Below are positions 1 to 64,000 of a DNA stretch of 64,000 bases, in pieces (positions within the stretch are counted from its first letter, which is position 1; each line of letters starts with the position of its first letter). The notes under the pieces are model-generated. The model was not told the origin of the DNA. It was given only the letters and a program-made list of their open reading frames with translations, and searched no databases. Location: assembly GCA_046581755.1 (NCBI GenBank), contig JAYGFR010000103.1, positions 16,869-80,868 on the forward strand, in the 5' to 3' direction. Source of the stretch: Nitrospinota bacterium. Lineage in GTDB: Bacteria; UBA8248. Position numbers and translations under genes: made by a program.

Positions 1-396
1 GAATTTCCGCGTGAGGCGCTCGAGCTCAAAAATATTGAGATCGTGGACATCGACGTTGACCCCGCCCTTGCCCCCTCCGAAGGGAATATTCACCAGGGCG
101 GTCTTCCAGGTCATCAGGGCGGCCAGGCCGCCGACCTCGTCCATGTCCACTTCGGGCGAATAGCGGATTCCGCCCTTGAAGGGTCCGCGCGCACCGTTGA
201 ACTGGACGCGGTAGCCCTTGTAGACCGCCAGCGAGCCGTCGTCCCTGCGGACGGGCACCTCCACCCGGATTTCGCGAAAGGGGGTGGAGAGGAGCACGCG
301 CATGTCATCCTCAAGCTCCATCGCCTCGGCGGCGCGGTCAAACTGGGCCTGGGCCGTCTGGCCGATGCTGACGTGTACGTCGGCTCCTTCCTGCAT
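1..396 (-). CDS. gdhA: NAD(P)-dependent glutamate dehydrogenase, N-terminal part (partial; runs off the window edge)
   Basis: Reverse-complement translation from ATG at 394-396 reads [113 protein letters not shown]. This is the typical Glu/Leu/Phe/Val dehydrogenase N-terminus with its GGGKGG motif. It is absent from the ORF track because it has no stop codon inside the window. Confidence 0.8.
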
Positions 397-505
397 ATCA
401 ACCCTTTCTCATCGATGAGATGAACTTCGGACGGTGGAACCGGGCGAGGGGGCGGGCTTTGCGTTGCCCGCGGGAAGGAGGGGCCAGCCCTCCCCGCCGC
501 GCGTC

Positions 506-742
506 TTAGTGGCCCGAGCATATGCCTCCGCAGCATCCACCGCCGCCCGAGAAGCCGCCGGTATAGGAGGAGCCGGGGTTGTAGGAGGCCTTGGCCGAAC
601 CCACGCCGAACAAAGAAAGTTTTTTGTGAACCTTCCTCGAAGCGCACGCCGGGCATTCGACATCGCCCGCCACATCGGCGGAGGGGACAATTTTCTCGAA
701 ATCCGACTCGCACTCGGCGCATATGAACTCGTACATGGGCAT
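506..742 (-). CDS. FmdB-family zinc-ribbon protein
   Basis: The 78-aa ORF starts MPMYEFICAECESDFEKIV and carries the CxxC...CxxC pattern of the FmdB putative regulatory zinc-ribbon family. Its C-terminus is Gly/Cys-rich. Confidence 0.7.
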   Translation of the reverse strand: MPMYEFICAECESDFEKIVPSADVAGDVECPACASRKVHKKLSLFGVGSAKASYNPGSSYTGGFSGGGGCCGGICSGH

Positions 743-768
743 CTTCGATCTCTCCTGTCTAGAACGGA

Positions 769-1419
769 CTAGCCGGGGCTGGCCGCCTTGTGCCAGTCGG
801 CCAGGAACTTCTCCAGGCCGATATCGGTCAGGGGGTGCTTTAATAGCTGGTGGATGAGCTGGGCCGGAATCGTGGCCACATCCGCGCCCATCTTGGCGGC
901 CTCGAGAAAATGGACCGGGTGCCGAATGCTCGCGACGAGCACCTGGGTGGCGAAATCGTAGTTCTGGAAAATCCGCACCATGTCCCGGACCATCTCCATC
1001 CCCGGCAGGGTGATATCGTCGAGCCGGCCCACGAACGGACTCACGTACGAGGCCCCCGCCTTGGCGGCGAGGACGGCCTGCGAGGGGTTGAATATCAGGG
1101 TGACGTTCGTGTTGATGTTCTCCTCGCGGAGCTTCACGACGGCCCGGAGACCCTCGGCGCCGATGGGCACCTTGACCACCACGTTATCGTGAATCGCCGC
1201 TAGCTCGCGGCCCTCCTCGACCATCGCTTCCCACGCCGTCGCCACCACCTCGGCGCTCACGGGCCCGTCCACGATCTCGCATATCTGGCGAATCCGGGTA
1301 TGGATGTCGGCCCCCTCCTTGGCGATCAGGGAGGGGTTGGTCGTCACCCCGTCCACCACCCCAAGCGAGGCCGCCTCGGCGATGTCCTCCACATTCGCGC
1401 TATCGATAAATATTTTCAT
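769..1419 (-). CDS. tal: fructose-6-phosphate aldolase / short-type transaldolase
   Basis: From [36 protein letters not shown] onward the ORF matches the Fsa/TalC family. The start is taken at MKIF, which is preceded by a GAGAGG ribosome-binding site; the ORF track extends 8 codons further upstream. Confidence 0.85.
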
Positions 1420-1581
1420 ATCGTCCTCTCGCCTCGCGCTCAATCCCGGCCGGACACCGGCGCGCCAACGTCGGGCGGGTGCGCGGGTGCGGGTGCGGGC
1501 GATTCGGCCATAGTCTCTAAAAGGTTACGTGAGGCGCATCAAAACTTCAAATAGGAATACCTCTTCACCGCCCCCTCCGCC

Positions 1582-1878
1582 CTAGCCCTCACCCTCGCTC
1601 TCACTCTCCCCCTCGCTGGGTGGGCCCCCGCGCAGGGAAAATTTTCCGGCGCATTCCTCGCCGCAGAACCGGAAACGCTCCCGGCGCACCCGGCGGGTCA
1701 AGCCGATTCCGGAGGGAAAGTAGGTCTCGCATTCGGGGCAAACGATCATCTCATCGTCGAGCGCCTCCACGGCACCGCCCCGAGCGCCGCCCATTCGCCT
1801 CGAAATGCCGCTGAACAACCCTTTCAGGGCATAAATAATCACGTAAAAAATAACGGCGTAAATAAGGATGCGAATCAT
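1582..1878 (-). CDS. small membrane-anchored zinc-ribbon protein (hypothetical)
   Basis: The 98-aa ORF has a hydrophobic N-terminus (IRILIYAVIFYVIIYAL) followed by CPEC...CGEEC cysteine pairs. Confidence 0.4.
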   Translation of the reverse strand: MIRILIYAVIFYVIIYALKGLFSGISRRMGGARGGAVEALDDEMIVCPECETYFPSGIGLTRRVRRERFRFCGEECAGKFSLRGGPPSEGESESEGEG

Positions 1879-1941
1879 CTACACTGCCTCTTTGATGCGA
1901 AACGGGGGGAGTAGCCCCCATTTTCCCCCGGGGAGGTTTTC

Positions 1942-2688
1942 ATGCCGCACGATCGGCCCTGGTACGAAACCGGATTCGACGCCGACTATCCTCTCATGCA
2001 GACCTTCGAGGAGGCGAAGACGGAGATCCAGGCCACCTCGGCGGAATGGCTTTTGAACCTGAACCCGCGCGCCCGGATTCTCGACCTTTGCTGCGGCTAC
2101 GGCCGCCACAGCCAGGCCTGGAGCCGGGCCGGACACCGCCCGGTGGGCCTCGACCTGAGCGCCGACCTGCTGGACATGGCCCGCGAAAGGCATCCCGAAG
2201 GCATCTGGGTCCGGGGCGATGCCCGCCGCCTGCCCTTCGCGAGGGCCGCCTTCGATGCGGCGACCTTCATGTTCGTCTCCTTCGGTTACTTCGCCGCCGC
2301 GGCCGAGGATCTCGAAGCCCTCCGCGAGGCCAGGCGCGTCCTCCGCCCGGGAGGGAGCCTCTACCTCGACATCAAGCTTCCCTCCTCCCTCCGGGCCAAC
2401 CTGCCCCCCGACGCCGCCTTCACCATCGGCGGGGCGGACGTCACCGAGACCAGCCGCATTGTACAGACTCCCGAGGGAGAGCGGTATGAGATCCGGCGGA
2501 CCCTCCGCCGCCCCGGCGGGAGGGAGCGGCGGTTTTTCTACTCGGTGCGCCTGTATGAGCCCGAAGCGCTGGGCGCCCAGCTCCAGGAAGCGGGTTTTGG
2601 GGATATTCACCTCTACGGGGACTACGACGCCACCCCCCTCGCGCCGGACCTCCCCCGCCTCGTCGCCACCGCGAAAAACCCGGCCTGA
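1942..2688 (+). CDS. class I SAM-dependent methyltransferase
   Basis: Motif I is present as ILDLCCGYGRHS, followed by an acidic loop (GLDLSADLL) and a post-I region (VRGDARRLPF). Confidence 0.8.
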   Translation: MPHDRPWYETGFDADYPLMQTFEEAKTEIQATSAEWLLNLNPRARILDLCCGYGRHSQAWSRAGHRPVGLDLSADLLDMARERHPEGIWVRGDARRLPFARAAFDAATFMFVSFGYFAAAAEDLEALREARRVLRPGGSLYLDIKLPSSLRANLPPDAAFTIGGADVTETSRIVQTPEGERYEIRRTLRRPGGRERRFFYSVRLYEPEALGAQLQEAGFGDIHLYGDYDATPLAPDLPRLVATAKNPA

Positions 2689-2695
2689 GCCCCGC

Positions 2696-3171
2696 CTACC
2701 GGTAGTATATCCCCGCGTGGCGGATCCATCCGCCCGCCTTGCGGCCCGCCGGATCGCGGTGGGTCCAGTGGACCACGCCCCCCCGGGGGTTCCACTCGTA
2801 GCGGCCCAAGACCTCGGCCTCGTCCCCGATTCGAACCGGAACGCGGGGGGCCAGGCCGATGTTGTGGCTGATGAGCAGGGTCTGCCCGTCTGTCAAACGG
2901 AGGATGAAGCGCTGATGCCGCCTTCCCTCCCGATCGTCCCGGAGAATGCGCACCACCTCCCCCTTTGCCCGGAGCCATACGCCCGAGCGCTCCCCCTCGA
3001 AGGCCCGCCGGGCGGCGGATTCCGCCGGGGCAACCGCTCCGGCCCCAGCCGGACCCATTCGAGGCGCGGCAACCGCCCCCGGGGGGAGGGTCCAGCCGAG
3101 CCCAAGCAACGCCACCGCCAGCAACGCCGCGGCGAATTCGGACGGGAGGGTTTTCAGGAAATTCCGGGGCA

Positions 3172-3172
<1 letters not shown>
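2696..3172 (-). CDS. DUF3465-family secreted protein
   Basis: The sequence starts MPRNFLKTLPSEFAAALLAVALLGLG, which looks like a signal peptide. It continues HQRFILRLTDGQTLLISHNIGLAPRV...YEWNPRGGVVHWTHRDP. The ORF-track start lies further upstream; MPRNF is taken as the start and overlaps the carB stop codon. Confidence 0.6.
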
Positions 3173-6423
<3,251 letters not shown>

Positions 6424-6480
6424 TGCCTGAATTTCCGCCTCTAAGGTTGATTCCCTAAGGTCGATTCCCGCCCGGGCGAA

Positions 6481-7233
6481 TCATTCCAGGATGATTCCAG
6501 CGCGTGCGGCGCCGGCCCCCGGGCTGATGACCTCGGCCAGCACCGCCACCGACGCGTAAACGGCCAGCGCCTTGCCGATGAAGAGCCGCCGCGCCACCGG
6601 GCCGAAATGGCGGCTGTCCAAGACGTCCTCGCGGTTGTCGCCCATCATGAAATAGGCCCCCCGCCCCAGCGCGATCGGGCCGAAATCCTCGGTCCTGCCC
6701 CGCCCCCGGAATTTTCCGGGAAGCGGCAGGCCGTTCACGAAAATCCTCCCGCCCCGGGCCTCGATCCGCTCGCCGGGAAGGCCCACCACCCGCTCGATAT
6801 ACGTCGCCCGTTCGGCGCCCGGCCTCCGGAAGACGGCGATCTCGCCCCGCGCGATCCCGAGATGGCGGTAGCGCTCCCGGTCCACGATGATGTGATCGCC
6901 CTCCTCGAGCCGGGGCTCCATCGAAGCCGTCGCGATGCGCAGGATGCGCCCGGCGAAGATGCCGCTGTCCTCCCGGCCCGCCTCCTCCCATCGCGCGTTC
7001 GCCTCCTTCCGCTCCCCTCCCATGTAGAGGGCCAGCCCGAGCCGGTAGAGGGAGTCCGCCCGGTAGGGCGGCAGGGCCCCGAGCATCTCCCGGTAGAAGC
7101 GCGCCGCCTCCCGGTAGCGCCCCGCCAGGAAAAGCGACTGCCCCCGCCCCAGATCCCCGGCCGGTGCGCCCGATGCCGTGAGCGAGAGCGCCAGCGAAAC
7201 GGCGGCCACGGTTCGGGGGATTCCGGACGGCAT
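6481..7233 (-). CDS. signal peptidase I (S26)-like protein with N-terminal signal peptide and TPR segment
   Basis: Start is taken at MPSGIPRTVAAVSLALSLTASGAPAG, which looks like a signal peptide. A TPR-like stretch (RYREAARFYREMLG...LYRLGLALYMGG) follows. SPase I boxes SMEPRL and YFMMGDNREDVLDSRHFGPV are present. Box D reads TYIERVVGLPGE, that is, Glu where the general-base Lys is expected. Confidence 0.7.
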   Translation of the reverse strand: MPSGIPRTVAAVSLALSLTASGAPAGDLGRGQSLFLAGRYREAARFYREMLGALPPYRADSLYRLGLALYMGGERKEANARWEEAGREDSGIFAGRILRIATASMEPRLEEGDHIIVDRERYRHLGIARGEIAVFRRPGAERATYIERVVGLPGERIEARGGRIFVNGLPLPGKFRGRGRTEDFGPIALGRGAYFMMGDNREDVLDSRHFGPVARRLFIGKALAVYASVAVLAEVISPGAGAARAGIILE

Positions 7234-7259
7234 GATCGCCACCGGGTTTCTCTCCACCC

Positions 7260-8483
7260 TCAGCCCGCCACCAACCCTTCGGCCAGGGCGAATTCCTTCC
7301 GGGCGATATGCCGCCGGAGCGAGAAAAGAATCGCCAGATTGATCAACCCGGCCAGCGCCGCGTTCGCGAACGAAACCGTGTAGTCGCCCGTCCAGTCGAA
7401 AAAGAGACCGGCCTGATAGCCGCCCAGCCCCATGCCCACCCACGCGCAGAAAAAGACAAACCCCGTCGAAACGCCCCTCCTTTGCATCGGGACAAATTCC
7501 CGCACGCAGATCACCAGGCAGATCATCACGCCGCTGTATAGGAGCCCGTAAAGAAAGGCGAGGACATAGAAGCCGCCCAGCGAGGCGACCTGGGTGAACC
7601 AGAACACCAAGACGCTCTGGGCCATGGAGGCCAGGATGTAGGTGCGGAGGCCGCCGATATGATCGGCGATTCTTCCGTAGACGATCCGCCCGAGAAAACT
7701 GCCCACCGAGAGCAGGAGGAGAATCCCCGCCGCCTCTTGCGGCCCGATCCCCCGGTCCAGGGCCAGCGGCACCACGTGGATCAGCGGGGTGGCCATGCAC
7801 AAGCAGCAAAATATCGCCGCCGCCCCCAGCCAGGCGGTCGTGACCCAGGGCGCAACCGGATAGGACTCCCCGGGAGCCGAGGGCGCATCCTGACCGGAGG
7901 AAGAGGGGGCACCTTCGCGGGAGGGCGCCTTCCGGACCAGCAGGGCCAGCGGGACCAGCACCGCCAGCGCGAAGATTCCGAGCCACGCGTAGGCCCCGCG
8001 CCAGCCGAAATTGGATATCAGATAGCCCGCGGCGAAGGGGACCACCCCGTTTCCAAGCCCCCCCCAGGCCGAAGCGATCCCCAGCGCCAGCCCCTTGTTG
8101 GGGCCGAACCAGTTTCCCACGCTGGCCATCAGCGGCGCCTGAAACGAGGAAATCCCCAGGCCCGCCAGGGCATAGAAAAGATAGAACTGCCAGAGAGCGC
8201 CCTGGCGCGAGAGAAGAAAGTAGGAAACCCCCAGAAGCGCCGCCCCGGCCAGCACCACCGGGCGCGCCGAATAGCGGTCCGAGAGATGGCCCGCCAGGAT
8301 GCCGCCGCCCCCGAGGACGAGCGCCGCGCCCATGTAGGCGAACGAGGTCTCCCCCCGGAGCCAGCCCATGCCGGCCGAGAGCGGCTTCATGAACACCGCC
8401 AGCGAGGACATCGAGCCCACCGCCATCGCCATGAACGTCCCCGCTACCGCCACCATCACCCAGCCGTAGCGGGGTTCCGTCAT
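7260..8483 (-). CDS. MFS transporter
   Basis: The 12-TM-type sequence starts MTEPRYGWVMVAVAGTFMAMAVGSMSSLAVFMKPLSAGMGW. The ORF-track start at 8537 adds 18 codons that overlap the DUF559 remnant. Confidence 0.8.
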   Translation of the reverse strand: MTEPRYGWVMVAVAGTFMAMAVGSMSSLAVFMKPLSAGMGWLRGETSFAYMGAALVLGGGGILAGHLSDRYSARPVVLAGAALLGVSYFLLSRQGALWQFYLFYALAGLGISSFQAPLMASVGNWFGPNKGLALGIASAWGGLGNGVVPFAAGYLISNFGWRGAYAWLGIFALAVLVPLALLVRKAPSREGAPSSSGQDAPSAPGESYPVAPWVTTAWLGAAAIFCCLCMATPLIHVVPLALDRGIGPQEAAGILLLLSVGSFLGRIVYGRIADHIGGLRTYILASMAQSVLVFWFTQVASLGGFYVLAFLYGLLYSGVMICLVICVREFVPMQRRGVSTGFVFFCAWVGMGLGGYQAGLFFDWTGDYTVSFANAALAGLINLAILFSLRRHIARKEFALAEGLVAG

Positions 8484-8518
8484 CTCCGCGGTCGATTGAT
8501 TCAAGATATCACCCGGTA

Positions 8519-8880
8519 ATTCAAACCTTCTCTCCATCTTCGAGCGCGCCGTCTCCGAGCGCCGCCCGGATGGACTCCACCACGCCCTCGATATTTTTCA
8601 TCAAATCCCCGTTCCAGAAGCGCACCACCCTAATCCCTCTCCCGCCAGCGCGCGGCTTCGCTCCGCGTCGTATTCGGCCTGATCGCTCCCGGCGTGCCCG
8701 CCTCCGTCAAGCTCCACCGCCAGCCGCGCCTCGTGGCAATAAAAATCCAGGATGAACGGCCACGCCGGATGCTGACGGCAGAATTTCACGCCCAGCCCGC
8801 TGTCCCGGAGGACTCGCCACAGCTTCCGCTCCGCCTCGGTGGACTCTTTGCGAAGCTCCCGGGCCGGGCCTTCCTCTTTT
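8519..8880 (-). pseudogene. DUF559 endonuclease-domain gene remnant (frameshifted, no start codon)
   Basis: Two frames together read ...ESTEAERKLWRVLRDSGLGVKFCRQHPAWPFILDFYCHEARLAVELDGGGHAGSDQAEYDAERSRALAGEG / IRVVRFWNGDLMKNIEGVVESIRAALGDGALEDGEKV. A one-nucleotide frame change lies at about 8620-8630, and no start codon precedes the conserved N-terminal region. Confidence 0.6.
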
Positions 8881-8926
8881 CATCCAAGGGCGGTTTCGCC
8901 ATGGTTGATCCACCTTCCCTACTTAT

Positions 8927-9120
8927 TCCCTCACCCCAACCCTCTCCCGGAGGGAGAGGGAGTTAAAAACCTCGTGTTCGATGCCTTACTTTCAATCTGG
9001 AATTAACCAATTCCTCAAAATCTGAATCCCGATCAATCTCCAATTGCACCTCAACGACATTCGCCCTAAAGCCTTTGCCCTTAGTCCCCTCTCCCTCCGG
9101 GAGAGGGTTAGAGTGAGGGA
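8927..9120. repeat. MITE-like pair of inverted ~35-bp palindromic repeats flanking ~120 bp
   Basis: Position 8927-8962 reads tccctcaccccaaccctctcccggagggagagggag. The reverse complement of 9086-9120 is tccctcactctaaccctctcccggagggagagggg. Each copy contains the internal palindrome ccctctccc-NNN-gggagaggg. Confidence 0.5.
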
Positions 9121-9129
9121 GATTTCGAT

Positions 9130-9336
9130 CTACCCCGCCAAAATCCGCTTCGTGCTCGGAAGCGACATCACCAGCGCCGCCGCCATCGTCCACCAGCCCG
9201 CCGCCGTCCAATCGCCCCCCGCGTAGCCCGCGATCAACAACCCGATCCCCACCCCGCCCAGAAACTTTGCGAAAACGTGCGCCATCAGAAGCGGCGCCGG
9301 CAGATTTCGGAATCTTTGTATCCATGAGGAGAGCAT
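9130..9336 (-). CDS. small hypothetical membrane protein
   Basis: This 68-aa ORF has a hydrophobic Gly/Ala/Trp-rich core (FLGGVGIGLLIAGYAGGDWTAAGWWTMAAALV). There is no family-level recognition. Confidence 0.3.
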   Translation of the reverse strand: MLSSWIQRFRNLPAPLLMAHVFAKFLGGVGIGLLIAGYAGGDWTAAGWWTMAAALVMSLPSTKRILAG

Positions 9337-9530
9337 TAAGGGTTTCCTTGGGGGCGGGTCTTTTTCGTTATTCCGAGCGCTAGCGAGAAATCTTCGAGGA
9401 GGAAAGTTTGCGGGACACCGCCCCAGAAGATTCTTCCCTCCGCTCCGCTGAGTTCAGAATGACGCAATAACTTCTACCGATTTTCCAAACTGAGATACAG
9501 CCAATTTCAATCGCCTATAATCACCATTTT

Positions 9531-9794
9531 TCAAACCAAACGACCGAGAATTTTTCGAACAGGCCTTACAAAAATCGCATTGTGCAATTTACTTATCCGC
9601 CTATTCGTAATGTCAAAATGGTGTCCCGTTCGAATATCTCTCCACATTCCAGAATAATTTGGAGTCAACACAACTTCATGGGTCAAAATATTAAAAAGAG
9701 AAAAATGAACCTTGATTTCATTTTGGGACCCTGACCATTCTGAAACTATTAAGTGCCCAGTTGTTTGCCTCATAATTTTGGAATCTTCTCTCAA
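9531..9794 (-). CDS. hypothetical small protein in the AT-rich islet (possible partner of the HNH protein)
   Basis: The 80-87 aa ORF lies immediately downstream of the HNH ORF in a different frame. It has low GC, and ATG or TTG starts are both possible. Confidence 0.35.
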   Translation of the reverse strand: MREDSKIMRQTTGHLIVSEWSGSQNEIKVHFSLFNILTHEVVLTPNYSGMWRDIRTGHHFDITNRRISKLHNAIFVRPVRKILGRLV

Positions 9795-9808
9795 GATGGG
9801 GTCTTGGC

Positions 9809-10519
9809 TTACCCTGAAAAATTTATAGTCCGGTGGGTTCCATAACGCACGAACCTTCGAATTGAATCAAAATTTTCACTGAGAACAAAATCCGAACCAG
9901 CAATTTTAGCAAGGTAGTTTAAGGCTATTTTTGAGACCGCCCTTTGAATTACACGATCAACGACGTATTCCCCTTCAATTTCTATTTGCCCTGAATTACT
10001 TGGTTGTGGAAATACTTCATTTTTCTCTTTAAAAGAAATCCCTTTGCGCCACAGAAGGCGAATTAGCCGTGGGACGTCCAAATCAGGAATTAATAGAATG
10101 CCTTTTTGAAGACTAATTCCATCAGGAAGGCTTCTCGCTTCATACAACTCAGGCTCTGCCATAAACTTCCATCCAACTTGTTGAGCTTTAGCAAATCCAA
10201 CTTGTGGTATTGGGGCATATGCCAATTTCCCTTCTTCGACTTTTACTCCCAACAACAATCCAATATATTCACAGTTATCTGCCAATCTCATGACTAACCT
10301 ATTGCCAATAAAGTCTGAGACCATTGATTTAACATCTTTCAACCCATATTCACTTCTTTGCAGTCCCTCAAAACTGTCCCTAGCCAAATAGGAGTCATGG
10401 TATTTTCCGAAAAATTCATTGCATTCATCACAAACACAATGAAGAATTAAATTGTCAGGCGCGAATCTACCAAACGACTGAGGAATTACATGCTCTCGTT
10501 TTGTGAATTCTCTCGACAC
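9809..10519 (-). CDS. HNH endonuclease-domain protein with a ~190-aa uncharacterised C-terminal region
   Basis: The N-terminus reads REHVIPQSFGRFAPDNLILHCVCDECNEFFGKYH, which fits the HNH pattern EH-x-IP...N-L...C-x2-CN. Local GC is about 35-40%, against about 68% in the flanks. Confidence 0.6.
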   Translation of the reverse strand: MSREFTKREHVIPQSFGRFAPDNLILHCVCDECNEFFGKYHDSYLARDSFEGLQRSEYGLKDVKSMVSDFIGNRLVMRLADNCEYIGLLLGVKVEEGKLAYAPIPQVGFAKAQQVGWKFMAEPELYEARSLPDGISLQKGILLIPDLDVPRLIRLLWRKGISFKEKNEVFPQPSNSGQIEIEGEYVVDRVIQRAVSKIALNYLAKIAGSDFVLSENFDSIRRFVRYGTHRTINFSG

Positions 10520-10563
10520 TTCCTTCTCTTCAAGACAATAAATTCACTTCCGCGTCTCCACCC

Positions 10564-11660
<1,097 letters not shown>

Positions 11661-11664
<4 letters not shown>

Positions 11665-13004
11665 CGCGCATCTCCCGAATGAGCGCCCTCGCCCGCGGCG
11701 ATGGTCATCTCGCCCCGGTTGTCGTTCATGCTGTTCATAACGATCTTGCCGCCAACGACCGTGGCGGCGGCGCAGCCCTTGAGCTTCCAGCCCCCGAAGG
11801 GGGTGTTCCGCCCCCGGCTCTCGAATCGCTCGGGGCGGACCTCGCTCATCCGCTCCGGGTCGAGGAGGGTGACGTCCCCTGGAGATCCCTCCGTGAGCGT
11901 TCCGCCCGGGACGCCGAGAATCCGCGCGGGGCCCTCGGTAAATTTGGCGATCATCTCGGCCAGGGAGAGGATGCCGCCGTGGACGAGGCGGTCGATGGCC
12001 AGGGGCACGGCGGTCTCGAGCCCCACGATCCCGAAGGGCACGGCGTCGAACTCGACCTGGAGCTCGGCCTCGTAATGGGGGGCGTGGTCCGAGGCGATGG
12101 CGTCCACCGTGCCGTCCCGGAGGGCGGCGATGAGGGCCAGGCGGTCGGTCTCCGAGCGCAGGGGCGGGGCCATCTTGGCCGCCGAATTGAAGCCGTAAAT
12201 GGCCTCGTCGGTGAGGGTGAAATGATGAGGTGTTACCTCACATGTTACTTTCAACCCGTTATTTTTGGCCGTTCTGATAAGATCGATCGCGCCGCCCGAT
12301 GTGGTGTGCAAAATATGGAGCCGGGACCGGGTGAGCGCGGCGAGGCGGATGTCCCGGAAGACGCAGATGTCCTCGCTCGCGGCGGGGTTCGCCTCCAGGC
12401 CCAGCGAGGTCGAGACGGCCCCCTCGTTCATGACCCGGCCCCTGGAGAGGGACATGTCCTCGGCGTGGTCGAGGACGGCGGCCCCGAGCATTCCCGCGTA
12501 TTCGAGGGCCGAGCGCATGAGCTGGGCCGTGCGCACGGGGACTCCATCGTCGCTGAAGGCGACGCAGCCCGCCGCCCGTTGGTCGGCCATCTCGGCCAGG
12601 CGCTCCCCCTCGAGCCCGGCTGAGACCGCCCCGATCGGGTAGACCCGGCAGGCGGCCGTCTCGCGGGCGCGTTTCAGGATGCGCTCGGTGATCGAGCTCG
12701 TGTCGTTGACGGGGTCGGTGTTCGCCATGCAGGCCAACGCCGTGAAGCCGCCCGCCGCCGCCGCGCGCGTTCCGCTCTCGATATCTTCCTTGTATTCCTC
12801 GCCGGGCTCGCGCAGGTGGACGTGCATGTCGATAAAACCGGGCGCGGCCACGAGGCCCGCCGCATCGAGCACCTCATCGCCCTCGCGCGGGGGGATGTCC
12901 CGCCCCACCCGGGCGATGAGCCCCCCCTCGATCAGGATGTCGAGGGCGCCATCGACGCCCGCCGCCGGGTCGACGAGGCGCGCTCCCTTAATGAGCAACG
13001 GCAT
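11661..13004 (-). CDS. pyrC: dihydroorotase
   Basis: The ORF starts MPLLIKGARLVDPAAGVDGALDILIEGGLIARVG and contains GFIDMHVHLREPG. It is an amidohydrolase-fold protein of 447 aa. Confidence 0.9.
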
Positions 13005-14001
13005 CTTCGGCCTCCGCGATTTCCGCCCGTTTCTCGCTGGGCGGGTCCCCGGCGGGTCCGCCGCCGCTCTCCCCGCTCTGGCCGGCGAGGAGGTAGAGGA
13101 TCCCCATCCGGCAGGCGACGCCGTACTCGACCTGTTCGAGGATGACGGAGTACGGCCCGTCGGCCACGTCGGGGGACATCTCGACGCCCCGGTTGATGGG
13201 CCCCGGATGCATGATAAGCAGATCCTTCTTCACCCCGCGCAGGCGCTTGCGGTTGATGCCGTAGGTGGCGGCGTACTCGCGCTCGCTCGGGAAGGCGGCT
13301 CCCGCTCCGCGCTCGACCTGGATGCGCAGCGCCATCAGGACATCGGCCCACTCGATGGCCTCCTCCAGCCGGGTGGTCACCCGGGCCCCGAGGCTCCCGG
13401 CCTCGGCGGGCAGCATGGTGGCGGGGCCGCAAATCATGACCTCGGCCCCCAGCTTCCGGAGGGCGGTGATGTCCGAGCGCGCCACCCGGCTCCGGGCGAT
13501 GTCGCCCACGATGGAGACGCGCAGGCCCTCGAACTCTTTTTTGTGCTCCCGGATGGTGTAGAGATCAAGAAGAGCTTGGGTGGGGTGCTCGTGTCAGCCG
13601 TCCCCGGCGTTGACGACCCCGCAGCGGAGCTCGCGGGCCAGGTAGGCGGGCGCCCCCGAGGCCGGATGACGCACGACGACCACGTCGGTGGCCATGGCCT
13701 CGATGTTCCGGGCCGTATCGCGCAGGGTCTCTCCCTTTTTCGCGGCGCTGGACGAGGCGGCGATGTTGATGACATCGGCCGAGAGGCGCTTTCCGGCGAT
13801 CTCGAACGAGGTGCGCGTGCGCGTGGAGGGCTCGAAGAACAGGTTCACCACCGTCTTCCCGCGCAGGGAGGGCACCTTTTTGATGTCCCGCTCGTTCACC
13901 TCCCGGAAGGAGTCGGTCATATCGAGGAGGAACAGAATCTCCTCGGGCGACAGATCCCGGATGGAGAGGAGATCTTTTCCTTGCAACGGTTCCGGCTTCA
14001 T
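12988..14001 (-). pseudogene. pyrB: aspartate carbamoyltransferase catalytic subunit interrupted by a single in-frame TGA (codon 136, complement of 13594-13596)
   Basis: The N-terminal ORF ends ...STRTRTSFE...VVNAGDG, then TGA, then in the same frame HEHPTQALLDLYTIREHKKEFEGLRVSIVGDIARSRVARS...HPGPINRGVE. A Thermus-type GDGRHEHPTQ sequence implies an ancestral CGA (Arg) codon. Confidence 0.85.
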
Positions 14002-14597
14002 GGGGAATCCTCCGGGGCAGAGGGATGCGGCGAATGATCCTGGGGAATATGTTTTATCGCGAAACCGGGCGAATCCCGCACGATGATGGCGTCCCGCCCG
14101 TCGCTTTCCTCGAGAAGGACCTGGACCTCCTCGTCGGGCAGGACATCCAGGTTCCGGCCCACGAAATCCGCCCGGACGGGCAGTTCGCGCCCGCCCCGAT
14201 CGACGGCCACGGCCAGCAGGACGCGCGCCGGGCGGCCGAAATTCACCAGCATGGCCAGCGCGGCCCGGACGGTCCTGCCCGTGAACAGCACATCGTCCAC
14301 GAGAACGATGTCCTTGTCCGCGCAGGAAAAGGGCAGGTCCGTCTTCCGAAGGCGGGCGCGGGCGCCGCCCGCGCGATCGAGATCGTCCCGGAAGAGGGTG
14401 ACGTCGAGGGCACCGACGGGGGGGCGGGTTCCCTCGAGGCTTTCGATGATGCCCGAGAGCCTCTCGGCCAGCGGCACGCCCCGGGTGCGGATGCCGACGA
14501 GGGCGAGTTGGCCGAAATCCCCGCTCTGCTCGATGATTTCGTGGGCCAGGCGCTTGAGCGTCCGGCGCAACTGGCCGCTGTCCAGCTCCTCACGCAT
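13998..14597 (-). CDS. pyrR: bifunctional pyrimidine operon regulator / uracil phosphoribosyltransferase PyrR
   Basis: The sequence reads [47 protein letters not shown]...[21 protein letters not shown]. Its stop overlaps the pyrB start in an ATGA arrangement. Confidence 0.9.
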
Positions 14598-14639
14598 GGG
14601 CCCCGGCCCCCAAACCCACAACCCGCCTAAAAGCCGCGC

Positions 14640-14690
14640 GGGCGAAAAAAAAACTCCATCCCTTCCGGAATGGAGGCCGATGTGCAAACC
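14640..14690 (-). promoter_or_regulatory. candidate PyrR-responsive attenuator: hairpin followed by a U9 tract in the pyrR-pyrB leader
   Basis: The minus-strand RNA reads cuccauuccggaagggauggag followed by uuuuuuuuu. The loop motif UCCGGAAGGGA resembles the PyrR binding loop, and the element sits in the leader upstream of pyrR. Confidence 0.35.
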
Positions 14691-14896
14691 GCTCAAATGC
14701 CCAATGTCGGGTGGTCATCCCGGCATCCTCCTTGGCCGACTCTCGGTCCGGCATTAAAGGTTGGAAGCCTTTTTCTTCTAATTTCTTCTTTTCTTCTTAC
14801 TTATATTTTCTTACTTACTTCGTACGGAACACGATGCCTCAACGCCCCGGACGATCCGGAATCTAACAGGCTTGCCCCCCGCGATCAAGGGGGAAG

Positions 14897-15211
14897 CTAG
14901 CGGTCCGCCAAAAAATCGATGGGGCCATCGGAATCCGTCTCCGGCGGAACGTTCTCGGCCCGCCGCTCCTCGATCACCTCGTAGAGCTCGCGGGCGCCGG
15001 TCTTCGAGACCCGCCGCTCCGCCGTGGCCAGGACCCGGATCCGTATCTCCCGCCTGCCCACGCGCAGTTCCAGTTCATCCCCCTCGCGAAGCTGGCGGCC
15101 CGCCTTGGCGGGCGCCCCGCCGCAAATCACTGCGCCGTTTTCAATCAGGGCCTTTGCCGCGGACCGTCTCTTGACCAGGCGGCTGGCGGTGAGGAAAAAA
15201 TCGAGACGCAC
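14897..15211 (-). CDS. S4-domain RNA-binding protein
   Basis: The sequence begins MRLDFFLTASRLVKRRSAAKALIENGAVICGG. It is the last gene of the mfd-surA-surA operon. Confidence 0.7.
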   Translation of the reverse strand: MRLDFFLTASRLVKRRSAAKALIENGAVICGGAPAKAGRQLREGDELELRVGRREIRIRVLATAERRVSKTGARELYEVIEERRAENVPPETDSDGPIDFLADR

Positions 15212-15225
15212 TCACCACCGCCCGT

Positions 15226-16686
15226 TTATTTAAATTCCTGGGGATCGGCCACGATGCTCCGAGTCTTTTCCACCTTCACATCGAACTCCAGGCGCACCCT
15301 TTTCTCGTCCGTGACCACGCCGATGCGCCCCTTTTTCGGGGCCAGTGAAATCGCCTTGATCAAGTCGGCGAAGCTGACCTTGCCGAGATAGGAATTGGGC
15401 AGGAGATAGTTATACTCGTAAAGGAAAATACTCGTCCCCGGATCGGGATTGACGAATTCGTGATGGAGTTTTTCGAGGCCGCCGATTTTCTCGCGGCCCA
15501 GGATCATCTCCTCGTCCACCTTGAGGTTGCCCGATTTCCACCTCTCGTCCCGGCGGCTGGAGCCGAAGGTCCAGAACACCTTCTCGCGCCCCAGCAGCTC
15601 GACCGACTTGAGCAGCTTGATTTCGATGAGCTTGAAGGAAATTTGCTCCCTGACATCGCGGAACAGCGCCTCGAGGGAGCCCACGCCCCCCTTCCCTTCA
15701 GCCTGGGGATCGAAGTGGATCTCCAGGAATGCCGCGCGCTTGAGATCGGCGATCCACTCGCGTCGGCGCTTCGCGCGCTTTTCCTTGAGCAGAAGACCCC
15801 GGAGCCTTCCCGAGAGTTTGTCGAGCGTGGTCACTTTGCCAGGCCGTAATTTTTTCACCAGGAGGATGTGGTAGCCGGCCTGGGTCCGGACCACATCGCT
15901 GATCTTGCCCACCGGCATGGAAAAGAGGATTTTTTCGAACTCGGCGAACACCTCGCCTTTTTTGATGAACCCCAGGTCCCCCCCCCGGGAGGCGTTGGGG
16001 CCTTCGGATAATTTTCTTGCGGTGGCGGCGAAATCCTTGCCGTTGGAGAGGGCCAGGCGGCGTGCCTTGTCCGCCTTGGCGCGCCGGGCGGCATCCTCTT
16101 TTTGGGAGGCCCCGCGGGCCACGGGAAAGAAAATCTGCAGGATTTGCCTCGCCTCTCCCTGGCGAAAGCGGTCGATGTTGGCCTTGTAGTAGCCCGCGAT
16201 TTCAATATCGCTCACCGATACCCGGGAAAGCACCTCCCGCCCTTCGGTCTTGAGGCGGAGAATGTCATTTCGCCTTTCCTCCCAGTAGGCCTTGAGGGAG
16301 GTCCCTTGCGAGCGCAGAATTTTGTCGAATTGTTTCGCCCCGATTTTTTCCCTGTCCAAGATGCTCTGGATACGCCGTTCGAGTTCCTTGTCGGGAACCG
16401 TGATTCCGAGTTTTTTCCCCCGCTGGATCACCAGTTTTTGCTCGATGAGGTTGTTGAGCGCGCTGAGCCTGAACTCGCGCATGCGCCCCTCCAGGCTTTT
16501 GGCGCCGAAGCGCCGCTTGTGTCTTTCGATCGATTTCTTGACGTACTCCTGGAGTTCGCTCAGCGTGATGATCTCGCTGTTGATCTTCGCCACGATCCGC
16601 TCGACCGTGATGGGCTTCGCCCCCGCCCGGGGGACCCCCAGGAGAAGAGCGAAAACGATAAATCCGCTAACCCGCCGCGCCATCAT
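15226..16686 (-). CDS. SurA-like periplasmic chaperone / parvulin-type peptidyl-prolyl isomerase
   Basis: It has a signal peptide, a SurA N-terminal domain and a PpiC domain (GGDLGFIKKGEVFAEFEKILFSMPVGKISDVVRTQAGYHILLV). Confidence 0.8.
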   Translation of the reverse strand: MMARRVSGFIVFALLLGVPRAGAKPITVERIVAKINSEIITLSELQEYVKKSIERHKRRFGAKSLEGRMREFRLSALNNLIEQKLVIQRGKKLGITVPDKELERRIQSILDREKIGAKQFDKILRSQGTSLKAYWEERRNDILRLKTEGREVLSRVSVSDIEIAGYYKANIDRFRQGEARQILQIFFPVARGASQKEDAARRAKADKARRLALSNGKDFAATARKLSEGPNASRGGDLGFIKKGEVFAEFEKILFSMPVGKISDVVRTQAGYHILLVKKLRPGKVTTLDKLSGRLRGLLLKEKRAKRRREWIADLKRAAFLEIHFDPQAEGKGGVGSLEALFRDVREQISFKLIEIKLLKSVELLGREKVFWTFGSSRRDERWKSGNLKVDEEMILGREKIGGLEKLHHEFVNPDPGTSIFLYEYNYLLPNSYLGKVSFADLIKAISLAPKKGRIGVVTDEKRVRLEFDVKVEKTRSIVADPQEFK

Positions 16687-17644
16687 TTAAATTTCTCCAG
16701 TAATACCGAATCTCGGCTTTTTGCTTCAGGCCGGCAATCCATTTTTTCAGCATCGCACGGCCCCTTTCGGTCAACAAGCGGGCGTAGATTTTCTTCCGGA
16801 CGGCCCGAAACGGCTGGATTCCCGCCGAGCGCCTTTCGGTCACCTGGAACAGATGGAAGCCCGACGAGGTTTGCACCACGGGACTGACTTCCTCTCCCTT
16901 GAGGCTATGGACCACTTTCTGAACCTTATCGGGAAGCTCATCCGAGGAGAAAAGGCCCATATCCCCACCCCGGCTCCTATCGGCCCCTATCGAGGCCTGG
17001 CGCGCGAGGAGCGCAAAGGAAACCCCGGCGACGACCCGGTCGCGGAGTTGCCTGGCTGCCTCCTCCGAGCGGACCACAATCTGGCGCACCCGCCAGCGCC
17101 TGCCCACCCGGAACGTCCCACGGTTATCATCGTAATATGCGCGAATATCGGCTTTGGAAAGTTCGATTTTGGAATACACCTCTCTTTCCAAAACCTGTTC
17201 AATTTCAAAGGTTTCCCAGAGGGATTTTCTCCACCGGCTCATTTCGATCTTCTCCTCGCGGAGCGCTTTTTCCAGTTCCTCCCTGGAGCCGTACTGGCGG
17301 GACACCATCTGAATGAGAGCTTGAACCCGCGCCTCTTCGACAAACTCGCCGGTTTGGCGGGAGTGCTGGAGAATGAGCCGGCGCTCGACCAATTCCTCTA
17401 CAAGCGCCCGAACCAGGGGGCCGTCCTTTTTGGAGGCCGCGCCGGCCCTTCCCCTGGCCAACAGGAGGCCCTTGACATCCTTCATCCTGATCGAAGAATC
17501 GTTCACCACGGCGATGACCGGACCCGGGCCGCCTTTTTGGGCCGGCGCTTGGCCCGAATCGCAGCCGGCGGCAATGATGATAACGATAGACGCCACGGCG
17601 CACCGCGCCAAATGGGTGCCTCTCCCGATTCCGCCGCGAATCAT
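16667..17644 (-). CDS. PpiC/parvulin-family peptidyl-prolyl isomerase (second SurA/PrsA-like paralog)
   Basis: The PpiC domain reads GGDMGLFSSDELPDKVQKVVHSLKGEEVSPVVQTSSGFHLFQV. It has a lipoprotein-like N-terminus and overlaps the mfd stop. Confidence 0.75.
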   Translation of the reverse strand: MIRGGIGRGTHLARCAVASIVIIIAAGCDSGQAPAQKGGPGPVIAVVNDSSIRMKDVKGLLLARGRAGAASKKDGPLVRALVEELVERRLILQHSRQTGEFVEEARVQALIQMVSRQYGSREELEKALREEKIEMSRWRKSLWETFEIEQVLEREVYSKIELSKADIRAYYDDNRGTFRVGRRWRVRQIVVRSEEAARQLRDRVVAGVSFALLARQASIGADRSRGGDMGLFSSDELPDKVQKVVHSLKGEEVSPVVQTSSGFHLFQVTERRSAGIQPFRAVRKKIYARLLTERGRAMLKKWIAGLKQKAEIRYYWRNLNDGAAG

Positions 17645-20600
17645 TCCGCCTCATCTCCTCCCGGCGCGGAAGCCGCCGCCGGCTCGCCCGCAAGGCTCCC
17701 GGCCTCCCCGTCTTCGGTCTCTATCCCGCTATCCATCGCACAGGCCTCGAAGGTTTCGAGGACTTCCATCAGCCGATCGAAATCCGCCTCCCAGTTCCCC
17801 TGGATGGCGAGCTGAAAACTGTGGCTGCCGGTAAACACCATACCCGGTGTGGCCATGAAAACGGCCGACAATTCATAGTCGCCCGGGAAGGCTTTGAGGA
17901 ACGCCTGTTTCCCTCTCATATGGAAGGTCTTCAACCCGCAGCGGCGGCAGCGAATCCGGAGCTCTCCCAGCTGAAGGAGGCGCATCGCCCGGAGCGGCAC
18001 CGGGCCGAAGCGGTCCGACAGTTCCTGCCCGATCTCCCGAATCTCCCCGGGCGTGGCGGCCGCGGCGATCCGCCTGTAGATTTCCAGGCGCTCGGCCTGG
18101 GCGGGCACCCATACCGGCGGCACCGAACCCGCCACGGGCACGGTCACATCGGGTTCGCGGAAATCGACCGACCGGCCCCGGGTCTCCTGAAGCACCTCCT
18201 CGAGCAGGCGGCAATACATCTCGAAGCCCACCGCCGATATTTTCCCCGTCTGACGGTGGCCCAGGAGATGGCCCGCCCCGCGAATCTCCAGATCGCGCGC
18301 CGCCAGTTTGAACCCCGCGCCGAGTTCGCTCAACTCCTCGATCGCTTGGAGGCGCTCGCGGGCATCGTGGGTGAGGGCCTCCCTCCCCGGCACGAGAAGA
18401 TAGGCATGCGCCTGGAACCGGTCGCGGCCCACGCGCCCTCTGAGCTGGTAGAGCTGGGCCATGCCGAAGGTATCGGCGCGGCTGATGAGAATGGTGTTCA
18501 CGGTGGGGATATCGAGGCCGCTTTCGATGATGGCCGTGCACAGGAGCACGTCGGCCTTCCTCGAAACGAATTTCTCCATCACGTCCTCCAGCTGCCTCTC
18601 TTTCATCTGCCCATGGGCGACGAGAAGCCGCGCCTCCGGAACCGCGCCCTCGATGAAGCGCGCCATCGCTGGAAGGCTTTGGACCCGGTTATGGACGAAA
18701 AACACCTGGCCGCCCCGATCCATCTCCCGGCGAATGGCCTGGGCGATGACTTTTTTCGAAAATGACGAGATATAGGTGCGCGGGGCCAGGCGGTGGCGCG
18801 GGGGAGTCTCGATGGTGCTCAGGTCGCGGGCGCCCGAAAGGGCCAGCTGGAGCGTGCGCGGAATAGGCGTCGCCGTCAGCGTGAGCACGTCCACGTTGAC
18901 CCGCATTTTCTTGAATTTTTCCTTGTGCACCACGCCGAAGCGGTGCTCCTCATCGACGATCAGCAGTCCCAGGTCCTTGAAGGCGATGTCCTTTTGAAGA
19001 AGGCGGTGGGTTCCGATCACGATATCCACCTGGCCCGAGGCCAGTTCGCGGACCACCTCGGTCTGCTCCTTTTTGGTGCGGAACCGGGAAAGCATCTCGA
19101 TCCGGACCGGGAGGGATTCGAACCGGGCGTTGAAGGTCTGCCAATGCTGATGCGCCAGGAGGGTGGTCGGAACCACAAGGGCGACCTGCCGGCCCGACGA
19201 GACGGCGCGGGCCGCCGCCCGGAGTGCCACCTCGGTCTTCCCGTAGCCCACGTCGCCGCACACCAGGCGATCCATCGGCTGGGGCTTTTCCATGTCGGCC
19301 AGGACATCGCGAATGGCCCGCTCCTGATCCTTGGTCTCCTCGAATTCGAATCCCGCCGCCACCTCGGTGTCCCATCCCCCCTCGGCCGGGAACGACATGC
19401 CTTCCACGACGCTCCGATCCGAGTAGAGGCGGACCAGGTCTCGCGCGATGGACTGGAGGGCTTTTTTCACCCCCCGCTTGCTCTTCGCCCATCGCGTGCC
19501 GCCCAGCCTGTCCAGCGGGGGGGCCTGCCCGGTCCCCCGGTAGATATGGACCCGGTCGATGTCGTCCATCGGGACATAAAGCTTATCGCCGCCGGCATAG
19601 GCGATGTGGAGGAACTCATCCTCCCCCTCGGCGTGTTCGAGCGTCCGCGCGCCCAGATAGCGGCCCACGCCATGATCGATGTGGACGATGTAATCGTCCA
19701 CCTTCAAATCCTGGAACCCTTCGGCCTTGCGCCCCTTGGCGGCGCCGTTGCGCGCCCGCCCCAGGGAGCCGGACAGGATGTCGTCAACCCGGAAAAATAC
19801 CAGCTTCTCGTCCGGGAAGCGGACGCTGGCGCTCAGCCGCCCCTCGGCGATGACCAATTTTTCGCCCGCCCGGGCCAAATTCGATTCGGCGGGCAAAATC
19901 GAAAGGCCGAATCCGCGATCCTTCAGGATCGCCTGCACGCGCAGCGCCTGCGTCTTGTCCGCCGCGACGATGACCGTGCGCTCCGCGCCGGCGATCCAGC
20001 CCTCCAGGCGCTCCACGAAATCTCCGATTCGCCCCCGGAAGGGCGCCAGCCGCTCGGCGGCCAGGGTAAGGCCCCCATCCTCCCGGCCCTCCTCCGGAGC
20101 CGGCAGGTCATCGAGGCCCAGCGGATCGAATTCGATCAGGGGCCAGAGGGAGAGCGACTCCTCCACCGCCTCGGGCCGGAGCCACATCCGATCCGGATCG
20201 AAATGGATGAGACCGCGCTCGGCGGCAAGGGCAGCTTCCTCCTCCACGTCCGCCCACAACCGCTCCGTGGCCGGGCCGATAGAGCCGGGCTCATGGATCA
20301 GCCATATGGCATCCCCCGGCACGGCATCGAAGAGGGTCCCCATCTCGGGCAGGAAAAAGGAGGCCAAACCCTCTATGCCGGAAAACTGGCCCTCCGCCTC
20401 GAGGAGATCGAGCAGGCGCTCCACCCGGCGGGCCGGTTCGCCTTCCCCCCCCGCCCCCTCCCGGAGGGCGGCCGCCCCCCGCTCTTTGTCCTCGCCGGAA
20501 AGAACGAGTTCCCGGGCCGGAAACACCCGTATTTCGGGCCGGGTGAGCAGGGTCCGCTGCGTCTGGGGGTGGAACTCACGGAGCGCATCGATCTCATCGC

Positions 20601-21180
20601 CCTTGAAATCCAGGCGGATGGGGCGCTTTTCCTGCGGGGTGAAGAAATCGACGATGCCCCCCCGCACGGCGTATTCGCCCGGCGACTCGACAATCGAGCG
20701 CCGGGTATACATCAGCGACTCCAGGCAGCCCAGGAGGCGATCGCGGTCGATCTCCTCTCCCTCGCGCAGGGTGAAGGCGCCCTCGCGGAGCCGCGCCGGG
20801 GGCGGCATCCGGCCGCACAGCGCCTCGGGGGTGGTGAGAACGATTCCGGCGCCGCCGGAAATCAGGAAATCCAGGGCGGCCATCCGCTCACCCATCATCT
20901 CGCTCGAAGGAGAAATCCGTGCGTATGGGTAAACGTCCCAGGCCGGAAAGGAGTAAAGGGCGGGGCGCTCGTGTGCACTCGCGTAGCCGAGAAAGAAGCG
21001 GAGGTTCGCCTCGATCTGGCTGAGTCGCCTCGGATCGGCCTCGACGAACACGGCCGGCCTTCGAACCTCGCGGACGAGATTCGAAAGCCACCAGGCGAGG
21101 GAGGCTTCATTCGATCCGCGCAGGCGGACCCGCTGGTTCGCATCGATTCGATCGGCTAGGGAGAGGATCGGGTTCGTCAT
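17641..21180 (-). CDS. mfd: transcription-repair coupling factor
   Basis: The 1179-aa ORF contains a DEAD/DEAH helicase core ([18 protein letters not shown]...[11 protein letters not shown]...[12 protein letters not shown]), a UvrB-interaction-type N-terminus and a TRCF C-terminus. Confidence 0.95.
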
Positions 21181-21253
21181 GTTCCGGGATAAAACTAAAA
21201 ATGAAATCGATTAATCGGAAATTTTAATCCAGGCCTCGTCCGAGGCCCGGAAA

Positions 21254-22345
21254 CTACTCTACCGTTCTCAGGGAGGAGGCCTGTTGAAGTTCGATCATCT
21301 TTCTTGTGATGACGAACTCGCGCAAGACGTTCGAAGCCGTTTGCGGAAGAGCGACCGCCGTATCGTTTAGAAAAATTTTTGTCCCGGCGAGGTTGCCCAC
21401 TGTCAGGACAAACTTGCCGCGCCCCCGCCAGGTCTTCTGGCTTCCCCCGGCGAGCAGGATCTCGAAGGATTCCTTCGAATCCACCTGGATGCGAAGCCAG
21501 GTATCCTCCACCGCCTTGATCGTAAGGCCCAACAGCGCCTCTGTTTTCGGCCGAACCGCCGGGGTCTCCACCTTCCCAGGGAGGGACGCCGTGCGGAGGC
21601 CGAGGGCGCTGGGGGATGATTTTATATTCGATGATTTCAATGACTTGACAGGAACAGGCAGATTCGGTGCGACCCGGGTGGAACGGGGCCCGGCGGGCTT
21701 GGCGCTCCCACTCACTTTCGTTGCCCCGGGAAATTTCCGGGCGTTCGGTTTTCCGCCGATGCCACCTCTCTGGGAGGAAATTTTGGGCGCCGCCGCCGTT
21801 CGGCCGGCGCCCGCGCCAGCCTTCGTGGAACGGCCTTTCGATGAGCCGTTCAATTTTCTCAATTCCTTGATGGCGGGCTGAGCGACCGCCTTGATCCGAT
21901 CGGTGAACCCGCCCAGCTTTCCGAATTGCGCGGTCTTGCCTTTGACGAACCACAAAAAAGCGCCGCTCCCGAGAATGAACAAAACCACCACGGCGATCGG
22001 AAGAAGCAGCTTGCTTCGTTTCGGAAAAGCAACGGGAGAGAACCGGATCTTTACCGCAAGCTTGTCGTCGATGTCATCGGAGCGGACGCCAACGGTATTG
22101 TTGTAATACTGAACAACGTGATCCGCATCCACGCCGATATGGGTGGCATAGGCACGAATGAAGCCGCGGCAAATCGGAACGCCGGGGAGGTCCCCGAACT
22201 CCTCGGCTTCAATCTTCTCGATATAGAAGGTTCGCACACGCGTACTGCTGGCAACATCCGCAATGGAAGTTCCCCGCTCTTCGCGCTCGCGCCTCAGGTA
22301 GGCGCCGAGGCCCGCATCTTCGATTGACAAATTCCACTCCGCCAT
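21254..22345 (-). CDS. rodZ: RodZ-like cytoskeleton protein (XRE HTH + TM + DUF4115)
   Basis: The N-terminus is a helix-turn-helix (GAYLRREREERGTSIADVASSTRVRTFYIEKIE). A single TM segment (LLLPIAVVVLFILGSGAFLWFV) follows, then a Pro/Ala/Lys-rich linker and a C-terminal DUF4115-like region. Confidence 0.7.
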   Translation of the reverse strand: MAEWNLSIEDAGLGAYLRREREERGTSIADVASSTRVRTFYIEKIEAEEFGDLPGVPICRGFIRAYATHIGVDADHVVQYYNNTVGVRSDDIDDKLAVKIRFSPVAFPKRSKLLLPIAVVVLFILGSGAFLWFVKGKTAQFGKLGGFTDRIKAVAQPAIKELRKLNGSSKGRSTKAGAGAGRTAAAPKISSQRGGIGGKPNARKFPGATKVSGSAKPAGPRSTRVAPNLPVPVKSLKSSNIKSSPSALGLRTASLPGKVETPAVRPKTEALLGLTIKAVEDTWLRIQVDSKESFEILLAGGSQKTWRGRGKFVLTVGNLAGTKIFLNDTAVALPQTASNVLREFVITRKMIELQQASSLRTVE

Positions 22346-22506
22346 CGCCCATCCACCCGCCCCTGCTCGGGCAAGGATAATAAAAAAAAGCTAAACATAA
22401 GAAAAACAAATATATAGGTATTCAAAGCAATGGTCAACGTTTAAATGATCCGTGGAATACCTTTTTTTTATGGGGCAAAACAGGGGGGATTCGCTTCTGC
22501 GGGCCT

Positions 22507-23397
22507 CTAACAGAGCATGAATTCTCGTAACAGAGTGTGAATTCCCGGCGAAACGTCCAGGATGCCGGGGGATTCCCCGGTGGTGGGCCATTTTGATAAC
22601 CCTTTACCCCACAACAAGATAGGGACTTTATTGGTTGTGTGGGATGAAATGCTCATATCCTCGATATTGCCGTGGTCGCTGCTGAGGACAAATGTGTCCC
22701 GGGCCGGGTCGAGTTCCGCCACGGCGGCACCCAGGAAGCGGTTCAGCGGCCCGAGAACCTCCAGCGCATCCTCGAATGTCCCTCGGTGACCGGCTATATC
22801 TGTCTGAAAAAACTCATATACGAGCAAATCGCGCGCCCTGGTCATCCGGCCGAGCCGGGCGCCCGCCTCCTCGGGCGAGATTTCCTCGATCTCCAGGCCG
22901 GATTCAATGAGGTAACGGTTGGTGAATTCCCGGTAGACGGCCTCGCCGCGCCGAAGGTGTTCCAGGCGCTTGAGCGGAATCCCCGAGCTCTCGGCCATCA
23001 CGGTCGTCACCGAGCGGTGGCGGGTTCTCCCGCGTGAAAAAAAGGCGGGCGTGTAGGCGTTGGCGAAATCCACGTGCGCTCCCCGCTCGCGGGCTTTTCG
23101 AAGCAGGCCATCGCGCGCGATGAGCTCCCGGAGCGCGGCGTTCGGATAGCCCTGCAGGTGGTCCCCCACCAGCGCCGGGGCGTTCCGGCCCGTAAAGAGG
23201 GAAGCGCCTCCGGTCGCGCTCTGCGGAGTGCCGGGCACACCGAGACAGGCATCGGCGGAGATCAGACCAAAGCCCGCCGGGAGGGGGGCGTTTCCGCCGA
23301 GGCCGGAGAGCGGCCCCTCATCGAGCGCGGCGAGCGGGTTGTGCGGCCCCGGGGGGGCGAGCCCCATCCCATCGACGAAAACGAAAAGGATCGCCAA
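22507..23397 (-). CDS. alkaline-phosphatase-superfamily metalloenzyme (phosphopentomutase / iPGM-like)
   Basis: The sequence reads MAILFVFVDGMGLAPPG...VLSSDHGNIEDMS. This core metalloenzyme-fold motif is shared by sulfatases, iPGM and phosphopentomutase. Confidence 0.55.
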   Translation of the reverse strand: MAILFVFVDGMGLAPPGPHNPLAALDEGPLSGLGGNAPLPAGFGLISADACLGVPGTPQSATGGASLFTGRNAPALVGDHLQGYPNAALRELIARDGLLRKARERGAHVDFANAYTPAFFSRGRTRHRSVTTVMAESSGIPLKRLEHLRRGEAVYREFTNRYLIESGLEIEEISPEEAGARLGRMTRARDLLVYEFFQTDIAGHRGTFEDALEVLGPLNRFLGAAVAELDPARDTFVLSSDHGNIEDMSISSHTTNKVPILLWGKGLSKWPTTGESPGILDVSPGIHTLLREFMLC

Positions 23398-23398
23398 C

Positions 23399-24415
23399 TT
23401 AGAGCGTTCGGCCCGCGGCCTTCGCGAAGGGAGCGAGGTCTTTCATAAGCTGCGCGAAATTCTTGGGCTTGAGCGACTGGGGCCCATCCGACATGGCGGA
23501 GGCGGGGTCGGGATGAATCTCGATCATGAGCCCGTCCGCGCCCACGGCGACGGCGGCCTTCGACAGAGCAGGCACGAACCGCCAGACCCCCGCGGCGTGG
23601 CTCGGGTCCACCATCACCGGAAGATGGGTCTGCTCCTTCAATACGGGCACCGCGCTGATGTCGAGCGTATTGCGCAGCGCCGTCTCGAAGGTCCGGATGC
23701 CCCGTTCGCAGAGGATCACGTTGGGATTCCCCTGGCTCATGACGTATTCGGCCGACATGAGATATTCCTCGATCGTGGTGGAAAGGCCGCGCTTGAGGAA
23801 AATCGCTTTTTTCAGCTTCCCCACCTTTTTCAGCAGGGAAAAATTTTGCACGTTCCGCGCCCCGATCTGGAGAATGTCGGCATAGTCCGCGACCAGGTCG
23901 ATATCCTCGGTGTCCATCACCTCGGTCTGGATGGGCAGGCTGGTCCGGTCGCGCGCCTCGGCCAGGAGCTTGAGCCCCTCCTCGGCCATTCCCTGAAAAC
24001 TGTAGGGAGAGGTCCGGGGCTTGAAGGCGCCACCCCGGAGCACATGCCCGCCGCCGGCCTTGACCGCATCGGCCGAGGCGAAAATCTGCTCCCGGCTCTC
24101 GACCGAACAAGGCCCCGCCACGACGACGAGTTGGGGGCCGCCGAACTTGACGCCGTTCACGTCTACCACAGTGCGCTCGGGGCGCCCCTCGTTGCTCGCC
24201 AGTTGATAGGGCTTCAAAACGGGCATGACGTTCTCCACGCCCGCCAGCACCCTCAGCGCCTCCTCCATGTTCTTGCCCCGCTCATCGCCCAGGGCGGCGA
24301 TCACGGTGCGCTCGACCCCGCGCATGACGTGCTCGGTGCAGCCCAGCTCCTTGACCCGTTTGATGGCCCCCTCGATTTCTTTCTCGGTGGCCCTTTCTTT
24401 CATTACGACAATCAT
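23399..24415 (-). CDS. aroF: 3-deoxy-7-phosphoheptulonate (DAHP) synthase, type I-beta with N-terminal regulatory domain
   Basis: The sequence begins [25 protein letters not shown], an N-terminal ferredoxin-like domain, and continues [17 protein letters not shown]...[11 protein letters not shown]...PVMVDPSHA. Confidence 0.9.
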
Positions 24416-24433
24416 CGTCTTCTCTCCTTGCGA

Positions 24434-24464
24434 TGAGATTTGAGATCAAAAAAAATCGCCACGG
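24434..24464 (-). terminator. intrinsic terminator for the upstream minus-strand amidohydrolase gene
   Basis: A perfect 8-bp stem (gccacggg / cccgtggc) with a 6-nt loop sits at 24443-24464. On the minus strand it is followed directly by a U8 tract, the complement of aaaaaaaa at 24435-24442. Confidence 0.45.
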
Positions 24465-24738
24465 GCCGGGCCCCGTGGCTGATTGAATAATTTGCGTCGC
24501 CGGGGCGGATCGGCATGTCCCCCCGCCGCCGCCCGGGGTGGATCAACCGGAGCCGGCGCGCGGGCGGACGGGGGTAAAGCCGAAATAGAATCGCCCCCTC
24601 CACCATCCAGCCTGAACCGGCATCTCGCGCATGACCCAAAACCCCTTCAAAAACCGTCCGAAACGAGGCTGAAACCTACCTCCGCCCGCCCCGCCCGTCA
24701 AGCCGGGAAGCGGGCCAGGGACCCGCTCCGGACCCTTA

Positions 24739-26061
24739 TTAAGAGACCCTTCGGAGCCGCCGCCGATTCTTACCACTGGGGCGGAGCGCCTCTCCGCCGA
24801 GGACGACGCATACCGCTTCGAGCATCCGCCCGCCCCGCCGATGGGCACCCTCCGAGTCGGTGAACCGGAACCTCCCCTCCCTCATCCGCAGCACCGCCAC
24901 ATCCCCCCGCGCGCCGGGCCGGAGGGTTCCGATCTCGCCCTCCATCCCGAGCCAAGCCGCCGCCGTCTGGGTGCTCAGGCGCACCACCTGGCCGAGCGAA
25001 AAGCCCAGCGCCAGGAACTTGCTCATCAGGTTCGGAAAATCATAGACGGGCCCGTCGATGCAATGGGTGTGAAGATCCGTGCTCAGGTTGCCGGGCATGA
25101 GCCCCTGGGCCATCGCGGCATCGAGCGTATCGAAACTGAAACTCGCCCGCCCGTGGGCAACGTCGAGGAGGATTCCCCGGTCCCGCGCCTCCCATACCGC
25201 CCGGCGGACCCGCCCCCGCCGATCGAGGATGCCCTCGGCCCTTCCGTGAAAGGCGTGGGTGAGGACATCGCCCGGGCGGAGCTTTTTGAGGATCTTGGGC
25301 AGCGAGTCGGGCGTGTCGCCCACATGCACCATGAGAGGCACCCTCAGGGCCCTTGAGGCATCGAGGGCGGCATCGAGCGGCCTGCCCCCGCTGCGCTCGA
25401 CCACGTTCCGGCTCAGGCGGACTTTCATGCCGAGGAGAATGTCCCGGTTCCTCCCATAACACTCCACCGCGTCCTCCACCCGGAGCGCCCGCATGTCCAC
25501 GTTCTCCCCCAGCCCGTCGATGAGGAGGCCGCCCGCCGAGATGTTGAGAAACGCGCGAGTGGTCATCCGCGCCGGATCGAGGAATCCGCTCCTGAAAGTG
25601 GAGAACGTCTGGGAGCCCGCGCTGCCGGTGTCCACCGCCGCCGTCACCCCGCGCGCGAGCATGGACGCCTCGAGGTTCATCCCGTAGTGGCTCACCCCCT
25701 CGAAGAAATGACAGTGCAAATCGACGAGACCGGGCGTGACGATCCGCCCCCGCGCGTTCAGCGTGGGCCTTCCGCGCGGCTCGATGCGGGGCGCGATGCG
25801 GCGGACGCAGCCCGCGCGAATCTCCACGTCCATCGTCCCCTCGAGGTCCTGGGAGGGATCGACCACATAGCCGCCTCGAATGATCAGATCGGACACGGCA
25901 CACTCCCCCGGTTCGAATTTCCGGCTCTGGAAATCGCCACTTTGAAACCCGCCGTTTTTGTAGATCCCCACAAAGCCTACTTCGCCTCCCGGCGCCGGGC
26001 AAACCCGTCCGCCCGCATTGACAGTGCGAAGCTCCCCGGAGGAACATGGCTCCCAATCCAT
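24739..26061 (-). CDS. amidohydrolase-family metal-dependent hydrolase
   Basis: The sequence contains VSDLIIRGGYVVDP...GLVDLHCHFFEG...LMVHVGDTPD...LLDVAHGRASFSF. The start is uncertain: the ORF track extends to 26229, and MDWEP at 26061 is one candidate. Confidence 0.65.
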   Translation of the reverse strand: MDWEPCSSGELRTVNAGGRVCPAPGGEVGFVGIYKNGGFQSGDFQSRKFEPGECAVSDLIIRGGYVVDPSQDLEGTMDVEIRAGCVRRIAPRIEPRGRPTLNARGRIVTPGLVDLHCHFFEGVSHYGMNLEASMLARGVTAAVDTGSAGSQTFSTFRSGFLDPARMTTRAFLNISAGGLLIDGLGENVDMRALRVEDAVECYGRNRDILLGMKVRLSRNVVERSGGRPLDAALDASRALRVPLMVHVGDTPDSLPKILKKLRPGDVLTHAFHGRAEGILDRRGRVRRAVWEARDRGILLDVAHGRASFSFDTLDAAMAQGLMPGNLSTDLHTHCIDGPVYDFPNLMSKFLALGFSLGQVVRLSTQTAAAWLGMEGEIGTLRPGARGDVAVLRMREGRFRFTDSEGAHRRGGRMLEAVCVVLGGEALRPSGKNRRRLRRVS

Positions 26062-26083
26062 TTCCTTTTCGACGGAGCGAGAA

Positions 26084-27256
26084 ATGACGCCGCAGACCGA
26101 AACCCCCCTGCCCTTCGACCTCACCGAGCCCCAGCAAATGCTCCGCAAGATGGTGCGCGAACTGACCGAGCGCCACATCGCTCCCCGGGCCGCCGAGATC
26201 GACGAGCGGGACGAATACCCCGAGGACATCTACCAGCTCCTCAAGGATCACGGGCTCCTTGGCATATTCTTTCCCGAGGAATACGGCGGCGGGGGCATGG
26301 GGTTTTTCGGCGGCTGCATCGCCGTCGAGGAGATCGCCCGCTTCTGCTCGAACAGCCTCATCCCCATCGTCCTCAACATGCTCGCGAGCCGCGTCATCGA
26401 CCTGAGCGGAACCGAGGAGCAGAAAAAACACTACATGACCGGTCTCGCCAAGGGCGAGCTCCGGGGCTCCTACGCCCTCACCGAGCCCCATGCCGGCTCC
26501 GACGCCGGGAACATCCGCACCCGCGCTGACCTCGAGGGGGAGGAATGGGTGATCAACGGGCAAAAGGCCTTCTGCACCGGCCCCGACAAGGCGGACTTCA
26601 TCACCGTGGCCGCCAAGACGGACCCCTCGGCGGGAACGCGGGGGATCACCTACTTCATCGTGCCCACCGACACCCCCGGCTTCAGCGTCGGCCGCCACGA
26701 GCGGAAGATGGGCATGCGGGGCGTTTCCACCTGCGAGCTGATTTTCGAGAACGTGGCCATCCCCAAGGAGAACCAGGTCGGCGAGGTGAACCGGGGCTTC
26801 AAGACCGCCATGATCGGTTTTAACCAGATGCGCCCGGTCATCGGCGCGCGCGCGGTGGGCCTGGCCCAGGGCTGCCTCGACTACTCCCTCGGCTACGCCA
26901 AGGAGCGCGAGGCCTTCGGGGTACCCATCGCCCAGCACCAGGCCGTCCAGTTCATGCTCGCCGACATGTTCCTCGACATCGAGGCCGCGCGGCTGCTCGT
27001 CTACCGGGCGGCGGCGCTGGTGGACGCGGGGAAGATCGGAAAAGAGAACGCCCGCTACTTCTCGGCCGCCAAGACCTTCGCCGCCGACATGGCCATGAAG
27101 GTGGCCATCGACAGCATCCAGGTCCTCGGCGGGGCGGGCTACATGAAAGACCACCCGCTCGAGCGCTTCATGCGCGACGCCAAACAGATTCAAATCGTCG
27201 AGGGCACCAGCCAGATTCAGCGCATCATCATCGCCCGCAACCTGCTGGACTTGTGA
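26084..27256 (+). CDS. acyl-CoA dehydrogenase
   Basis: The sequence reads MTPQTETPLPFDLTEPQQMLRKMVRELTERHIAPRAAEIDERDEYPEDIYQLL...YALTEPHAGSDAG...IVEGTSQIQRIIIAR. Confidence 0.9.
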   Translation: MTPQTETPLPFDLTEPQQMLRKMVRELTERHIAPRAAEIDERDEYPEDIYQLLKDHGLLGIFFPEEYGGGGMGFFGGCIAVEEIARFCSNSLIPIVLNMLASRVIDLSGTEEQKKHYMTGLAKGELRGSYALTEPHAGSDAGNIRTRADLEGEEWVINGQKAFCTGPDKADFITVAAKTDPSAGTRGITYFIVPTDTPGFSVGRHERKMGMRGVSTCELIFENVAIPKENQVGEVNRGFKTAMIGFNQMRPVIGARAVGLAQGCLDYSLGYAKEREAFGVPIAQHQAVQFMLADMFLDIEAARLLVYRAAALVDAGKIGKENARYFSAAKTFAADMAMKVAIDSIQVLGGAGYMKDHPLERFMRDAKQIQIVEGTSQIQRIIIARNLLDL

Positions 27257-27422
27257 CCGGTACGGCGTTTTCTCTCTCCGCCTCGTTGCCCCGGGTTTCC
27301 CCTCCGTGCTAGATTCCCACTCGGATATCGTTCGGCGGGCGGGCCCTCTCCGGCCCCTTTCCGATCCGCCGCCGCTGGCCGGCGGCTTTGCTTTCAACGA
27401 ATCTATACTCGGGGGAATCGGG

Positions 27423-27815
27423 GTGCCCAAAGAGCAAATCGTCCCGGAAACGGTAAAACCCGTCGCGGCCTATTCCACCGGATTCAAGGTCTCGGGCGGG
27501 AGCCTCATCATGCTCGCGGGCATGGTCTCGGCCGACACCGAGGGCAACACGGTCGGCGAGGGCGACATCGGCGCCCAGACCCAGAAGGTGTTCGACAATA
27601 TCCGGGAAACGCTCGAGGCCGCCGGCGCGGGCTTGAAGGACATCATCCGCCTCACGGTCTACCTGACCGACCGGGCGGACTTTCCGGGCCACATGAAAGT
27701 GCGCTCGGGGCTCCTCACCGAGCCCTACCCGGCGAGCACCCTGCTGATCATCAGCGGCCTCGCCAGGCCCGAGTGGCTTGTCGAGATCGATACCGTCGCC
27801 TTCATCGAGGATTAA
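27423..27815 (+). CDS. RidA/YjgF-family reactive-intermediate deaminase
   Basis: The sequence reads VKPVAAYSTGFKVSGGSLIMLAGMVS...IIRLTVYLTDRADF...PASTLLIISGLARPEWLVEIDTVAF. A GTG start at 27423 is proposed; the ORF track opens at 27306. Confidence 0.7.
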   Translation: MPKEQIVPETVKPVAAYSTGFKVSGGSLIMLAGMVSADTEGNTVGEGDIGAQTQKVFDNIRETLEAAGAGLKDIIRLTVYLTDRADFPGHMKVRSGLLTEPYPASTLLIISGLARPEWLVEIDTVAFIED

Positions 27816-27824
27816 CCGCAGGCC

Positions 27825-28691
27825 ATGAACGCTCAGAGCCAGGACCGCTCCCCGCGCGAGGCCCTCGTCATCGTCAAGGGCGCAGGCGATCTCGCCACCG
27901 GCATCATTCACCGCCTGTGGCGGAGCGGGTTTCCGGTCATCGCCACCGAGATTGAAAACCCCACCATGGTGCGGCGGACGGTCTCTTTCGCCGAGTGTCT
28001 CTACGCGGGGCGCCACACCGTCGAAGGCGTGGCGACCGAGCGCGCTGAGGGCGCCACGGTGGCCGAGAAACTCGCGTCCGCCAGAAAACTCCTCGATACG
28101 GGAACCCTGCCCGTCGTCATCGACCCGGGCGCGGAGATCGTCCCCCTCGCGCGGCCGGCCGCCCTGGTGGACGCCATCATCGCCAAGCGGAACCTGGGGA
28201 CCCGGATCGATCAGGCCGAGGCGGTGATCGGAATTGGGCCCGGCTTTACCGCCGGGGTGGACGCGCACGCCGTCATCGAGACCGCCCGCGGGCACGATAT
28301 CGGCCGGGTCATCCTCGATGGAGGGGCCGAGCCCAACACGGGCGTTCCGGGCCCGATCGGGGGCTACACGGTGGAGCGGCTTTTGCGCGCTCCGGCGGCG
28401 GGCGCCTTCGAGCCGCGCACGGCCATCGGCGATGCGGTCCGGGCGGGCGATGTCGTTGCGGTGGTGGGCGGCGCCGAGGTGAAGGCCGGGATCGACGGGG
28501 TTCTCAGGGGGCTTCTCCGCGAGGGAATCGAGGTCACCGAAGGTTTTAAGGTGGGCGACGTGGACCCGCGCGCGAAGACCTCGCACTGCCATACGATATC
28601 GGATAAATCGCGCGCCATCGGGGGCGGAGCTCTCGAGGCCATCATGATGTTTCTTTTTGGGGTGGAAACCGCCGCGGAGCAAACGCATTGA
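27825..28691 (+). CDS. YqeB-like (XdhC-C-like Rossmann) molybdenum-hydroxylase system accessory protein
   Basis: The N-terminus LVIVKGAGDLATGIIHRLWRSGFPVIATEIENP matches the motif remembered for the selenium-dependent molybdenum hydroxylase YqeB family. Identification rests on recalled motifs only. Confidence 0.55.
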   Translation: MNAQSQDRSPREALVIVKGAGDLATGIIHRLWRSGFPVIATEIENPTMVRRTVSFAECLYAGRHTVEGVATERAEGATVAEKLASARKLLDTGTLPVVIDPGAEIVPLARPAALVDAIIAKRNLGTRIDQAEAVIGIGPGFTAGVDAHAVIETARGHDIGRVILDGGAEPNTGVPGPIGGYTVERLLRAPAAGAFEPRTAIGDAVRAGDVVAVVGGAEVKAGIDGVLRGLLREGIEVTEGFKVGDVDPRAKTSHCHTISDKSRAIGGGALEAIMMFLFGVETAAEQTH

Positions 28692-29575
28692 GCATCGAGA
28701 CCTTTACCGAAGTCGTCGAAAACGGGACCTACCGGATCGGGCGGAGCGTCATTTCGATCAACCATGAGAACGAGGACAATCCGTTCGTCCCCGGCCCGCA
28801 GTTCTACATTTCCGCCGGGAACTCGCTTGAGCGGATATCCTGGGCGGTCAGCCAGAGTCTGCCCGTCCTCCTGGTGGGCGAAACCGGGGTGGGCAAAACG
28901 CTCTCGATCCGCCATCTGGCCCACATGACCCGGAACGGCTTCCGCCGCGTCAACCTGAACGGGATGACCACGGTGGACGAGTTCGTCGGCAAGCTCATGA
29001 TCAACGAAAAGGGCACCTACTGGATCAACGGCATCCTGATCGAGGCGATGGAGGCCGGCGACTGGCTTCTCATCGACGAGATCAACGCCTGCCTGCCCGA
29101 GATCGCCTTTTGTCTCCACAGCCTGCTCGACGACGACCGGATGATCGTCCTCTCGGAGTACGACGGGCGGATCGTGCGCCCCCACCCGGATTTCCGCCTC
29201 TTCGCCAGCATGAACCCGAACGAAAACCGCCGCTACGGCGGAACGAAACCGCTCAACGAGGCTCTGCTCGACCGCTTTCCGCTCACCCTGAAGATGGACT
29301 ACCTCCCCTTCGACGCGGAGGTCGAGGTGACCATGCACCAGAGCGGAAACGAAGACCGGGCGCTTGTCGAGCGGATGGTCCGGGTGGCGCAGGATGTCCG
29401 CGAGGCCATGGAAAACGAGAAAATATTCTCCACCTTCAGCACCCGGAGGCTCATCGACTGGGCGCGCATGGCCGCGCAGTTCGATCCGATGGAAGCCGCC
29501 ACCTCGACCATCTTCAGCAAGGTCAATCCGTTCGATGCGAAGGTGATCGAGGACATCCTCGACAACCACTTTTAG
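28688..29575 (+). CDS. AAA_5 (MoxR / CbbQ / CoxD / CobS-like) ATPase
   Basis: A Walker A motif is present as LLVGETGVGKTL and Walker B as LLIDEINACLPEI. It has a sensor region and is about 295 aa long. Confidence 0.75.
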   Translation: MSIETFTEVVENGTYRIGRSVISINHENEDNPFVPGPQFYISAGNSLERISWAVSQSLPVLLVGETGVGKTLSIRHLAHMTRNGFRRVNLNGMTTVDEFVGKLMINEKGTYWINGILIEAMEAGDWLLIDEINACLPEIAFCLHSLLDDDRMIVLSEYDGRIVRPHPDFRLFASMNPNENRRYGGTKPLNEALLDRFPLTLKMDYLPFDAEVEVTMHQSGNEDRALVERMVRVAQDVREAMENEKIFSTFSTRRLIDWARMAAQFDPMEAATSTIFSKVNPFDAKVIEDILDNHF

Positions 29576-29587
29576 GCAGGCCACGGC

Positions 29588-31360
29588 ATGGAACCCCGCC
29601 GAAACCGCCTCGAAATCCTGGCCCAGGTCGCCGCGCACGACTACGAACTCGATCTGCGCTACGGCGACACCGGCCGCCAGGAAAAGAAAACCATCCATAT
29701 CGAAGACCCGGAGCGCACCCTCGATCGGCTCAGGGGCGAGCTGAGCGATGCGCACGTCATCCGCTACCAGAAGGGAATGACCCTCATCGAGGTGGCCCAC
29801 CGCCTGGAGGGGACGCTTCGCTGGGCCCTCCGGGCCGCCCGGGCCAGCCGCGAGCGTCCGGGCCTGTTTCAAATCTGGCACGCCGTCGAGGATGCACGCT
29901 GCGAGAACCGCCTGGCGGCCACGCTTCCGGGGACGCGCAAGAATTTCATCGAGTTCATCCGCCCGGCCCTGAAGGAGGCGGAAATTCTCCACGCCCGGGG
30001 CGAGCTCTCGCTTTTCTTCCAGGTCCAGTGGGGGCTCTACCTGATCGGGCAGGGAATCGAGCCGGGGACGCGCGCGCCGGAGCCCAGCCATTTCGACACC
30101 CTCTGGCTGGAGCCCGGTGTCCTCGAATTCTTGGACGAGCTGAGACCCCTCGCCGTGCGGGCCGGCCAGGCCGATGGCCCGGCCGAGGCGTTCGAGTGCG
30201 CCGAGGCGCTCTACGCCGCCATCCGCGAGCGCCTGCCCGAGGAGCTTCTCTCCGAGGCCCTGCAGGATCTCCCTATCCCCGATATCCCCGAGGAGGTGCT
30301 TGAGAGGGCGGAGAATCAAGAAACCGCCGGCGCGGAGGGAGAGATGGAGGAAACCTTCGCCGCCGACCTGTCGGACACGGACGCCGAAATCGACGAAGAG
30401 GCCTTCGAGCTCACCGAGGAGGAGCTTTCCGCGCTCGGCCACTGGGCCAGCCCCTGGTTCGAGTTCAAGGGCCACTCGAAGGATATCCATCCCTCGGCGG
30501 TCCGCTCGGACGAGGGCACGATATTCATCCCGCCCGAGGGGAAATCCGAGGAATACCAGGCGATCGTCAATAACGCGAGCAGCCAGATCAAGGTGCTCGC
30601 CCTGAAACTGATGCAAATCATCCAGGAGCGGCGCTACACCCGCTACAGCGGCTCGTTCCGCTCCGGAAAACTCAACACCCCCAAGCTGTGGAAGCAGCGC
30701 CTCGGGAAATACCACCTCTTCCTCCGCCGCGAGAACCCCGAGCGCCTCGACATCTGCTTTACCCTGCTGGTGGACGAGAGCGGCAGCATGAACCGCGAGT
30801 CGAAATACCTGGCCGCGCGCGAGGCCACCGTCTTCTTCGCCGAGGTGCTCGACCGGGTGGAGGTCCCCTTCGAGGTCATCGGCTACTCGACCGAAAGCTC
30901 CGAGGCGGCGATGGCCGCTTCGCTGGGCCACGTGCCGGCCTTCAAATACCGCCACATCCGCCACTCCCCGCTCCAGCACAGAATTTACAAGGGCTTCGAC
31001 GAGCCGTTTCAAGGCGCCAAGAACCGGCTCGTGAACATCCACCCCCGGTTCAACAACTGGGACGAGGAGCACCTTCAGTTCGCATACCGGCGGCTCCTCG
31101 GGAGGAGCGAAGCCGAGAAGGTCATCATCATCACCTCGGACGGCCAGCCCAACGGCGATGCGAGCCATCTGGTCGAAACGGTCCACCGCCTTGAAAAACT
31201 CGGCGTCCGCATCATCGGCGTCGGCGTGGTCGATCCCTTCGTCGAGCAGATTTACCCCAACTTCATCGTCGTCAAGCATCTCGATCAGCTTGCCGAGGAG
31301 CTGGTGGAGATTCTCCGCAGCGAGCTTCTCCGGAGCGGAAGGGGTGGCCGGGCCTCGTGA
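29588..31360 (+). CDS. VWA-domain protein (CoxE / CobT / NorD-like partner of the AAA_5 ATPase)
   Basis: It has an acidic central stretch and a C-terminal VWA domain whose MIDAS motif reads LLVDESGSM ... IIITSDGQPN. Confidence 0.75.
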   Translation: MEPRRNRLEILAQVAAHDYELDLRYGDTGRQEKKTIHIEDPERTLDRLRGELSDAHVIRYQKGMTLIEVAHRLEGTLRWALRAARASRERPGLFQIWHAVEDARCENRLAATLPGTRKNFIEFIRPALKEAEILHARGELSLFFQVQWGLYLIGQGIEPGTRAPEPSHFDTLWLEPGVLEFLDELRPLAVRAGQADGPAEAFECAEALYAAIRERLPEELLSEALQDLPIPDIPEEVLERAENQETAGAEGEMEETFAADLSDTDAEIDEEAFELTEEELSALGHWASPWFEFKGHSKDIHPSAVRSDEGTIFIPPEGKSEEYQAIVNNASSQIKVLALKLMQIIQERRYTRYSGSFRSGKLNTPKLWKQRLGKYHLFLRRENPERLDICFTLLVDESGSMNRESKYLAAREATVFFAEVLDRVEVPFEVIGYSTESSEAAMAASLGHVPAFKYRHIRHSPLQHRIYKGFDEPFQGAKNRLVNIHPRFNNWDEEHLQFAYRRLLGRSEAEKVIIITSDGQPNGDASHLVETVHRLEKLGVRIIGVGVVDPFVEQIYPNFIVVKHLDQLAEELVEILRSELLRSGRGGRAS

Positions 31361-32175
31361 GCGCCGGCGCGCTGTCCGGGGCCATCGGGCTCGGGCCCGG
31401 CCAGATTCTCGCGGCCGCCGGGGGCGGGGGTAAGACCAGCCTGCTCCGGGCGCTTGGAGAGGAATGCCACGCCGCCGGGATGCGCCCGGCCATCCTCACC
31501 CCCACCACCCACTTTTTCTCCCCCGAGCCGGCCGGGGAGGCCCCCCTTTTCCTGGGAGAGGTGGAAGCGGTGGACGCCCGCCTCCGCGAATACGGCGGGG
31601 AGTGGCCGGGCCCCCTCACGCTGGCCCGGCGGCGGACGGGGGAATCCCCCGTACCGGGGACGCCGGGCGAGAGGCGGATGAAGATGGGGGGGTATCGCGC
31701 CGATGAGATCGAACGCCTCCGCCGGCCGGGCGGTGTCGTCCTCGTGGAGGCGGACGGCGCGCGCGGGCTTCCGATCAAGGCGCCCGGACCGGACGAGCCG
31801 GTGATTCCGCCCGGGGCGGACATCGTCCTCGGGGTGGTGGGTCTGGATGCGCTCGGGGGGCCGATTGACGAAGCCCATGCCTTCCGCCCGGAAATCCTCT
31901 CTTCCCTGACCGGCCTCCCGCTCGGCGCTCCGGTGGATGCCGCGGCCATCGGCTGCCTCGCCGCCCACCCCGAGGGGCTGTTCCGGGGCGCCCCGAAATC
32001 CGCCCGGCGGGTCCTGATATGCAACAAATCCGACCGGATCGGGCGGATGGAAAAACCGGAGCAAATCGGTTATATTATTGCGGAAATTGCATGTGCCCCG
32101 AACGGGCCGGCGGATCTGCTTCTTTTTACAGCATGCCTTCCGTCCGGCCTCCGGGTGGGGCGGCCGGTTCCATAA
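31357..32175 (+). CDS. YqeC-like P-loop accessory protein (putative selenium-dependent molybdenum hydroxylase maturation)
   Basis: A P-loop GGGGKTS sits near the N-terminus (ILAAAGGGGKTSLLRAL). The protein is about 270 aa, as in the YqeC family, and lies adjacent to the YqeB-like and XdhC genes. Confidence 0.55.
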   Translation: MSAGALSGAIGLGPGQILAAAGGGGKTSLLRALGEECHAAGMRPAILTPTTHFFSPEPAGEAPLFLGEVEAVDARLREYGGEWPGPLTLARRRTGESPVPGTPGERRMKMGGYRADEIERLRRPGGVVLVEADGARGLPIKAPGPDEPVIPPGADIVLGVVGLDALGGPIDEAHAFRPEILSSLTGLPLGAPVDAAAIGCLAAHPEGLFRGAPKSARRVLICNKSDRIGRMEKPEQIGYIIAEIACAPNGPADLLLFTACLPSGLRVGRPVP

Positions 32176-32243
32176 ACGGTGAAAAATCGACGGACCGATA
32201 AATGCGCCGCCGAACGCGGGGGCGAGAAAAGGACCAATCGGAA

Positions 32244-33392
32244 ATGAGCAAAGACGTTTTTAAGGAAATGTCCGAGTTGAAGGAAAAAGGAACCCGCGGC
32301 GCCATCGCCACGGTCGTATCGAGGAAGGGCTCCGCTCCCATGAGCGGGGACGCCAAGATGCTCGTCCGCGAGGACGGAAGCACGATGGGAACCGTGGGCG
32401 GCGGATGCCTCGAGGCCGAGGTCTGGCAGACGGCGATGAACATCATCGAGGATGGCAGCCCGGAAAAGGTCTCCTTCGACCTGACCGCCGACGAGGCCGG
32501 GGACAGCGGTCACATCTGCGGCGGAACGGTGGAAATCTTCATCGAGCCCTTCGACGCCTACGATCCCGGCCTCCTCGCCGAGATCCTCGATGTCCGGAAC
32601 CGTGGCCAAAGCGCCGTTCTGGCCACGGTGGTTCAGGTGGGGAGCGGGAAGGAATCCTCTCCCGATCAAAGGAAAATGCTAGTGAAGAGGAGCGGGACCA
32701 TGATTGGCGAAATCCCCGATTTCGCCGCCGAGATATGGCGTGAAAGCGGCCAGATCATGCGCCAGGGTCAGCCCTCACTGATGCAGTTTTGGGCCGGGGA
32801 CGATCGCCCGGGGGCCAAGCGCCGCTCCGCCGGGGATGCGACAGAAATTTTCGTGGAGCCGATCACGGCCCAGCCGCTGGTCTACCTGTTCGGCGGCGGG
32901 CACGTCTCCTACTGCGTGGCGCTGGCCGCCCAGATGGCCGGGTTCCGGATCGCCGTCGTCGAGGACCGGCCCAGCTTCGCCAACAAGGAACGGTTCCCGA
33001 TGGCGGAATCGTTCTATGTGGGCGAGCATCCCGCCATTTTCGACGAAATCCCGGTGGACGAATCCAACTACCTCACCATCATCACCCGCGGCCATGCAAA
33101 TGACGAGATCATCCTGGAGTGGGCGCTCAAGACCCCGGCCCGCTACATCGGCATGATCGGCTCAAAGAGCAAGGTTCTGCTGACCTACCGCCACCTGCGG
33201 GACAAGGGCTTCGACATGGACGAGATCATCCGCCGCGTCCATGCCCCCATCGGTCTCGACATCGGCGCCGACTCTCCCGGCGAGATAGGAATTTCCATCG
33301 CGGCCGAGTTCATCCGCCTCCGGCGCCAGGGGGAGGAAGCCATGCAGGACGCCCTTTCCAGCAAGAAAATCAACCTTCGGAAAAAATCTTGA
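32244..33392 (+). CDS. xdhC: XdhC / CoxF-family molybdenum cofactor insertion protein
   Basis: It has an XdhC_CoxI N-terminal domain (GAIATVVSRKGSAPMSGDAKMLV...GTVGGGCLEAEV) and an XdhC Rossmann C-terminus (LVYLFGGGHVSYCVALAAQMAGFRIAVVEDRP). Confidence 0.8.
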   Translation: MSKDVFKEMSELKEKGTRGAIATVVSRKGSAPMSGDAKMLVREDGSTMGTVGGGCLEAEVWQTAMNIIEDGSPEKVSFDLTADEAGDSGHICGGTVEIFIEPFDAYDPGLLAEILDVRNRGQSAVLATVVQVGSGKESSPDQRKMLVKRSGTMIGEIPDFAAEIWRESGQIMRQGQPSLMQFWAGDDRPGAKRRSAGDATEIFVEPITAQPLVYLFGGGHVSYCVALAAQMAGFRIAVVEDRPSFANKERFPMAESFYVGEHPAIFDEIPVDESNYLTIITRGHANDEIILEWALKTPARYIGMIGSKSKVLLTYRHLRDKGFDMDEIIRRVHAPIGLDIGADSPGEIGISIAAEFIRLRRQGEEAMQDALSSKKINLRKKS

Positions 33393-33429
33393 CCGGAGCG
33401 GGCTTCCCCCGCCCCGCGGCCGTCCCGCC

Positions 33430-34214
33430 ATGCAGCGGTTTCTCAATTTATTGTCCGGCCTCTCCGATATTATTCTCCCGCGCTCGTGCCCCACATGCGG
33501 CGGCGCGCTACCCTTCGGGGGCGGCAGAGCCATATGCGAAACTTGCCTGGAGGCGCTCGAGCGGACCTTGCCCCCCTGGTGCCCCGTATGCGGAAAACCG
33601 TTCCGCTCGGAATTCACCCTCTCCTATTCCCCGGACCACCTTTGCGCCGAGTGCCGCGAATGGCCGCCGGATTTCGATGGGGCCCGCGCCCTGGGCCCCT
33701 ACGATGGCGCCCTTCGTAATCTGGTTCATCTGATCAAATACCACGGCTACACCTCCCTTGCCGCCGAGCTGGGGGTAGAACTCAGCCAGCGGGCCCGGCA
33801 GGAATTTCCCGGTGCCGCTGATGCGGGAGACGGATTGATAACGTTCGTTCCCATCGCCCGGAAACCTGGAAAGAGCGCGGCTTCGATCAGGCCCGGCTTC
33901 TCGCCCAGAGCACCGCCGGGCGCCTGGGAGTGGCATTCGCGCCCACTCTCGAGAGGAGAGCCCCCTCGGCCCCCCAGACACGCCTGACGGCCAAGCGGAG
34001 GAGAAAAATCCTGCGCGGCGTTTTCTCCTCTCTCAACCCGCCCGCCTCGGAGGGGAAACGGGTCATTTTGATCGACGATGTTCTGACAACCGGCTCGACG
34101 GCCTCGGCCTGCGCCCGGGAACTCAAAATAGCGGGTGCATTATCCGTAAGTGTCTTGACCATTTGTCTTACTGTGATAAAAGGAATTCAGAATTTAATAT
34201 TTTATTTATGCTGA
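33430..34214 (+). pseudogene. comF: ComF-family (phosphoribosyltransferase-domain competence) gene with a single-nucleotide frameshift near 33870
   Basis: Frame 1 gives a zinc-ribbon N-terminus (ILPRSCPTCGG...WCPVCGKPF...CAEC) up to VPIARKPGK. Shifted by one base, the next frame continues ERGFDQARLLAQ...VILIDDVLTTGSTASACAREL. The joined sequence VPIARKPGKERGFDQ aligns 15/15 with the canonical VPLHPRRLRERGFNQ. Confidence 0.7.
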
Positions 34215-34470
34215 GAGTTATCTTAACTGCAAGAATTTAAAATGGTTAAGTCATGCAATGCAAATAGTTAAAAAAGGTAAATATATTTAAATAAAAAAAA
34301 TACTTGAAATAATTATGGGTAAAGCGTATTTTTGAATTTATAATTTAGGGAGATTTGAGGATCTCAGGGTTTATTTAACCCCAAACAGTCCGTAATATGG
34401 TGAAGCTAGGAAATGGAGCGAGTGGCCATAGGTTCTACTACTGGACTATGCGAAACGGAAGTGGAGAACG
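34215..34470. promoter_or_regulatory. AT-rich (~30% GC) 250-bp intergenic region with candidate promoters upstream of the cI-like regulator
   Basis: The composition contrasts sharply with the ~68% GC flanks. One candidate is TTGAAA-17nt-TATTTT. A second element, TTGAAT...TATAAT, has wrong -35/-10 spacing. Confidence 0.3.
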
Positions 34471-35229
34471 ATGAAATTACGCCTCGAAAAACCCAGAAGA
34501 GAAGCGATCGGAGCCCGGCTCAGGGAGATTCGGCTCTTCAATAAACTCGAGCAAACCGAGCTTGCCGATCGTGCGGGCCTTTCTCAGGCCATCATCAGCC
34601 AGTACGAAAAAGGTCTCACCGAAATCAGTCTCTCGTTCATCAAGTTCCTGGCCGATAACTTCAACATCTCGGGCGATTGGCTCATTTTCGGCACCGGCGA
34701 GTCGCCCCACGAGCAATCCCAAAAAGAAATCGAGCTCCGCCTCCCGAAAAGCCTCGGCGGCGCCTCCGTGAAAGGAAGAAAAAAGTCGGGATTTTTCGGC
34801 ATCCCCATCGTGGACCCCAAATCAGCCGCCAGGCCCGGCAAGGTCCAGAATGAGCAGATCCAGGATTGGGAAATCGTCCGGCTTCAAGAGGCCACGGGCC
34901 GCAACAACCTCGTCGCCCTGGAGGTGAGGGGTGACTGGGTGAAAAACATGGACGCCCCCTTCCGGGCGGGCGGACGCATCGTCATCGATCGCGATGATAA
35001 GAAAGTGCGCCACGACGCCTTTTACGCCGTGAACAAGGCCATCAAGAAAAAAGCCCCGCGCGACGCCAGCATCACCGGAATCCGCCGCCTCAGCATGAGC
35101 GGCTCCCGGCTCTGGTTCGTCGAGGATCGCCCCGGCAAGGAATTCGAATTCATGGACCTCAAGGCCAGCGACCGGATCGAAAACATCATCATCGGCCGGG
35201 TCATCTGGGTCTGGCAAAAGATGATCTAG
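34471..35229 (+). CDS. XRE-family HTH + LexA/cI-like (S24) C-terminal domain regulator, predicted non-cleaving
   Basis: The N-terminal HTH reads LEQTELADRAGLSQAIISQYEKG. The C-terminus has an S24-like fold, but GDW (ALEVRGDWVKNMD) stands where the catalytic GDSM is expected. Confidence 0.6.
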   Translation: MKLRLEKPRREAIGARLREIRLFNKLEQTELADRAGLSQAIISQYEKGLTEISLSFIKFLADNFNISGDWLIFGTGESPHEQSQKEIELRLPKSLGGASVKGRKKSGFFGIPIVDPKSAARPGKVQNEQIQDWEIVRLQEATGRNNLVALEVRGDWVKNMDAPFRAGGRIVIDRDDKKVRHDAFYAVNKAIKKKAPRDASITGIRRLSMSGSRLWFVEDRPGKEFEFMDLKASDRIENIIIGRVIWVWQKMI

Positions 35230-35295
35230 CCCCGCTGCCGATCGGATACCGCTAGCCGGCTCCCCCGGGGGGGCCGGCTATTTTTTTCGGGCCCT

Positions 35296-36345
35296 TCATT
35301 TCATTACACCGGTCATGCGGCGGCGGGCCATCCGCGCGGCGAAGACCACGGCGTCCACCATGCTCGACGCATCGGCCATCCCCCGGCCGGCGATATCGAA
35401 TCCCGTTCCGTGCTCGACCGAGGTGCGGATGATGGGCAGCCCCAGCGTCACGTTCACTCCCCGCACGTTGCCGCCCCCCTTCCCGCCGAACCGGAACGCC
35501 ATCATCTTCCCGGCAATGTGTCCCTGGTCGTGGTACATGGCCACCACCCCATCGAACTGCCCGCCCCTGAGCTTGGCGAAGACCGTATCGGGCGCCTCGG
35601 GGCCGAAGGCGGCGATGCCCTCTCGACGCAAATCCTCGACGGCGGGCGCGATCTCGCAGACCTCCTCGGAGCCGAAAAGGCCGTTTTCCCCCGCATGGGG
35701 ATTCAGCCCCGCCACGGCGATCCGCGGCGGCCGCCCGTCGAGGGCCTCGAGTGTCTCCGCCAAAAGCCGTCCCGCATGGACGATGCGCCGGCGCTTCACG
35801 AGGCGGAGCGCCTCCCGGAGGGAGCAATGCGTCGAAATGTGGACGATGCGGATTTTCCCGTGGGCGAGCATCATCACCGGGCGCGCGCGCCCCAGGATAT
35901 GAGCCAGCATCTCCGTGTGTCCGGGAAAGGGATAGCCCCCCGCCTGGAGCGCCTCCTTATGAATCGGTCCGGTCGCCATTCCCGCTGCCCGGCCCTCCTG
36001 AATCTGGCGGACGGCCTCCTCGATGTAGCCCGCCGCCGCGCGGCCGAGGCTGGCCCGTATCCTGCCGAACACCCGATCGCGCGCCGCAACGTTCGCCAGA
36101 TCGAGCACGGCGGTGGCCCCCGCCGATTTTCCGGCAAGATCGTCCAACTCATCGGGCGAGACCGGAACCAGCCTGCCCGGCAGGCGCATTTTTCGCGCGT
36201 GGTGCCTGAGCACCTTCAGATCACCCACGATCAGCGGGAGGCACGCCCTCCGGACGCGGGGCGACTGGACCGCCTTGAGGCACACCTCGGGCCCGACCCC
36301 GGAGGGGTCTCCCATCGTCATCGCCACCACCGGAAACTTTTTCAT
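35296..36345 (-). CDS. pdxA: 4-hydroxythreonine-4-phosphate dehydrogenase
   Basis: The sequence reads MKKFPVVAMTMGDPSGVGPEVCLKA...GPIHKEA...HISTHCSLREA...GLNPHAGENGLFG...AMYHDQGHI. Confidence 0.9.
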   Translation of the reverse strand: MKKFPVVAMTMGDPSGVGPEVCLKAVQSPRVRRACLPLIVGDLKVLRHHARKMRLPGRLVPVSPDELDDLAGKSAGATAVLDLANVAARDRVFGRIRASLGRAAAGYIEEAVRQIQEGRAAGMATGPIHKEALQAGGYPFPGHTEMLAHILGRARPVMMLAHGKIRIVHISTHCSLREALRLVKRRRIVHAGRLLAETLEALDGRPPRIAVAGLNPHAGENGLFGSEEVCEIAPAVEDLRREGIAAFGPEAPDTVFAKLRGGQFDGVVAMYHDQGHIAGKMMAFRFGGKGGGNVRGVNVTLGLPIIRTSVEHGTGFDIAGRGMADASSMVDAVVFAARMARRRMTGVMK

Positions 36346-36497
36346 CCGCTCCCCTCATCGCGCGCCGGGCGCGGCCCCGGGCGCAAAACACATCCGCGCG
36401 GCCGATGGCCGCGCTCTCGTTGACATCCTTATACCCCAGGCACCACGATAGTTGGACCGGCACGCCCATTCATACATTCGATTTTAAGGAGAACCCC

Positions 36498-37007
36498 TTG
36501 TCCAAAAACGGCGCAAGCGCCTCCAAGACGCTGGCCGCGCTCAAATCCCTCGGCTTCACTCATGTCCTCGCCATTCCAGACTCCGAGAGCGCACTCCTCT
36601 ACACGGCCATCGAGAAAGACCCGGACATCGACCTCATCCTCCCCACCCGCGAGGGGGAATCCATCGCCATCGCGGCCGGCCTCTGGACCGGAGGCCGGAA
36701 ACCCCTCGTCCTGATCCAGAACACGGGCTTCATGGAGGCCGGAGATGCCCTGCGCGGCTGCGGCCTGGGCCCCCGGGTGCCGCTTCGCCTCATGGTCGGC
36801 TGGCGCGGCTACGGCGGCGCCATGGCCGGGAAAAAGCCCACCGACTCGGCTTACACATACACCGAGCCGCTCCTGAAGGCATGGGGGATTCCCACCTGGC
36901 ATCTCATGTGCGACGACGACCTCCCGGCGATCGAGCAGATGGACCGCACGGCGGAGGAGACCTCCCTCCCCGCCGCCGTCATCACCGGCTACGCCTTCAC
37001 CGAATAA
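36498..37007 (+). CDS. sulfopyruvate / phosphonopyruvate decarboxylase alpha subunit-like (TPP enzyme N-terminal domain)
   Basis: A TTG start is proposed 6 nt after an AAGGAGA ribosome-binding site. The sequence LSKNGASASKTLAALKSLGFTHVLAIPDSESALLY...LIQNTGFMEAGDAL fits the ComD-like family. Confidence 0.65.
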   Translation: MSKNGASASKTLAALKSLGFTHVLAIPDSESALLYTAIEKDPDIDLILPTREGESIAIAAGLWTGGRKPLVLIQNTGFMEAGDALRGCGLGPRVPLRLMVGWRGYGGAMAGKKPTDSAYTYTEPLLKAWGIPTWHLMCDDDLPAIEQMDRTAEETSLPAAVITGYAFTE

Positions 37008-37021
37008 GCGAGAAAAAAACC

Positions 37022-37615
37022 ATGATCGAACGAATGGACCTGTTCCGCGCCGTCCACGCCCGGCGGACCGACGAAATCGCCGTCCTCACCATGGCGGCCA
37101 CGCTCCAATACCCCCTCGTCTCCGACCACGAACTCGACTTCGACTTCCTCGCCTTCGGCATGGGCCATGCCGGCGACTTCGCGCTGGGCCTCGCCCTGGC
37201 CCGGCCCGAGCGCAAGACCATCGTATTCAAGGGGGACGGGGGACAACTGATGAGCCTGGGATCGCTCGTGACGCTGGGGCGCTACGCGCCGGGGAACCTG
37301 CTCGTCCTATTTCTCGAAAACCGGGTCTACGAGCAGACGGGCTCCCAGCCCTTCTCCGATCGCGTGGACTTCGACACCCTCGCGCGCGGGGCGGGCATCC
37401 AGGGCGGCGGCGCCACCGGCAAGGGGAAAATCGAGCGAATCGAAACCATCGAAACCTTCGAGGAGGCCCTGCATCGCCTGCTCACCGAGGAAGGCCCCCA
37501 CTTTGTCATCTGCCCGGTCGAGAACTACGAGCACGTCCCGCCGACCAGCCACACCGACCACGCGGGACGGATCCGGAACCTGAGAAAGGGCCTCGGACTG
37601 CCCGTGCCCAATTGA
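37022..37615 (+). CDS. sulfopyruvate / phosphonopyruvate decarboxylase beta subunit-like (TPP-binding C-terminal domain)
   Basis: The sequence begins MIERMDLFRAVHARRTDEIAVLTMAATLQ and includes GMGHAGDFALGLALARPERKTIVFKGDGGQLMSLGSL. This TPP-binding GDG region fits the ComE-like family. Confidence 0.65.
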   Translation: MIERMDLFRAVHARRTDEIAVLTMAATLQYPLVSDHELDFDFLAFGMGHAGDFALGLALARPERKTIVFKGDGGQLMSLGSLVTLGRYAPGNLLVLFLENRVYEQTGSQPFSDRVDFDTLARGAGIQGGGATGKGKIERIETIETFEEALHRLLTEEGPHFVICPVENYEHVPPTSHTDHAGRIRNLRKGLGLPVPN

Positions 37616-37707
37616 CCTTTTTTCCCAACCGCCCCATCCGCCAGAGCCGCCCGAACCGCCAGAGCCGCCTCAACTGTTCGAACCGCGGCCCTTCAACCGC
37701 AAAGCGC

Positions 37708-37742
37708 AAAAACCCTCCCCCGGCCATCCACCGGGGAGGACT
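37708..37742 (-). terminator. candidate intrinsic terminator downstream of the minus-strand quinone oxidoreductase gene
   Basis: A roughly 9-bp GC stem (cctccccgg / ccggggagg) with a 7-nt loop is followed on the minus strand by GUUUUUG. Confidence 0.35.
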
Positions 37743-37795
37743 ATCGCTGGATAAATGAAAACCAAACGGGAATGCGGGAAAATTCGCATTTCCCC

Positions 37796-38770
37796 CTACA
37801 CGTTCAACACCACCTTCCCCAAAAATTTTCCGCTCAGGACCAGTTCGTGCGAATCGTTGGCCTCATCGAGCGGAAGCTCGCGGCCGATATGAGGGTGGAT
37901 GTCCCCCCGCTCGAGGAGGGGCCTCAGATGAAGGAGGGCCTTGGGGATATGCGGGGCCATGTTGGCCGAGGAGATTCCCATCATCCGCGCGTCCCGGCTC
38001 ATGGCCGGGCGGAGCGAGATCGTCACCTCCGAGCCCTTCCCCGTGCCCCCGCCGACGATGACGATGCGCCCGTTCAGGGCGAGGAGTTCGAGGTCGCCGG
38101 CCAGATTGTCGCTGGCGGCGGTTTCGACCACCACGTCCGCCCCCCGCCCGGCGGTCACCTCCTTCACCCGCTCGGGAACGTTGCTCTCCCGGTAGTTGAT
38201 CACCTCCTCGGCGCCCGCCTCCCGGCAAAAATCGGCCTTTTCCTCCGAACTCACCGTCGCCAGCACGCGGCAGCCCATGTGCCGGGCCAGCTGAATCGCC
38301 AGATGGCCGACGCCACCCGCGCCGCCCTGGACGAGCACCGTCTCGCCAAGCCCCGCTTCGCCCTTGATCACCAGAGCGTTCCAGGCCGTGAGGAGGGGAA
38401 TCGGCAGGCAGGCTCCCTCTTCGGAGGTCAGGCTGTCCGGAAGGATTCCGGTCGCCGCCGCCGAGAGGACGCCCTTTTCGGCGTACCCCCCGGTCAGGGA
38501 GCGGCCCCACACCCGGTCCCCGGCCTTGATGGCGTCCACGCCCTCGCCCACGGTCTCCACCTCGCCCGAAACGTCTGTACCGCAAACCATGGGGAGCTGC
38601 ATCATCTTCGAGCGTGGATGATTGCCCGAGCGAATCGAAATTTCGAGCGGGTTGACCCCCGCCGCGCGAACGCGCACCACCACCTGCCCCGGCCCCGCCT
38701 GGGGGGCAGACAGGTCCTCCACCACCATGGGGGTATCGAGTCCGAGCTTATGAACGCTGACCGCTTTCAT
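37796..38770 (-). CDS. zinc-binding NADPH:quinone oxidoreductase (MDR family)
   Basis: The sequence reads MKAVSVHKLGLDTPMVVEDLSAPQAGPGQVVVRVRAAGVNPLEISIRSG and has a Rossmann motif (VLVQGGAGGVGHLAIQLA). Confidence 0.85.
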   Translation of the reverse strand: MKAVSVHKLGLDTPMVVEDLSAPQAGPGQVVVRVRAAGVNPLEISIRSGNHPRSKMMQLPMVCGTDVSGEVETVGEGVDAIKAGDRVWGRSLTGGYAEKGVLSAAATGILPDSLTSEEGACLPIPLLTAWNALVIKGEAGLGETVLVQGGAGGVGHLAIQLARHMGCRVLATVSSEEKADFCREAGAEEVINYRESNVPERVKEVTAGRGADVVVETAASDNLAGDLELLALNGRIVIVGGGTGKGSEVTISLRPAMSRDARMMGISSANMAPHIPKALLHLRPLLERGDIHPHIGRELPLDEANDSHELVLSGKFLGKVVLNV

Positions 38771-39741
38771 GGCGTGAGCACCACCTTTCCGATAAATTTT
38801 CCACTTAACACGACATCGTGCGCCTTGTTGGCCGATTCCATCGGCAGCGCCCGGTCGATGTGGATCTTGAGCGTCCCCTCGCGGAGAACCGGCGTGAAGC
38901 GCCGGATCAGTTCGCCCATCTTGGGGATGAGGTTCACCACCGCGAGGCCGAGCACCCGCGCGTCCTTGGTCATCACCGAGGGCACCCGAAAATCCGTCAT
39001 GGGTCCTATTCCGGTTCCGGTGCCGATGACGATGACGCGCCCATCGATGCAGATGGCATCGAGATCCTTGTCGAAATTATCGCAAGCGGCGAGTTCGACG
39101 ATGACATCCACCCCGCGCCCGCCGGTGAGTTCCATGCACCGCTCGGCGAAATTCTCCTCGCGGTAGTTGATCGTCTCATCGGCGCCGAGGCTCCGGCAAT
39201 AATCCGCCTTCTCTCCGGAACTCACCGTCGCGAACACCCGGCAGCCCATCCGCTTGGCGATCTGAATCGCGGCGCTGCCGACGCCCCCGGCCCCGCCCTG
39301 GACGAGAACCGTCTCGCCGGGCCCTGCCTCAGCCTTGATCACCAGGGCGTTCCAGGCCGTGTAGAAGGGAACCGTGATGCCCGCGCCCTCCTCGTAGCTG
39401 TAAGCCTCGGGAAGCTCGGCGGCCCCATCCGCCGGGAGGCGCACCAGTTCCGCGTAGCCGCCCCCCATCGCCCGCCCGTAGACGCGCTGGCCCACCTCGA
39501 AGCCCTCCACACCCTCGCCGATGGCCACCACCTCGCCCGCCGCCTCGGCGCCCGGGACGTAGGGGGGCGTCACCATCTTCGCATAGGGGTGCTTGTTCGC
39601 CCGGATGGCGATGTCCACCGGGTTGACACCCATCGCTCCCGCCCGGATCAGAAGCTCTCCCGGCTGGGCTGCGGCGTCCTCGATTTCCTCTTCCTGCATC
39701 GGAACGGATAGATCAAACTTGTGTACGCGAACCGCTTTCAT
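38767..39741 (-). CDS. zinc-binding NADPH:quinone oxidoreductase (MDR family), tandem paralog
   Basis: The sequence reads MKAVRVHKFDLSVPMQEEEIEDAAAQPGELLIRAGAMGVNPVDIAIRAN...VLVQGGAGGVGSAAIQIA. Its stop overlaps the downstream paralog by 4 nt. Confidence 0.85.
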   Translation of the reverse strand: MKAVRVHKFDLSVPMQEEEIEDAAAQPGELLIRAGAMGVNPVDIAIRANKHPYAKMVTPPYVPGAEAAGEVVAIGEGVEGFEVGQRVYGRAMGGGYAELVRLPADGAAELPEAYSYEEGAGITVPFYTAWNALVIKAEAGPGETVLVQGGAGGVGSAAIQIAKRMGCRVFATVSSGEKADYCRSLGADETINYREENFAERCMELTGGRGVDVIVELAACDNFDKDLDAICIDGRVIVIGTGTGIGPMTDFRVPSVMTKDARVLGLAVVNLIPKMGELIRRFTPVLREGTLKIHIDRALPMESANKAHDVVLSGKFIGKVVLTP

Positions 39742-39801
39742 GGCATCCCTTTCAGGTTGAATAAATGACGAATTGACGCGAATGAACCCCCCGACCCCGG
39801 A

Positions 39802-40857
39802 TTATTTTTTTTTGGGTGAAACCGGGAATCTGTCGACCATATATTCTTCGCTATCGATGAGATGCACAAGGTCCGCCGCCGCCTTGCGCACCCGCCGCAT
39901 CAGGGGCGAGCCCAGGTCCGGCTTGACGGCGACCCGCTCGGCGCCCCGCCGCGCCGCCTCCTTGTCGCCCAGCCGGTAGTCGCATCGCGCGATGCGCCAT
40001 TCGGCGTAATTCGCATAAAACCCCTCGACCCTGCCCTCGATGTGCCGGAAGCGCCCGCGCAGCCTCCGGAACATCGCCCTTGCGCGCTTGTATTTTTTTT
40101 GAACGAAATACCCCTCCGCATGGGCGAAGCGGTAGTGGGGCTGATCGGGATAGTCCCCGATGAGCCCGGCGAGGACGGCGCGGGCATCGGCGAATTTGTT
40201 GTCCGCATAAAATGCGTAGACTAGCTCGATCCGCGCCAGGTCCCGGAGCCATCTGCCGCCCCTGGCAACCCGGCGCATGTAGCGAATCCCGGTATCGCCC
40301 GTGTCGCCGAGCAGCGGGGCCAGGTCGCGGAGCCATTTGGCCCGGCTACGCCAGAAATAATAGAGGCCCAGCCCGTAGTAGGCGTCCTCGAGCTTTGGGT
40401 TCAGGGCGATCGCCCGCTCGAGATAGCGCTTGGTTTTCAGGCTCCTTATGAGCGCCCGGACGTAGCTCTTCCGCCGGGAAGCCGCCAGCGCCCGCATTCC
40501 GGCTGCCAGACCCCCGAGAAGATAGGCCTCGGCATCCTTCGGGGCCGCCTTGATCCGTTCCTCGGCGAGGGCGGCCGCCCGCGCGGCGTTTTTCTCGAAT
40601 CCCTCCCGGAAGGGCGGATCCTCAAAATGCCCGGCCAGGATGCTGTAGACCGAGGCGAGGAAAAAATAGCCCCTGGGATCGCCGGGCGCTTTTTTCACCA
40701 CGCCCTCGAACTCGCGCAGGGCCTCCTCGTAGCCGCCGGCGGCGGTGGCCCGGAGGCCCCGCCGGATGCCGGCTTCGAGAGGAGAAGCCGCCCGGGCCGG
40801 CGCGGGCGCGGCGATGACCAAAAAAATAGCAGTGGCGAACCCAGCGGCTCGGCGCAA
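39802..40857 (-). CDS. secreted TPR-like repeat protein (hypothetical)
   Basis: It has a signal peptide (MRRAAGFATAIFLVIAAPAPARA) and Ala/Arg-rich TPR-like helices (AYYGLGLYYFWRS...). Confidence 0.55.
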   Translation of the reverse strand: MRRAAGFATAIFLVIAAPAPARAASPLEAGIRRGLRATAAGGYEEALREFEGVVKKAPGDPRGYFFLASVYSILAGHFEDPPFREGFEKNAARAAALAEERIKAAPKDAEAYLLGGLAAGMRALAASRRKSYVRALIRSLKTKRYLERAIALNPKLEDAYYGLGLYYFWRSRAKWLRDLAPLLGDTGDTGIRYMRRVARGGRWLRDLARIELVYAFYADNKFADARAVLAGLIGDYPDQPHYRFAHAEGYFVQKKYKRARAMFRRLRGRFRHIEGRVEGFYANYAEWRIARCDYRLGDKEAARRGAERVAVKPDLGSPLMRRVRKAAADLVHLIDSEEYMVDRFPVSPKKK

Positions 40858-40963
40858 TGGATTTTCTCCTTATAAAGACACGCTACCAAAGCCCCGCGCC
40901 CGCTATCAACATCGCGTCCCGGCCCCGGCGCCTCCCGGAATGGCCCCAGGAGAAAATCCACCG

Positions 40964-41015
40964 GGGGCACATCCAGCGAGGGCACATCCAGCGGGAGCCC
41001 CCTCGCTGGATGCCC
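40964..41015. promoter_or_regulatory. direct + inverted repeat cluster in the divergent TPR / cca intergenic region (candidate operator)
   Basis: The direct repeats are ggcacatccagcgagg (40965-40980) and gcacatccagcgggag (40981-40996). An inverted copy, ccctcgctggatgccc, follows at 40999-41014. Confidence 0.3.
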
Positions 41016-41079
41016 AAGATTCCGCTATCTTCCCTGGGAGCGGGAGAGCCCTCCCGCCGGACAGGAGCGAGGCGGTGAC

Positions 41080-42405
41080 ATGCCGGAAACCGGCCCCCCC
41101 GAGGGGGCGCTGCACATTATCAACGCGCTGCGCGGGCGCGGCCATCGGGCGCTCCTGGCGGGCGGTTGCGTCCGCGACCGGGCGATGGGCCGTGCGCCGA
41201 CGGACTGGGACATCGCCTCCGGGGCGGACCCCGGTGAGGTCGCCCGCCTCTTCGAGCGCACCGAGGCCGTGGGCGCGAAGTTCGGGGTCGTCCTCGTCAT
41301 CCTGCCCGACGGGGAGTATGAGGTCGCCCAGTTCCGCACCGAGGAGGCCTACCTCGACGGTCGCCACCCGAGCGCCGTTCATCCCGCCGGGGAGGAAGAG
41401 GACGCCCGGCGGCGCGATTTTTCGATCAACGGCATGTTCCTCGACCCGGTCGAGGGAAAGATCATCGACTACGTCGGAGGGCAAGAGGACATCGATAGGC
41501 GCTTGATCCGGGCCATCGGCGATCCCGCCCGGCGCTTCGAGGAGGACCACTTGCGCCTCCTGCGCGCGGTGCGGTTCGCGGCGCGGTTCGACTACGCCAT
41601 CGAGGAGGAAACCCTCGCTGCCGTCAAAAAGCTCGTCCCCCGCATCCGGCGCACGAGCGCCGAGCGCGTGCGCGCCGAACTCACGATGATGCTCACCGGC
41701 CCCCATCCGGAGCGCGCCTTCGAGCTGCTCCGGGAAACCGGCCTCCTTCGGGAGGTATTGCCCGAGGCGGCCGAGATGGAGGGCGTGGAGCAGCCGCCCC
41801 AGTTTCACCCCGAGGGCGACGTATGGACCCACGTCATGATGGTTCTCGCCCAGCTTCGCGATCCGGGCCCCGCCCTCGCCTGGGCCGCGCTCCTGCACGA
41901 TGTGGGAAAACCCGCGACCTACGCCGTGACCGACCGGATCCGCTTCAACGGCCATGCGGCGGCGGGCGCGCGGATTTCGGAGGAGATTTGCGAGCGCCTG
42001 AAAATACCGGGCGAGACGGCGGAGCGAATCCGCGATATCGTCAGGGACCACATGAAGTTCATGAACGTCCGGAAAATGCGCGAGTCCACCCTGAAGCGCT
42101 TCCTGCGGGAGCCACACTTTTCTGAACTCCTGGAGCTCCACCGGATCGACTGCCTGGCAAGCCACGGAAATCTCGCCACGCGCGATTTTTGCCTGGAAAA
42201 ACGGGCCGGGATAACCGAGGAAGACCTCCGCCCCGCACGAATTCTGGACGGCCACGATCTGGCCGCGATGGGATTCGAGCCGGGTCCGCCCTTCGGGGAG
42301 ATATTAAGGGCTGTCGAGGACGAACAACTCGAGGGCCGGGTGCGGACGAGGGAGGCGGCCGAGGCGTTCGTGAACGAGCGCTTCGGCGCGCTGCGGAGTG
42401 GATAG
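41080..42405 (+). CDS. cca: CCA-adding tRNA nucleotidyltransferase with HD domain
   Basis: It has a Pol-beta-like NTase head (LLAGGCVRDRAMGRAPTDWDIAS) and an HD domain (LHDVGKPAT...GHAAAGARI). Confidence 0.85.
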   Translation: MPETGPPEGALHIINALRGRGHRALLAGGCVRDRAMGRAPTDWDIASGADPGEVARLFERTEAVGAKFGVVLVILPDGEYEVAQFRTEEAYLDGRHPSAVHPAGEEEDARRRDFSINGMFLDPVEGKIIDYVGGQEDIDRRLIRAIGDPARRFEEDHLRLLRAVRFAARFDYAIEEETLAAVKKLVPRIRRTSAERVRAELTMMLTGPHPERAFELLRETGLLREVLPEAAEMEGVEQPPQFHPEGDVWTHVMMVLAQLRDPGPALAWAALLHDVGKPATYAVTDRIRFNGHAAAGARISEEICERLKIPGETAERIRDIVRDHMKFMNVRKMRESTLKRFLREPHFSELLELHRIDCLASHGNLATRDFCLEKRAGITEEDLRPARILDGHDLAAMGFEPGPPFGEILRAVEDEQLEGRVRTREAAEAFVNERFGALRSG

Positions 42406-42482
42406 GGACCGCACCCGATTTTGCGGGACCTGACTTTTGCAGGCCGTTTTTTTTCAAGGCCCGTGTTTTTTAGGAGACTCCG

Positions 42483-43034
42483 GTGAACGGCGAGCGGAAC
42501 GGAGGCACCATTCTCATGAGGGAGCGAGAGCTCGAACTGGCTCTCCGCCGGATGGCCTCTGAGATCGCCGAAATTTGCGCGGGCGATCCGCATCTGGCCC
42601 TCATCGGGGTGCGCACGCGCGGAGAACCCCTCGCCCAGCGGCTGGCCCGCTTGGTCGAGGAGATGGAGGAGATCGAGCCGCCCGTGGGCACGCTCGACAT
42701 CGGAATCCACCGGGACGACGTGGACCACCCCGGCGGGGGAAGAATTTTCGGCCCCACCGAGATCGGCTTTGACCTCGCCGAGCGGCAGATCGTCCTGGTG
42801 GACGATGTATTCTTCACCGGGCGCACGGTCCGCGCCGCCCTCGATGCGCTGGCCGAAATCGGGCGGCCGCGCCGGGTATGGCTCGCTGTCCTGATCGACC
42901 GGGGGCACCGCGAGCTTCCCTTCCGGCCCGATTTCACCGGAAAAAACGTACCCACCGCCACCGCCGAGCGAGTCAACGTCCGCCTCCGGGAGGTGGACGG
43001 CGAGGACGGCGTATGGCTGGTCAGGCCCGCCTGA
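42483..43034 (+). CDS. pyrR: PyrR-family protein (second paralog; regulator / uracil phosphoribosyltransferase)
   Basis: The sequence reads LELALRRMASEIAEICAGDPHLALIGVRTRGEPLAQRL...[21 protein letters not shown]. Confidence 0.8.
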   Translation: MNGERNGGTILMRERELELALRRMASEIAEICAGDPHLALIGVRTRGEPLAQRLARLVEEMEEIEPPVGTLDIGIHRDDVDHPGGGRIFGPTEIGFDLAERQIVLVDDVFFTGRTVRAALDALAEIGRPRRVWLAVLIDRGHRELPFRPDFTGKNVPTATAERVNVRLREVDGEDGVWLVRPA

Positions 43035-43078
43035 GGGGCGGCGCATTTCTTTCGGCCTCATAGCGAACGGAGAAAATC

Positions 43079-43477
43079 ATGTTCAACAAGGTGCACCACA
43101 TCGGCATCGCGGTGAAGGACATGGACGGGGCCATCGCCCTCTACAAGGGCGCGGGGGCGAAGCTGCTCGGACGCGAGTCCTCCAAGGACGGCAACGTGGA
43201 CCTCGCCATGCTCGATCTGGGCGGGGACCTGATCGAACCCCTCTCCCCCATTCGGGGAGAATCGGAAATCTCGAAATTCATCGAGCGCCACGAGGAGGGC
43301 GTCCACCACGTGGCCTATGAGGTGGACGACATCAAGGCCGAGATGGCCCGCCTGAAGGCGGAAGGGTTCAAGCTGATCGACGAGGTTCCCCGGCCCGGAT
43401 TCATGGGCCACATCATCGCCTTCATCGAACCCCAAAGCACGATGGGCACCCTCTGGGAACTGGTCGAGAAGGAATAG
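43079..43477 (+). CDS. mce: methylmalonyl-CoA epimerase (VOC family)
   Basis: The sequence reads MFNKVHHIGIAVKDMDGAIALYKGAGAKLL...GVHHVAYEVDDIKAEMARLKAEGFKLIDEVPRPG. Confidence 0.85.
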   Translation: MFNKVHHIGIAVKDMDGAIALYKGAGAKLLGRESSKDGNVDLAMLDLGGDLIEPLSPIRGESEISKFIERHEEGVHHVAYEVDDIKAEMARLKAEGFKLIDEVPRPGFMGHIIAFIEPQSTMGTLWELVEKE

Positions 43478-43506
43478 CCGCCGCGCCCGGGCCGGGATTC
43501 CGCCGC

Positions 43507-44331
43507 TCACCTCCGGGGCGGCTTGGAGGGCATCTCAACGATCCGGACTATGTGATCGCCGGAGACAGGGCGCCCGCCCTGCCTGCGCTGGATCCCCCAG
43601 CCCTTGAGGCGAAAGGTCCGGCCCGGAGCCGTTCGGGGCGGAATCTCGACGTGGGCGGCGCCCCGGACGGTGAAGACGCGCACGGTTCCCCCGGCGATCA
43701 GGCGGAACCGGGGGACGCCCACCTCGCTGTGCACGTCGAGGCCGCGCCGCTCCAAGGCGGGATGGCGCGCCGAGGTCACCGTGAGAACCAGGTCTCCCGG
43801 CCTGCCCCCCGCGCTGCCAGGAGCCCCCTCCATGGGAACCCGGACCTTCTCCCCGTCCTCGAGGCCGGAGGGAAGGAGGGCGTTCACGAGCGCCTCCTCG
43901 AATATCTCGCCCGCCCCGCCGCACACCTTGCACGATCCCACCCCGGACGCCTCGGACAACCCGGGCGACCCGCCGCAATCCGGGCAGGCGAAGGGCCGCT
44001 GTATCCGGACGCCGACCTCACCGCCCGCAGCCGCCTCGAGGAAATCCACCATGATGTCGAAGTGAAGATCGCGCCCCCGCGCCGACAGGTCGTCCGAGGC
44101 GTCCAGGGTGGGGGGTGCATCCTCTCCCGCCCCCGAGATCAGCGCCTGGTAGGCCTCGCCGATCTCCTTGAAGCGCGCCTCCATTTCCAGCTGGCCGGCG
44201 TGGCGATCCGGATGAAATTCGAAGGCCAGCCGCCGGTAGGCGCGGTGAATATCCTCCTGCGCGGCGGTCCCCGAGAGGCCCAGAATCGCAAGTGCGCTCT
44301 TTTTCGAAATCGGAGGCGGTTTGGGAGACAA
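43507..44331 (-). CDS. DnaJ-domain protein with CR-type zinc finger (CbpA/DnaJ-like)
   Basis: A TTG start is proposed 4 nt after a GAAGGAGGGAG ribosome-binding site. The J domain reads ILGLSGTAAQEDIHRAYRRLAFEFHPDR. A CxxCxG zinc-finger segment (CPDCGGSPG...CKVCGGAG) and a DnaJ-type C-terminal region follow. The 543-aa ORF-track version includes a spurious N-terminus that overlaps the EamA gene. Confidence 0.7.
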   Translation of the reverse strand: MSPKPPPISKKSALAILGLSGTAAQEDIHRAYRRLAFEFHPDRHAGQLEMEARFKEIGEAYQALISGAGEDAPPTLDASDDLSARGRDLHFDIMVDFLEAAAGGEVGVRIQRPFACPDCGGSPGLSEASGVGSCKVCGGAGEIFEEALVNALLPSGLEDGEKVRVPMEGAPGSAGGRPGDLVLTVTSARHPALERRGLDVHSEVGVPRFRLIAGGTVRVFTVRGAAHVEIPPRTAPGRTFRLKGWGIQRRQGGRPVSGDHIVRIVEMPSKPPRR

Positions 44332-44432
44332 GGGGCTCCCTCCTTCGGGCGGAGGCGCGAAATGCGCCCGCCCCCCTATTTTTTCACCGATTCGCCAGGA
44401 GTCAAGGGGGGGGGCGGCGGTCGGGCCGACCC

Positions 44433-45308
44433 TCAGGGCGCGTTCACGGCGATCAGGACCACCCCGAGGAACAAGGCGATGGCGCCCACCCACTTCTGCC
44501 AGGTCAGGATTTCCTCGTCCCGGAGCCAGATCCGGGTGAAGATGAGGGCGAACAGCGGCGCGGCGTAGCCGATCGGGACGACGATGGAGACCGCCCCGAA
44601 CTGGAAGGCCGAAAAGAAGACGAGGAACGAGAGCGAATTGAGGAGCCCGGTGAGAATCATCATCTTGTGGCCGCCCGGCTCGATGCGCCACCGCTCCTCG
44701 GGGGGAAGGAACGGCAGGAACACGAGCAAGGCGGGCAAGGACGCGAGGCTCGCGATGATGATGCCGATTAGAATGTCCGGGAACAGCAAAAGGGAAAACC
44801 GGCGCGACGTCGAGGCGAAGGCCATGACGATCGAATGCGCGACCGGAAGGAGGAGAAAAATCCGCCGCCAGTCCCTGTCGCGCTCGGGTTTGAGGGCGAT
44901 GAGAAAACACCCCGAAACCACCAGGGCGGTGGCCCCGAAAATGGCCGGGCCCGGCCGCTCGCGCAGCCAGAGGATCGCCACCATCGTCGAGAGGAACGGG
45001 GTCATCGTGATCAGCGGCATCGCCCGGCCCACCCCGACATACTTGATGGCGAGGTAGACCAGCGGGCGCGCCAGGCCGGGAGCCAGAAACCCGGTCAGCG
45101 AGAACCAAAGGACCGCCTCCCAGGTGAGTTTTCCCCAATCCGAGAAATAGAGAGAAAGGGCGAACATCACCGGCAGGCCGACCACGACGGAAATCAGCGA
45201 GGCCGAAAGGGCGCTGCCCAGGTGCATGGCCTTTCGGGCCATGACGCTGAACGCCCCGAATGTTATCGCCGCGGAGATGGCCAGCCCGATGGCGATATAG
45301 TTGTTCAA
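44433..45308 (-). CDS. EamA / DMT-family transporter
   Basis: It has 10 predicted TM segments in two EamA repeats (MNNYIAIGLAISAAITFGAFSV...). Confidence 0.8.
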   Translation of the reverse strand: MNNYIAIGLAISAAITFGAFSVMARKAMHLGSALSASLISVVVGLPVMFALSLYFSDWGKLTWEAVLWFSLTGFLAPGLARPLVYLAIKYVGVGRAMPLITMTPFLSTMVAILWLRERPGPAIFGATALVVSGCFLIALKPERDRDWRRIFLLLPVAHSIVMAFASTSRRFSLLLFPDILIGIIIASLASLPALLVFLPFLPPEERWRIEPGGHKMMILTGLLNSLSFLVFFSAFQFGAVSIVVPIGYAAPLFALIFTRIWLRDEEILTWQKWVGAIALFLGVVLIAVNAP

Positions 45309-45468
45309 GGCGAACCCCTGGGTTTCGAAAATGAAACGCGCGCGGGCGAGCCGCGCGTTCGGGCCGATGGGGGCGAACGGGAATGAGGCGGAAGCCCGGA
45401 GCGCCTGGCTCCCACCCCGGCTCCTCTAATGAATGGCTGGCCCGCCAGGTGGAAGATGGCCCGCCGGG

Positions 45469-46692
45469 CTAGAAGTAGGTCTGCCCGGGCTCGACGGGGG
45501 GCGTCCACTCGCAATCGCCGAAGGGCCCATCGCCGTTTTCCTTCACGTAGGCGATCCGGTCATCGTTTACCTTGCTCTCGAATAGGGCGCGGTGGAGCCA
45601 ATCGAGGATGTAATGATGGTTGTCCAGCCCGCCCAGGTTCGTCAGGTTCACCAGCGGGTGGAACTGGTTCTCGAACACCCACATTTCCTTTTTGCAAGTT
45701 AGATCGCTGTAGACCTCGATCGCGTCCTCGAGCGGGCAGAGGGGATCGAACTCGCCCGTGACGAGCAGGGTGGGACACGCCACCTTGTCCATGTAGCCCT
45801 TGACGGTCATCGTCCGGGCCATCTCGTCGAATTCATCCTCGTCCGATATGCCCGCCATGTACATGAACACCTGCTTAAAGCGGGGGCTGGACTGGGTGAA
45901 GATGGTGTTGTTCGGGTTGAAGCAGGCCACGGCACTCGCCACGGCCGCGATCCGGCGGTCGTAGCTCGCGAGGCGGAGGGACCAGAAGCTACCCATGCTG
46001 ATTCCGTAGATGCCGATCTTCGAGGGTTCGACCTCCTCGCGCCCCAGCAGGTATTCGATGACGGCGGCGCCGGCGCGCTCGTAATTGTCCCCCACCGCGC
46101 GGATCTTCTGGATGTTCGAGTCCCCCTGTCCGGGGCCGTCCATGGTGATGACGTGGAAACCCCGCTCGGCGGCCACGTTGTGGCGCGCGTGGGGGAACGA
46201 CTCCTTGGTCTGGTCCATGCCCGGAACGTAGATGATGCAGGGCGCCTTCCGCCGGTCGGGCAGGAGATGGAGCAGGCAGGAGATCGTCTTCCCGTCGTCG
46301 AAGGGAATCTGAACGCGCTCGATGGGATAGGAGGCGACCTCCGAGCGGCGGTCCACCATCTCCTTGAGTTTATCGCAGAGATATATTTTCACCGGGTTGT
46401 CGTCGTAGAAGATCGGGTGCTGCGCCATCCGGTAGGCCTCGACGGCGTGATCGTAGTGCTCGGTGGCGGTGTGGTTGAACCCTTCGGCCTGGGCTTTTTT
46501 GGCGAGCTTCTCGTGGAACTCGGCCGATTCGCGCCAGACCTTGGGGAGCATCTGATAGTTGTGCGCCCGCTTTCCGCCGGGGACCTCCAGGTAGTCGCGC
46601 TCAAAATTCTGCACGCGCCCGCGCATGTTGAGCGCCAGGTCGAGCATCCACTGTTGGCTGTCGCGTTCGGTTCTGAGTTTCCGGATTGCCAT
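45469..46692 (-). CDS. alpha/beta hydrolase (dienelactone-hydrolase / 2,6-dihydroxypseudooxynicotine-hydrolase-like)
   Basis: It has a nucleophile elbow (GISMGS) and the motifs PCIIYVPGMDQTKE ... TGEFDPLCP. The start is taken at MAIRKL. Confidence 0.65.
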   Translation of the reverse strand: MAIRKLRTERDSQQWMLDLALNMRGRVQNFERDYLEVPGGKRAHNYQMLPKVWRESAEFHEKLAKKAQAEGFNHTATEHYDHAVEAYRMAQHPIFYDDNPVKIYLCDKLKEMVDRRSEVASYPIERVQIPFDDGKTISCLLHLLPDRRKAPCIIYVPGMDQTKESFPHARHNVAAERGFHVITMDGPGQGDSNIQKIRAVGDNYERAGAAVIEYLLGREEVEPSKIGIYGISMGSFWSLRLASYDRRIAAVASAVACFNPNNTIFTQSSPRFKQVFMYMAGISDEDEFDEMARTMTVKGYMDKVACPTLLVTGEFDPLCPLEDAIEVYSDLTCKKEMWVFENQFHPLVNLTNLGGLDNHHYILDWLHRALFESKVNDDRIAYVKENGDGPFGDCEWTPPVEPGQTYF

Positions 46693-46868
46693 TGCACATC
46701 TCCTGAAAAGAGCCGCACCGGCGAGCCGCGCCGGCAAGCCGCCGGCGGTGGAAGTGTTCCGAGTCGGTGCCTCGATGGGATAAGAAACCAGCCAAATGGT
46801 ACGGCCACCCATGGAAGAGATCAACGAAGATAGCCGTTCGGGGGCCGAACTAAATATCGGGAGGAAAA

Positions 46869-48038
46869 CTAGTAAACGACGCCCTCATCGCGGAGGGCGT
46901 CGATCTCACCGGTCGAATAACCTTCCTCGGCCAGAACCTCGCCGGTGTGCTCGCCGAGGAGGGGGGGGGCGCCCTTCCGCGTCGAGGCGGCATCGAGGCG
47001 GTAGGGCGCCCCTATCATCTGGAGGGTTCCGAGTTCCGGGTGGGTTTCCCGGGTCAAAAAACCCATGGCGCGCATCTGCTCATCCTCGAGCAGGGCCGAG
47101 GACGGCCTTACCCTGGCGCTGGGAACCCCGGCCTCCTGGAAAAGGACGACCCATTCATCCGCGGATTTTTCCATGAGAATTTTTTGCACCTCGCCGATGA
47201 TTGCATCGCGGTCAGCGTGGCGCCCGAGGTGGGTCGCGTAGGCGGGCTCGTTTTTCATCGCCTCCAGGCCCAGCACGTCCAGCGCCCGCTCCCAGAAACC
47301 GTCCGCGTCCATGTACACGTAGAATCGCCCGTCGGCCGAGTCGTAAATCCGCGCGATCCGGTCGCTCAGGGCGTCCCGCACATTATCGAGCGGCTCGCGC
47401 TCGGAGGCCCACACGAGCCGGCCCATCTGCATGGCGGCGGCGCTCCCCAGCAGGCAGGCGTCGATATACTGGCCCCGCCCGGTGCGTTCGCGCTCTAGGA
47501 GCGCCATCGTCACGGCGTTTACCGCGAGCGCCCCGGTGAAGTAGTCCACGAAGTGGCCCTGGACCAGCCGGGGCTCGCCGTTCTCGGTCTGCTGGGAGGG
47601 AATTCCGGCGTCGGTCTGAAGAATGGGGTCGAGCCCCCGCCGGGCCCGGAGGGGCCCCTTCTGTCCGTAGGCCGAGATAGAAGCGTAGACGAGCCGGGGG
47701 TTGATTCGGGAGAGCGTCTCGTAGCCGAGCCCGAGATCATCGGCGACGCCGGGGCGGTTTCCCTCGATGAATACGTCGGCGCCCTCCGCCATGCGGAGGA
47801 CGATCTCCCGGCCCCGCTTTTTCTTGAGATCGATGGCGAGGCTGCGTTTGCTCCGGTTGAGGCCGAGGAAGAGGCGGCTGCCTCCCTCGAGGGTGGAGGG
47901 AAAGTAGCGGATGGTGTCCCCGCCGGGCGGTTCGATCTTCACCACGTCCGCCCCGCCGTCGGCCAGCAAGAGCGTACAGAACGGCCCCGCCACGTAGTGG
48001 GTCAGGTCGAGAACGCGGACCCCGTCGAGCGCACCCAA
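46869..48038 (-). CDS. CoA transferase family III (CaiB/BaiF)
   Basis: The sequence reads MGALDGVRVLDLTHYVAGPFCTLLLADGGADVVKIEPPGGD... Confidence 0.85.
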   Translation of the reverse strand: MGALDGVRVLDLTHYVAGPFCTLLLADGGADVVKIEPPGGDTIRYFPSTLEGGSRLFLGLNRSKRSLAIDLKKKRGREIVLRMAEGADVFIEGNRPGVADDLGLGYETLSRINPRLVYASISAYGQKGPLRARRGLDPILQTDAGIPSQQTENGEPRLVQGHFVDYFTGALAVNAVTMALLERERTGRGQYIDACLLGSAAAMQMGRLVWASEREPLDNVRDALSDRIARIYDSADGRFYVYMDADGFWERALDVLGLEAMKNEPAYATHLGRHADRDAIIGEVQKILMEKSADEWVVLFQEAGVPSARVRPSSALLEDEQMRAMGFLTRETHPELGTLQMIGAPYRLDAASTRKGAPPLLGEHTGEVLAEEGYSTGEIDALRDEGVVY

Positions 48039-48181
48039 CTCAGGCCTCCCGCGCGCGCCGGACCGGCGGTGGGCCCTCGGAAGCGCCCGCGCACGATTTC
48101 GATTTCACCGGCGAGCTTTTCATTGCCGCGCTCCAGAAGGACGAAGAAGTGCTCGCTCCACCCCCGGCCACTTTTTCCTCT

Positions 48182-48237
48182 TCGCCGAAATTCTCGACCT
48201 CGCCAAATTTTTCGACTTCGCCGAATTTTTCCAACTC
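48182..48237. repeat. three degenerate 18-bp direct repeats in the qor / CoA-transferase intergenic region
   Basis: The copies tcgccgaaattctcgacc, tcgccaaatttttcgact and tcgccgaatttttccaact lie upstream of the minus-strand CoA transferase start. Confidence 0.4.
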
Positions 48238-48313
48238 AAAGATGCACCCTCTCCCGTTTCGGCCGAATCGCAACCCCGCCCATATCTCCTCGCGCGGCTG
48301 CTTTTGAAACGGG

Positions 48314-49288
48314 TCACACCTTCAAAACGATTTTTCCCGCCACCTTGCCCGTCATCAGAACCTCGTGGGCGCGCGCCGCCTCGGCGAGGGGGATCTCCTC
48401 GCCGACGAGGGCGCGGACCTTTCCCTGCTCGAGGAGGTAGTTCACCTGACGGATCATGTCGGGGAACACGGCGTCCGTATTAAAGAGGCTCATCCCGCGC
48501 ACGTCGATGTCCTTCGAGTAGAAGGGCGGGTAGGTGACCGAACCCACCATGCTCTTTCCAGTCCCGGCGCCCAGAAGCACCATCGTCCCGCCCTTTTTGA
48601 GCGCCCGGCAGCTTTCGTCGAAATTCTCGGCCGAGACCATCTCGATGACCACGTCCACCCCCACCCCGCCACTCTCGGCGACGCAGCGGTCGGCGAAATC
48701 TTCCTCGCGGTAGTTCACCACCACGTCCGCGCCCAGCGACTCGGCAACGGCGGCCTTTTCCTTTGAACTGACCGTCGTGATGACGCGGGCGCCGGCCGCC
48801 TTGGCGATCTGAATTGCCATCGACCCCACGCCCCCCGCGCCGGCGTGGACGAGTATTGTCTGGCCGGGCTGAATCCCAGCCTTGACGACAACGGCGTTAA
48901 AAGCCGTATAGAGCACCACCGGGAACGAGGCGCACTCCTCGAACGAGAGGTTCGAGGGAATCCGGGCGGTCCGCAGGCCGTTCAGCGCGGTCTTTTCCGC
49001 ATAGCTTCCGGTCATGGCCGCCCCGAACACGCGGTCCCCCGCCCCGAACCCCTCAACACCCTCGCCCACCTCGATCACCTCGCCAGCCGCGTCGATTCCG
49101 GGCGTCCAGGGAAGTTTGAGGGATTTCGAGAGCGGATGAGCGCCCGAGCGGAAGGTGGTGTCCACCGGATTCACCCCGGCCGCCCGCACCTGGATAAGCA
49201 GCTGACCCGGACCGGCCGAAGGCTCCTCCGCCTCCTCGAATTTCATCACTTCGGGTCCGCCGAATTCGTGAACCTGAATCGCTTTCAT
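48314..49288 (-). CDS. zinc-binding NADPH:quinone oxidoreductase (MDR family), third paralog
   Basis: The sequence reads MKAIQVHEFGGPEVMKFEEAEEPSAGPGQLLIQVRAAGVNPVDTTFRSG...ILVHAGAGGVGSMAIQIA. Confidence 0.85.
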   Translation of the reverse strand: MKAIQVHEFGGPEVMKFEEAEEPSAGPGQLLIQVRAAGVNPVDTTFRSGAHPLSKSLKLPWTPGIDAAGEVIEVGEGVEGFGAGDRVFGAAMTGSYAEKTALNGLRTARIPSNLSFEECASFPVVLYTAFNAVVVKAGIQPGQTILVHAGAGGVGSMAIQIAKAAGARVITTVSSKEKAAVAESLGADVVVNYREEDFADRCVAESGGVGVDVVIEMVSAENFDESCRALKKGGTMVLLGAGTGKSMVGSVTYPPFYSKDIDVRGMSLFNTDAVFPDMIRQVNYLLEQGKVRALVGEEIPLAEAARAHEVLMTGKVAGKIVLKV

Positions 49289-49493
49289 GCCGCCTCCTCC
49301 CGGAATGGCCCCGTAAACGCGAGGAAGTCCATTCTAAAAACAGAGTGAAATATCCGTTGAAATGGAAGGCGCTCCAACAGCGGCGCCACGGGCCCGGAGC
49401 CCTTTGTTTATTTGCGATCAGCGAGGATCAACCCTTAGCACACTACCGCCGGGCTGCCCACCCGATCCGGGCCAAACTTCGAACTCTTGATCT

Positions 49494-49521
49494 TGACATT
49501 CCGCTCCGGCGGGCGATAATG
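49494..49521 (+). promoter_or_regulatory. candidate sigma70-type promoter for the TAXI-TRAP operon
   Basis: A TTGACA hexamer at 49494-49499 is followed by GATAAT at 49515-49520 after a 15-16 nt spacer. About 165 nt of 5' UTR lies between it and the ATG at 49689. Confidence 0.4.
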
Positions 49522-49688
49522 GCTGACATAATGCACACATGAAGGAAACGGTTTGGAATAATCCGATTTTCACCGGATCGTCTCTGTTGCGTTTTGGTTC
49601 CACCTTCGCCGGTCTGCCGCCCATTGGGAATCCAATCAGCGGACAGAGTTGATCAGCCGGCAATTCTTTTATCGGGAGGAGTTTCCGC

Positions 49689-50705
49689 ATGAAAAGAACA
49701 ACGACTCTGCTGATCGCGGCCGCCGTGGCCGCCGCGTTCGCCTCGGCACCGGCCATGGCGGCGGAGCGCTACCGCTTCGGCGGCGGCCCCTCGGGCGGCG
49801 CCTGGCACCCCTCCATCAGCGCCGGCACCCAGCTTCTCAACCGCAAAATTGGCAAAAAATTCTACTTCCAGTACTCCCCCTCGGCGGGTTCGGTCGCCAA
49901 CGTGCGCCGGGTGAGCCTGGGCGAGTTCGCCACCGCATGGGGCCACGTGGGCCAAGTTTACCAGTCATGGACCGGGACCGGCCTCTTCAAGAAGGACGGG
50001 GCCAGCAAGGACTTCCGCATCGTCGCCAACGTGCGGAAACAGTCGCAGGTCATCGCCGTCCTGGCCGACACTCCGGTGAAATCGTTCTCCGACATGGCCG
50101 GAAAAGTCGTGAACCTGCTCAAACAGGGCACGGGAAGCCACGTGAACTGCCGGAACATTTTCTCCACTCTCGGGCTTTATAACAACGCCAACCCCAAGGC
50201 CTCGAAAATCAAGCCGCGCTATCTGGGCTTCTCCGCAGCGGGCCGCGCCCTCGGCGACCGCCAGATCGACGTCTTCTGCTCGGCCGGCGCCCCCTTTACG
50301 ATTCCGGCCGTCACCCGTATTTCCATCCGCAAGGCGGTCCGCTACATCGGCCTGACGGTAGCGGAGCAGAAGAAAATCACGAGTAAATTCAAGTTCTACT
50401 CGCCGGTTACCATTCCCGTGCAGAAGGAAGTGCGGGGAATGAAGTCGCCCGCCCGCTCCATCGCCTACGACGTGTGGTGGATCGCGCATAAGCAGATGTC
50501 CAACGCCGCCGTCTACAATATGCTCAAGGTGATCGCCAGCCCGGCAAACCTCAAGCAGCTCACCAAGACAGCCCGCTACTGGCGGGATCTGGGCGGAAAC
50601 TTCAACTCCCTCATACAGCACAAGATCTGGGTCCATCCCGCCGCCGCGCGCTACTGGAAAGAGCGCGGCGTGAACGTGCCGGCAGAGGTGGTAAAAGGGT
50701 TCTAG
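49689..50705 (+). CDS. TAXI-family TRAP transporter solute-binding subunit
   Basis: It has a signal peptide (MKRTTTLLIAAAVAAAFASAPAMA) followed by GGGPSGGAWHPSISAGTQLL, the TAXI / NMT1-like periplasmic binding fold. Confidence 0.8.
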   Translation: MKRTTTLLIAAAVAAAFASAPAMAAERYRFGGGPSGGAWHPSISAGTQLLNRKIGKKFYFQYSPSAGSVANVRRVSLGEFATAWGHVGQVYQSWTGTGLFKKDGASKDFRIVANVRKQSQVIAVLADTPVKSFSDMAGKVVNLLKQGTGSHVNCRNIFSTLGLYNNANPKASKIKPRYLGFSAAGRALGDRQIDVFCSAGAPFTIPAVTRISIRKAVRYIGLTVAEQKKITSKFKFYSPVTIPVQKEVRGMKSPARSIAYDVWWIAHKQMSNAAVYNMLKVIASPANLKQLTKTARYWRDLGGNFNSLIQHKIWVHPAAARYWKERGVNVPAEVVKGF

Positions 50706-50853
50706 GGAAATCTCTCCCGGCACTCTATGCGCGCCGGTGAACCGGGGCAGGATTCAGGGAAGGGGGGTGGAGACGATCCGCCTCCCTTCCCGCCCCTGAA
50801 ATTCAATCTTTTTTTCATAGCCGCGAAGGCAAATCGCCCTCCAAGGGAATCCC

Positions 50854-53361
50854 ATGCTTCGAAATTTACTCTCCTTTCTCATCAAAATGGGCATCATCGC
50901 CGAGGCCATGGTCAAGCCCCGCGAACTGACCGGGTTCACGCGGGTGCTGGTCGCCGTCATCGCCGTATCGTTCTCCTATTTCTTCATCCATATCTCATTC
51001 TTCGGACCGCCCATTTCCGAGATTTTCAAGGGCACCTACATCCTCGCCACGGCGATCCTTTGCATCCTAATTTACAGGGGCCGCCAGATGCCCATCCGGG
51101 ATGGCTTCTCCTACTTGGACGAGATGTTCATCTTTCTCACCCACGTGACCATGTGCGCCTCCCTCCTGGTGTTGGTCCACTGGGGACTGTTCGATCGGAC
51201 CTTCCTGTGGGACAACTACAAGGGCCCGGGCGCAGCCGCCGCCGCCATCCTGGGGGCGATCCTCGGGGCAATCCTCTACTGGAAAGAGGCGACCCGGGAT
51301 GAAATTTCCGATGCTACTCTCCTCTCGGATTGGCTCTACCTCTTTTCCGCCATAGCGCCCATCGTTTGGTGGGTGGTCGAAAACGTGAATCTGGTCGAGC
51401 GGGTCGGCGGCCCGGTGCCCACCTCGATCGTCGTCTTCGCCGGCCTCCTGGTGGCCGTAAGCTTTGACATCGCCCGGCGTGTCATCGGACCCGTAATCCC
51501 GCTCATCGGCTTTTTCTTTCTGATTTACACTTTCAAGCCCATCGCCCAAATCTCGCCCGGGCTTTTCTTCCACGACGGCTTCGGGCTGGCCCGCGTGATG
51601 GAGTTTCTCATACTCGAGGCGGACGGCATCACCGGCCTCATCGTTGAAGTGTTCGCCACCTACATCGTCATCTTCGTCGTCCTGGGAGCGTTCCTCGAAA
51701 AAACCGGCCTCGGCGCCATTCTCATCGACACCACCTTCCGCCTCACGGGCCAGCGCACCGGGGGGCCGGCGATGACCGCCGTCATCTCGAGCGGCCTGTT
51801 CGGCATGATCTCGGGAAGCGGCGTGGCCAACGTCGTGACGACGGGAACCTTCACCATCCCGCTCATGAAGCGCGTGGGCTACGATTCCGAGTTCGCCGCC
51901 GCCGTCGAGGCGGCCGCCTCGACCGGCGGGGCCTACATGCCCCCGATCATGGCCGGGGCCGCCTTTCTGATCGCCCAGCTCACCGAGACCAGCTATTTCG
52001 AAATCATCAAGATCGCCCTCCTGCCGGCAATCCTCTACTACCTTTCCCTGCTCTACCTGGTGTATATCCGCGCCGTCCGCAGGGGGCTGCTCGGCGTCTC
52101 GGTAGACGAACTTCCCTCGTGGGCAGCCATCCTGCCGCGCATTCATTTCCTGGTGCCCATCCCTTTCATGGTCTACTACCTCATGATCGGTGATTCGGCC
52201 TTTCTCGCGGCCTTCAAGACCATCTGCTTGATCCTCATGATCAAGGCCTCCGATTTACTGAACGGAATCCGGACCCCCTGGTCCGGACGGACCTGGCAGC
52301 CGTTCCTTGGCCTTTCGATCCTCTTTGGGGTACTCGCCTACTATTTCGGGCTCCGGGTGGGCGCGCCGTTTTCCTGGTTCGCCGATAACCTGCGGGGGCT
52401 CAACATAGGCGATGGCATCATCTGGACCGTGGCGGGATACATTGCCCTCAAGATCGGGGAAATCCTCCTGGCCGGATTCCGCAGTCCCCCGGCGGCCGGC
52501 GCCTCTCCCTCGCCGCAGCCGGTCGGGGAAGGCGAGCCGCAGGCCGAATCGGGCGGCGCGCTCTTCTCCAGCCTGGGGGATGCTTTCGTCGAACTGGTCA
52601 AGGTGACCTGGATCTCTCTCGAGTCGGGGGCGCGGAACACCCTCGTCGTCGGGTGCATCGCCTGCGTGCTCGGAATTTTGCTCTCGTGCGCCTCCCAAAG
52701 CGATCTCACGGGGCGGATTTCCATCCTGCTCACCGATTTCAGCTTCGGCCTTTTGCCGCTCACGATCATGTGGGTCATCATCGCGGGCTACGTCGTGGGC
52801 ATGGGTCTCCCCATCACGGCGAGCTATGTCGTACTTGTCATCTTCGGGGTCATCTCCCTGACGAACCTGGGCGTCCCCACCCTCACCGCCCATCTCATCT
52901 GCTTCTGGGTCGCGGTGGTGAGCGCAGTGACGCCCCCGGTGGCGCTGGCGGCCTACGCGGCGAGCGCCATCGCCCTCTCGGACCCGGTGAAAACCGGCTT
53001 CCAGGCGCTCAAGCTGGCTTCGTGGATTTTCATCATGCCCTTCCTGTTCGTCTATACGCCCATCCTTCTCACGGGCACGACGACGCAAGTCACGATAACG
53101 TTTATCGCCTGTTTGCTGGGCATACTCGGCTGGGCTGGATGGCTCGAGGGGTTTTTCCTCAAACCGACGACGGGCACGGAGCGAATGCTTCTCCTCGGAT
53201 CGGCCCTCTGCCTGCTCATGCCCGTGGGGCAATTCGCTGCTTTCGCCTTCTCGCTCAAGGGAACCTTCATCTACCCATCCTACGTCATGGGCGCCCTGCT
53301 GTTGGTGCTGACCTTTATCATGCAGCGCGGACGCGGAGAGGTGGTTTCCCAGACGGCCTGA
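50854..53361 (+). CDS. TRAP transporter fused permease subunit (TAXI-associated)
   Basis: This 835-aa polytopic membrane protein is typical of fused DctQ/DctM-like TAXI-TRAP permeases. Confidence 0.85.
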   Translation: MLRNLLSFLIKMGIIAEAMVKPRELTGFTRVLVAVIAVSFSYFFIHISFFGPPISEIFKGTYILATAILCILIYRGRQMPIRDGFSYLDEMFIFLTHVTMCASLLVLVHWGLFDRTFLWDNYKGPGAAAAAILGAILGAILYWKEATRDEISDATLLSDWLYLFSAIAPIVWWVVENVNLVERVGGPVPTSIVVFAGLLVAVSFDIARRVIGPVIPLIGFFFLIYTFKPIAQISPGLFFHDGFGLARVMEFLILEADGITGLIVEVFATYIVIFVVLGAFLEKTGLGAILIDTTFRLTGQRTGGPAMTAVISSGLFGMISGSGVANVVTTGTFTIPLMKRVGYDSEFAAAVEAAASTGGAYMPPIMAGAAFLIAQLTETSYFEIIKIALLPAILYYLSLLYLVYIRAVRRGLLGVSVDELPSWAAILPRIHFLVPIPFMVYYLMIGDSAFLAAFKTICLILMIKASDLLNGIRTPWSGRTWQPFLGLSILFGVLAYYFGLRVGAPFSWFADNLRGLNIGDGIIWTVAGYIALKIGEILLAGFRSPPAAGASPSPQPVGEGEPQAESGGALFSSLGDAFVELVKVTWISLESGARNTLVVGCIACVLGILLSCASQSDLTGRISILLTDFSFGLLPLTIMWVIIAGYVVGMGLPITASYVVLVIFGVISLTNLGVPTLTAHLICFWVAVVSAVTPPVALAAYAASAIALSDPVKTGFQALKLASWIFIMPFLFVYTPILLTGTTTQVTITFIACLLGILGWAGWLEGFFLKPTTGTERMLLLGSALCLLMPVGQFAAFAFSLKGTFIYPSYVMGALLLVLTFIMQRGRGEVVSQTA

Positions 53362-53382
53362 GCGCACATCAGGAGACCGATC

Positions 53383-54048
53383 ATGACCCCCAAGCCACCT
53401 CCCCTCCGGCGCGTCCAGCACATCGGCATCAAGGTCCACGATCTGGACGAGGCCGAGGCCTTCTACCGGGACGTCTTGGGCTAGCGCGTGTCCGACCGCT
53501 ACGAGCCCGGCGACAATCCGCACAGCCTCTGGGGCATCTGCTTCATGCGGAGCGCGGAGCTTCATCACGAACTCTCCCTCCTCCACTACGTCCCCGAGTC
53601 GGGGCCGTTCGAGAAAATCGATGCCCTGCGCACCCCCGGCGTCGGCCTCCACCACATCGCCTTCGATGCCGGGTCCAAGGAAGCCTTCGAGGCCTGGGAG
53701 GAATACATCCGCTTCCTCGGAATCGAGATCTTCCACGGTCCCCGGGTCCACAGCCCGACCCATCCCGAGGGGGACGGGACCCTGGGCGAGAACCGGGCGT
53801 TCTACTTTCACGACCCTTCCGGGAACGGCATCGAAATTTTCACCGATCTGGCCCCGATGGACGAGGACACGAACCGCGTCAACGAGGCCTGGTTCCGCGA
53901 CCGCCTCGAACGGGACGGCTACGAACGCGGCTCCGCCGATCCGCCGCCCGCCGCCCGCCTGGAAACCCGGCGTATCGAGCATGGCGGGCGCGCACGAAAA
54001 ATTCGGGAACAAAAAATCCTGGTAAATTTCATGGAGACTTTCGAATGA
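53383..54048 (+). pseudogene. VOC (glyoxalase / extradiol dioxygenase) family gene interrupted by an in-frame TAG at 53482-53484
   Basis: An AGGAGA ribosome-binding site precedes ATG 53383. The N-terminal segment MTPKPPPLRRVQHIGIKVHDLDEAEAFYRDVLG is followed by TAG, then in the same frame RVSDRYEPGDNPHSLWGICF...GLHHIAFDAG...NGIEIFTD. The N-terminal part carries the first metal-ligand His of the VOC fold. Confidence 0.7.
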
Positions 54049-55001
54049 CCCACCGCATTGTGGCGGTCGATCCGAGGTGGAAAAACCCCGGCCGCCAGAA
54101 ATTCCTGACCGACCATCTGCCGGATGGATACGAACTGATCATCCCCGAATCCTTCGAGCCTGAAGACCTCCGCCGGGAGCTGGAATCGACCGCCGCCCTC
54201 GTCACCGGCCTTGGCGATATCACCGAGGAGATGATGCGCGCCGCGCCGAACCTCCGCGTGGTCGGCAAGGCGGGAACCGGGGTGGACTCCATCGATGTCG
54301 CCGCGGCGACGGCCATGAAGATTCCGGTGGCGCACACCCCAGGCTGGATGCGCGCGACGCCGGTGGCCGAGCACGCCCTCACCCTTATGCTCATGCTCGC
54401 TCGGAAACCCTGGCTCTGGCGAGGAAAGGAGCGTCCACCCCTGCACACGCAGCTATCGGAGTGCTCGGCCGGGATCGTGGGGCTGGGGAACATCGGCCAG
54501 CGCATCGCCGCCCGCTGCGCCGGGTTTGACATGGAGGTGCTCGCCTATACGAGGACGAAAGGAAAGTTCCAGCCCGAGGGATTTTCGGTCGAGGAGACCG
54601 GCTCGCTCGAAGAACTCCTGGGCCGGGCAGACTACGTCGTCCTCTCCCTCCCCCTCAACGAGGAGACGCGCGGAATCATCGGCGCGGGCGAACTGGGCCT
54701 GATGAAGCCCACGGCGTTCCTCATCAACGTCTCGCGGGGTAGCCACATCGTGACGGACGCCCTCGTCGCCGCTCTCCAAAACGGAGAGATCGCCGGCGCC
54801 GGCCTCGACGTGATCGAGCCCGATCCGCTTCCCGGGGACCATCCCATTCTCGAACTGGATAACGTTGCCATATCGCCCCATTGCGCCGCCCAGACCCAAA
54901 GCACACAGGATCAGAGCTACCGCCTCCTCGCCGAGAGCATCCGCCTCGCGGTCGAGGGCGAGCGCGTCGAAGCCCTCGTCAACCCGGAAATATACGGCTG
55001 A
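54045..55001 (+). CDS. D-isomer-specific 2-hydroxyacid dehydrogenase (PGDH-like)
   Basis: The sequence reads MTHRIVAVDPRW...GIVGLGNIGQRIAARCAGFDMEVLAY...LINVSRGSHIVTDALVAALQNGEIAGAGLDV. Its ATG overlaps the stop of the VOC gene. Confidence 0.85.
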   Translation: MTHRIVAVDPRWKNPGRQKFLTDHLPDGYELIIPESFEPEDLRRELESTAALVTGLGDITEEMMRAAPNLRVVGKAGTGVDSIDVAAATAMKIPVAHTPGWMRATPVAEHALTLMLMLARKPWLWRGKERPPLHTQLSECSAGIVGLGNIGQRIAARCAGFDMEVLAYTRTKGKFQPEGFSVEETGSLEELLGRADYVVLSLPLNEETRGIIGAGELGLMKPTAFLINVSRGSHIVTDALVAALQNGEIAGAGLDVIEPDPLPGDHPILELDNVAISPHCAAQTQSTQDQSYRLLAESIRLAVEGERVEALVNPEIYG

Positions 55002-55164
55002 CCGGCCGCCGCGCGGCGGAGGGCGTCATCTTCCTCGTCAATCCCCGGGCGGGGGGCGGGCCGCCCGACCGGACGCCCCCATTCGCCCGTGCTATAATTT
55101 TCCCACGGGAAAATTTGGCCACCCACCCGTGCCGCCGAGGCACACCCAAGGGAAGGATTTCCTG

Positions 55165-56298
55165 ATGCCGGATGATGTGATCCGCGGGCTTGAAGGCATC
55201 GTCGCCGTGGAGACCTCGATCTGCGACCTGGACGGCGAGGGCGGGCGCCTGGCCTACCGGGGTTACGACGTGCCGGATATGGCCCGGCGGGGCGTGACCT
55301 ACGAGGAGATCGTCTATCTCCTCCTGAACGGCGAGCTTCCGGACCACGCCGCCCTCAAGGCCTTCAGCGCCGAGCTCATCGCCGAGCGAAAGCTCCCCGG
55401 TGATTTGCTGCGCGTGATCAAGCTTATCCCGCCGGCGGCCCACCGCATGGCCGCCCTCCGGGGAGCGGTGGGGATGCTGGGCCTCTACGATCCCGAGGCC
55501 GAGGACACATCCCCAGAAGCGAACCGCCGCAAGGCTGTCCGCCTCATCGCCCGGATGCCGGTCGTCGCGGCGGCCATCCACCGGGCCGGCGAGGGAGAGA
55601 AACCCCTCTCTCCCCGCAAGGGGCTGGGCCATGCCGCGAACTTTCTCCACATGGTCTTCGGCGAAAAACCCCATAAAGCGGACGTAAAGGCCCTCGACGC
55701 CAGCCTCGTCCTCTACGCCGAACACGAGATCAACGCCTCGACCTTCACGGGGCGGGTCGTCGCCTCCACCCTCTCGGACATTTACTCGGCGGTCACGGCG
55801 GCGATCGGCTCCCTCAAGGGACCCCTCCACGGCGGGGCCGGACTCGCCGTCATGGAAACCCTCGAGGAAATTGGCGAGGCCGAAAACGCGGAACCCTTCC
55901 TCGAGAAGGCGCTGGCCGAAAAGCGCCTCCTCATGGGCTTTGGCCACCGCGTCTACTACCGGAGCGGCGATCCGCGCGCCGCCGTTCTGATGGGCATCGC
56001 CGAGGAGACCTGCCGCCGCCGGGGGGCGGACAAATGGTTCGACATCGCGCGCGCCCTCGACCAGGGCGTGCAGAGCCGCAAGGGGATCATCCCGAACGTC
56101 GATTTCTATTCGGCTCCGCTCTGGCGCGGCCTCGGGCTGCCCACCGGCCTGTTTGTGCCCATCATCGCGATCTCCCGCGTGGCGGGATGGTGCGCCAACA
56201 TCCTCGAACAACAGGGCGATAACCGCCTCATCCGGCCCCGCGCCCGCTACACGGGCGCACCGAAGCGGGCCTATAAATCCCTCCGGGGAAGGCGCTAG
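55165..56298 (+). CDS. citrate synthase family protein (citrate / 2-methylcitrate synthase-like)
   Basis: The sequence reads MPDDVIRGLEGIVAVETSICDLDGEGGRLAYRGYDV...LYAEHEINASTF...GFGHRVYYRSGDPRA...DFYSAPL. Confidence 0.85.
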   Translation: MPDDVIRGLEGIVAVETSICDLDGEGGRLAYRGYDVPDMARRGVTYEEIVYLLLNGELPDHAALKAFSAELIAERKLPGDLLRVIKLIPPAAHRMAALRGAVGMLGLYDPEAEDTSPEANRRKAVRLIARMPVVAAAIHRAGEGEKPLSPRKGLGHAANFLHMVFGEKPHKADVKALDASLVLYAEHEINASTFTGRVVASTLSDIYSAVTAAIGSLKGPLHGGAGLAVMETLEEIGEAENAEPFLEKALAEKRLLMGFGHRVYYRSGDPRAAVLMGIAEETCRRRGADKWFDIARALDQGVQSRKGIIPNVDFYSAPLWRGLGLPTGLFVPIIAISRVAGWCANILEQQGDNRLIRPRARYTGAPKRAYKSLRGRR

Positions 56299-56302
56299 GG
56301 CG

Positions 56303-58228
56303 ATGGCCAAAAGTCTCGCGCAACTGCTCATCGACGAGCACCTGGTCTCGGGCGATGGCGGCCGCGTCGGGGCCGAGATTGAGATTCGCGCGGATCAGGT
56401 GCTTTTGCAGGACGCCTCGGGCCCGATGGCCCTGCTCCAGTTCGAGGCGATGGGGATGACGCGCGTCGCCCAGAAGACAGCCGTCATGTACGCTGACCAC
56501 CAGACCCTTCAGATGGACTATCTCCACACCGAGGGGCACCGTTTTCTGCTCGGTTTTTGCCAGAAATACGGCATCCACTTCTCCAAACCCGGCAACGGAA
56601 TCTGCCACAACGTTCATCTGGAAACCTATGCCGTCCCGGGCGAGAGCCTGGCCGGCACCGACAGCCACACCCCCCAGGCCGGCGCGGCCGGAATGCTCGC
56701 CATCGGCGCGGGGGGGATCGACGTGGCCGTCGCCATGGGCGGGGGCACCCTCATTCTCCCCCGCCCAGAAATCATCGAGGTCCACCTGAGTGGAAAGCTC
56801 GGCCCCTGGCGCTCGGCGAAGGACGTCATCCTCGAACTTCTGCGGCGCCTCACGGGCCAGGGCGGGGTGGGCAAACTCTTCGAGTACACCGGCCCCGGGG
56901 TGGAGACGCTGAGCGTGCCCGAGCGCTCGACCATCGCCAACATGGGGACCGAGCTGGGCCTGACCAGCTCTCTTTTTCCGAGCGACGAGCGGACGTGGGA
57001 GTTTTTCGGGCGGATGAACCGGCCCGGCGACTGGCGGGCGCTCTCGGCGGACCGGGACGCCGCCTACGACGGCCGGATCGAACTCGACCTCTCCCGCATC
57101 GAGCCGCTCATCGCCCTGCCCTCGAACCCGGACAAGGTGGTCCCGGTGAGCGAGGTGGCCGGAACCCCGATCGAGCAGGTCATCGCCGGAAGCTGCACGA
57201 ACGGGTCCTACACCGACATCGCCTCCTTCGCCCAAATCATGCGGGGGCGCAAGGTGGCCCCCGGGGTGGATGCCATCGTTTTTCCGGGAAGCCGCCAGGC
57301 GTTCGAGGAGTTGGCCCGCGAGGGGCACATCGCCGACCTGCTCGCCGCCGGGGTCCTCGTGTCGGAGGCCACCTGCGGCTCCTGCCCCGGCTACGGCCAC
57401 ATCCCCGCGCCGGGGACGAAATCCCTCCGCACCTTCAGCCGGAATTTCAAGGGCCGCTCCGGCCTCACGGAGGACGCCGTTTATATATGTGGCACCGAGA
57501 CGGCCGCCCTCTCCGCCATCCATGGGGTCATCACCGCCCCCCCCGGCGACTTGAAACCGCCCGAGGTTCTTCTCCCCCACCGGTTCGCCGCGGACGGGGC
57601 GGGAATCGTGCCGCCCTCGGCCGAGCCCGAGCGGATCGAACTCCTCCAGAGCCCCAACATCGTGCCCATCCCGGCGGGAGAGCCCTTCGGGGATGCCTAC
57701 GAGGGAGAGATCCTCATCAAGCTGGGCGATTCGGTCTCGACCGACACCATCATCCCCGCTGGCGTCGAGGCAATCACCTACCGAACGAACGCGCCCGCCC
57801 TTTCGGAGTTCCTCTTCCGGAGGATCGACCCGGAGTTCGCCGGCCGCGCGCGCGCGGCGGGCGGGGGGATCATCCTGGGGGGCGACCTCTACGGCCAGGG
57901 CTCGGCCCGGGAGCAGGCCGCGCTTTGCCCCATGTGCCTGGGCGTGCGGGCCGTGGTGGCGAAGTCCTTCGCCCGGATCCACCGCGCGAACCTGATCAAC
58001 TGGGGCATCCTCCCGCTCGAACTCGCCGACCCCGGCGAATGGGACCGCCTCGAGCAGGGCCACCGCCTCCGCCTCTCCGGCATCCCGGAGGGGCTTTCCC
58101 AAAACCGCCTGGCGGTGGAGAATCGGACCATCGGATCGCGCTTCGAGGTGACGTGCGCGCTCACCGCGCGCGAGCGGAGCATCCTTCTCGCAGGAGGGGT
58201 CCTCGCCCATACCAAAGCCAGGGCTTGA
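56303..58228 (+). CDS. aconitase-family hydro-lyase, fused catalytic + swivel domains (LeuC/LeuD-like fusion)
   Basis: The sequence begins MAKSLAQLLIDEHLVSGDGGRVGAEIEIRADQVLLQDASGPMALLQFEAMG, reminiscent of LeuC/HACN. It contains the three-cysteine cluster region (GSCTNGSYTDI, VSEATCGSCPG) and a C-terminal swivel domain, in an uninterrupted ORF of about 640 aa. Confidence 0.8.
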   Translation: MAKSLAQLLIDEHLVSGDGGRVGAEIEIRADQVLLQDASGPMALLQFEAMGMTRVAQKTAVMYADHQTLQMDYLHTEGHRFLLGFCQKYGIHFSKPGNGICHNVHLETYAVPGESLAGTDSHTPQAGAAGMLAIGAGGIDVAVAMGGGTLILPRPEIIEVHLSGKLGPWRSAKDVILELLRRLTGQGGVGKLFEYTGPGVETLSVPERSTIANMGTELGLTSSLFPSDERTWEFFGRMNRPGDWRALSADRDAAYDGRIELDLSRIEPLIALPSNPDKVVPVSEVAGTPIEQVIAGSCTNGSYTDIASFAQIMRGRKVAPGVDAIVFPGSRQAFEELAREGHIADLLAAGVLVSEATCGSCPGYGHIPAPGTKSLRTFSRNFKGRSGLTEDAVYICGTETAALSAIHGVITAPPGDLKPPEVLLPHRFAADGAGIVPPSAEPERIELLQSPNIVPIPAGEPFGDAYEGEILIKLGDSVSTDTIIPAGVEAITYRTNAPALSEFLFRRIDPEFAGRARAAGGGIILGGDLYGQGSAREQAALCPMCLGVRAVVAKSFARIHRANLINWGILPLELADPGEWDRLEQGHRLRLSGIPEGLSQNRLAVENRTIGSRFEVTCALTARERSILLAGGVLAHTKARA

Positions 58229-58235
58229 AACCGAA

Positions 58236-59414
58236 ATGAGCCAGCGAAAAATTTCAGCCGTTTTCTACCGGGGCGGCACCAGCCGCGCCATCTTTTTCAA
58301 CGCCAAGGACATCACCGAGGACCCGGAGACGCGGACCGCGATATTCCTCCGCGCCATGGGAAGTCCGGACCCCAACGGCCGCCAGCTCGACGGCCTCGGC
58401 GGCGGCATCTCCTCCCTCAGCAAGGCCGCCGTCATCGGCCCCTCCACCCGCCCGGACGCCGACGTGGATTTCACCTTCGCCCAGGTGAGCGTGGATACCC
58501 CCTTCGTGGATTACGGGGGCAACTGCGGAAACATGTCGAGCGCGGTGGGGCTCTTCGCGGTCGAGGAAGGGCTCGTCCCCCCGCCGCCGGACGGGGAGGC
58601 CACCGTCCGCATCCACAACACGAACACCAACAAGATCGTCATCTCCAAATTCCGGGTCGAGGGCGGCATTCCCGCGGTCGAGGGGGACTACGCGCTTCCG
58701 GGCGTGGCCGGAACTGGCTCGCGCATCACGCTCGAATTCACCGATCCCGGAGGCGCCTCGACGGGAAAGCTTCTCCCCACCGGGAGGCGGGTCGATGAAT
58801 TCGATATCGAGGGAATCGGAAGGATCGAGGCCAGCCTCGTCGATGCGGCCACCCCCGCCGTTTTCGTCCGGGCCAAGGACATCGGCCTTTTGGGGACCGA
58901 ATCCCCCGGGGCCATCGACGCCCAGCGGACGATTATGGTGAATCTGGAGCAGATCCGGGCCGAGGCCACTGTCCGGATGGGTATATCGCCCGACACCCGG
59001 GCGGCTTCGGAGTCCTCCCCCCTGGTTCCGAAAATGGCCATAGTCTCGCCCCCGGCGGAATACTTCGACCTCACGGGGGCGCCCGTTCCCGCCGACTCGT
59101 TCGACATCCTGAGCCGGATGCTCTCGATGGGAAAAACCCACCGCGCCTATCCGCTGACGGGGGCGATGTGCCTCGCCGTGGCCGCCCGCATACCGGGCAC
59201 AATTGCGCACGAGGCCGCGCGTCCCGGCGGAGGGGACCTTCGTCTCGGGCACTCGTCCGGGGTCCAACCCATCGGGGCCGTCGTGACCCAGGACCCGGAA
59301 GGGCCCCGGGCCGAGAAGGTCATCGTCTACCGCACCGCCCGCCGCCTGATGGAAGGCTCGGTCCTCATTCCCGCCAGCGTATTTGAGGCTGAGGCGCAAA
59401 CCGCCCCGGCCTAG
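58236..59414 (+). CDS. prpF: PrpF / AcnD-accessory family isomerase (2-methylaconitate cis-trans isomerase-like)
   Basis: The N-terminus MSQRKISAVFYRGGTSRAIFFNAKDI is the characteristic PrpF / DUF453 start. The protein is 392 aa, with the GGNCGNMSSAVG segment. Confidence 0.85.
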   Translation: MSQRKISAVFYRGGTSRAIFFNAKDITEDPETRTAIFLRAMGSPDPNGRQLDGLGGGISSLSKAAVIGPSTRPDADVDFTFAQVSVDTPFVDYGGNCGNMSSAVGLFAVEEGLVPPPPDGEATVRIHNTNTNKIVISKFRVEGGIPAVEGDYALPGVAGTGSRITLEFTDPGGASTGKLLPTGRRVDEFDIEGIGRIEASLVDAATPAVFVRAKDIGLLGTESPGAIDAQRTIMVNLEQIRAEATVRMGISPDTRAASESSPLVPKMAIVSPPAEYFDLTGAPVPADSFDILSRMLSMGKTHRAYPLTGAMCLAVAARIPGTIAHEAARPGGGDLRLGHSSGVQPIGAVVTQDPEGPRAEKVIVYRTARRLMEGSVLIPASVFEAEAQTAPA

Positions 59415-59484
59415 ATTGGCTTCCAGGCGCGCGCCTCGGGCGGAGCGCCCCGGGCGGCCTCCGCCGGCGAAAGAGACCCAAAAA

Positions 59485-60333
59485 GTGGGCAACCAGCCCT
59501 CGATCCAGGAAATTCAGGGATTCTACGATGTGGTGTCCCCCCTCTACCGGGATCTGTGGGCCGGCCACATCCACCATGGCTACTACCCCTCCGGCCGCGA
59601 AACAAAAGAAGAGGCCACCGAGGGCCTCATCCAATTTCTCGCCGACGCCTCCTCCCTGAAACCCGGCGCCAAGGTTCTCGACGTCGGATGCGGAATCGGC
59701 GGAACGTCGATCTGGCTGAGCCAAAATTTCGGCTGCAAGGTGACCGGAATCACCATCAGCCCGGCGCAAAGGAAAATGGCGGAAGAGGCGGCCTCCAGCC
59801 TCGACCGGAAACCCGAATTTCTGCTCATGGACGCCAACCGCATGACCCTGACCGGAACCTTCGACGCGGTTTGGACCGTCGAGGTGCTCGCCCACCTGGG
59901 CGATCACCTGAGTTTTTTCCGAAAGTGCCACGCGCTTTTGAACCCCGGCGGAAGGATTTGCATCGCCGCCTGGCTCAAGGCGGACAATCTGACAGCGCGG
60001 GAGGAGGCGGAGATTATCCGGCCCATCGAGGAGGGAATGTTCTGCGCGCTATCGACCTCCGAAAAATACCTGAAGCTCCTCGATGAATCCCGTTTCAAGC
60101 TGGTGCGCTTCGAGGACATCAGCCCCCGGGTGAAGCAAACATGGGATATCGGCCTGAAAATTATAAGGGATAAGGCCGTGTGGGCGTTCGCCGCCCGCCA
60201 CGGGATGGAATTCCTGAGACACCTCCGGGGATTTCGAAGGATGAAGCGGGGTTTCGAGGAAAAAAAATTCGTCTACGGGATTCTGATCGCCGAAAAAATC
60301 CAGCCGCCGCTCGATCTAATTTCCTCTGATTGA
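59485..60333 (+). CDS. class I SAM-dependent methyltransferase (tocopherol-MT / natural-product-MT-like HHGYY type)
   Basis: A GTG start is proposed. The sequence reads IQEIQGFYDVVSPLYRDLWAGHIHHGYY...VLDVGCGIGGTSIWLSQ...LLNPGGRICIAAW. Confidence 0.75.
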   Translation: MGNQPSIQEIQGFYDVVSPLYRDLWAGHIHHGYYPSGRETKEEATEGLIQFLADASSLKPGAKVLDVGCGIGGTSIWLSQNFGCKVTGITISPAQRKMAEEAASSLDRKPEFLLMDANRMTLTGTFDAVWTVEVLAHLGDHLSFFRKCHALLNPGGRICIAAWLKADNLTAREEAEIIRPIEEGMFCALSTSEKYLKLLDESRFKLVRFEDISPRVKQTWDIGLKIIRDKAVWAFAARHGMEFLRHLRGFRRMKRGFEEKKFVYGILIAEKIQPPLDLISSD

Positions 60334-60463
60334 AAACCCTGTTCATGGCGCCCGGGCGGCCCGGCGCCCGACCGTCACCAGCCAAACGCCCGCTATCGTC
60401 AGCGCCCCTCCCGCGAGGAGGCCCCCGCTAAATGGCGCGCCCTTCGGTGAATGGTTTTTCCGC

Positions 60464-60878
60464 TCAACTGGGCCCGCCGCCGATACGCACCCGCTCGCAC
60501 AACTCGATGCGCACGTTGCCCGGCCCGCGGATAAATGCGATCGCCCGGCCCCCGATGCCGGTCCGCTGGGGGGGCGTCCAGGACCTCCGCCCCGCGCGAG
60601 GCCAGCCAGGCCACGGCGGCATCCACGTCCTCGACGGCGAAGCCCACATGGTCCAGCCCCTCGACGAGCCGGGGGGCGCGCGCATCGGGCGCATCTCCCT
60701 CGCGCATCCCCCTGATCCGCAGTGTCCCGCCGCCGAGCCGGAAAATCGCGTAGGCCGCCCCTTTATGGTCGTCGATGTACTCCACGGCCTCCATCCCGAA
60801 TACGCACTCGAAATACCCGGTCAGCGCGCGGACGTCGCTAACCAAAAAATGGACGTGATCGAAGCCGAACTCCATCGC
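60464..60878 (-). pseudogene. VOC-family (glyoxalase-like) gene with a frameshift inside a G7 (C7 on the coding strand) homopolymer at 60566-60572
   Basis: Frame A reads MEFGFDHVHFLVSDVRAL...LDHVGFAVEDVDAAVAWLASRGAEVLDAPP, then shifts. Frame B continues QRTGIGGRAIAFIRGPGNVRIELCE, the canonical VOC C-terminus. Adding one C to the homopolymer restores DAPPQRTG. Confidence 0.6.
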
Positions 60879-61110
60879 GGTTTCTCCACAAAAATAAACG
60901 CGGCACAAAAACGGAAGCGGCGCCATGAATGTATTTTGGACCGGCACCCCCGGCGGCGGCGTGGACGCCCCGGGCCGGCCCCCGGGCGAAATCTCCAGGA
61001 CAATTTTCATTTCGGTCCGGCCATAGTACGCTGAAAATCATCATCATCAAAACCAGTTCGTTTATCGTTGGAAATTCGTCTCTTTTTGACCCGCAATGAA
61101 AGGAACCGGC

Positions 61111-62025
61111 ATGGCAAATGCCAAAATCATCGGCACCGAACACTGGACGCATCACGGAGGCGCCGATCTGTTCATCTGGAGGAAGCGGCGCGCCCATCTG
61201 AGAAAACCTGCCGGCTCGGTCATTCTCGTGCACGGCTCTTCGATGGCCTCCACCCCTTCCTTCGATCTCCAGGTGCCGGGGCGTCCTGGCCACTCCCTGA
61301 TGGATTATCTCGCCGAGCGCGGTTACGACGTTTGGTGCATGGACCACGAGGGCTATGGACGCTCCACTAAAAACAGGAAAGTTCACGCCGGGATCAAGCG
61401 GGGGGCCGAAGACCTCCTCGCCACGGCGAAATATATCCGAAAAGAAAGCGGCGCCAAAATATTCCTCATGTACGGAATCTCCTCCGGCGCGCTCCGGGCC
61501 GCCCTTTTCGCGCAAAAATATTCTCAATTCGTTCAGCGGGTCGTGCTCGACGCCTTCGTTTGGACAGGAAAGGGCAGCCCGACCCTGAAGGATCGGGCCA
61601 AGCGCTTCGCGAATTCCAAGGGCACCGACCGCCGGCCCATTCACTCAAAATTCATCCGCACCATCTTCAGCCGCGACAAGCACGCCAAGGCGGCCTCCCC
61701 GGACGTGGTCAATGCCTTCGCCGAGGCCTGCTGCGAGCTCGACGACTCGGTCCCGAACGGGACCTACATCGACATGACCCGGCGCCTCCCCCAGGTGAAT
61801 CCCCGCAAGCTCAAGGTGCCCGTCCTCATTACCCGGGGGGAGTGGGACGGCATCGCCTCCTACGAGGACCTGATGGAGTTCTTTCACCTGCTGCCCAATC
61901 CGGACAAGCAGTTCGCCGTCATGCCCGGCATCTCGCACGCCAGCCTTCAGATGAAGAATTTCGAGATCGTCTTCCATCTGATCGAGCGCTTTTTCAGCCA
62001 GCCCGCCCCGATTTTCAAGGGCTAG
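61111..62025 (+). CDS. alpha/beta hydrolase
   Basis: The start MANAKIIGTEHW follows a GAAAGGAA ribosome-binding site. The sequence has VILVHGSS, a nucleophile elbow GISSGA and VPVLITRGEWD. Confidence 0.75.
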   Translation: MANAKIIGTEHWTHHGGADLFIWRKRRAHLRKPAGSVILVHGSSMASTPSFDLQVPGRPGHSLMDYLAERGYDVWCMDHEGYGRSTKNRKVHAGIKRGAEDLLATAKYIRKESGAKIFLMYGISSGALRAALFAQKYSQFVQRVVLDAFVWTGKGSPTLKDRAKRFANSKGTDRRPIHSKFIRTIFSRDKHAKAASPDVVNAFAEACCELDDSVPNGTYIDMTRRLPQVNPRKLKVPVLITRGEWDGIASYEDLMEFFHLLPNPDKQFAVMPGISHASLQMKNFEIVFHLIERFFSQPAPIFKG

Positions 62026-62066
62026 CCAATTTTCAAGGGCTAGCCAATTGGCCAGGGCTAGCCAAT
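62013..62066. repeat. 3 x 18-bp tandem repeat containing GCTAGC and CCAATTGG palindromes
   Basis: The copies are tttcaagggctagccaat, tttcaagggctagccaat and tggccagggctagccaat. The first copy contains the hydrolase stop codon. Confidence 0.6.
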
Positions 62067-62225
62067 TGGTTGATTTGGCGACCCCGTGAGGATAGATTAA
62101 GGGCAAGCTCATCAGGGCAATATCCGACATGAAATCGCCACTCCCGAGGGGCGGCGGGCCGGGTCCGGCTCCCCCACCGGGGCCGCGCCCGATTACGGTA
62201 TTTTTTTATTAGTGAAGGAGACTCC

Positions 62226-63047
62226 ATGGACACCCAGGATTGGTACACCGTCAACGAGTTCGCGCCCGGAAGCTATCAGATCACCGAGGGGGGACGCTTC
62301 AACTTCCTCCTGCTGCTCGGCGAGGAGAAGGCCCTCGCCATCGACGGCGGAATCGGCATCGGCGACCTGCGGAAACTCTACGAAAGCATCACCGACCTTC
62401 CCATCGACTTTATTCTCACCCATACGCACTGGGACCACGTCGGCTCGGCGCACCAGTGGGACAAGGTGGGCGTGCATCCGGCCGGGAAGGATTTGCTGGC
62501 GCCGGATCTCAGCAAACAGACCCAGGGTTTTGTGAAAATGTGGACGGGAAACGGAAACTCGTTCCCGGACTGGTTCGACGCGGAAAATTACACGATCCCG
62601 CCCGCCACCTTCGGCTGGACGCTCCAGGAGGGCGACACCTTCGACCTGGGCGGGCGGAAATTCCGGGTCTTCGACACCCCGGGCCACTCGCCGTGCAGCA
62701 TTTCGCTCTACGATGAGCGGGAAAAAATCCTGGTCTCGGGCGATCTCATCCGTTGCGAGGAGTACCTCTTCCTCCAGGTGCCAACGGCGGTGCTCTCCGA
62801 CTATCCGCCCTCGCTTCGAAAGATGGAAAAGCTCGCCTCCGAGGTCGAGGTCAAATGGATCACCTCGGGGCACACCCCGCCCTACGGCGACCCCTCCATC
62901 ATCGGCGAACTCGCCCAGCAGATGGAAGAGTTCGAGGCCGGCAAGCACGACCCGCCCAAAAAGGTGGACGGCGGGATGTGGGGAGAAGTGGACGAGTACG
63001 AATTCCCCCGCGTCAAGGTCTGGATTCAGGATCACGCGCGCAAATAG
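62226..63047 (+). CDS. MBL-fold metallo-hydrolase
   Basis: The sequence contains ILTHTHWDHVGSAHQWD...FDTPGHSPCSISLYD. It is preceded by a GAAGGAGA ribosome-binding site. Confidence 0.85.
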   Translation: MDTQDWYTVNEFAPGSYQITEGGRFNFLLLLGEEKALAIDGGIGIGDLRKLYESITDLPIDFILTHTHWDHVGSAHQWDKVGVHPAGKDLLAPDLSKQTQGFVKMWTGNGNSFPDWFDAENYTIPPATFGWTLQEGDTFDLGGRKFRVFDTPGHSPCSISLYDEREKILVSGDLIRCEEYLFLQVPTAVLSDYPPSLRKMEKLASEVEVKWITSGHTPPYGDPSIIGELAQQMEEFEAGKHDPPKKVDGGMWGEVDEYEFPRVKVWIQDHARK

Positions 63048-63124
63048 ACGGCTACGGGCCCATGGGAGGCCGTGCATATTCCTGGCCGCCCGATTTCATG
63101 GCCGCCCGCTTTCCTGGAGAAGCG

Positions 63125-63940
63125 ATGGATACCCAAAACTGGTACGACGCTCAAGAATTCGCGCCCGGCACCTACCAGGTCACCGAGGCCGGGCGGTGGA
63201 ACATGTTTCTCTTCGTTGGCGAGAAAAAAGCCCTCGCCCTCGACGGCGGGCTCGGCGTGGGGAGTTTCCGGAAATTCTGCGAGAGCGTCACCGATCTGCC
63301 CATCGATCACGTCCTGACCCACACCCACTGGGACCATGTCGGCGCCGCCCACGAGTGGGACGCGGTGGGCGTCCATCCGAACGGCAAGGAAAAGCTCGCC
63401 AACGACTATTCGGCCGGGTGCAAGGATTTCGTCGAAACCTGGGAGGGCAAACCATTCCCCGAGGGATTCGATCCCGCTTCGTTCACCATCCCGCCCGCCA
63501 TCTTCGGTTGGGAGGTCAAAGAGGGCGACACCATCGATCTCGGCGGGCGCACCCTCCGCGTCTGGGACACCCCCGGCCATTCGCCGTGCAGCATCTCGCT
63601 TTACGAAGACCGCGAGGGCGTCCTCATCACCGGCGATCTCGTCAAGCCGGGCCAGCCCCTTTTCATCCAGGTGCCAACGGCGGTGCTCTCCCAGTACGGC
63701 CCCTCGCTTCGGGTGCTCGAAAAAATCGCCGCCGAAAACGAGGTGAAGTGGGTCTGCTCCGGCCACACCGACCCCTTCGGCGACCCCTCCGTCATCGGCC
63801 GGATGGCCGCCTTCGTCGATGATGTCGCCGCCGCTAAACTCGATCCGCCCAAAAAGGTGGAGGCCGGGAAATGGGGCGTCGTGGACGAATACGAGGCAGG
63901 GGACCTCAAAGCCTGGGTCAACGATAACGCGCGGAAATAA
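63125..63940 (+). CDS. MBL-fold metallo-hydrolase (tandem paralog)
   Basis: The sequence reads MDTQNWYDAQEFAPGTYQVTEAGRW...VLTHTHWDHVGAAHEWD...WDTPGHSPCSISLYED. It is colinear with and highly similar to the upstream copy. Confidence 0.85.
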   Translation: MDTQNWYDAQEFAPGTYQVTEAGRWNMFLFVGEKKALALDGGLGVGSFRKFCESVTDLPIDHVLTHTHWDHVGAAHEWDAVGVHPNGKEKLANDYSAGCKDFVETWEGKPFPEGFDPASFTIPPAIFGWEVKEGDTIDLGGRTLRVWDTPGHSPCSISLYEDREGVLITGDLVKPGQPLFIQVPTAVLSQYGPSLRVLEKIAAENEVKWVCSGHTDPFGDPSVIGRMAAFVDDVAAAKLDPPKKVEAGKWGVVDEYEAGDLKAWVNDNARK

Positions 63941-63961
63941 CGCGGGCGGCATTCCGCCGGG

Positions 63962-64000
63962 GAGGAGAAAGAATGAGTCCCGAGGGCTGGTTCAGGGTCG
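63962..64000 (+). CDS. 5' end of an unidentified CDS (partial)
   Basis: An AGGAGA ribosome-binding site is followed by ATG 63973 and MSPEGWFRV. The gene runs off the window edge. Confidence 0.25.

Follow-up and report, generated by a model that had tools for sequence, protein, structure and literature searches.

Bacterial pseudogenes that have arisen under relaxed selection are recognised as genes disrupted relative to intact homologues, as Liu et al. (2004) are cited in PMC11078800, and in prokaryotes disruption of 1-5% of the genes is typical (PMC11078800). Individual pseudogenes can carry several lesions (Kuo & Ochman 2010, PMC2916853), and they are found among accessory, selfish or paralogous genes, with raised divergence or nonsynonymous change on the broken alleles. 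Genes can also be fragmented by errors in long-read or 454-type data, and long-read errors can produce both frameshifts and premature stops (PMC12007338).

Here, we analysed a 64-kb stretch of DNA (the window), which is one continuous part of a 104.5-kb contig from an uncultured marine Nitrospinota population. An earlier note on the window had described five broken conserved genes and had left two explanations side by side, an unpolished assembly or gene decay. All five disruptions are present in the sequence, and Pfam matches confirm the identities of the genes after repair. We find three additional lesions: a second frameshift in the DUF559 gene, a 7-nt tandem duplication in the first of two VOC genes and a -1 shift that breaks an HNH endonuclease gene. 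The data make it likely that the majority of these disruptions are genuine loss-of-function alleles carried by the wild population. They represent natural decay of dispensable genes, and a phenomenon of this kind is already known. The window genes resemble known bacterial pseudogenes in being disrupted relative to intact versions, in the types of genes hit, in the changes on the broken alleles and in the accumulation of several lesions in single genes (DUF559 and VOC1). They differ from the usual case in that comF and VOC2 are caught while intact and broken forms still coexist, several null alleles of independent origin being present in ocean metagenomes, and in that the local density is about 10% of genes rather than 1-5%.

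Six disrupted genes and their lesions

The disrupted genes are as follows.

8519..8902, minus strand: DUF559 pseudogene (Vsr-like endonuclease fold) with two -1 frameshifts, from three-frame translation and PF04480
9531..10543, minus strand: HNH endonuclease gene of low GC (~38%) with a -1 frameshift at ~9834, from translations and an HNH_5 match
12988..14001, minus strand: pyrB, coding for aspartate carbamoyltransferase, interrupted by an in-frame TGA at 13594-13596 (codon 135 of 337)
33430..34214, plus strand: comF (double zinc ribbon and PRTase domain), an allele frameshifted at 33860-33866, which cuts the product to 185 aa
53383..54048, plus strand: VOC1 pseudogene (glyoxalase/dioxygenase superfamily) with TAG at 53482-53484 and two copies of GCCCGCC at 53946-53959
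60464..60878, minus strand: VOC2 (glyoxalase superfamily), an allele shifted by +1 in a G-run, G7 at 60568-60574 versus G6 in the intact form

Each of the six genes is broken when set beside an intact version, the comparison for DUF559 being the Pfam profile. With about six of about 60 genes (~10%) affected, the Poisson probability of at least six disrupted genes at an expectation of 3% is about 0.01. The density that had been called unusual is therefore moderately high relative to the typical 1-5%, and small numbers lie behind it.

The repaired DUF559 protein matches PF04480 over profile positions 6-108 of 109 (E=4e-32). A first -1 shift lies near a C3 run at 8635-8637 on the plus strand (G3 on the coding strand), in agreement with the loss of one G described previously, and a probable second -1 shift lies in the T4 run at 8877-8880. 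Because this probable second shift leaves the ATG at 8900-8902 in a different frame, the gene had appeared to lack a start codon. The HNH product encoded in the window has 244 aa (identical to MFP6868747.1) as opposed to 329-337 aa in the intact form.

In pyrB, the TGA is present as described, and the repaired protein matches OTCace_N and OTCace. The gene lies in an otherwise intact pyrR-pyrB-pyrC-carA cluster. The repaired ComF protein contains DZR_2 and Pribosyltran domains. Its frame is indeed shifted, but the lesion, placed earlier at about 33870 within ggaaag, is at 33860-33866 and is more complex than a single indel: where intact alleles read GGGATCGC, the window has GGAAACC, i.e. three substitutions plus a 1-nt deletion.

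Both repaired VOC proteins match the Pfam Glyoxalase profile over positions 1-121 of 121. The in-frame TAG of VOC1 was correctly identified and, like the pyrB TGA, is a substitution and not an indel, as had been stated; the account of this gene has to be extended by the GCCCGCC tandem duplication, which causes a +1 frameshift of the C-terminus. In VOC2 the G7 run shifts the frame as proposed, but it is located at 60568-60574 and not at 60566-60572, and the direction of the change is opposite to that proposed: the window has one G too many, and removal of a G (giving G6 as in contig L097) rather than addition restores the frame.

Recurrence of the lesions in independent assemblies

The window was compared with about 25 independent conspecific metagenome contigs with 99.5-99.9% nucleotide identity to it. 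These contigs belong to assemblies of other samples at ENA, JGI and Logan and together span 60.3 kb of the window; their read technologies are those suggested by contig naming and source. In this comparison with related genomes, which the earlier note had proposed, four of the five reported lesions are shared exactly. The lesions of DUF559, VOC1, comF and VOC2 recur in independent assemblies, and the pyrB TGA and the HNH -1 are private to the window assembly.

The DUF559 gene is covered by a single independent contig (L094), which shows no indel relative to the window, so that both shifts are common to the two. In this region the two sequences differ by six substitutions in 481 nt (1.25%) compared to 0.33% over the whole contig.

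The VOC1 TAG is identical in the five contigs with DNA at this site (L088-L092), and a 33-aa VOC1 ORF terminating at the TAG is found on 15 contigs, which places the TAG on at least 15. In the intact relatives P0001 and P0082 the TAG position encodes Tyr and the heptamer is present once. The C-termini of P0082, P0066, P0078 and P0070 are exactly those given by one, two, three and four heptamer copies, respectively, and with three copies VOC1 runs on in frame into the dehydrogenase downstream. All VOC1 variants with at least two heptamer copies begin after the upstream TAG.

The comF frameshift allele of the window recurs in at least three other assemblies (L181, L182 and P0065), and the intact allele is found in L180 (on the same contig as L084), P0056, P0057 and P0061. 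In L179, C6 has expanded to C7 at 33970-33975, a +1 shift of independent origin, and P0059 combines the frameshift allele with a compensating shift downstream. VOC2 is intact (G6) in L097 and P0095, and the frameshifted C-terminus of the G7 type is present in P0096 (on a 45-kb ENA contig) and P0098, each with further amino-acid differences not shared by the other. In P0097 the middle of the protein is missing and the C-terminal end is GGGPS; this is possibly an internal-deletion allele of VOC2.

For pyrB, the TGA site reads TGC (Cys) in L094, L095 and the related-genus locus L001, and truncation at this site is absent from all 11 sequence variants in the 90% cluster. For the HNH gene, L094 has one additional base at 9834, and intact versions of 329-337 aa, including P0085 and P0086, are represented by at least five other cluster members on at least seven contigs. 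The HNH deletion coincides with a C/T polymorphic site that reads CCA in P0086 and CTA in L094. The pyrB TGA is the sole lesion in a core gene among the reported sites, and for both private lesions a consensus error or, alternatively, an uncommon deleterious allele of recent origin would account for the observations.

Errors, strain mixing and recoding as alternatives

The suggestion that the lesions as a whole are homopolymer-type errors of unpolished long-read or 454 data draws on the likeness between such errors and the single-base length changes in the VOC2 G7 run and in three intergenic A/T/G runs of 8-10 nt. At these intergenic runs (22382, 42447 and 44406) two to four contigs agree against the window. 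Likewise, the HNH -1 shortens a C4 run relative to the P0086 allele, and the pyrB TGA and the HNH -1 were seen in no other assembly. The window also contains a private cluster at 34406-34453 with a TC to CT swap, a -1 and a -2 relative to three identical contigs, and because of this messy locus some consensus error in the window assembly is plausible. By our count, private indel events are about three-fold more frequent per base in the window than in the other contigs (seven in ~58 kb versus ~5 in ~135 kb). Nevertheless, we regard error as a highly improbable explanation for the lesions as a whole, given that, unlike sequencing errors, the lesions at four of the five reported sites reappear in identical form in separately assembled data from different strains and samples, that the multi-nucleotide comF lesion lies outside any homopolymer and that two lesions are substitutions. 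Moreover, 111 of the 115 covered runs of at least 6 nt, counted within the 64 kb, have the same length in the window and in other contigs, substitutions that fill in homopolymers are not biased towards the window (three cases versus nine), and the ratio of synonymous to nonsynonymous private substitutions is natural. A homopolymer is the site of the indel in VOC2 (G7), weakly so in DUF559 (runs of 3-4 nt) and HNH (C3/C4), and not in comF. Hence, the step from homopolymer to sequencing error, on which the earlier note had relied, fails for comF and for the VOC2 G-run allele, which is real. An artefact is refuted at four of the five reported sites, and decay is supported at these four; pyrB could go either way. 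A more restricted version, in which consensus error accounts only for the private lesions (pyrB TGA and HNH -1) and the private intergenic indels and the rest is real, is a serious contender that we place slightly below an even chance. It is favored by the intactness of the core gene pyrB in L094, L095 and nine full-length cluster members, by the excess of private indels in the window and by the position of the HNH deletion exactly on a C/T polymorphic site. On the other side, the TGA belongs to a cluster of four private third-position GC to AT changes at 13567-13669, the other three of which are synonymous, and in this respect resembles natural divergence; little of the private substitution spectrum is attributable to error, and the residue at codon 135 varies among orthologues (C, M, W, A and Q) so that a leaky stop could be tolerated there.

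Each lesion could also be real in the population while the contig, as part of a metagenome-assembled genome (MAG), mixes strains, in which case no single cell would have the full density. Indeed, the comF frameshift allele and VOC2 G6 both occur in contigs from SRR27277814 (L181 and L097), the other comF frameshift and VOC2 G7 occur on an ERZ27247699 contig (L179 and P0096), and private differences are clustered at 13567-13669, 25195-25936 and 43216-44138. Set against this are the continuity of the window within its contig, its closeness throughout to contigs from two samples (0.06-0.19% difference) and a comparison of the window with these contigs in which no breakpoints were demonstrated. 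We consider strain mixing unlikely; since a MAG contig can be a strain mosaic, the presence of all lesions together in one cell is not proven. Functional recoding or switching, with the pyrB TGA read as selenocysteine or by read-through and the G-run and heptamer acting as phase-variable switches, appears most improbable. As in selenocysteine (UGA) recoding, the pyrB TGA replaces the TGC of conspecifics, so that the Cys of orthologues falls exactly at the TGA in the classic Cys/Sec relationship, and the TGA is followed by C, a leaky stop context in E. coli. However, unlike in selenocysteine recoding, the downstream RNA has no SECIS-like hairpin: an MFE fold of the 77 nt from the pyrB TGA gave no gain of a hairpin, the window allele being less stable than the Cys allele (-16.3 versus -20.7 kcal/mol). 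The position also does not appear to be a conserved or catalytic Cys, with Cys in conspecifics and M, W, A or Q in other orthologues. There is no tRNA-Sec in the 64-kb window, pyrB is not known to encode a selenoprotein, and TAG and TGA serve as ordinary stops in the window, where they end 20 and 25 of 54 genes, respectively. As regards switching, phase-variable contingency loci in Neisseria and Haemophilus are driven by simple sequence repeats, and in the Nitrospinota population repeat-length polymorphism similarly moves the reading frame at three tracts (VOC2 G6/G7, comF C6/C7 in L179 and the VOC1 7-nt unit in 1-4 copies). Both G6/G7 and the heptamer vary in the population, and the three-copy form generates the dehydrogenase fusion. 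Unlike in phase-variable loci, the repeats here are very short, the heptamer lies inside a gene killed by the TAG, and the sequences give no sign that switching is reversible or that these genes act at the surface or in restriction-modification. Because the TAG lies upstream in every VOC1 variant with at least two heptamer copies, the repeat varies in an already dead gene, which argues against a functional ON state of VOC1; furthermore, comF alleles include lesions outside repeats.

Probable loss of accessory genes in a wild population

We therefore return to loss-of-function alleles under relaxed selection as the preferred explanation. In this scenario, the DUF559 and VOC1 lesions would be fixed and the comF and VOC2 lesions would still segregate in the wild population. 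The affected genes are of dispensable kinds: DUF559 and HNH as selfish or defence-type nucleases, comF as a competence gene, and VOC1 and VOC2 as members of a set of at least three VOC paralogues within the window. Relaxed selection, as the presumed cause, would let ordinary mutations persist, part of the mutational input probably being replication slippage at short repeats (G6/G7, C6/C7 and one to four copies of GCCCGCC). Signs of relaxed constraint, albeit from small counts, are the two shifts and raised divergence of DUF559, the TAG and heptamer of VOC1 and the at least three derived alleles of comF. The decay touches accessory, paralogous or selfish genes and is not a genome-wide erosion of core genes, because the four genes with recurring lesions are of these types and two of them are still polymorphic. 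The private substitutions of the window look natural in pattern, with 29 synonymous and 32 nonsynonymous changes and 52% at codon position 3, compared to 63 synonymous and 51 nonsynonymous singletons in the other contigs.

A stronger reading of comF and the two VOC paralogues is that the wild, uncultured deep-ocean population has inactivated them repeatedly and independently, with at least three derived alleles each alongside intact copies in various ocean samples, and that this reflects ongoing, possibly adaptive, loss or on/off switching rather than neutral debris; we find this doubtful. If the pyrB stop is real, the strain is a pyrimidine auxotroph or depends on read-through.

The main value of these observations lies in quality control and annotation. 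Frameshifts and stops that lie close together in a MAG are not necessarily sequencing artefacts, and recurrence of the exact alleles in independent public assemblies can decide this question without raw reads. Four ORFs of the window have exact counterparts among the proteins of a single NCBI MAG (MFP6868747.1, MFP6868766.1, MFP6868785.1 and MFP6868791.1, the last being the VOC2 ORF), and one of the four, the ComF fragment, contains the private G81D change. The public records for a 'double zinc ribbon domain-containing protein' and two for a 'VOC family protein' can be corrected to fragments of broken genes. That a competence gene and VOC paralogues segregate for loss-of-function alleles in a relative of marine nitrite oxidisers adds a small data point on gene loss among free-living ocean bacteria. 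Within comF, polymorphism amounts to four nonsynonymous and two synonymous changes (small counts), additional amino-acid changes are present on the broken alleles, and the adjoining XdhC protein (382 aa) is identical on seven contigs.

Broken genes and material for comparison

All five disruptions of conserved genes listed in the earlier note are confirmed by three-frame translation, and Pfam matches of the repaired products establish the identities of the genes: DUF559 (E=4e-32, profile positions 6-108/109), PyrB (OTCace_N and OTCace), ComF (DZR_2 and Pribosyltran) and two VOC proteins, here VOC1 and VOC2 (Glyoxalase, 1-121/121 in both). The note had left open whether these genes reflect an unpolished assembly or a lineage undergoing gene decay; for four of the five sites, at which the lesions recur in independent assemblies, decay is right and the assembly explanation is not. 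Comparison with these assemblies shows that the DUF559, VOC1, comF and VOC2 lesions are real alleles. The phenomenon is of a known kind, of which these are new instances; by-products of the analysis are corrected annotations and the observation that matching alleles in public assemblies can tell artefact from biology.

The window holds ~60 genes by codon-usage gene calling and has a G+C content of ~64% overall (55-69% in 2-kb windows, mostly >60%); scans across it for tRNAs and Rfam families returned neither. TAG closes 20 and TGA 25 of 54 genes, and both are thus ordinary stops, which rules out codon reassignment.

Among species-representative genomes, the best matches are Nitrospinota-type MAGs, 'ODZ_NOB7a' (PyrB 91% identity) and 'uncultured Nitrospinae bacterium' (89%), both with ~75% nucleotide identity to the window and synteny across 10.5-24 kb. 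The loci at this distance that were found by PyrB search of the genome collection, L001 (from a related genus) and L002, were used for the residue at the pyrB stop and for synteny and are too distant for judging errors. A PyrB scan of the metagenome collection, in which generic patterns dominated, yielded no conspecific contig. Errors were judged against a conspecific set of ~25 contigs from ENA, JGI and Logan assemblies of other samples, retrieved by exact-protein look-ups of intact window genes. These contigs are 99.5-99.9% identical to the window and jointly span 60.3 kb of its length, with a depth of at least 2 over 40.1 kb; the k141_ and k127_ contig names suggest short-read assemblers. 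Exact look-ups of CarB, PyrR, the PyrB N-terminal fragment, the 309-aa hydrolase and the 159-aa VOC2 ORF of the window returned no record, and four window ORFs have identical counterparts among the proteins of one NCBI MAG, 'Nitrospinota bacterium', all encoded on a contig of 104,525 nt.

Window ORFs identical to proteins of the NCBI MAG
HNH endonuclease, 244 aa: MFP6868747.1
ComF fragment, 185 aa, including the private G81D: MFP6868766.1, annotated 'double zinc ribbon domain-containing protein'
VOC1 fragment, 186 aa: MFP6868785.1
Frameshifted VOC2, 203 aa: MFP6868791.1

Lesions shared with other assemblies

Among the conspecific contigs seen, the shared lesions in DUF559 and VOC1 are fixed, and those in comF and VOC2 are polymorphic, with several null alleles independent of each other.

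Nuclease genes
8519-8902, minus strand: DUF559 gene; two -1 repairs needed for an intact frame (three-frame translation)
9531-10543, minus strand: HNH endonuclease gene, frameshifted at ~9834 (private to the window, see below); the sixth broken gene

The earlier note was right that the DUF559 frame is broken and wrong in ascribing this to one lost base. One shift lies near a C3 run at 8635-8637 and the other probably in the T4 run at 8877-8880, whose repair brings an ATG at 8900-8902 into frame with the gene. No indel separates the window from the independent contig L094 here and both frameshifts are, therefore, common to the two; they differ by 6 substitutions in 481 nt (1.25%), an enrichment over the 0.33% by which L094 differs overall. 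A small ORF adjoining the DUF559 remnant is bracketed by two inverted copies of a REP-like GC-rich palindrome (8926-8962 and 9090-9125; core ctctccc-gga-gggagag), and this stretch is kept in L001 (14171-14352 against window 9125-8926, 73%).

The TAG described in VOC1 is the same in five conspecific contigs (L088-L092), a sixth contig has gene calls split in the same way (33+186 aa), and the 33-aa ORF ending at the TAG is recorded from 15 contigs. It is not the sole lesion: a tandem GCCCGCC duplication at 53946-53959, missed in the earlier note, shifts the last ~25 residues. Intact VOC1 of 211 aa (cluster members P0001 and P0082) has Tyr at the TAG codon and a single copy of the heptamer, and rebuilding the gene with 1, 2, 3 or 4 heptamers yields the exact C-termini of P0082, the window (P0066), P0078 and P0070, the frame being regained with the four copies of P0070. 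Every variant with at least 2 heptamers begins 3' of the TAG, which argues that the repeat drifts inside a dead gene. In P0078, from one ENA contig (relative of window 53488-55001), three heptamers place the VOC1 remnant in frame with the downstream 2-hydroxyacid dehydrogenase, giving a 506-aa fusion ORF.

In VOC2, the run said to span 60566-60572 and to need one more G lies at 60568-60574 and has one G in excess; G6 gives the frame back and G8 would not. The intact G6 version is present in the conspecific contig L097 and in P0095, and the frameshifted C-terminus of the window recurs in P0096 (on a 45-kb ERZ27247699 contig) and P0098, each with differences of its own. These two cluster members exclude that the G7 allele is private to the window. 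In P0097 the middle of the protein is missing, and this may be an internal-deletion allele. The third VOC paralogue (43079-43477) is intact.

At comF 33860-33866 the window reads GGAAACC and the intact allele GGGATCGC (L180, same contig as L084; 261 aa); the sequence of the intact allele rules out the C3 run at 33848-33850 as the place of the shift. The window's allele is found exactly in L181 (SRR27277814), L182 (SRR22804946) and a second NCBI MAG (P0065; MFP6889xxx series), each with further amino-acid changes of its own, and this lesion, too, is therefore not private. L179 is of the intact type at 33860-33866 and carries an independent C6 to C7 frameshift at 33970-33975. P0059 (relative of window 33430-34214) combines the frameshift allele with a compensating shift ~25 codons downstream that restores the frame of the PRTase domain; its conserved ERGFDQ segment is swapped for out-of-frame residues. 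Intact ComF is represented by P0056, P0057 and P0061. Apart from the two frameshifts, the comF polymorphisms comprise 4 nonsynonymous and 2 synonymous changes, and the adjoining XdhC-like protein (382 aa) does not differ between 7 contigs. Between comF and an HTH_3/HTH_19 gene lies an AT-rich intergenic stretch of ~300 nt (34160-34470) in a genome otherwise of ~64% GC.

Private lesions in pyrB and the HNH gene

The TGA codon of the window is TGC (Cys) in L094, in the conspecific contig L095 and in L001, and orthologues differ in this residue (C, M, W, A or Q). Truncation at this point occurs in none of the 11 PyrB variants of the 90% cluster, and exact look-up of the 135-aa fragment gives no record. 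Among the NCBI accession numbers running from the HNH gene to the ComF fragment, none is free for pyrB, from which we infer that the annotator handled it as a pseudogene. Selenocysteine is a very unlikely meaning of the TGA, no SECIS-like hairpin or structure having been found there. The TGA is one of four private third-position GC to AT changes within 103 nt (13567-13669), of which the other three are synonymous; their local density is far above the private rate of 0.18%, and they look like natural divergence, possibly a divergent haplotype tract. The window contains two PyrR-type phosphoribosyltransferase paralogues, one heading the pyrR-pyrB-pyrC-carA cluster (13998-14597) and one adjoining the intact VOC gene (42483-43034).

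HNH versions of 329-337 aa occur as at least 5 other cluster members on at least 7 contigs, indicating that the -1 of the window, which coincides with a C/T polymorphic site, is private. The gene lies in a low-GC island (9480-10545, ~38% against ~64% overall) between carA and the DUF559 remnant; with ~1430 nt here in the window and only ~700 nt in L001, the island appears to be an insertion specific to this lineage.

For both private lesions, low-level consensus error is the main alternative to real mutation. Private indel events number ~7 in ~58 kb of the window and ~5 in ~135 kb of the other contigs, and three of the former sit in intergenic homopolymers of 8-10 nt (A, T or G).

Private indels in intergenic runs (2-4 mutually agreeing conspecific contigs per run)
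22382-22389: A8 in the window, A7 in the contigs
42447-42454: T8 in the window, T9 in the contigs
44406-44414: G9 in the window, G10 in the contigs

Another of the ~7, and the most error-like spot, is a private cluster at 34406-34453, shortly before the HTH/repressor-like gene at 34471-35229; here a TC to CT swap and deletions of 1 and 2 nt set the window apart from three independent contigs, which are identical to one another. Against consensus error, the 71 window-private substitutions in 40.1 kb (those at which at least 2 contigs agree against the window) include 29 synonymous and 32 nonsynonymous coding changes, 52% being at codon position 3; singletons in the other contigs give 63 and 51, and random error should give ~1 to 3. 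Most private substitutions are therefore natural. Moreover, 111 of 115 covered homopolymers of at least 6 nt have equal lengths in window and contigs, and homopolymer-filling (purifying) substitutions, an error signature, show no tilt to the window (3 versus 9 cases). For the pyrB TGA, we consider error and real mutation about evenly balanced, leaning somewhat to error because pyrB is a core gene.

Origin and persistence of the shared alleles

The recurrence of identical lesions across independent assemblies refutes a reading of all lesions as artefacts. Phase variation fits the polymorphic repeat lengths, but the TAG upstream in VOC1 and the non-repeat comF lesions argue against it. A strain-mosaic contig is possible, given that allele combinations vary between assemblies. 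We suggest that the affected genes, i.e. two selfish nucleases, one competence gene and two of the three or more VOC paralogues of the window, are dispensable and that mutations in them would persist for that reason, and that slippage at short repeats (the G6/7 run, the C6/7 run and the heptamer) may feed part of the mutation. Broken genes make up ~6 of ~60 in the window, above the 1-5% typical of prokaryotes (PMC11078800), a density based on small numbers and on accessory genes. Young, briefly persisting pseudogenes are expected (PMC2916853). The window also holds three zinc-type alcohol dehydrogenase/quinone oxidoreductase paralogues, each of 324 aa (37796-39741 and 48314-49288), two of them in tandem with a 4-nt overlap.

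What the first reader, a model, noticed from the sequence alone, without database searches (positions are those of the whole stretch)
9337..10563. AT-rich islet inserted between carB and carA carrying an HNH-motif protein and a small partner ORF
GC drops from about 68% to about 35-40% over roughly 1 kb at 9480-10530. The islet is wedged between carA and the region near carB, which are normally adjacent.

The 236-aa ORF has a canonical HNH signature within its first 40 residues (EHVIPQSFGR...DNLILHCVCDECNEFFGK). It then carries about 190 aa that I cannot assign to any family. A small ORF of 80-87 aa follows in another frame.

Several other features sit next to this islet: the decayed DUF559 nuclease gene at 8519-8880, the MITE-like inverted repeats at 8927-9120, and a small membrane ORF at 9130-9336. 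Together they look like a hot spot for horizontally acquired or selfish elements.

The architecture is compatible with a two-gene defence, toxin-immunity or homing module, none of which is a standard housekeeping function.
Basis: partly seen in the sequence, partly recalled or inferred. Interest (0 to 1): 0.6.

Follow-up and report, generated by a model that had tools for sequence, protein, structure and literature searches.

The report
Broken single HNH nuclease gene
The AT-rich patch after carA holds one damaged copy of a stand-alone HNH nuclease gene, not a two-gene module, and a sister species has an intact but very different copy of the same gene family at exactly the same spot.

Summary
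The sequence features are real. GC falls to 0.37-0.41 over about 9450-10550, against about 0.68 in the flanks. ORF236 passes Pfam HNH_5 (33.5 bits, cut-off 27.5).

The "small partner ORF" is not a gene. It is the C-terminus of the same roughly 330-aa gene, cut off by a 1-nt deletion between 9835 and 9834. That deletion is seen only in this assembly; eight other assemblies of the locus lack it.

All nine alleles also carry TGA where relatives have the first zinc-binding Cys. Another strain has a different frameshift plus a stop codon, and a third has C33S. Overall dN/dS is about 1, against 0.08-0.36 for neighbouring genes. The copy is decaying.

A sister species (carA 81% identical) has carA, an intact 337-aa family member, orf68, DUF559 and carB at the same site. 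Its protein is only 39% identical to this one and is also AT-rich, which points to allele turnover at a conserved slot.

The family is large: 845 clusters at E<=1e-30. It has no Pfam or PDB match beyond the HNH finger and no conserved partner gene. Members often sit in defence islands or mobile elements.

Best reading: a remnant of a stand-alone, probably defence-type nuclease. Interest is modest.

The parts
9531..10561 (-). Whole HNH_5-family gene remnant. It runs from the in-frame GTG that aligns with the first ATG of the sister-species gene down to the TGA stop at 9533-9531. It is interrupted by a TGA at 10546-10544 and by a 1-nt deletion at 9835/9834.
   Evidence: Three-frame translations. 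P0001 (329 aa) equals ORF236 plus ORF87 joined. Alignment with L179.
10544..10546 (-). In-frame TGA at the position of the first zinc-ligand Cys of the CxxC pair. Relatives read M(K/Q)KCIYC; the window reads RK*IYC.
   Evidence: Identical in all nine alleles of this species. L179 has TGT at this position.
9809..10519 (-). ORF236, about 70% of the gene. It contains the beta-beta-alpha HNH finger (EHVIPQSFG...CVCDECNEFFG) and the first part of the uncharacterised C-terminal region. NCBI annotates it as the 244-aa 'HNH endonuclease' MFP6868747.1, starting from an ATT at 10543.
   Evidence: Pfam HNH_5 33.5 bits. AF2 model: strands 7-10 and 25-29, helix 31-47..
9834..9835 (-). Site of the 1-nt deletion. 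A T is present in eight other assemblies. Its loss shifts the frame and creates the apparent second ORF.
   Evidence: Multiple DNA alignment.
9531..9834 (-). C-terminal part of the same gene in the shifted frame (PPDYKFFRVSQDPILREDSKIM...GHHFD...).
   Evidence: Family-conserved motifs GH.I, SLFN and GHHFD lie here.
9429..9463 (-). 35-nt block just downstream of the gene. It is conserved (32/35) after the very different allele of the sister species, is single copy, and is where contig L002 diverges (at 9443). It may be the 3' edge of the exchangeable segment. Its role is unknown.
   Evidence: No stable fold (z +1.14).
10564..11664 (-). carA, the conserved upstream flank. It lies on the same strand, 2 nt upstream of the in-frame GTG, with no terminator-like site in between.
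9130..9336 (-). orf68, a small hydrophobic protein. It is 75% identical in the sister species and has host-like composition. It is not found next to other family members, so it is not a partner gene.
8554..8902 (-). DUF559 pseudogene, split over three frames. It is intact (118 aa) in the sister species.

Best explanation
The islet holds one gene, not two. It is a member of a large, uncharacterised family of stand-alone proteins of about 330 aa. Each has an N-terminal four-Cys HNH (His-Me finger) nuclease motif and a conserved C-terminal region of about 280 aa with no known relatives.

In this Nitrospinota species the copy is crippled and decaying. The first zinc Cys codon is TGA in every allele seen. 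This assembly has a further 1-nt frameshift. Other strains have a different frameshift plus a stop, or a Cys-to-Ser change at an invariant zinc ligand.

The position directly after carA is a conserved slot. A sister species carries an intact but only 39%-identical, equally AT-rich allele there. The slot's content has therefore been exchanged by horizontal transfer or recombination rather than simply inherited.

Inferred, not shown: intact family members act as single-protein DNA nucleases of the defence or restriction kind. In that reading the HNH finger cuts and the C-terminal region supplies target recognition or control. The window's copy no longer does this.
For: One gene:
- All homologues are single proteins of 310-360 aa that cover both ORFs.
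- P0001 is ORF236 plus ORF87 joined.
- The window alone lacks a T at 9835/9834.

Damage:
- TGA aligns with the Cys of CIYC.
- L092 has a 1-nt deletion plus Q138stop, with 5 synonymous and 15 non-synonymous changes.
- L093 has C33S.
- Across alleles there are 7 synonymous, 24 non-synonymous, 1 stop and 2 frameshift changes. dN/dS is about 1, against 0.08-0.36 for pyrC, carA and carB.

Conserved slot with allele exchange:
- L179 reads carA, a 337-aa HNH_5 gene, orf68, DUF559, carB.
- The flanks are 80% identical in DNA, but the HNH proteins are only 39% identical.
- GC3 is 0.32 and 0.40 for the two alleles, against 0.86-0.89 for host genes.
- The two alleles are never sisters in 200 NJ bootstraps.
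- The L179 allele is 48-55% identical to proteins from elsewhere, including one from a Planctomycetota MAG.

Family:
- 845 cluster representatives at E<=1e-30.
- A confident AF2 model (pLDDT 82) with a beta-beta-alpha finger.
- No PDB or viral fold match.

Context:
- Neighbours include TIR, a large metallophosphatase, DUF5677, PIN-MazE and patatin.
- Others include GmrSD plus a type I R-M system, and the accessory region of a Mu-like prophage.
- One member sits on a conjugative element next to DUF4238.
- No recurrent partner appears among 148 neighbours of 55 loci. Those neighbours include GajA/OLD-type ATPases, McrBC, type I methylases, a T4SS protein, a resolvase and RepB.
Against: - Among the six most similar alleles, 6 of 7 substitutions are synonymous. 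With a synonymous-site fraction of 0.215, that is roughly P = 0.001-0.004, which hints that the 329-aa ORF was recently, or still is, under constraint.
- Seven of nine alleles keep the 329-aa ORF open.
- The frameshift in this assembly could be a consensus error, which I cannot check.
- The defence role is guilt by association only. There is no PADLOC hit for this protein, only weak PtuB hits for four relatives, and no background rate for the neighbourhood counts.
- One member sits between ordinary housekeeping genes.
- Allele exchange rests on two species only.
- The window allele sits on a long branch, so fast divergence in place is not excluded.
Confidence: 0.6

Rival explanations
1. A free-standing homing endonuclease gene in the decay phase of the homing cycle. 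The HNH enzyme once cut a site near the conserved end of carA in genomes that lacked it and was copied in by repair. Once fixed in the species it lost selection and is now degenerating. Different family members invaded the same site in the sister species.
For: - A compact, promoter-less, AT-rich gene lies directly behind a highly conserved gene on the same strand.
- It is present in all nine alleles yet decaying.
- A different allele occupies the same site in the sister species.
- From general knowledge, T-even phages show different free-standing HNH homing genes at the same intergenic sites. Mob endonucleases are listed in the HNH group in PMC5714182.
Against: - No empty site was found.
- There are no known homing-endonuclease DNA-binding modules and no other Pfam hit.
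- The family is absent from 50,697 phage records and from IMG/VR with these queries.
- There is no intron or intein context.
- Other members lie in defence islands and mobile-element cargo regions at unrelated sites.
- None of 80 carA loci from other phyla carries one.
Confidence: 0.12
2. The gene is still functional in most strains. It is translated from the GTG at 10519 or the ATT at 10543 without the first CxxC, or from the GTG at 10561 with the UGA recoded (for example as selenocysteine in place of Cys). The frameshift in this window would then be an assembly error or a very recent private loss.
For: - 6 synonymous against 1 non-synonymous change among six near-identical alleles.
- The 329-aa ORF is open in 7 of 9 alleles.
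- TGA aligned with Cys in homologues is the classic Sec/Cys pattern.
- An in-frame GTG at 10561 aligns with the first ATG of the L179 gene.
Against: - The region after the UGA folds no better than shuffled sequence (z 0.10).
- No tRNA-Sec is found, and indeed no tRNA at all, in the window.
- To my knowledge no zinc-finger Sec ligand is known.
- Independent disabling lesions occur in three lineages, including invariant C33 and Q106.
- dN/dS is about 1 overall.
- Losing two of four zinc ligands should destabilise the finger (inference).
Confidence: 0.12
3. Plain vertical inheritance. One ancestral gene at this site diverged in place, very fast, to 39% identity in the two species, and its AT-richness was kept by selection. 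No exchange occurred.
For: - The same position, the same orientation and an alignable 5' end (ATG CAG AAG TGT against ACG CGG AAG TGA).
- A conserved 3' block.
- Both alleles fall in the same broad subfamily.
- The window allele is a long, poorly placed branch: its nearest distances of 1.11-1.16 include the L179 allele.
Against: - The L179 allele has clearly closer relatives (Kimura distance 0.87-0.89 against 1.16; 48-55% identity against 39%), at least one in another phylum.
- GC3 of 0.32 and 0.40 has not moved towards the host's 0.87, although the flanks have diverged by 20% in DNA.
- The neighbouring orf68 and DUF559 are 75-76% identical.
Confidence: 0.14
4. One reading: a two-gene defence, toxin-immunity or homing module made of a 236-aa HNH protein and an 80-87-aa partner.
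For: Two consecutive ORFs on one strand in different frames.
Against: - ORF87 is co-linear with residues of about 240-329 of every homologue.
- The split is a 1-nt deletion private to this assembly.
- ORF87 matches no family.
- No conserved small neighbour exists in other loci.
Confidence: 0.02

Closest known systems
Pfam HNH_5 (PF14279) / His-Me finger endonucleases (groups 1 and 8 of Jablonska et al. 2017, PMC5714182)
   Same: The N-terminal 50 residues match the HNH_5 profile above its threshold. The predicted fold is beta-beta-alpha. The EH...CxxCN motif is present. Intact relatives have the CxxC...CxxC zinc site.
   Different: The window's copy lacks the first CxxC (TGA). About 280 aa of conserved C-terminal sequence are outside any Pfam or NCBIfam model and any solved fold. 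Only PHROG 35254, of unknown function, shares it.
Septu PtuB (an HNH nuclease that works with the PtuA ATPase)
   Same: The HNH_5 model is used to annotate the HNH nucleases of ATPase-nuclease defence systems. A few relatives give weak PtuB hits (E 0.002-0.07).
   Different: No adjacent ATPase here or in most relatives. The only AAA_15-type neighbours are divergent or two genes away. The window protein gives no PADLOC hit. From memory, this family is larger than PtuB.
HNH-type restriction endonucleases such as McrA (type IV)
   Same: A single polypeptide joining an HNH finger to a larger non-catalytic region. Members occur beside GmrSD, type I R-M, McrBC and an EVE-domain nuclease. McrA is listed in the same His-Me group.
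   Different: The domain order is reversed (HNH first; from memory, in McrA it is last). No sequence or fold similarity outside the finger. No adjacent methyltransferase. Dependence on DNA modification is untested.
Free-standing HNH homing endonuclease genes of T-even phages (MobA-E)
   Same: A compact AT-rich nuclease gene wedged between conserved genes. Different alleles occupy one site in related genomes. The copy decays after fixation.
   Different: Chromosomal rather than phage-borne. No known DNA-binding modules. No empty site was observed. Not found in phage collections.

Membership tests
HNH_5 / His-Me finger nucleases | Profile match above the curated threshold | tested here: met
   PF14279 E 3.9e-8, 33.5 bits against a 27.5 cut-off. 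17 of 19 relatives match.
HNH_5 / His-Me finger nucleases | Beta-beta-alpha core with the catalytic His and the Asn of the motif | tested here: met
   AF2 model: strands 7-10 and 25-29, helix 31-47. EH(10) and CN(34) are present, and N34 is invariant in the family.
HNH_5 / His-Me finger nucleases | Complete four-Cys zinc site (CxxC...CxxC) | tested here: not met
   The first Cys codon is TGA in all nine alleles, and the ORF restarts after the first pair. Relatives have CIYC.
HNH_5 / His-Me finger nucleases | Nuclease activity | not testable with these tools
   Needs an enzyme assay.
Two-gene toxin-immunity / toxin-antitoxin / defence pair | A second, separately encoded and conserved partner protein | tested here: not met
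   ORF87 is the C-terminus of the same protein. There is no recurrent neighbour in 55 loci.
Septu (PtuA-PtuB) | An adjacent AAA_15/21 ATPase on the same strand, and a PtuB profile match | tested here: not met
   The neighbours are carA and orf68. No PADLOC hit. Relatives give only weak PtuB hits. The rare ATPase neighbours are not in an operon arrangement.
Free-standing homing endonuclease gene | Presence/absence polymorphism with a cleavable empty site | tested here: inconclusive
   All nine alleles and the sister species are occupied. No closer empty-site genome was available: the best carA match among GTDB representatives is 57%.
Free-standing homing endonuclease gene | A phage, intron or intein setting, or known homing DNA-binding modules | tested here: not met
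   No other Pfam domain. No hit in phage records or IMG/VR.
Type II restriction-modification | An adjacent cognate DNA methyltransferase | tested here: not met
   None lies between carA and carB.
Selenoprotein | In-frame UGA aligned with Cys in homologues | tested here: met
   TGA against TGT in L179 and Cys in all relatives.
Selenoprotein | A SECIS hairpin just downstream, and Sec machinery in the genome | tested here: inconclusive
   The fold is no better than shuffles (z 0.10). No tRNA is found in the window. The rest of the genome was not available.
Integron gene cassette | An attC site (paired RYYYAAC / GTTRRRY cores in a stable hairpin) after the ORF | tested here: not met
   The 3' region has an imperfect palindrome, but by eye it lacks the core sites, and its fold has z +1.14.

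The most novel reading that the evidence does not exclude
The roughly 330-aa 'HNH finger plus unknown 280-aa region' proteins could be a new single-gene anti-phage or anti-plasmid nuclease family whose C-terminal region has a fold not yet seen in solved structures. In that case the slot behind carA in this Nitrospinota clade would be a fixed docking place where very different AT-rich alleles of the family replace one another.
Probability: 0.3. Interest if true: 0.55.

Novelty: new member of a known kind. Interest (0 to 1): 0.27.

Why it matters
For this window the result is mostly corrective. An apparent two-gene module is one broken gene that NCBI already labels 'HNH endonuclease'.

The wider value lies in the family. 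It has hundreds of diverse members, a confident predicted structure without solved relatives, no partner gene, and frequent defence-island or mobile-element neighbours. That makes it a reasonable candidate for experimental defence screens.

The carA slot, with two 39%-identical AT-rich alleles in sister species (one intact, one decaying), is a small natural example of gain, replacement and loss of such genes in a little-studied phylum.

Tried and rejected
- **PADLOC, NCBIfam and PHROGs on both ORFs and orf68:** nothing useful beyond PHROG 35254, of unknown function.
- **Profile against PDB sequences:** nothing.
- **tblastn of two family members against phage and plasmid records:** no match. 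The IMG/VR scan found nothing.
- **Selenocysteine reading of the TGA:** no SECIS-like stability.
- **Integron attC reading of the 3' palindrome:** rejected.
- **Target-site duplications or terminal inverted repeats around the islet:** none beyond chance-level short repeats.
- **Promoter and terminator scan:** at or below shuffle expectation.
- **Rfam:** only a far-below-threshold hairpin hit on the inverted-repeat element. No tRNAs.
- **Truncation of the gene by the insertion event:** I first thought the insertion had cut off the 5' end. I rejected this once the sister-species 5' end aligned codon for codon.
- **orf68 as a partner:** rejected. It has host-like composition, is 75% conserved, and is absent next to other members.
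- **Septu-like pairing with AAA_15 ATPases:** rejected on arrangement.
- **Technical failures:** the first metagenome scan with the broad alignment failed for lack of a conserved stretch, and the first tree script timed out.
Full report
**What is there.**
- The GC drop is real and sharp. 200-nt windows read 0.37-0.41 GC from about 9500 to 10550, against 0.66-0.74 on both sides. It is the strongest compositional outlier in the 64-kb window.
- On the minus strand the gene order is pyrB, pyrC, carA (10564-11664), ORF236 (9809-10519), ORF87 (9531-9794), a 68-aa hydrophobic ORF (9130-9336), a 34-nt inverted-repeat pair (8927-8960 / 9087-9120), a DUF559 remnant, an MFS transporter, an S26 signal peptidase and carB (3172-6423).
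- ORF236 passes Pfam HNH_5 (33.5 bits against a 27.5 cut-off). However, only profile positions 14-53 of 56 are matched, so the first CxxC of the finger is missing.
- PADLOC, NCBIfam and PHROGs add nothing for ORF87 or orf68.

**One gene, not two.**
- Every homologue found is a single protein of about 310-360 aa.
- The closest, P0001 (329 aa, 100% identical), is ORF236 joined to ORF87. The window reads ...FVRYGTHRTINFSG*, where P0001 reads ...FVRYGTLPDYKFFRVSQDPILREDSKIMRQ... The second frame of the window continues exactly with PPDYKFFRVSQDPILREDSKIM....
- Aligning the window with eight other assemblies of the same locus (97.8-99.7% identical) shows that the window alone lacks one T between 9835 and 9834.
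- ORF87 is therefore the C-terminus of the same gene.
- The window's truncated product is identical to NCBI MFP6868747.1, 'MAG: HNH endonuclease [Nitrospinota bacterium]'. This identifies the host phylum.

**The 5' end.**
- In frame upstream of the GTG at 10519 the window reads V E T R K * I Y C L E E K E, where relatives read M-(K/Q)-K-C-I-Y-C.
- I first took this for truncation by the insertion. The sister-species sequence instead aligns codon for codon: ATG GAA ATG CAG AAG TGT ATT TAC TGT against GTG GAG ACG CGG AAG TGA ATT TAT TGT.
- The lesion therefore arose in place: the Cys codon became a stop, and the proximal ATG became ACG.
- All nine alleles of this species share it.
- A selenocysteine reading is formally possible, because TGA is aligned to Cys. 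It has no support: the downstream RNA folds no better than shuffles (z 0.10).

**Decay in the population.**
- L092 (97.8% identical) has a different 1-nt deletion and Q138stop. It has 5 synonymous and 15 non-synonymous changes, several at family-invariant positions (V29, Q106, F217).
- L093 has C33S at an invariant zinc ligand.
- Over seven alleles I count 7 synonymous, 24 non-synonymous, 1 stop and 2 frameshift changes. dN/dS is about 1, against 0.08-0.36 for pyrC, carA, MFS and carB on the same contigs.
- There is a counter-signal. Among the six most similar alleles, 6 of 7 substitutions are synonymous (synonymous-site fraction 0.215). Constraint may therefore have been lost only recently, or only in some lineages. 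L093 also comes from an assembly with visible errors elsewhere.

**Not a private insertion.**
- GTDB species representatives hold no close relative; the best carA match is 57%.
- The protein database does hold carA relatives at 72-87% identity.
- One of them, on a 173-kb contig (L179; carA 81%, carB 82%, flanks 80% identical in DNA), has the order carA, an intact 337-aa HNH_5 gene (MQKCIYCLKEK...EHVIPEA...), orf68 (75% identical), the same inverted-repeat pair, an intact 118-aa DUF559, and carB. The MFS and S26 genes are absent.
- The two HNH proteins are only 39% identical. blastn homology stops at window 10528 and resumes at a 35-nt block (9429-9463, 32/35 identical) just after the gene.
- Both alleles are far from host composition: GC3 0.32 and 0.40 against 0.86-0.89.
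- The L179 allele has clearly closer relatives elsewhere (46-55% identity), including a Planctomycetota MAG protein at 48%.
- The two alleles are never sisters in 200 NJ bootstraps.
- I read this as a conserved slot whose content has been replaced, not simple vertical descent. The window allele sits on a long branch, so fast divergence in place is not excluded.
- Contig L002 leaves the window's sequence at 9443, inside the conserved 35-nt block, and continues into an unrelated luciferase-like monooxygenase ORF. This hints that the block is a recombination edge, or that the contig is chimeric.

**The family.**
- A profile search of 1.84 billion representatives finds 845 clusters at E<=1e-30 and 2,221 at E<=1e-10, nearly all full-length single-domain-architecture proteins.
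- Conserved features are CIYC...EHVIPQSFG...CxxCN.FFG..LE..LAR at the N-terminus. Further along come R..AKIAFNYLA, FD..R.FIR, GH.I, SLFN and GHHFD.
- The AF2 model is confident (pLDDT 81.9, pTM 0.81) and shows the beta-beta-alpha finger.
- Only PHROG 35254, of unknown function, shares the C-terminal region (15 of 19 members).
- In six annotated neighbourhoods I saw the following:
  - TIR, a 1124-aa metallophosphatase, DUF5677/DUF6988, PIN-MazE and patatin.
  - DUF4238 on a conjugative element.
  - GmrSD and a type I R-M system.
  - The accessory region of a Mu-like prophage beside an EVE-NmeDI_C protein and Dam.
  - Pfam-less giant ORFs.
  - Plain housekeeping genes.
- Among 148 non-redundant neighbours (two on each side) of 55 metagenome loci, nothing recurs beyond near-identical loci.
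- The commonest families among those neighbours are GajA/OLD-type ATPases (3), NOV_C (3), type I methylases (2), DUF5677 (2) and M78 plus HTH (2). Single cases include McrBC, a T4SS coupling protein, a resolvase and a RepB primase.
- The ATPase neighbours are not arranged like Septu.
- The family is thus stand-alone and tends to travel with defence and mobile-element cargo. I have no background rate for these counts.

**How it most likely works.**
- Shown: it is a single HNH_5-family gene. It is damaged here. The slot is shared, but the alleles are very different.
- Inferred: intact members are single-protein DNA nucleases. The four-Cys His-Me finger cuts, and the large conserved C-terminal region supplies target recognition, regulation or oligomerisation, as in stand-alone restriction- or abortive-infection-type defence proteins.
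- In the window the gene lies 2 nt after carA on the same strand, with no terminator-like site between them. It is therefore probably co-transcribed. With the first zinc pair gone and, in this strain, the last 95 residues out of frame, an active enzyme is unlikely.

**Rivals.**
- A free-standing homing endonuclease in the decay phase fits the local picture. It does not fit the family's absence from phage collections or its scattered defence-island contexts.
- A still-functional truncated or recoded protein is kept alive by the 6:1 synonymous excess.
- Pure vertical descent with very fast divergence is weakened by composition and by the closer relatives elsewhere.
- The two-gene module is refuted.

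**Verdict.** The object is a decaying member of a known superfamily, already labelled 'HNH endonuclease' by NCBI. It belongs to an uncharacterised subfamily that would merit testing as a defence gene. Interest is modest.

Noticed in passing
window 8554-8902 (minus strand): The DUF559 gene is split over three reading frames here but is an intact 118-aa ORF in the sister species L179 (12835-13191). Both nuclease-type genes of the carA-carB interval (HNH and DUF559) are therefore broken in this species and intact in the other.
   Followed up: partly
window 8927-8960 and 9087-9120; L179 12551-12583 and 12715-12747: A 34-nt inverted-repeat pair (94% complementary, 126 nt apart) is conserved at the same position in the sister species. 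The window holds only these two copies. It gives a far-below-threshold Rfam 'MIR7533' hit (36.9 against 230 bits) that is just hairpin resemblance.
   Followed up: partly
window 6481-8537 (minus strand): The MFS transporter and the TPR/S26 signal-peptidase genes lie between DUF559 and carB in this species. They are absent in L179, where DUF559 is followed directly by carB. Their composition is host-like (GC3 0.84).
   Followed up: no
window 9429-9463; L002 1500-1703: Contig L002 (ENA ERZ27300295) is identical to the window through carA and the HNH gene. It diverges at 9443, in the middle of a 35-nt block conserved between species, and continues into the start of a luciferase-like monooxygenase ORF not present in the window. 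This is either a structural variant or a chimeric contig.
   Followed up: partly
window 34100-34450: A second, short AT-rich patch (GC 0.26-0.40). It is intergenic and lies just upstream of a 252-aa HTH/S24-like regulator ORF (34471-35229).
   Followed up: no
window 10559-10561: An in-frame GTG 2 nt after the carA stop aligns with the first ATG of the sister-species HNH gene. The only 5' lesion may therefore be TGT to TGA, the textbook Sec/Cys alignment pattern, although nothing else supports recoding.
   Followed up: partly
whole window / carA 10564-11664: The host lineage is poorly sampled. The best carA match among 185,579 GTDB species representatives is 55-57% identical, while metagenome proteins reach 72-87%. 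Most contigs carrying HNH family members are only 1-3 kb long, as expected if these AT-rich variable regions break assemblies.
   Followed up: no

Follow-up and report, generated by a model that had tools for sequence, protein, structure and literature searches.

An in-frame TGA in the pyrB gene of a Nitrospinota bacterium is most probably an ordinary, private nonsense substitution

Aspartate carbamoyltransferase (ATCase) of the kind found in Bacillus subtilis (2AT2, 3R7D; NF002032/TIGR00670 type) is a two-domain enzyme marked by the motifs STRTR, NAGDGxxxHPTQ and HPxP. In the B. subtilis protein a cysteine follows the GDG of the second motif (GDGCGQHPTQ), and it is at this very position that the gene described here carries an in-frame TGA. 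Other described systems call for comparison as well. Bacterial selenoproteins form Cys/Sec pairs with their homologues, and the Cys/TGA pair – an in-frame TGA aligned with the cysteine of relatives – is a criterion in SECIS-independent screens for such proteins (PMC9312934). Stop codons also differ in strength, UGA followed by C being a weaker terminator (PMC9841425).

The window – the whole 64-kb stretch of DNA that was analysed – encodes a pyrimidine biosynthesis operon whose order, pyrR-pyrB-pyrC-carA behind a PyrR-type leader (a sub-threshold match), resembles that of the Bacillus pyr operon. Its parts are as follows.

14645..14764, minus strand: putative PyrR-binding leader upstream of pyrR, including a T-run and a hairpin that resembles a terminator; sub-threshold match
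13998..14597, minus strand: pyrR, bifunctional regulator/uracil phosphoribosyltransferase; intact (NF003549, 210 bits against a cutoff of 138)
12988..14001, minus strand: pyrB, ATCase catalytic subunit; 337 codons, broken at codon 136
11661..13004, minus strand: pyrC, dihydroorotase; intact (TIGR00857, 416 bits), its start overlapping the 3′ end of pyrB by 17 nt
10564..11664, minus strand: carA, carbamoyl-phosphate synthase small subunit; intact (TIGR01368, 439 bits), its start overlapping the pyrC stop

The scores of pyrR, pyrC and carA bear out the original prediction that the neighbours of pyrB are intact. The stop codon of pyrR overlaps the start of pyrB (ATGA); in relatives pyrR is called as a gene of 199 aa, and the exact pyrC protein of the window is present in three other assemblies. 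The leader, which had also been described as intact, can be upheld in part: a PyrR-site match is present, as are a hairpin (CTCCATTCCGGAAGGGATGGAG) and a following run of nine T, but the RF00515 match upstream of pyrR, although it spans the full model length, scores just 30.5 bits where the gathering score is 54 (E = 0.023, 451 nt searched). The second carbamoyl-phosphate synthase gene, carB, lies 4 kb beyond carA; the interval between them holds an insert of low G+C content (38–40%, against 63–73% in the flanks), followed by genes of normal G+C for an MFS transporter and an S26 peptidase.

Within pyrB and its immediate surroundings the following features are relevant.

13594..13596, minus strand: in-frame TGA at codon 136; ancestral TGC (Cys), by comparison with relatives; changed window base 13594, C to A on the gene strand
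13576 and 13567, minus strand: two silent substitutions private to the window, CAG to CAA (Gln) and CTG to CTT (Leu), in one 28-nt patch with the TGA; at each, four near-identical assemblies agree against the window
13597..14001, minus strand: N-terminal product expected on termination at the TGA; 135 aa, carbamoyl-phosphate domain only, without the HPTQ loop and the aspartate domain

Translated, pyrB runs to 337 codons and a terminal TAA, codon 136 being its sole internal stop (VVNAGDG*HEHPTQALLDL); on the minus strand the letters around it read GTC AAC GCC GGG GAC GGC TGA CAC GAG CAC CCC ACC CAA GCT. The two pieces that appear in the list of open reading frames, 13594–14001 (135 aa) and 12988–13509 (173 aa), share one frame, as had been stated, the stop-to-stop segment 3′ of the TGA being 12988–13593. 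On the PyrB model NF002032 the N-terminal piece covers positions 1–126 and the C-terminal piece positions 128–296, so that a single model position has been replaced by a stop, with neither a frameshift nor any loss of sequence. Translation and model coverage thus agree with the claim of a lone in-frame TGA in an otherwise intact gene; this being read directly from the letters, statistical testing against chance has no bearing on it. Together the fragments cover both domains of the PyrB family (NF002032/TIGR00670); what the gene lacks is an uninterrupted frame for a single chain of about 300 aa. Singly, the fragments score 161 and 220 bits, each under the cutoff of 263, whereas P0123, a protein twin of the window translation with Cys136, scores 400 bits. 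PyrB proteins of this clade also carry a C-terminal tail of about 30 aa, whose coding sequence overlaps the start of pyrC. Other adjacent pairs of open reading frames in the same frame were considered as further split genes of the window; all proved to be separate genes.

A critical issue is what stood at codon 136 before the TGA. The original prediction envisaged an arginine codon, CGA, converted to a stop by a single C-to-T change, and proposed that the codon be inspected in close relatives. Five independent metagenome contigs, 99.2–99.7% identical in DNA to the window over 1.2–15 kb (L001, L003, L004, L005 and L125, from samples ERZ27247714, ERZ1643211, ERZ23486251, ERZ27247699 and DRR683877), all read GGC TGC CAC ... 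CAG ... CTG; in this comparison TGA ... CAA ... CTT is confined to the window. Contig L002 has TGT at codon 136, the codon being TGT in a relative at 87% DNA identity and likewise in a relative at 92% protein identity. The route from CGA is thereby set aside; the one relative seen with Arg at position 136 was P0009, which is 78% identical. In the 90%-identity protein cluster Cys136 is present in 10/10 full-length variants, and P0123 matches the window translation at every residue other than Cys136. At greater distance, 32 loci from species-representative GTDB genomes (Nitrospinota and allied MAGs, at no more than 92% protein identity) have TGC or TGT in 27 cases and ATG, AGC, TTC or GCC in the others, with TGA in none. 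Because the near-identical contigs have TGC, and distant genomes usually TGC or TGT and never TGA, the ancestral codon on this alignment evidence is TGC (Cys), and the event a third-base C-to-A transversion, TGC to TGA. Nor did any other sample yield the TGA haplotype: neither the 135-aa fragment nor the PyrR peculiar to the window had an exact match, and looking up the exact pyrC product led only to contigs with an intact pyrB. Besides the five samples named above, the population is represented in DRR683875, SRR22804948, JGI 3300003702 and GCA_003506735.1. The k-mer GACGGCTGACACGAGCACCCCACCCAAGC serves as a marker of the haplotype.

These comparisons lead us to read the TGA, with a probability of about 0.9, as an ordinary, non-programmed nonsense substitution private to this assembly, whichever way it originated. 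The lesion would be either very recent or not real, since the encoded protein is otherwise 100% identical to P0123 and there is no secondary decay. An established pseudogene would be expected to show further lesions or relaxed constraint; the other private changes in pyrB are the two silent ones. Two considerations point the other way. Selection should act against a nonsense allele of a biosynthetic gene that a free-living bacterium has in single copy, and an operon left intact, regulator and leader included, is more easily squared with an error or a decoded codon than with an established pseudogene.

Whether the window can be trusted as a sequence was judged from its private changes. Comparison of 32,990 bases with two to six near-identical assemblies brought out 35 substitutions found in the window alone, along with two private 1-nt deletions. 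The coding substitutions comprise 16 synonymous, 12 non-synonymous and 1 nonsense change, a synonymous share well above the expectation for unfiltered errors and like that among the private changes of other assemblies. By this measure the window is, on the whole, an accurate sequence of its strain. Its private changes cluster strongly: three triples fall within 30 nt (the pyrB patch, 8574–8604 and 39794–39836) against 0.014 expected, a degree of clustering reached in 0 of 20,000 randomisations; other assemblies, too, have smaller clusters of private changes. Substitutions from G/C to A/T account for 23/35, including all three in the pyrB patch (TGC to TGA, CAG to CAA, CTG to CTT). This excess fits young unselected mutations and damage-derived errors equally well, and in combination with the clustering is the pattern of one or the other. 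Two more specific error signatures were tried and rejected. No common motif of the sort expected of systematic long-read or methylation-motif error is shared by the 22 private differences (21 substitutions and one deletion) of the first region. A transversion excess in the first 12 kb (10 transitions and 11 transversions, against 23 and 9 in relatives; P = 0.09) was gone in the second region and overall (P = 0.31).

As to origin, the evidence is about evenly divided, and the sequencing or assembly substitution and the recent nonsense mutation, both of which stood on the original list of explanations, are where it comes to rest. The first possibility, to which we lean slightly, is a genuine and very young loss-of-function variant in the sampled lineage. 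The linkage of three changes within 28 nt makes a common origin on a single template the most likely, the two that accompany the TGA are silent, and the assembly is of good quality elsewhere. The second, of roughly equal weight, is an error in the consensus or one due to damaged template. The core biosynthetic role of the gene, its place in an intact operon with translational coupling and its lack of secondary decay favour this reading, as do the Cys of every other sampled genome of this population and a second private frame-breaking lesion – deletion of a T at 9835, which splits a 253-aa HNH-like gene – 3.8 kb from the pyrB stop. Private gene splits can also be seen in relatives of the window, for example that of DctM in L134.

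Were the TGA instead a sense codon, one would hope to meet it elsewhere. A search for GDG-TGA-HEHPTQ (GGN GAY GGN TGA CAY GAR CAY CCN ACN CA) gave no match in 185,579 species genomes and 241 million metagenome records. With the pattern loosened to allow any two residues before HPTQ (GDG-TGA-xx-HPTQ) there were 38 metagenome matches, two of which, L020 and L039, are PyrB: both are Lachnospiraceae-like genes, otherwise intact, with a lone TGA at the same codon. A family of selenocysteine-containing PyrB proteins made up of these two was considered and rejected, for their relatives have Gly at the position in 120/120 cases, they share just 66% DNA identity with one another, and the other genes on the L020 contig contain no TGA at all. 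In the nearest DNA to L039 the codon is GGA, from which a single G-to-T change accounts for the TGA. L020 and L039 are independent, unrelated Gly-to-stop singletons and not cases of recoding; their value here is to show that lone nonsense calls do turn up in assemblies.

The most attractive of the functional readings is that UGA-136 is decoded as selenocysteine, which would give a new selenoprotein form of ATCase. The TGA aligns with the Cys of nearly all close homologues and of the B. subtilis enzyme, the classical Cys/Sec signature, and genes for two markers of the selenium-dependent molybdenum hydroxylase trait, YqeB (349 bits) and YqeC (143.5 bits), lie in the window itself. That trait implies SelD in the genome and is independent of Sec decoding (PMC2276186), so that the organism, on the strength of YqeB and YqeC, probably has SelD. 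A bacterial SECIS is loosely defined, as a stem-loop immediately 3′ of the UGA (PMC9312934). The stretch of 81 nt that surrounds and follows the TGA has a folding energy of −17.0 kcal/mol (z = +0.36 relative to shuffled sequences), while its counterpart in two Cys alleles folds more strongly, at −23.9 and −25.1 kcal/mol; the private changes of the window therefore weaken structure and do not build a SECIS. No outstanding hairpin lies directly 3′ of the UGA, and Rfam returned none at gathering or permissive (E up to 10) thresholds; after the folding of all three alleles and these searches, with no SECIS-like element to show for them, Sec insertion was rejected. The UGA, moreover, is missing in every relative, including strains 99.7% identical, and from both of the large collections in the form GDG-TGA-HEHPTQ. 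Position 136 is not a conserved redox or catalytic residue, varying across the wider family among A (52), C (47), S (10), G (7), T (5), M (3), R (2), F, I and V. Within the 64-kb window there is neither a tRNA nor any Rfam family that reaches its gathering score, no tRNA-Sec or sel gene was seen there, and a literature search found no report of a Sec-containing ATCase. Of the marks of a selenoprotein, then, the gene has the UGA at a Cys position, without the SECIS and without conservation of the UGA among orthologues or in the clade. We consider this reading very improbable.

Read-through has a somewhat better, though still poor, claim. A leaky stop, decoded by near-cognate tRNAs (Trp, Cys, Arg) in a UGA-C context and helped by derepression through PyrR, could in principle yield enough enzyme to keep the cell prototrophic. 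The base after the stop is indeed C (TGA CAC), and the E. coli work of Poole, Brown and Tate (EMBO J 1995) is said to be the source for the weakness of UGA-C. Position 136 is tolerant in natural homologues, Cys and Arg being among the residues found there, and because it accepts so many residues a read-through product would probably be active. Against this, the C is simply the first base of a conserved His codon present in all Cys alleles, and is not an evolved context; the stop is conserved in none of the relatives; and folding disclosed no stimulating sequence feature. Compared with termination, basal read-through is typically rare. The hallmark of a programmed event would be a stop and a stimulatory context conserved in orthologues; no relative has the stop, and structure downstream of it is weakened in the window, so that programmed read-through, one form of the read-through listed among the original explanations, falls away. 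Unprogrammed leakage sufficient for function we regard as unlikely. Much the same low standing attaches to the broader proposition that the TGA is real and usefully translated, with ATCase still made – by near-cognate read-through or, much less likely, by new insertion of Sec. Were it true, the locus would offer a snapshot of a Cys codon in transition toward a recoded UGA in a selenium-using Nitrospinota strain.

Two further ways of saving the enzyme have practically nothing to recommend them. One is genome-wide reassignment of TGA to sense (code 4 or code 25), in favour of which there is nothing besides the single in-frame TGA. TGA terminates carB, mfd, pyrC, pyrR and about half of the coding-like open reading frames; no other internal TGA interrupts genes across the 33 kb compared with relatives; and the genome, at 64% G+C, is unlike known TGA-recoding lineages. 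An alternative code (table 4 or 25) would place UGA in frame in many genes and never use it as a terminator, and neither is the case. The original dismissal of reassignment, which had appealed to the absence of internal TGA from carB and mfd, is reinforced by the fact that both end in TGA, as does pyrC; the chance that the code has changed is negligible. The other is a two-piece ATCase, made by a restart of translation and the joining of both fragments into a working enzyme. The position of the stop, close to the border between the carbamoyl-phosphate and aspartate domains, would suit it, and fragment complementation of E. coli ATCase catalytic chains was reportedly achieved by Yang and Schachman in 1993. 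Yet the first ATG, GTG or TTG 3′ of the stop is a GTG at 13509, 29 codons downstream and beyond HPTQ. With a restart at this GTG, HEHPTQ and the next helix would be absent from both fragments, so that no pair of them would rebuild the active site. The arrangement is found in no relative, and we give it virtually no credence.

If the TGA is an ordinary nonsense codon, its consequences for the cell would be straightforward. Ribosomes would stop after Gly135 and release a 135-aa fragment of the carbamoyl-phosphate domain; without the HPTQ active-site loop and the whole aspartate domain, such a fragment would supply no ATCase beyond a trace from near-cognate read-through. Expression further downstream would probably be lowered as well, pyrB, pyrC and carA being translationally coupled by overlapping stop and start codons. 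In a cell that really carries the allele, pyrimidines would have to come from salvage, and uracil salvage could make the loss tolerable – a conceivable state of affairs given that two PyrR/UPRTase paralogues are encoded within the window.

The nonsense substitution itself carries little biological weight; we offer it as a cautionary case. A Cys/TGA pair in a selenium-using organism makes a persuasive selenoprotein look-alike, one that fails on comparison with near-identical strains. Nor can pyrimidine auxotrophy safely be deduced from this assembly, since pyrB is intact in every other member of the population that was sampled. The gene is best annotated as containing an internal stop pending verification against reads, and not as a recoded or a split gene. 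Should the allele be confirmed at high frequency, it would represent a modest natural auxotrophic variant in an uncultured Nitrospinota population.

Set beside the known systems, the locus takes its place without difficulty. It shares with bacterial Cys/Sec pairs an in-frame UGA aligned with the Cys of homologues, and departs from selenoprotein genes in having no SECIS, an unconserved UGA, a variable and non-catalytic residue, and no Sec-decoding genes in view. It shares with leaky stops the tetranucleotide UGA-C, but this context was inherited with a conserved His codon and is not peculiar to the TGA allele. The isolated internal-stop calls of metagenome assemblies, exemplified by L020 and L039, have the same lone TGA in an otherwise intact gene; the window differs from these in that a Cys and not a Gly codon is replaced, and in the two linked silent changes that accompany it. 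From the PyrB type itself it differs in being broken at codon 136. What we describe is a standard PyrB of the B. subtilis type with a private nonsense substitution, and as such an instance of an already known kind of internal-stop call.

Substitutions private to the window, that is, those at which near-identical assemblies (99.2-99.7% DNA identity) agree against it, are strongly clustered (8574-8604, 13567-13594, 39794-39836 and 40346-40348), and most of them replace G/C by A/T. They resemble the outcome of multi-nucleotide mutation events, or of damage to single templates, rather than of recombination imports.

The stop in pyrB (a lone in-frame TGA at codon 136, 13594-13596, minus strand; Cys TGC in near-identical relatives) is one of two private gene-disrupting lesions lying less than 4 kb apart. 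The second is a 1-nt deletion at 9835 that splits a gene at 9531-10291 (minus strand); in two near-identical assemblies this gene runs uninterrupted as one 253-aa ORF. The site, which is no homopolymer, reads AACCC-ACCGG in the window versus AACCCTACCGG in relatives. The gene carries an HNH_5 endonuclease domain – a search of NCBIfam gave no match – and is located inside an island of unusual composition:

Window 9500-10500, between carA and carB: low-G+C island, 38-40% G+C versus 63-73% in the flanks.

Given that the near-identical relatives share it, the island is an older insertion that breaks up the pyr/car gene cluster.

Other assemblies of the same population carry splits and fusions of their own. 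In one of them (L134, 2031-4546) an 835-aa DctM is broken into pieces of 374 and 474 aa; in L134 and a second assembly, L129, an ORF of 186 aa is joined to a 2-hydroxyacid dehydrogenase of 318 aa, giving 484 or 506 aa, at the following site:

L129 13800-15254 versus L130 (a third assembly of the population) 13800-15313, window about 53488-55002: ORF/2-hydroxyacid dehydrogenase fusion site.

Frame-disrupting differences are thus common among the assemblies of this population.

A lone TGA at the homologous pyrB codon is also found in two metagenome contigs, L020 (SKEP01003389.1, about 7152-7154) and L039 (JAEEGI010805033.1, 505-507). Both genes are Lachnospiraceae-like and unrelated; in each a Gly codon is replaced by TGA in an otherwise intact gene, and the nearest relative of L039 has GGA at this position.

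Elsewhere the window holds a gene cluster of a different kind:

Window 27825-33392, plus strand: selenium-cofactor maturation cluster, with profile matches for YqeB (TIGR03309, 349 bits) and YqeC (TIGR03172, 143.5 bits).

Its other members are a CbbQ/NorQ-like AAA ATPase, a CobT/VWA protein and a maturation factor of the XdhC family. The genes of the cluster serve as markers of selenium-dependent molybdenum hydroxylases, here in an apparent Nitrospinota genome.

Two further features concern PyrR:

Window 42483-43034, plus strand: second PyrR paralogue (NF003549, 211 bits).
Window 14645-14764, minus strand: sub-threshold PyrR-binding-site match (RF00515, 30.5 bits).

The paralogue, distant from the pyr operon and adjoining a CCA-adding/poly(A) polymerase-family gene, could be a source of uracil salvage or of additional regulation. 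Downstream of the CCA-adding enzyme-family gene, at 42446, an intergenic terminator-like T-run shows a private length difference (T8 versus T9). The binding-site match is followed by a strong hairpin and then a T9 run, and is likely a PyrR attenuator, in a lineage that the Firmicutes-centred seed of RF00515 does not include.

What the first reader, a model, noticed from the sequence alone, without database searches (positions are those of the whole stretch)
49494..60333. Co-directional operon resembling an AcnD/PrpF-type tricarboxylate pathway variant
Eight genes run on the + strand with short gaps or overlaps:
- a TAXI solute-binding protein;
- an 835-aa fused TRAP permease;
- a VOC protein with an in-frame amber codon;
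- a D-2-hydroxyacid dehydrogenase;
- a citrate-synthase-family enzyme;
- an unusually compact (~640 aa) fused aconitase-family protein with a LeuC-like N-terminus;
- a PrpF-family isomerase;
- an HHGYY-type SAM methyltransferase.

The citrate-synthase / Fe-S dehydratase / PrpF trio parallels the AcnD-PrpF branch of the 2-methylcitrate cycle. Here, though, the dehydratase is LeuCD-fusion-like rather than AcnA-like. A TRAP importer, a dehydrogenase and a methyltransferase are attached, and no prpB/prpC lyase partner is present in the window.

This suggests uptake and conversion of an unidentified organic acid. Tricarboxylates are one guess; the TRAP system suggests some carboxylate.
Basis: partly seen in the sequence, partly recalled or inferred. 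Interest (0 to 1): 0.55.

Follow-up and report, generated by a model that had tools for sequence, protein, structure and literature searches.

The report
Conserved synthase–aconitase–isomerase organic-acid operon
The eight-gene cluster is real but is three modules, not one unit: a carboxylate importer and dehydrogenase precede a citrate-synthase/aconitase/PrpF-isomerase trio that recurs in several uncultured phyla and may be an undescribed variant of the methylcitrate (propionate) route, with substrate still unproven.

Summary
Three corrections apply:
- The 641-aa aconitase is not unusual. It passes the curated cut-offs of the known compact "Aquifex-type" aconitate hydratase family.
- The VOC gene is a recent pseudogene. 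A TAG replaces a Leu/Tyr/Phe/Met codon.
- The methyltransferase is a lineage-specific add-on.

The block is modular:
- TAXI–TRAP–VOC–dehydrogenase occurs only in Nitrospinota and a Tectomicrobia MAG.
- Citrate synthase–aconitase–PrpF is tightly coupled. It recurs in the same order in 35 of the loci fetched, from Nitrospinota, Methylomirabilota/Rokubacteria, Chloroflexi and unclassified MAGs.
- One Nitrospinota subclade deleted citrate synthase and aconitase but kept the importer, dehydrogenases and PrpF.

The gene order matches canonical prpC–acnD–prpF. However, the PrpF-like protein, the aconitase and the synthase all fail the PrpF, AcnD and PrpC equivalog thresholds. No prpB lies within ±10 kb of any trio locus.

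Best reading (confidence about 0.4): a methylcitrate-type branch in which a compact aconitase replaces AcnD. Main rival (about 0.3): a cis/trans-aconitate isomerase module for uptake or synthesis of trans-aconitate.

Verdict: a new variant of a known kind, of moderate interest. The substrate is undetermined.

The parts
49493..49520 (+). sigma-70-like promoter (TTGACA-16-GATAAT) in the divergent intergenic region upstream of the TAXI gene
   Evidence: 11 of 12 consensus matches. Three such sites were found in the region against 1.4 expected. This is a consensus match only; no function was shown.
49689..50705 (+). TAXI-family TRAP solute-binding protein (338 aa, with signal-peptide-like N-terminus)
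   Evidence: PF16868; TIGR02122 at 145.6 bits against a cut-off of 84.35; only weak similarity (68 bits or less) to solved TAXI proteins, so no ligand can be inferred.
50854..53361 (+). fused TRAP permease (835 aa)
   Evidence: PF06808; TIGR02123 at 491 bits against a cut-off of 320.65. The same 835-aa gene is called in L007 and L001.
53383..54048 (+). VOC/glyoxalase-fold pseudogene, interrupted by TAG at 53482-53484
   Evidence: The TAG replaces L/Y/F/M of intact 210-aa orthologues (L012, L016-23, L095, L005). The same TAG is present in the separately assembled contig L007. The gene carries a frameshift in L014 and is missing in L001 and L008-L011.
54045..55001 (+). D-isomer 2-hydroxyacid dehydrogenase (318 aa), paralogue group 'alpha'
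   Evidence: PF02826 and PF00389; no NCBIfam equivalog cut-off is met; the nearest solved proteins are glyoxylate reductase, PGDH and McyI; two paralogue groups (alpha and beta) exist in relatives.
55090..55098 (+). extended -10-like element TGCTATAAT, about 75 nt upstream of the citrate-synthase start, in the 163-nt gap
   Evidence: It is conserved as TGCTACAAT at the same distance in L008/L009 although the flanking sequence differs. It is absent in the 66-68% clade, where the dehydrogenase stop codon lies about 25 nt from the CS start. Consensus match only.
55165..56298 (+). citrate-synthase-family enzyme (377 aa), candidate citrate/2-methylcitrate synthase
   Evidence: TIGR01800 at 453 bits against 421; all equivalog models are below their cut-offs; scores are nearly equal against Thermus CS (317 bits) and M. 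tuberculosis PrpC (309 bits). Tyr (as in PrpC) at the E. coli PrpC-197 position and Val (as in CS) at the 324 position.
56303..58228 (+). compact 'Aquifex-type' Fe-S aconitate hydratase (641 aa)
   Evidence: NF005558 at 787.8 bits against 612; TIGR01342 at 764.8 against 719; AcnD model at 139.8 against 1419.85; the three cluster cysteines and the aconitase catalytic and binding residues are conserved; 100% identical to a protein named 'aconitate hydratase [Nitrospinae bacterium]'.
58236..59414 (+). PrpF-family double-bond isomerase (392 aa)
   Evidence: PF04303 at 378 bits. TIGR02334 at 334.6 against 440.55; OMA tautomerase model at 302 against 440. Mii 319 bits, S. oneidensis PrpF 283 bits. 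Equivalents of catalytic K73 and C107 are conserved (K63, C97; invariant in alignment A1).
59485..60333 (+). class I SAM methyltransferase (282 aa, HHGYY motif); a lineage-specific addition
   Evidence: generic small-molecule O/N-methyltransferase similarity; the trans-aconitate methyltransferase model scores only 30 bits against 297; the gene follows PrpF only in the window and L007; a 66% homologue sits beside RecD2/MazG genes.

Best explanation
The locus is a mosaic of three modules.

Module 2 is the core: CS-aconitase-PrpF at 55165-59414. It is most likely a methylcitrate-type branch built like prpC-acnD-prpF. The proposed steps, all inferred by analogy, are:
1. The citrate-synthase-family enzyme condenses propionyl-CoA (and probably also acetyl-CoA) with oxaloacetate.
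2. The compact Fe-S aconitase dehydrates the (methyl)citrate by anti-elimination to the 'wrong' aconitate isomer.
3. The PrpF-like isomerase, using its conserved Lys/Cys pair, converts that isomer to the one an aconitase can rehydrate.
4. Cleavage would need a methylisocitrate or isocitrate lyase encoded elsewhere.

Module 1 is TAXI-TRAP plus a D-2-hydroxyacid dehydrogenase; its VOC enzyme is dead in this genome. It imports and oxidises an unidentified carboxylate. In some Nitrospinota it is co-transcribed with module 2.

Module 3, the methyltransferase, is a recent unrelated insertion.

Shown here: gene identities, family memberships, conserved catalytic residues, synteny and the pattern of gene loss. 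Inferred: substrates, reaction order, and any link between modules 1 and 2.
For: - The gene order CS-Acn-PrpF, with 4- and 7-nt gaps, matches the annotated Ralstonia prpB-prpC-acnD-prpF operon.
- The trio recurs in the same order and on the same strand in 35 of the loci fetched, from Nitrospinota, Methylomirabilota/Rokubacteria, Chloroflexi and unclassified MAGs. The divergence of the three proteins is concordant, for example 85/86/80%, 68/69/68% and 57/58/63% identity to the window.
- The synthase passes the 2-methylcitrate synthase/citrate synthase II subfamily model. It carries the PrpC-type Tyr where three citrate synthases have His.
- The PrpF-like protein keeps the equivalents of K73 and C107. 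PMC5690661 shows K73 to be essential.
- The PrpF-like protein is closer to canonical PrpF (about 41% identity) than to the presumed B. thuringiensis TbrA-type aconitate isomerase (about 32%).
- Established chemistry: an Fe-S aconitase-type dehydratase acting on 2-methylcitrate yields 4-methyl-cis-aconitate. This must be isomerised before aconitase can rehydrate it (PMC5690661). That is the only known reason to couple an isomerase to a synthase and an aconitase.
- CS and Acn are dispensable, so they are accessory rather than housekeeping. They are deleted in a well-supported nested subclade (bootstrap 97.5-100%). Every close Acn orthologue found still sits in the trio context.
- A methylcitrate pathway has been predicted in cultured Nitrospina through prpBCD (PMC8026999). 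An AcnD/PrpF-like replacement of PrpD in other lineages therefore has precedent.
- In several Rokubacteria loci a Liv-type ABC transporter follows the trio.
Against: - No PrpB/ICL-family, PrpD, PrpE-specific or PrpR gene lies in the window or within ±10 kb of any trio locus.
- The PrpF-like protein fails the PrpF equivalog model (335 bits against 440.55), whereas Ralstonia PrpF scores 770.
- The aconitase is not AcnD and passes a plain aconitate-hydratase equivalog.
- The synthase has a CS-type Val at the second specificity position. It matches citrate synthases at 3 of 6 discriminating columns.
- PrpF is retained with TRAP and the dehydrogenases where CS and Acn are deleted. A strictly AcnD-type role does not explain this.
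- The PrpF-like proteins of trio loci from different phyla are not resolved as one clade (bootstrap 9.5%).
Confidence: 0.4

Rival explanations
1. Aconitate cis/trans isomerase module. The PrpF-like enzyme interconverts trans- and cis-aconitate. With the TAXI-TRAP importer it assimilates external trans-aconitate or a related tricarboxylate (a TarA/TarB-like logic), and the local aconitase feeds the TCA cycle. Alternatively, CS + Acn + isomerase form a self-contained three-step route from acetyl-CoA and oxaloacetate to trans-aconitate for export.
For: - S. oneidensis PrpF isomerises aconitate. PrpF-superfamily TarA and TbrA are aconitate isomerases paired with transporters (PMC5690661, PMC11495376).
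- This reading explains why PrpF stays with TRAP when CS and Acn are lost.
- It explains why no lyase is linked.
- The aconitase passes the aconitate-hydratase equivalog with citrate-binding residues intact.
- Relatives of the PrpF-like protein sit beside TctC tricarboxylate receptors, TcuA and AcnA.
- A DMT/EamA transporter gene lies just downstream of PrpF in most Nitrospinota loci, and a DMT gene follows the presumed tbrA on a B. thuringiensis plasmid.
- CS + aconitase + isomerase is the set used to engineer trans-aconitate production in E. coli (PMC12492653, abstract seen).
Against: - The assimilation version leaves the tightly coupled synthase unexplained.
- The production version has no natural precedent as an operon and no obvious benefit in these lineages.
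- Identity to the presumed TbrA is only about 32%, against about 41% to canonical PrpF.
- The DMT gene is convergent rather than co-transcribed, and it is absent at this position in the window and in Rokubacteria loci.
- PrpB-like lyases and PrpD-like genes are frequent next to related PrpF-like genes.
Confidence: 0.3
2. Housekeeping pair plus repair enzyme. CS and the compact aconitase are ordinary TCA (or reverse oxidative TCA) enzymes. PrpF merely salvages trans-aconitate formed spontaneously from cis-aconitate. The upstream TRAP genes are neighbours by descent only.
For: - The aconitase meets the aconitate-hydratase equivalog.
- The synthase is as similar to Thermus citrate synthase as to PrpC.
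- In the window lineage an extended -10-like element and a 163-nt gap separate the trio from the upstream genes.
Against: - CS and Acn are deleted without a detectable relocated copy in the form-B Nitrospinota and in a Tectomicrobia MAG.
- TCA enzymes are rarely locked to a PrpF gene across phyla.
- In the 66-68% Nitrospinota clade the dehydrogenase stop codon is only about 25 nt from the CS start, which implies one transcript.
Confidence: 0.15
3. A different alkyl-citrate or branched-acid pathway. The dehydrogenase oxidises the imported D-2-hydroxy acid to a 2-oxo acid. The CS-family enzyme condenses that 2-oxo acid with an acyl-CoA. Aconitase and PrpF then rearrange the product, in a logic like the Mii / dimethylmaleate hydratase / dimethylmalate lyase route.
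For: - The best solved match of the PrpF-like protein is 3-methylitaconate isomerase, Mii (319 bits).
- An oxidoreductase gene immediately precedes CS both in Nitrospinota (2-hydroxyacid dehydrogenase) and in many Rokubacteria loci (an ORF cluster that looked by eye like an LLM-class F420-dependent oxidoreductase; it was not scanned against a family library).
- Related PrpF-like genes are linked to LeuCD-like hydratases and ICL-family lyases.
Against: - The CS family is not known to accept 2-oxo acids other than oxaloacetate (from my own knowledge).
- The aconitase retains all citrate-binding residues.
- No lyase or mutase partner is present.
Confidence: 0.1

Closest known systems
AcnD-dependent 2-methylcitrate cycle operon (prpB-prpC-acnD-prpF of Shewanella, Vibrio, Ralstonia)
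   Same: - Same order: CS-family synthase, then Fe-S aconitase-superfamily dehydratase, then PrpF-family isomerase.
- The Lys/Cys catalytic pair of PrpF is conserved.
- The synthase passes the shared TIGR01800 subfamily model.
   Different: - The dehydratase is a 641-aa Aquifex-type aconitase, not the roughly 860-aa AcnA-like AcnD (140 bits against a 1420 cut-off).
- The isomerase lies outside the PrpF equivalog (335 bits against 440.55; Ralstonia PrpF scores 770).
- No prpB or prpR is linked.
- A TAXI-TRAP importer and a 2-hydroxyacid dehydrogenase are attached in Nitrospinota.
Trans-aconitate systems TarA/TarB (Bacillus velezensis) and TbrA/TbrB (B. thuringiensis)
   Same: A PrpF-superfamily isomerase is genetically coupled to a carboxylate transporter. 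The product, cis-aconitate, is handed to aconitase (PMC11495376).
   Different: - Identity is only about 32% to the B. thuringiensis plasmid homologue that I presume to be TbrA.
- The transporter types differ: DMT in B. thuringiensis, TAXI-TRAP here.
- Those systems carry no dedicated citrate synthase or aconitase.
Compact 'Aquifex-type' aconitate hydratase family (NF005558 / TIGR01342)
   Same: The window's aconitase is a full member. It passes both curated cut-offs, and the Fe-S cysteines and catalytic residues are conserved.
   Different: In the trio context it is fixed between a synthase and a PrpF gene and can be lost with the synthase. That behaviour is not what a sole TCA aconitase would show.
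Mii / dimethylmaleate hydratase / dimethylmalate lyase steps of nicotinate fermentation (Eubacterium barkeri)
   Same: A PrpF-family isomerase works with an aconitase-superfamily hydratase. Mii is the best solved match (319 bits).
   Different: There is no mutase or ICL-family lyase here. The hydratase is a true aconitase type rather than a LeuCD-like DmdAB. The pathway details come from my own knowledge and were not tested.
Uncharacterised TctC-TcuA-LeuCD-PrpF-like and AcnA-PrpF-like clusters of Proteobacteria (for example Hydrogenophaga plasmid pBPS33-1, Paracoccus albicereus)
   Same: - The PrpF-like proteins are 52-61% identical and fall in the same well-supported superclade (bootstrap 100%).
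- Each is immediately adjacent to an aconitase-superfamily hydro-lyase and to tricarboxylate-related genes.
   Different: - The partners are AcnA or split LeuCD-like enzymes, TcuA-like flavoproteins, PrpB-like lyases and TTT receptors.
- A citrate synthase, a compact aconitase and TRAP are not the partners there.

Membership tests
AcnD/PrpF branch of the 2-methylcitrate cycle | Gene order: synthase, then Fe-S dehydratase, then PrpF, in one operon | tested here: met
   Window gaps are 4 and 7 nt. The order is the same as Ralstonia prpC-acnD-prpF.
AcnD/PrpF branch of the 2-methylcitrate cycle | The dehydratase is AcnD (TIGR02333 equivalog) | tested here: not met
   139.8 bits against a cut-off of 1419.85.
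AcnD/PrpF branch of the 2-methylcitrate cycle | The isomerase is PrpF (TIGR02334 equivalog) | tested here: not met
   334.6 bits against 440.55. The positive control, Ralstonia PrpF, scores 769.8. All relatives in the superclade score 309-378.
AcnD/PrpF branch of the 2-methylcitrate cycle | Catalytic Lys73 and Cys107 of PrpF | tested here: met
   K63 (in SSLSK) and C97 (in GNCGN) align to K73 and C107 of 2pvz. Both are invariant in 25 homologues.
AcnD/PrpF branch of the 2-methylcitrate cycle | The synthase is a 2-methylcitrate synthase | tested here: inconclusive
   The TIGR01800 subfamily model is passed, but the PrpC equivalogs are not (414 against 479; 350 against 550). There is a PrpC-like Tyr at E. 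coli PrpC position 197 and a CS-like Val at 324; 2 of 6 discriminating columns are PrpC-like. The importance of positions 197 and 324 is recalled from memory of the Salmonella PrpC structure paper.
AcnD/PrpF branch of the 2-methylcitrate cycle | Linked methylisocitrate lyase PrpB | tested here: not met
   tblastn with two PrpB-like queries gave no hit in the window (E up to 1e-3) or within ±10 kb of the trio loci (E up to 1e-5). A copy elsewhere in the genome could not be tested.
Aquifex-type aconitate hydratase (NF005558 / TIGR01342) | Score above the curated cut-offs over the full length | tested here: met
   787.8 against 612 and 764.8 against 719.15, covering residues 1-640.
Aquifex-type aconitate hydratase (NF005558 / TIGR01342) | Fe-S ligands and aconitase active-site residues | tested here: met
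   Equivalents of Q72, D100, H101, H147, D165, S166, H167, N258, E262, C358, C421, C424, R447, R452, S642 and R644 are conserved. Three substitutions occur: N170Q, N446S and S643A. The R580 equivalent was assigned by eye in the 'TYRT' stretch.
LeuCD / homoaconitase biosynthetic isomerases | Score above a LeuC/HacA/LeuD family cut-off | tested here: not met
   The best is NF001614 at 346.8 against 385. All other LeuC, HacA and LeuD models are also below their cut-offs.
PrpF-superfamily aconitate isomerase (TarA/TbrA type) | Close sequence relationship to a characterised aconitate isomerase | tested here: inconclusive
   About 32% identity to the B. thuringiensis plasmid PrpF-like gene that is followed by a DMT transporter; I presume this is tbrA-tbrB. 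No TarA sequence was available.
PrpF-superfamily aconitate isomerase (TarA/TbrA type) | cis/trans-aconitate isomerase activity | not testable with these tools
   Needs an enzyme assay.
TAXI-TRAP transporter | A TAXI binding protein plus a fused DctQM permease, adjacent to each other | tested here: met
   TIGR02122 at 145.6 against 84.35; TIGR02123 at 491 against 320.65; the genes are 148 nt apart.
Trans-aconitate methyltransferase (Tam) | Match to the Tam equivalog NF002463 | tested here: not met
   30.2 bits against 297. The nearest solved proteins are sugar O-, N- and C-methyltransferases.

The most novel reading that the evidence does not exclude
The CS / compact aconitase / PrpF-like trio is a previously unrecognised, self-contained tricarboxylate pathway shared by major uncultured phyla (Nitrospinota, Methylomirabilota, Chloroflexota). 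Two forms are possible. In one, a single compact aconitase performs both dehydration and rehydration in a lyase-unlinked methylcitrate route. In the other, the trio makes or salvages trans-aconitate-type compounds de novo. In marine Nitrospinota the pathway would be wired to a TAXI-TRAP importer for an environmental organic acid.
Probability: 0.25. Interest if true: 0.6.

Novelty: new variant of a known kind. Interest (0 to 1): 0.45.

Why it matters
Nitrospinota are major marine nitrite oxidisers. Methylomirabilota/Rokubacteria are abundant in soil and groundwater. Neither group is well cultured.

- A conserved operon that couples a synthase, a compact aconitase and a PrpF-like isomerase would change how propionyl-CoA or tricarboxylate metabolism is scored in their genomes. 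KEGG-style annotation would currently read it as TCA enzymes plus an orphan prpF.
- It extends a recurring rule seen here. PrpF-like isomerases are recruited next to three different lineages of aconitase-superfamily hydro-lyases: AcnA, split LeuCD-like enzymes and the compact type.
- The attached TAXI-TRAP importer points to organic-acid use by organisms usually treated as autotrophs.
- The PrpF-like superclade (309-378 bits on the PrpF model) has no curated equivalog and no characterised member.

Tried and rejected
- **AcuI / acrylate-to-propionyl-CoA idea for the upstream zinc-ADH and CoA-transferase.** Rejected. The ADH is PIG3-type (269 bits) and scores only 83 bits against 440 on the AcuI model. 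The CoA-transferase matches no equivalog.
- **Methyltransferase as a Tam-like trans-aconitate methyltransferase.** Rejected. It scores 30 bits against 297, and a homologue lies in an unrelated context.
- **Riboswitch or leader RNA upstream of the TAXI gene or of CS.** No Rfam hit at E up to 0.1. The 5' UTR fold has z = -1.7, which is not significant.
- **Amber codon as recoding.** Rejected. Orthologues have L/Y/F/M at that position, and the gene is independently frameshifted or lost in sister lineages.
- **'Form B replaced CS-Acn by a new dehydrogenase duplicate.'** Revised. The second dehydrogenase (beta) is an old paralogue. It also sits directly upstream of CS in L094, and it is the only copy in the 66-68% clade. 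Form B is therefore a deletion of CS-Acn.
- **Monophyly of all trio-linked PrpF-like proteins.** Suggested by a single NJ tree but not supported by bootstrap (9.5%). Only the superclade and the Nitrospinota group are robust.
- **Ligand inference for the TAXI protein, the dehydrogenase and the VOC from solved structures.** Similarities are too weak or too generic.
- **Exact-match lookup of the window's PrpF.** Nothing found.
- **Literature searches for a described CS-aconitase-PrpF cluster or a PrpF-TRAP link.** Nothing directly matching was found.
- **Neighbours of the trio in Rokubacteria.** The ORFs were clustered. From their sequences by eye they resemble an LLM-type oxidoreductase, a ThDP enzyme, an acyltransferase and Liv-type ABC transporter proteins. 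They gave no pathway clue.

Full report
**1. Observation**

The window has about 65% G+C. Third-position GC picks out one coding frame per gene.

Eight + strand genes occupy 49689-60333:
- TAXI binding protein, 49689-50705.
- 835-aa fused TRAP permease, 50854-53361.
- VOC gene, 53383-54048, with an in-frame TAG at 53482-53484.
- D-2-hydroxyacid dehydrogenase, 54045-55001, overlapping the VOC stop by 4 nt.
- Citrate-synthase family, 55165-56298.
- 641-aa aconitase, 56303-58228.
- PrpF family, 58236-59414.
- Class I methyltransferase carrying HHGYY, 59485-60333.

The flanks are as follows:
- Upstream, on the minus strand: a PIG3-type zinc-ADH, a family III CoA-transferase, an FrsA-like hydrolase and an EamA transporter.
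- Downstream: a VOC gene on the minus strand, an α/β-hydrolase and tandem MBL-fold genes.

The rest of the ORFs that I scanned are ordinary chromosomal genes such as carB, mfd, surA, DAHP synthase and pdxA. No tRNA or Rfam element was found.

The aconitase is 100% identical to a protein named 'aconitate hydratase [Nitrospinae bacterium]'. The source is therefore an uncultured Nitrospinota genome.

**2. Corrections to the description**

The aconitase is not an oddity.
- It passes the equivalog NF005558 (788 bits against 612) and TIGR01342, the 'Aquifex-type' aconitase model (765 against 719).
- Every LeuC, HacA and LeuD model is below its cut-off, and AcnD scores 140 against 1420.
- Its best solved relative is mitochondrial aconitase.
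- The three cluster cysteines and the catalytic and carboxylate-binding residues are conserved.

The VOC gene is a pseudogene.
- The TAG replaces L/Y/F/M of intact 210-aa orthologues.
- The same TAG occurs in the separately assembled contig L007.
- Sister lineages carry a frameshift (L014) or have lost the gene.

The PrpF-family protein has these scores:
- 335 bits on the PrpF equivalog (cut-off 440.55) and 302 bits on the oxalomesaconate tautomerase model (cut-off 440).
- Its best solved matches are Mii (319 bits) and S. oneidensis PrpF (283 bits).
- The catalytic Lys and Cys are conserved.

**3. Synteny: the block is modular**

I looked up the contigs that encode PrpF and aconitase homologues. 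I also scanned one genome per species with a PrpF alignment. All 93 loci held at that point were then compared with the window's proteins by tblastn.

Three layers appear.

(a) The seven-gene array TAXI-TRAP-VOC-dehydrogenase-CS-Acn-PrpF, together with the same flanks, recurs in Nitrospinota MAGs at 66-86% identity (L008/9, L012, L016-L023, L095). In the 66-68% clade the dehydrogenase stop codon is only about 25 nt from the CS start.

(b) 'Form B' loci (L001, L003/4, L010/11, L014) have two dehydrogenase paralogues followed directly by PrpF. They have no CS or Acn and no detectable remnant. A Tectomicrobia MAG (L005) also lacks them.

(c) The methyltransferase follows PrpF only in the window and in L007, which is 99-100% identical. 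A 66% homologue lies beside RecD2 and MazG genes.

The dehydrogenase tree shows two old paralogues, alpha and beta:
- The window keeps only alpha.
- The 66-68% clade keeps only beta.
- Form B keeps both.
- L094 has beta directly upstream of CS.

The ancestral array was probably alpha-beta-CS-Acn-PrpF, with differential loss since.

Bootstrapped NJ trees of PrpF give:
- 100% for (window + L007 + L008 + form B).
- 97.5% for form B alone.

Form A lineages lie outside that group, so the loss of CS-Acn in form B is derived.

Every aconitase orthologue at 72% identity or above that I could place sits in the form-A context. I therefore found no sign that CS-Acn merely moved elsewhere. MAG incompleteness limits this inference.

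**4. The trio outside Nitrospinota**

CS-Acn-PrpF occurs in the same order and on the same strand in 35 of the loci fetched. Seven further loci hold only part of the trio, most of them cut by contig ends.

Beyond Nitrospinota, these loci come from many Methylomirabilota/Rokubacteria MAGs, a Chloroflexi genome (L030) and unclassified MAGs (L013, L024).
- In L013 and L024 a toxin-antitoxin pair is inserted between Acn and PrpF.
- The three proteins diverge in step, for example 85/86/80%, 68/69/68% and 57/58/63% identity to the window. This is what a co-inherited unit would show.
- These loci carry no TRAP, VOC or 2-hydroxyacid dehydrogenase genes.
- Their neighbours vary. By eye from the ORF translations they resemble an LLM-type oxidoreductase, a ThDP enzyme and a Liv-type ABC transporter.
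- No PrpB/ICL-family, PrpD, TcuA or TctC gene lies within ±10 kb of any trio locus.

**5. Relatives of the PrpF-like protein**

Proteins 52-61% identical to it form one superclade with the trio-linked ones. That superclade has 100% bootstrap support and excludes canonical PrpF, Mii and YbhH.

All members tested score 309-378 bits on the PrpF model. A genuine Ralstonia PrpF scores 770.

Their genomic partners are telling:
- AcnA-type aconitases with PrpB-like lyases and GntR regulators (Paracoccus, Roseicyclus).
- AcnA plus TctC receptors (Pseudoroseomonas, a betaproteobacterium).
- TcuA-like flavoproteins with PEP-mutase/ICL-family lyases and MmgE/PrpD proteins (Alphaproteobacteria, Binataceae and others).
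- On a Hydrogenophaga plasmid, TctC-TcuA-LeuC-LeuD-TctC-PrpF-like.

This isomerase family is therefore repeatedly placed next to an aconitase-superfamily hydro-lyase of three different lineages, together with tricarboxylate-related genes.

A SAR11 study independently proposed methylcitrate-like substrates for TTT-prpD-prpF islands (PMC11796062).

**6. Mechanism**

The established precedent is the AcnD-dependent methylcitrate cycle (PMC5690661):
1. AcnD dehydrates 2-methylcitrate to 4-methyl-cis-aconitate.
2. PrpF, whose Lys73 is essential, isomerises it to 2-methyl-cis-aconitate.
3. Aconitase rehydrates that product.
4. PrpB cleaves the resulting 2-methylisocitrate.

An annotated Ralstonia operon has the order prpB-prpC-acnD-prpF. 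The window's trio copies the last three positions, with a compact aconitase in the place of AcnD.

The synthase gives mixed signals:
- It passes the 2-methylcitrate synthase/citrate synthase II subfamily model.
- It is equally similar to Thermus CS and to M. tuberculosis PrpC.
- Position 197 of E. coli PrpC is a Tyr and position 324 is a Leu. I recalled from the Salmonella PrpC structure paper that these two positions govern specificity.
- At position 197, three PrpCs have Tyr, three citrate synthases have His, and all trio synthases have Tyr.
- At position 324, the trio synthases have the CS-type Val.

The signature is mixed, and a bifunctional enzyme would fit it.

I rank the methylcitrate-type reading first (0.4). 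It is the only known chemistry that needs an isomerase between a synthase and an aconitase. CS and Acn also behave as accessory genes. A methylcitrate pathway has already been predicted in Nitrospina through prpBCD (PMC8026999).

Its weak points are:
- No lyase is linked.
- Three equivalog tests fail.
- PrpF is retained with TRAP and the dehydrogenases after CS-Acn loss.

**7. Rivals**

(i) An aconitate cis/trans isomerase module (0.3).
- It explains the retention of PrpF with an importer, as in TarA/TarB (PMC11495376).
- It explains the missing lyase and the tricarboxylate-flavoured neighbours of relatives.
- Its assimilation form leaves the synthase unexplained.
- Its production form has no natural precedent.
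- Identity to the presumed TbrA is only about 32%.

(ii) Housekeeping TCA enzymes plus a repair isomerase (0.15). The loss pattern argues against it.

(iii) Another alkyl-citrate or branched-acid route fed by the dehydrogenase (0.1). This is speculative.

**8. Upstream module and methyltransferase**

The ligand of the TAXI protein and the substrates of the dehydrogenase and the VOC cannot be inferred. Their similarities are as follows:
- The TAXI protein scores 68 bits or less against solved TAXI proteins.
- The dehydrogenase resembles glyoxylate reductase, PGDH and McyI about equally.
- The VOC resembles extradiol dioxygenase and methylmalonyl-CoA epimerase folds only weakly.

In the window lineage a 163-nt gap precedes the synthase. 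It holds an extended -10-like TGCTATAAT, conserved as TGCTACAAT in L008. The trio and the methyltransferase may therefore also be transcribed on their own.

The methyltransferase belongs to a widespread family that one source labels 'tocopherol O-methyltransferase'. It shows no Tam-like signal.

**9. Novelty and verdict**

I found no paper that describes a citrate-synthase / compact-aconitase / PrpF operon or a PrpF-TAXI-TRAP link.

All parts belong to known families. What is new is the combination, its spread across phyla, and the uncharacterised PrpF-like superclade. I classify it as a new variant of a known kind, of moderate interest (0.45).

**10. Limits**

- Trees are NJ on tblastn-derived sequences.
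- Gene presence was scored by tblastn with at least 50% query coverage.
- MAGs are incomplete, and whole genomes could not be searched.
- Three points rest on my own memory rather than on tool results: the specificity positions of PrpC, the nicotinate pathway, and the use of ICL as a methylisocitrate lyase in M. tuberculosis.

Noticed in passing
window 53383-54048; L014 2400-3004; L001, L008-L011: The VOC gene of the operon is decaying in one Nitrospinota sublineage. It has a nonsense TAG in the window and L007, a frameshift in L014, and is deleted in L001 and L008-L011. It is intact (210 aa) in the 66-68% clade, L095 and L005.
   Followed up: yes
window 54045-55001; L094 2-871; L001 7989-9828: Two old paralogue groups of the 2-hydroxyacid dehydrogenase (alpha and beta) are retained differentially. 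The window has alpha only, the 66-68% clade has beta only, and form B has both. In L094 beta lies directly upstream of the citrate synthase.
   Followed up: yes
window 55090-55098: An extended -10-like TGCTATAAT lies about 75 nt upstream of the citrate-synthase start. It is conserved as TGCTACAAT in L008/L009 despite divergent flanks, which suggests a possible internal promoter.
   Followed up: partly
window 37799-38770 and 38776-39741 (minus strand): Tandem PIG3/zinc-ADH paralogues, 44-46% identical to the ADH at 48314-49288 that diverges from the operon.
   Followed up: no
window 62226-63047 and 63125-63937: Tandem MBL-fold paralogues (62% identical). Related Nitrospinota loci have two or three copies, followed there by two acetyl/propionyl-CoA-synthetase-like genes.
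   Followed up: no
window 43064-43477: A methylmalonyl-CoA-epimerase-like VOC protein scores 114.3 bits, just under the curated cut-off of 114.95. It hints at a methylmalonyl-CoA route for propionyl-CoA in the same genome.
   Followed up: no
L013 11087-11744 (and L024): An HTH_3 / Gp49 (HigB-like) toxin-antitoxin pair and small ORFs are inserted between the aconitase and PrpF genes of an otherwise intact trio.
   Followed up: no
L057 984-3310 (Ca. Sulfotelmatobacter MAG): The citrate-synthase homologue is followed directly by the PrpF-like gene, with no room for an aconitase between them.
   Followed up: no
L097 1595-8161 (Hydrogenophaga sp. BPS33 plasmid pBPS33-1): An annotated cluster TctC-TcuA-LeuC-LeuD-TctC-PrpF-like. 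It looks like an uncharacterised tricarballylate-type catabolic operon in which a PrpF-like isomerase partners a split LeuCD-type hydratase.
   Followed up: partly
window 8001-10000 and 34001-36000: Two stretches of lower G+C (0.55-0.58 against about 0.65). The second holds an HTH_3 regulator gene at 34432-35229. They may be islands.
   Followed up: no
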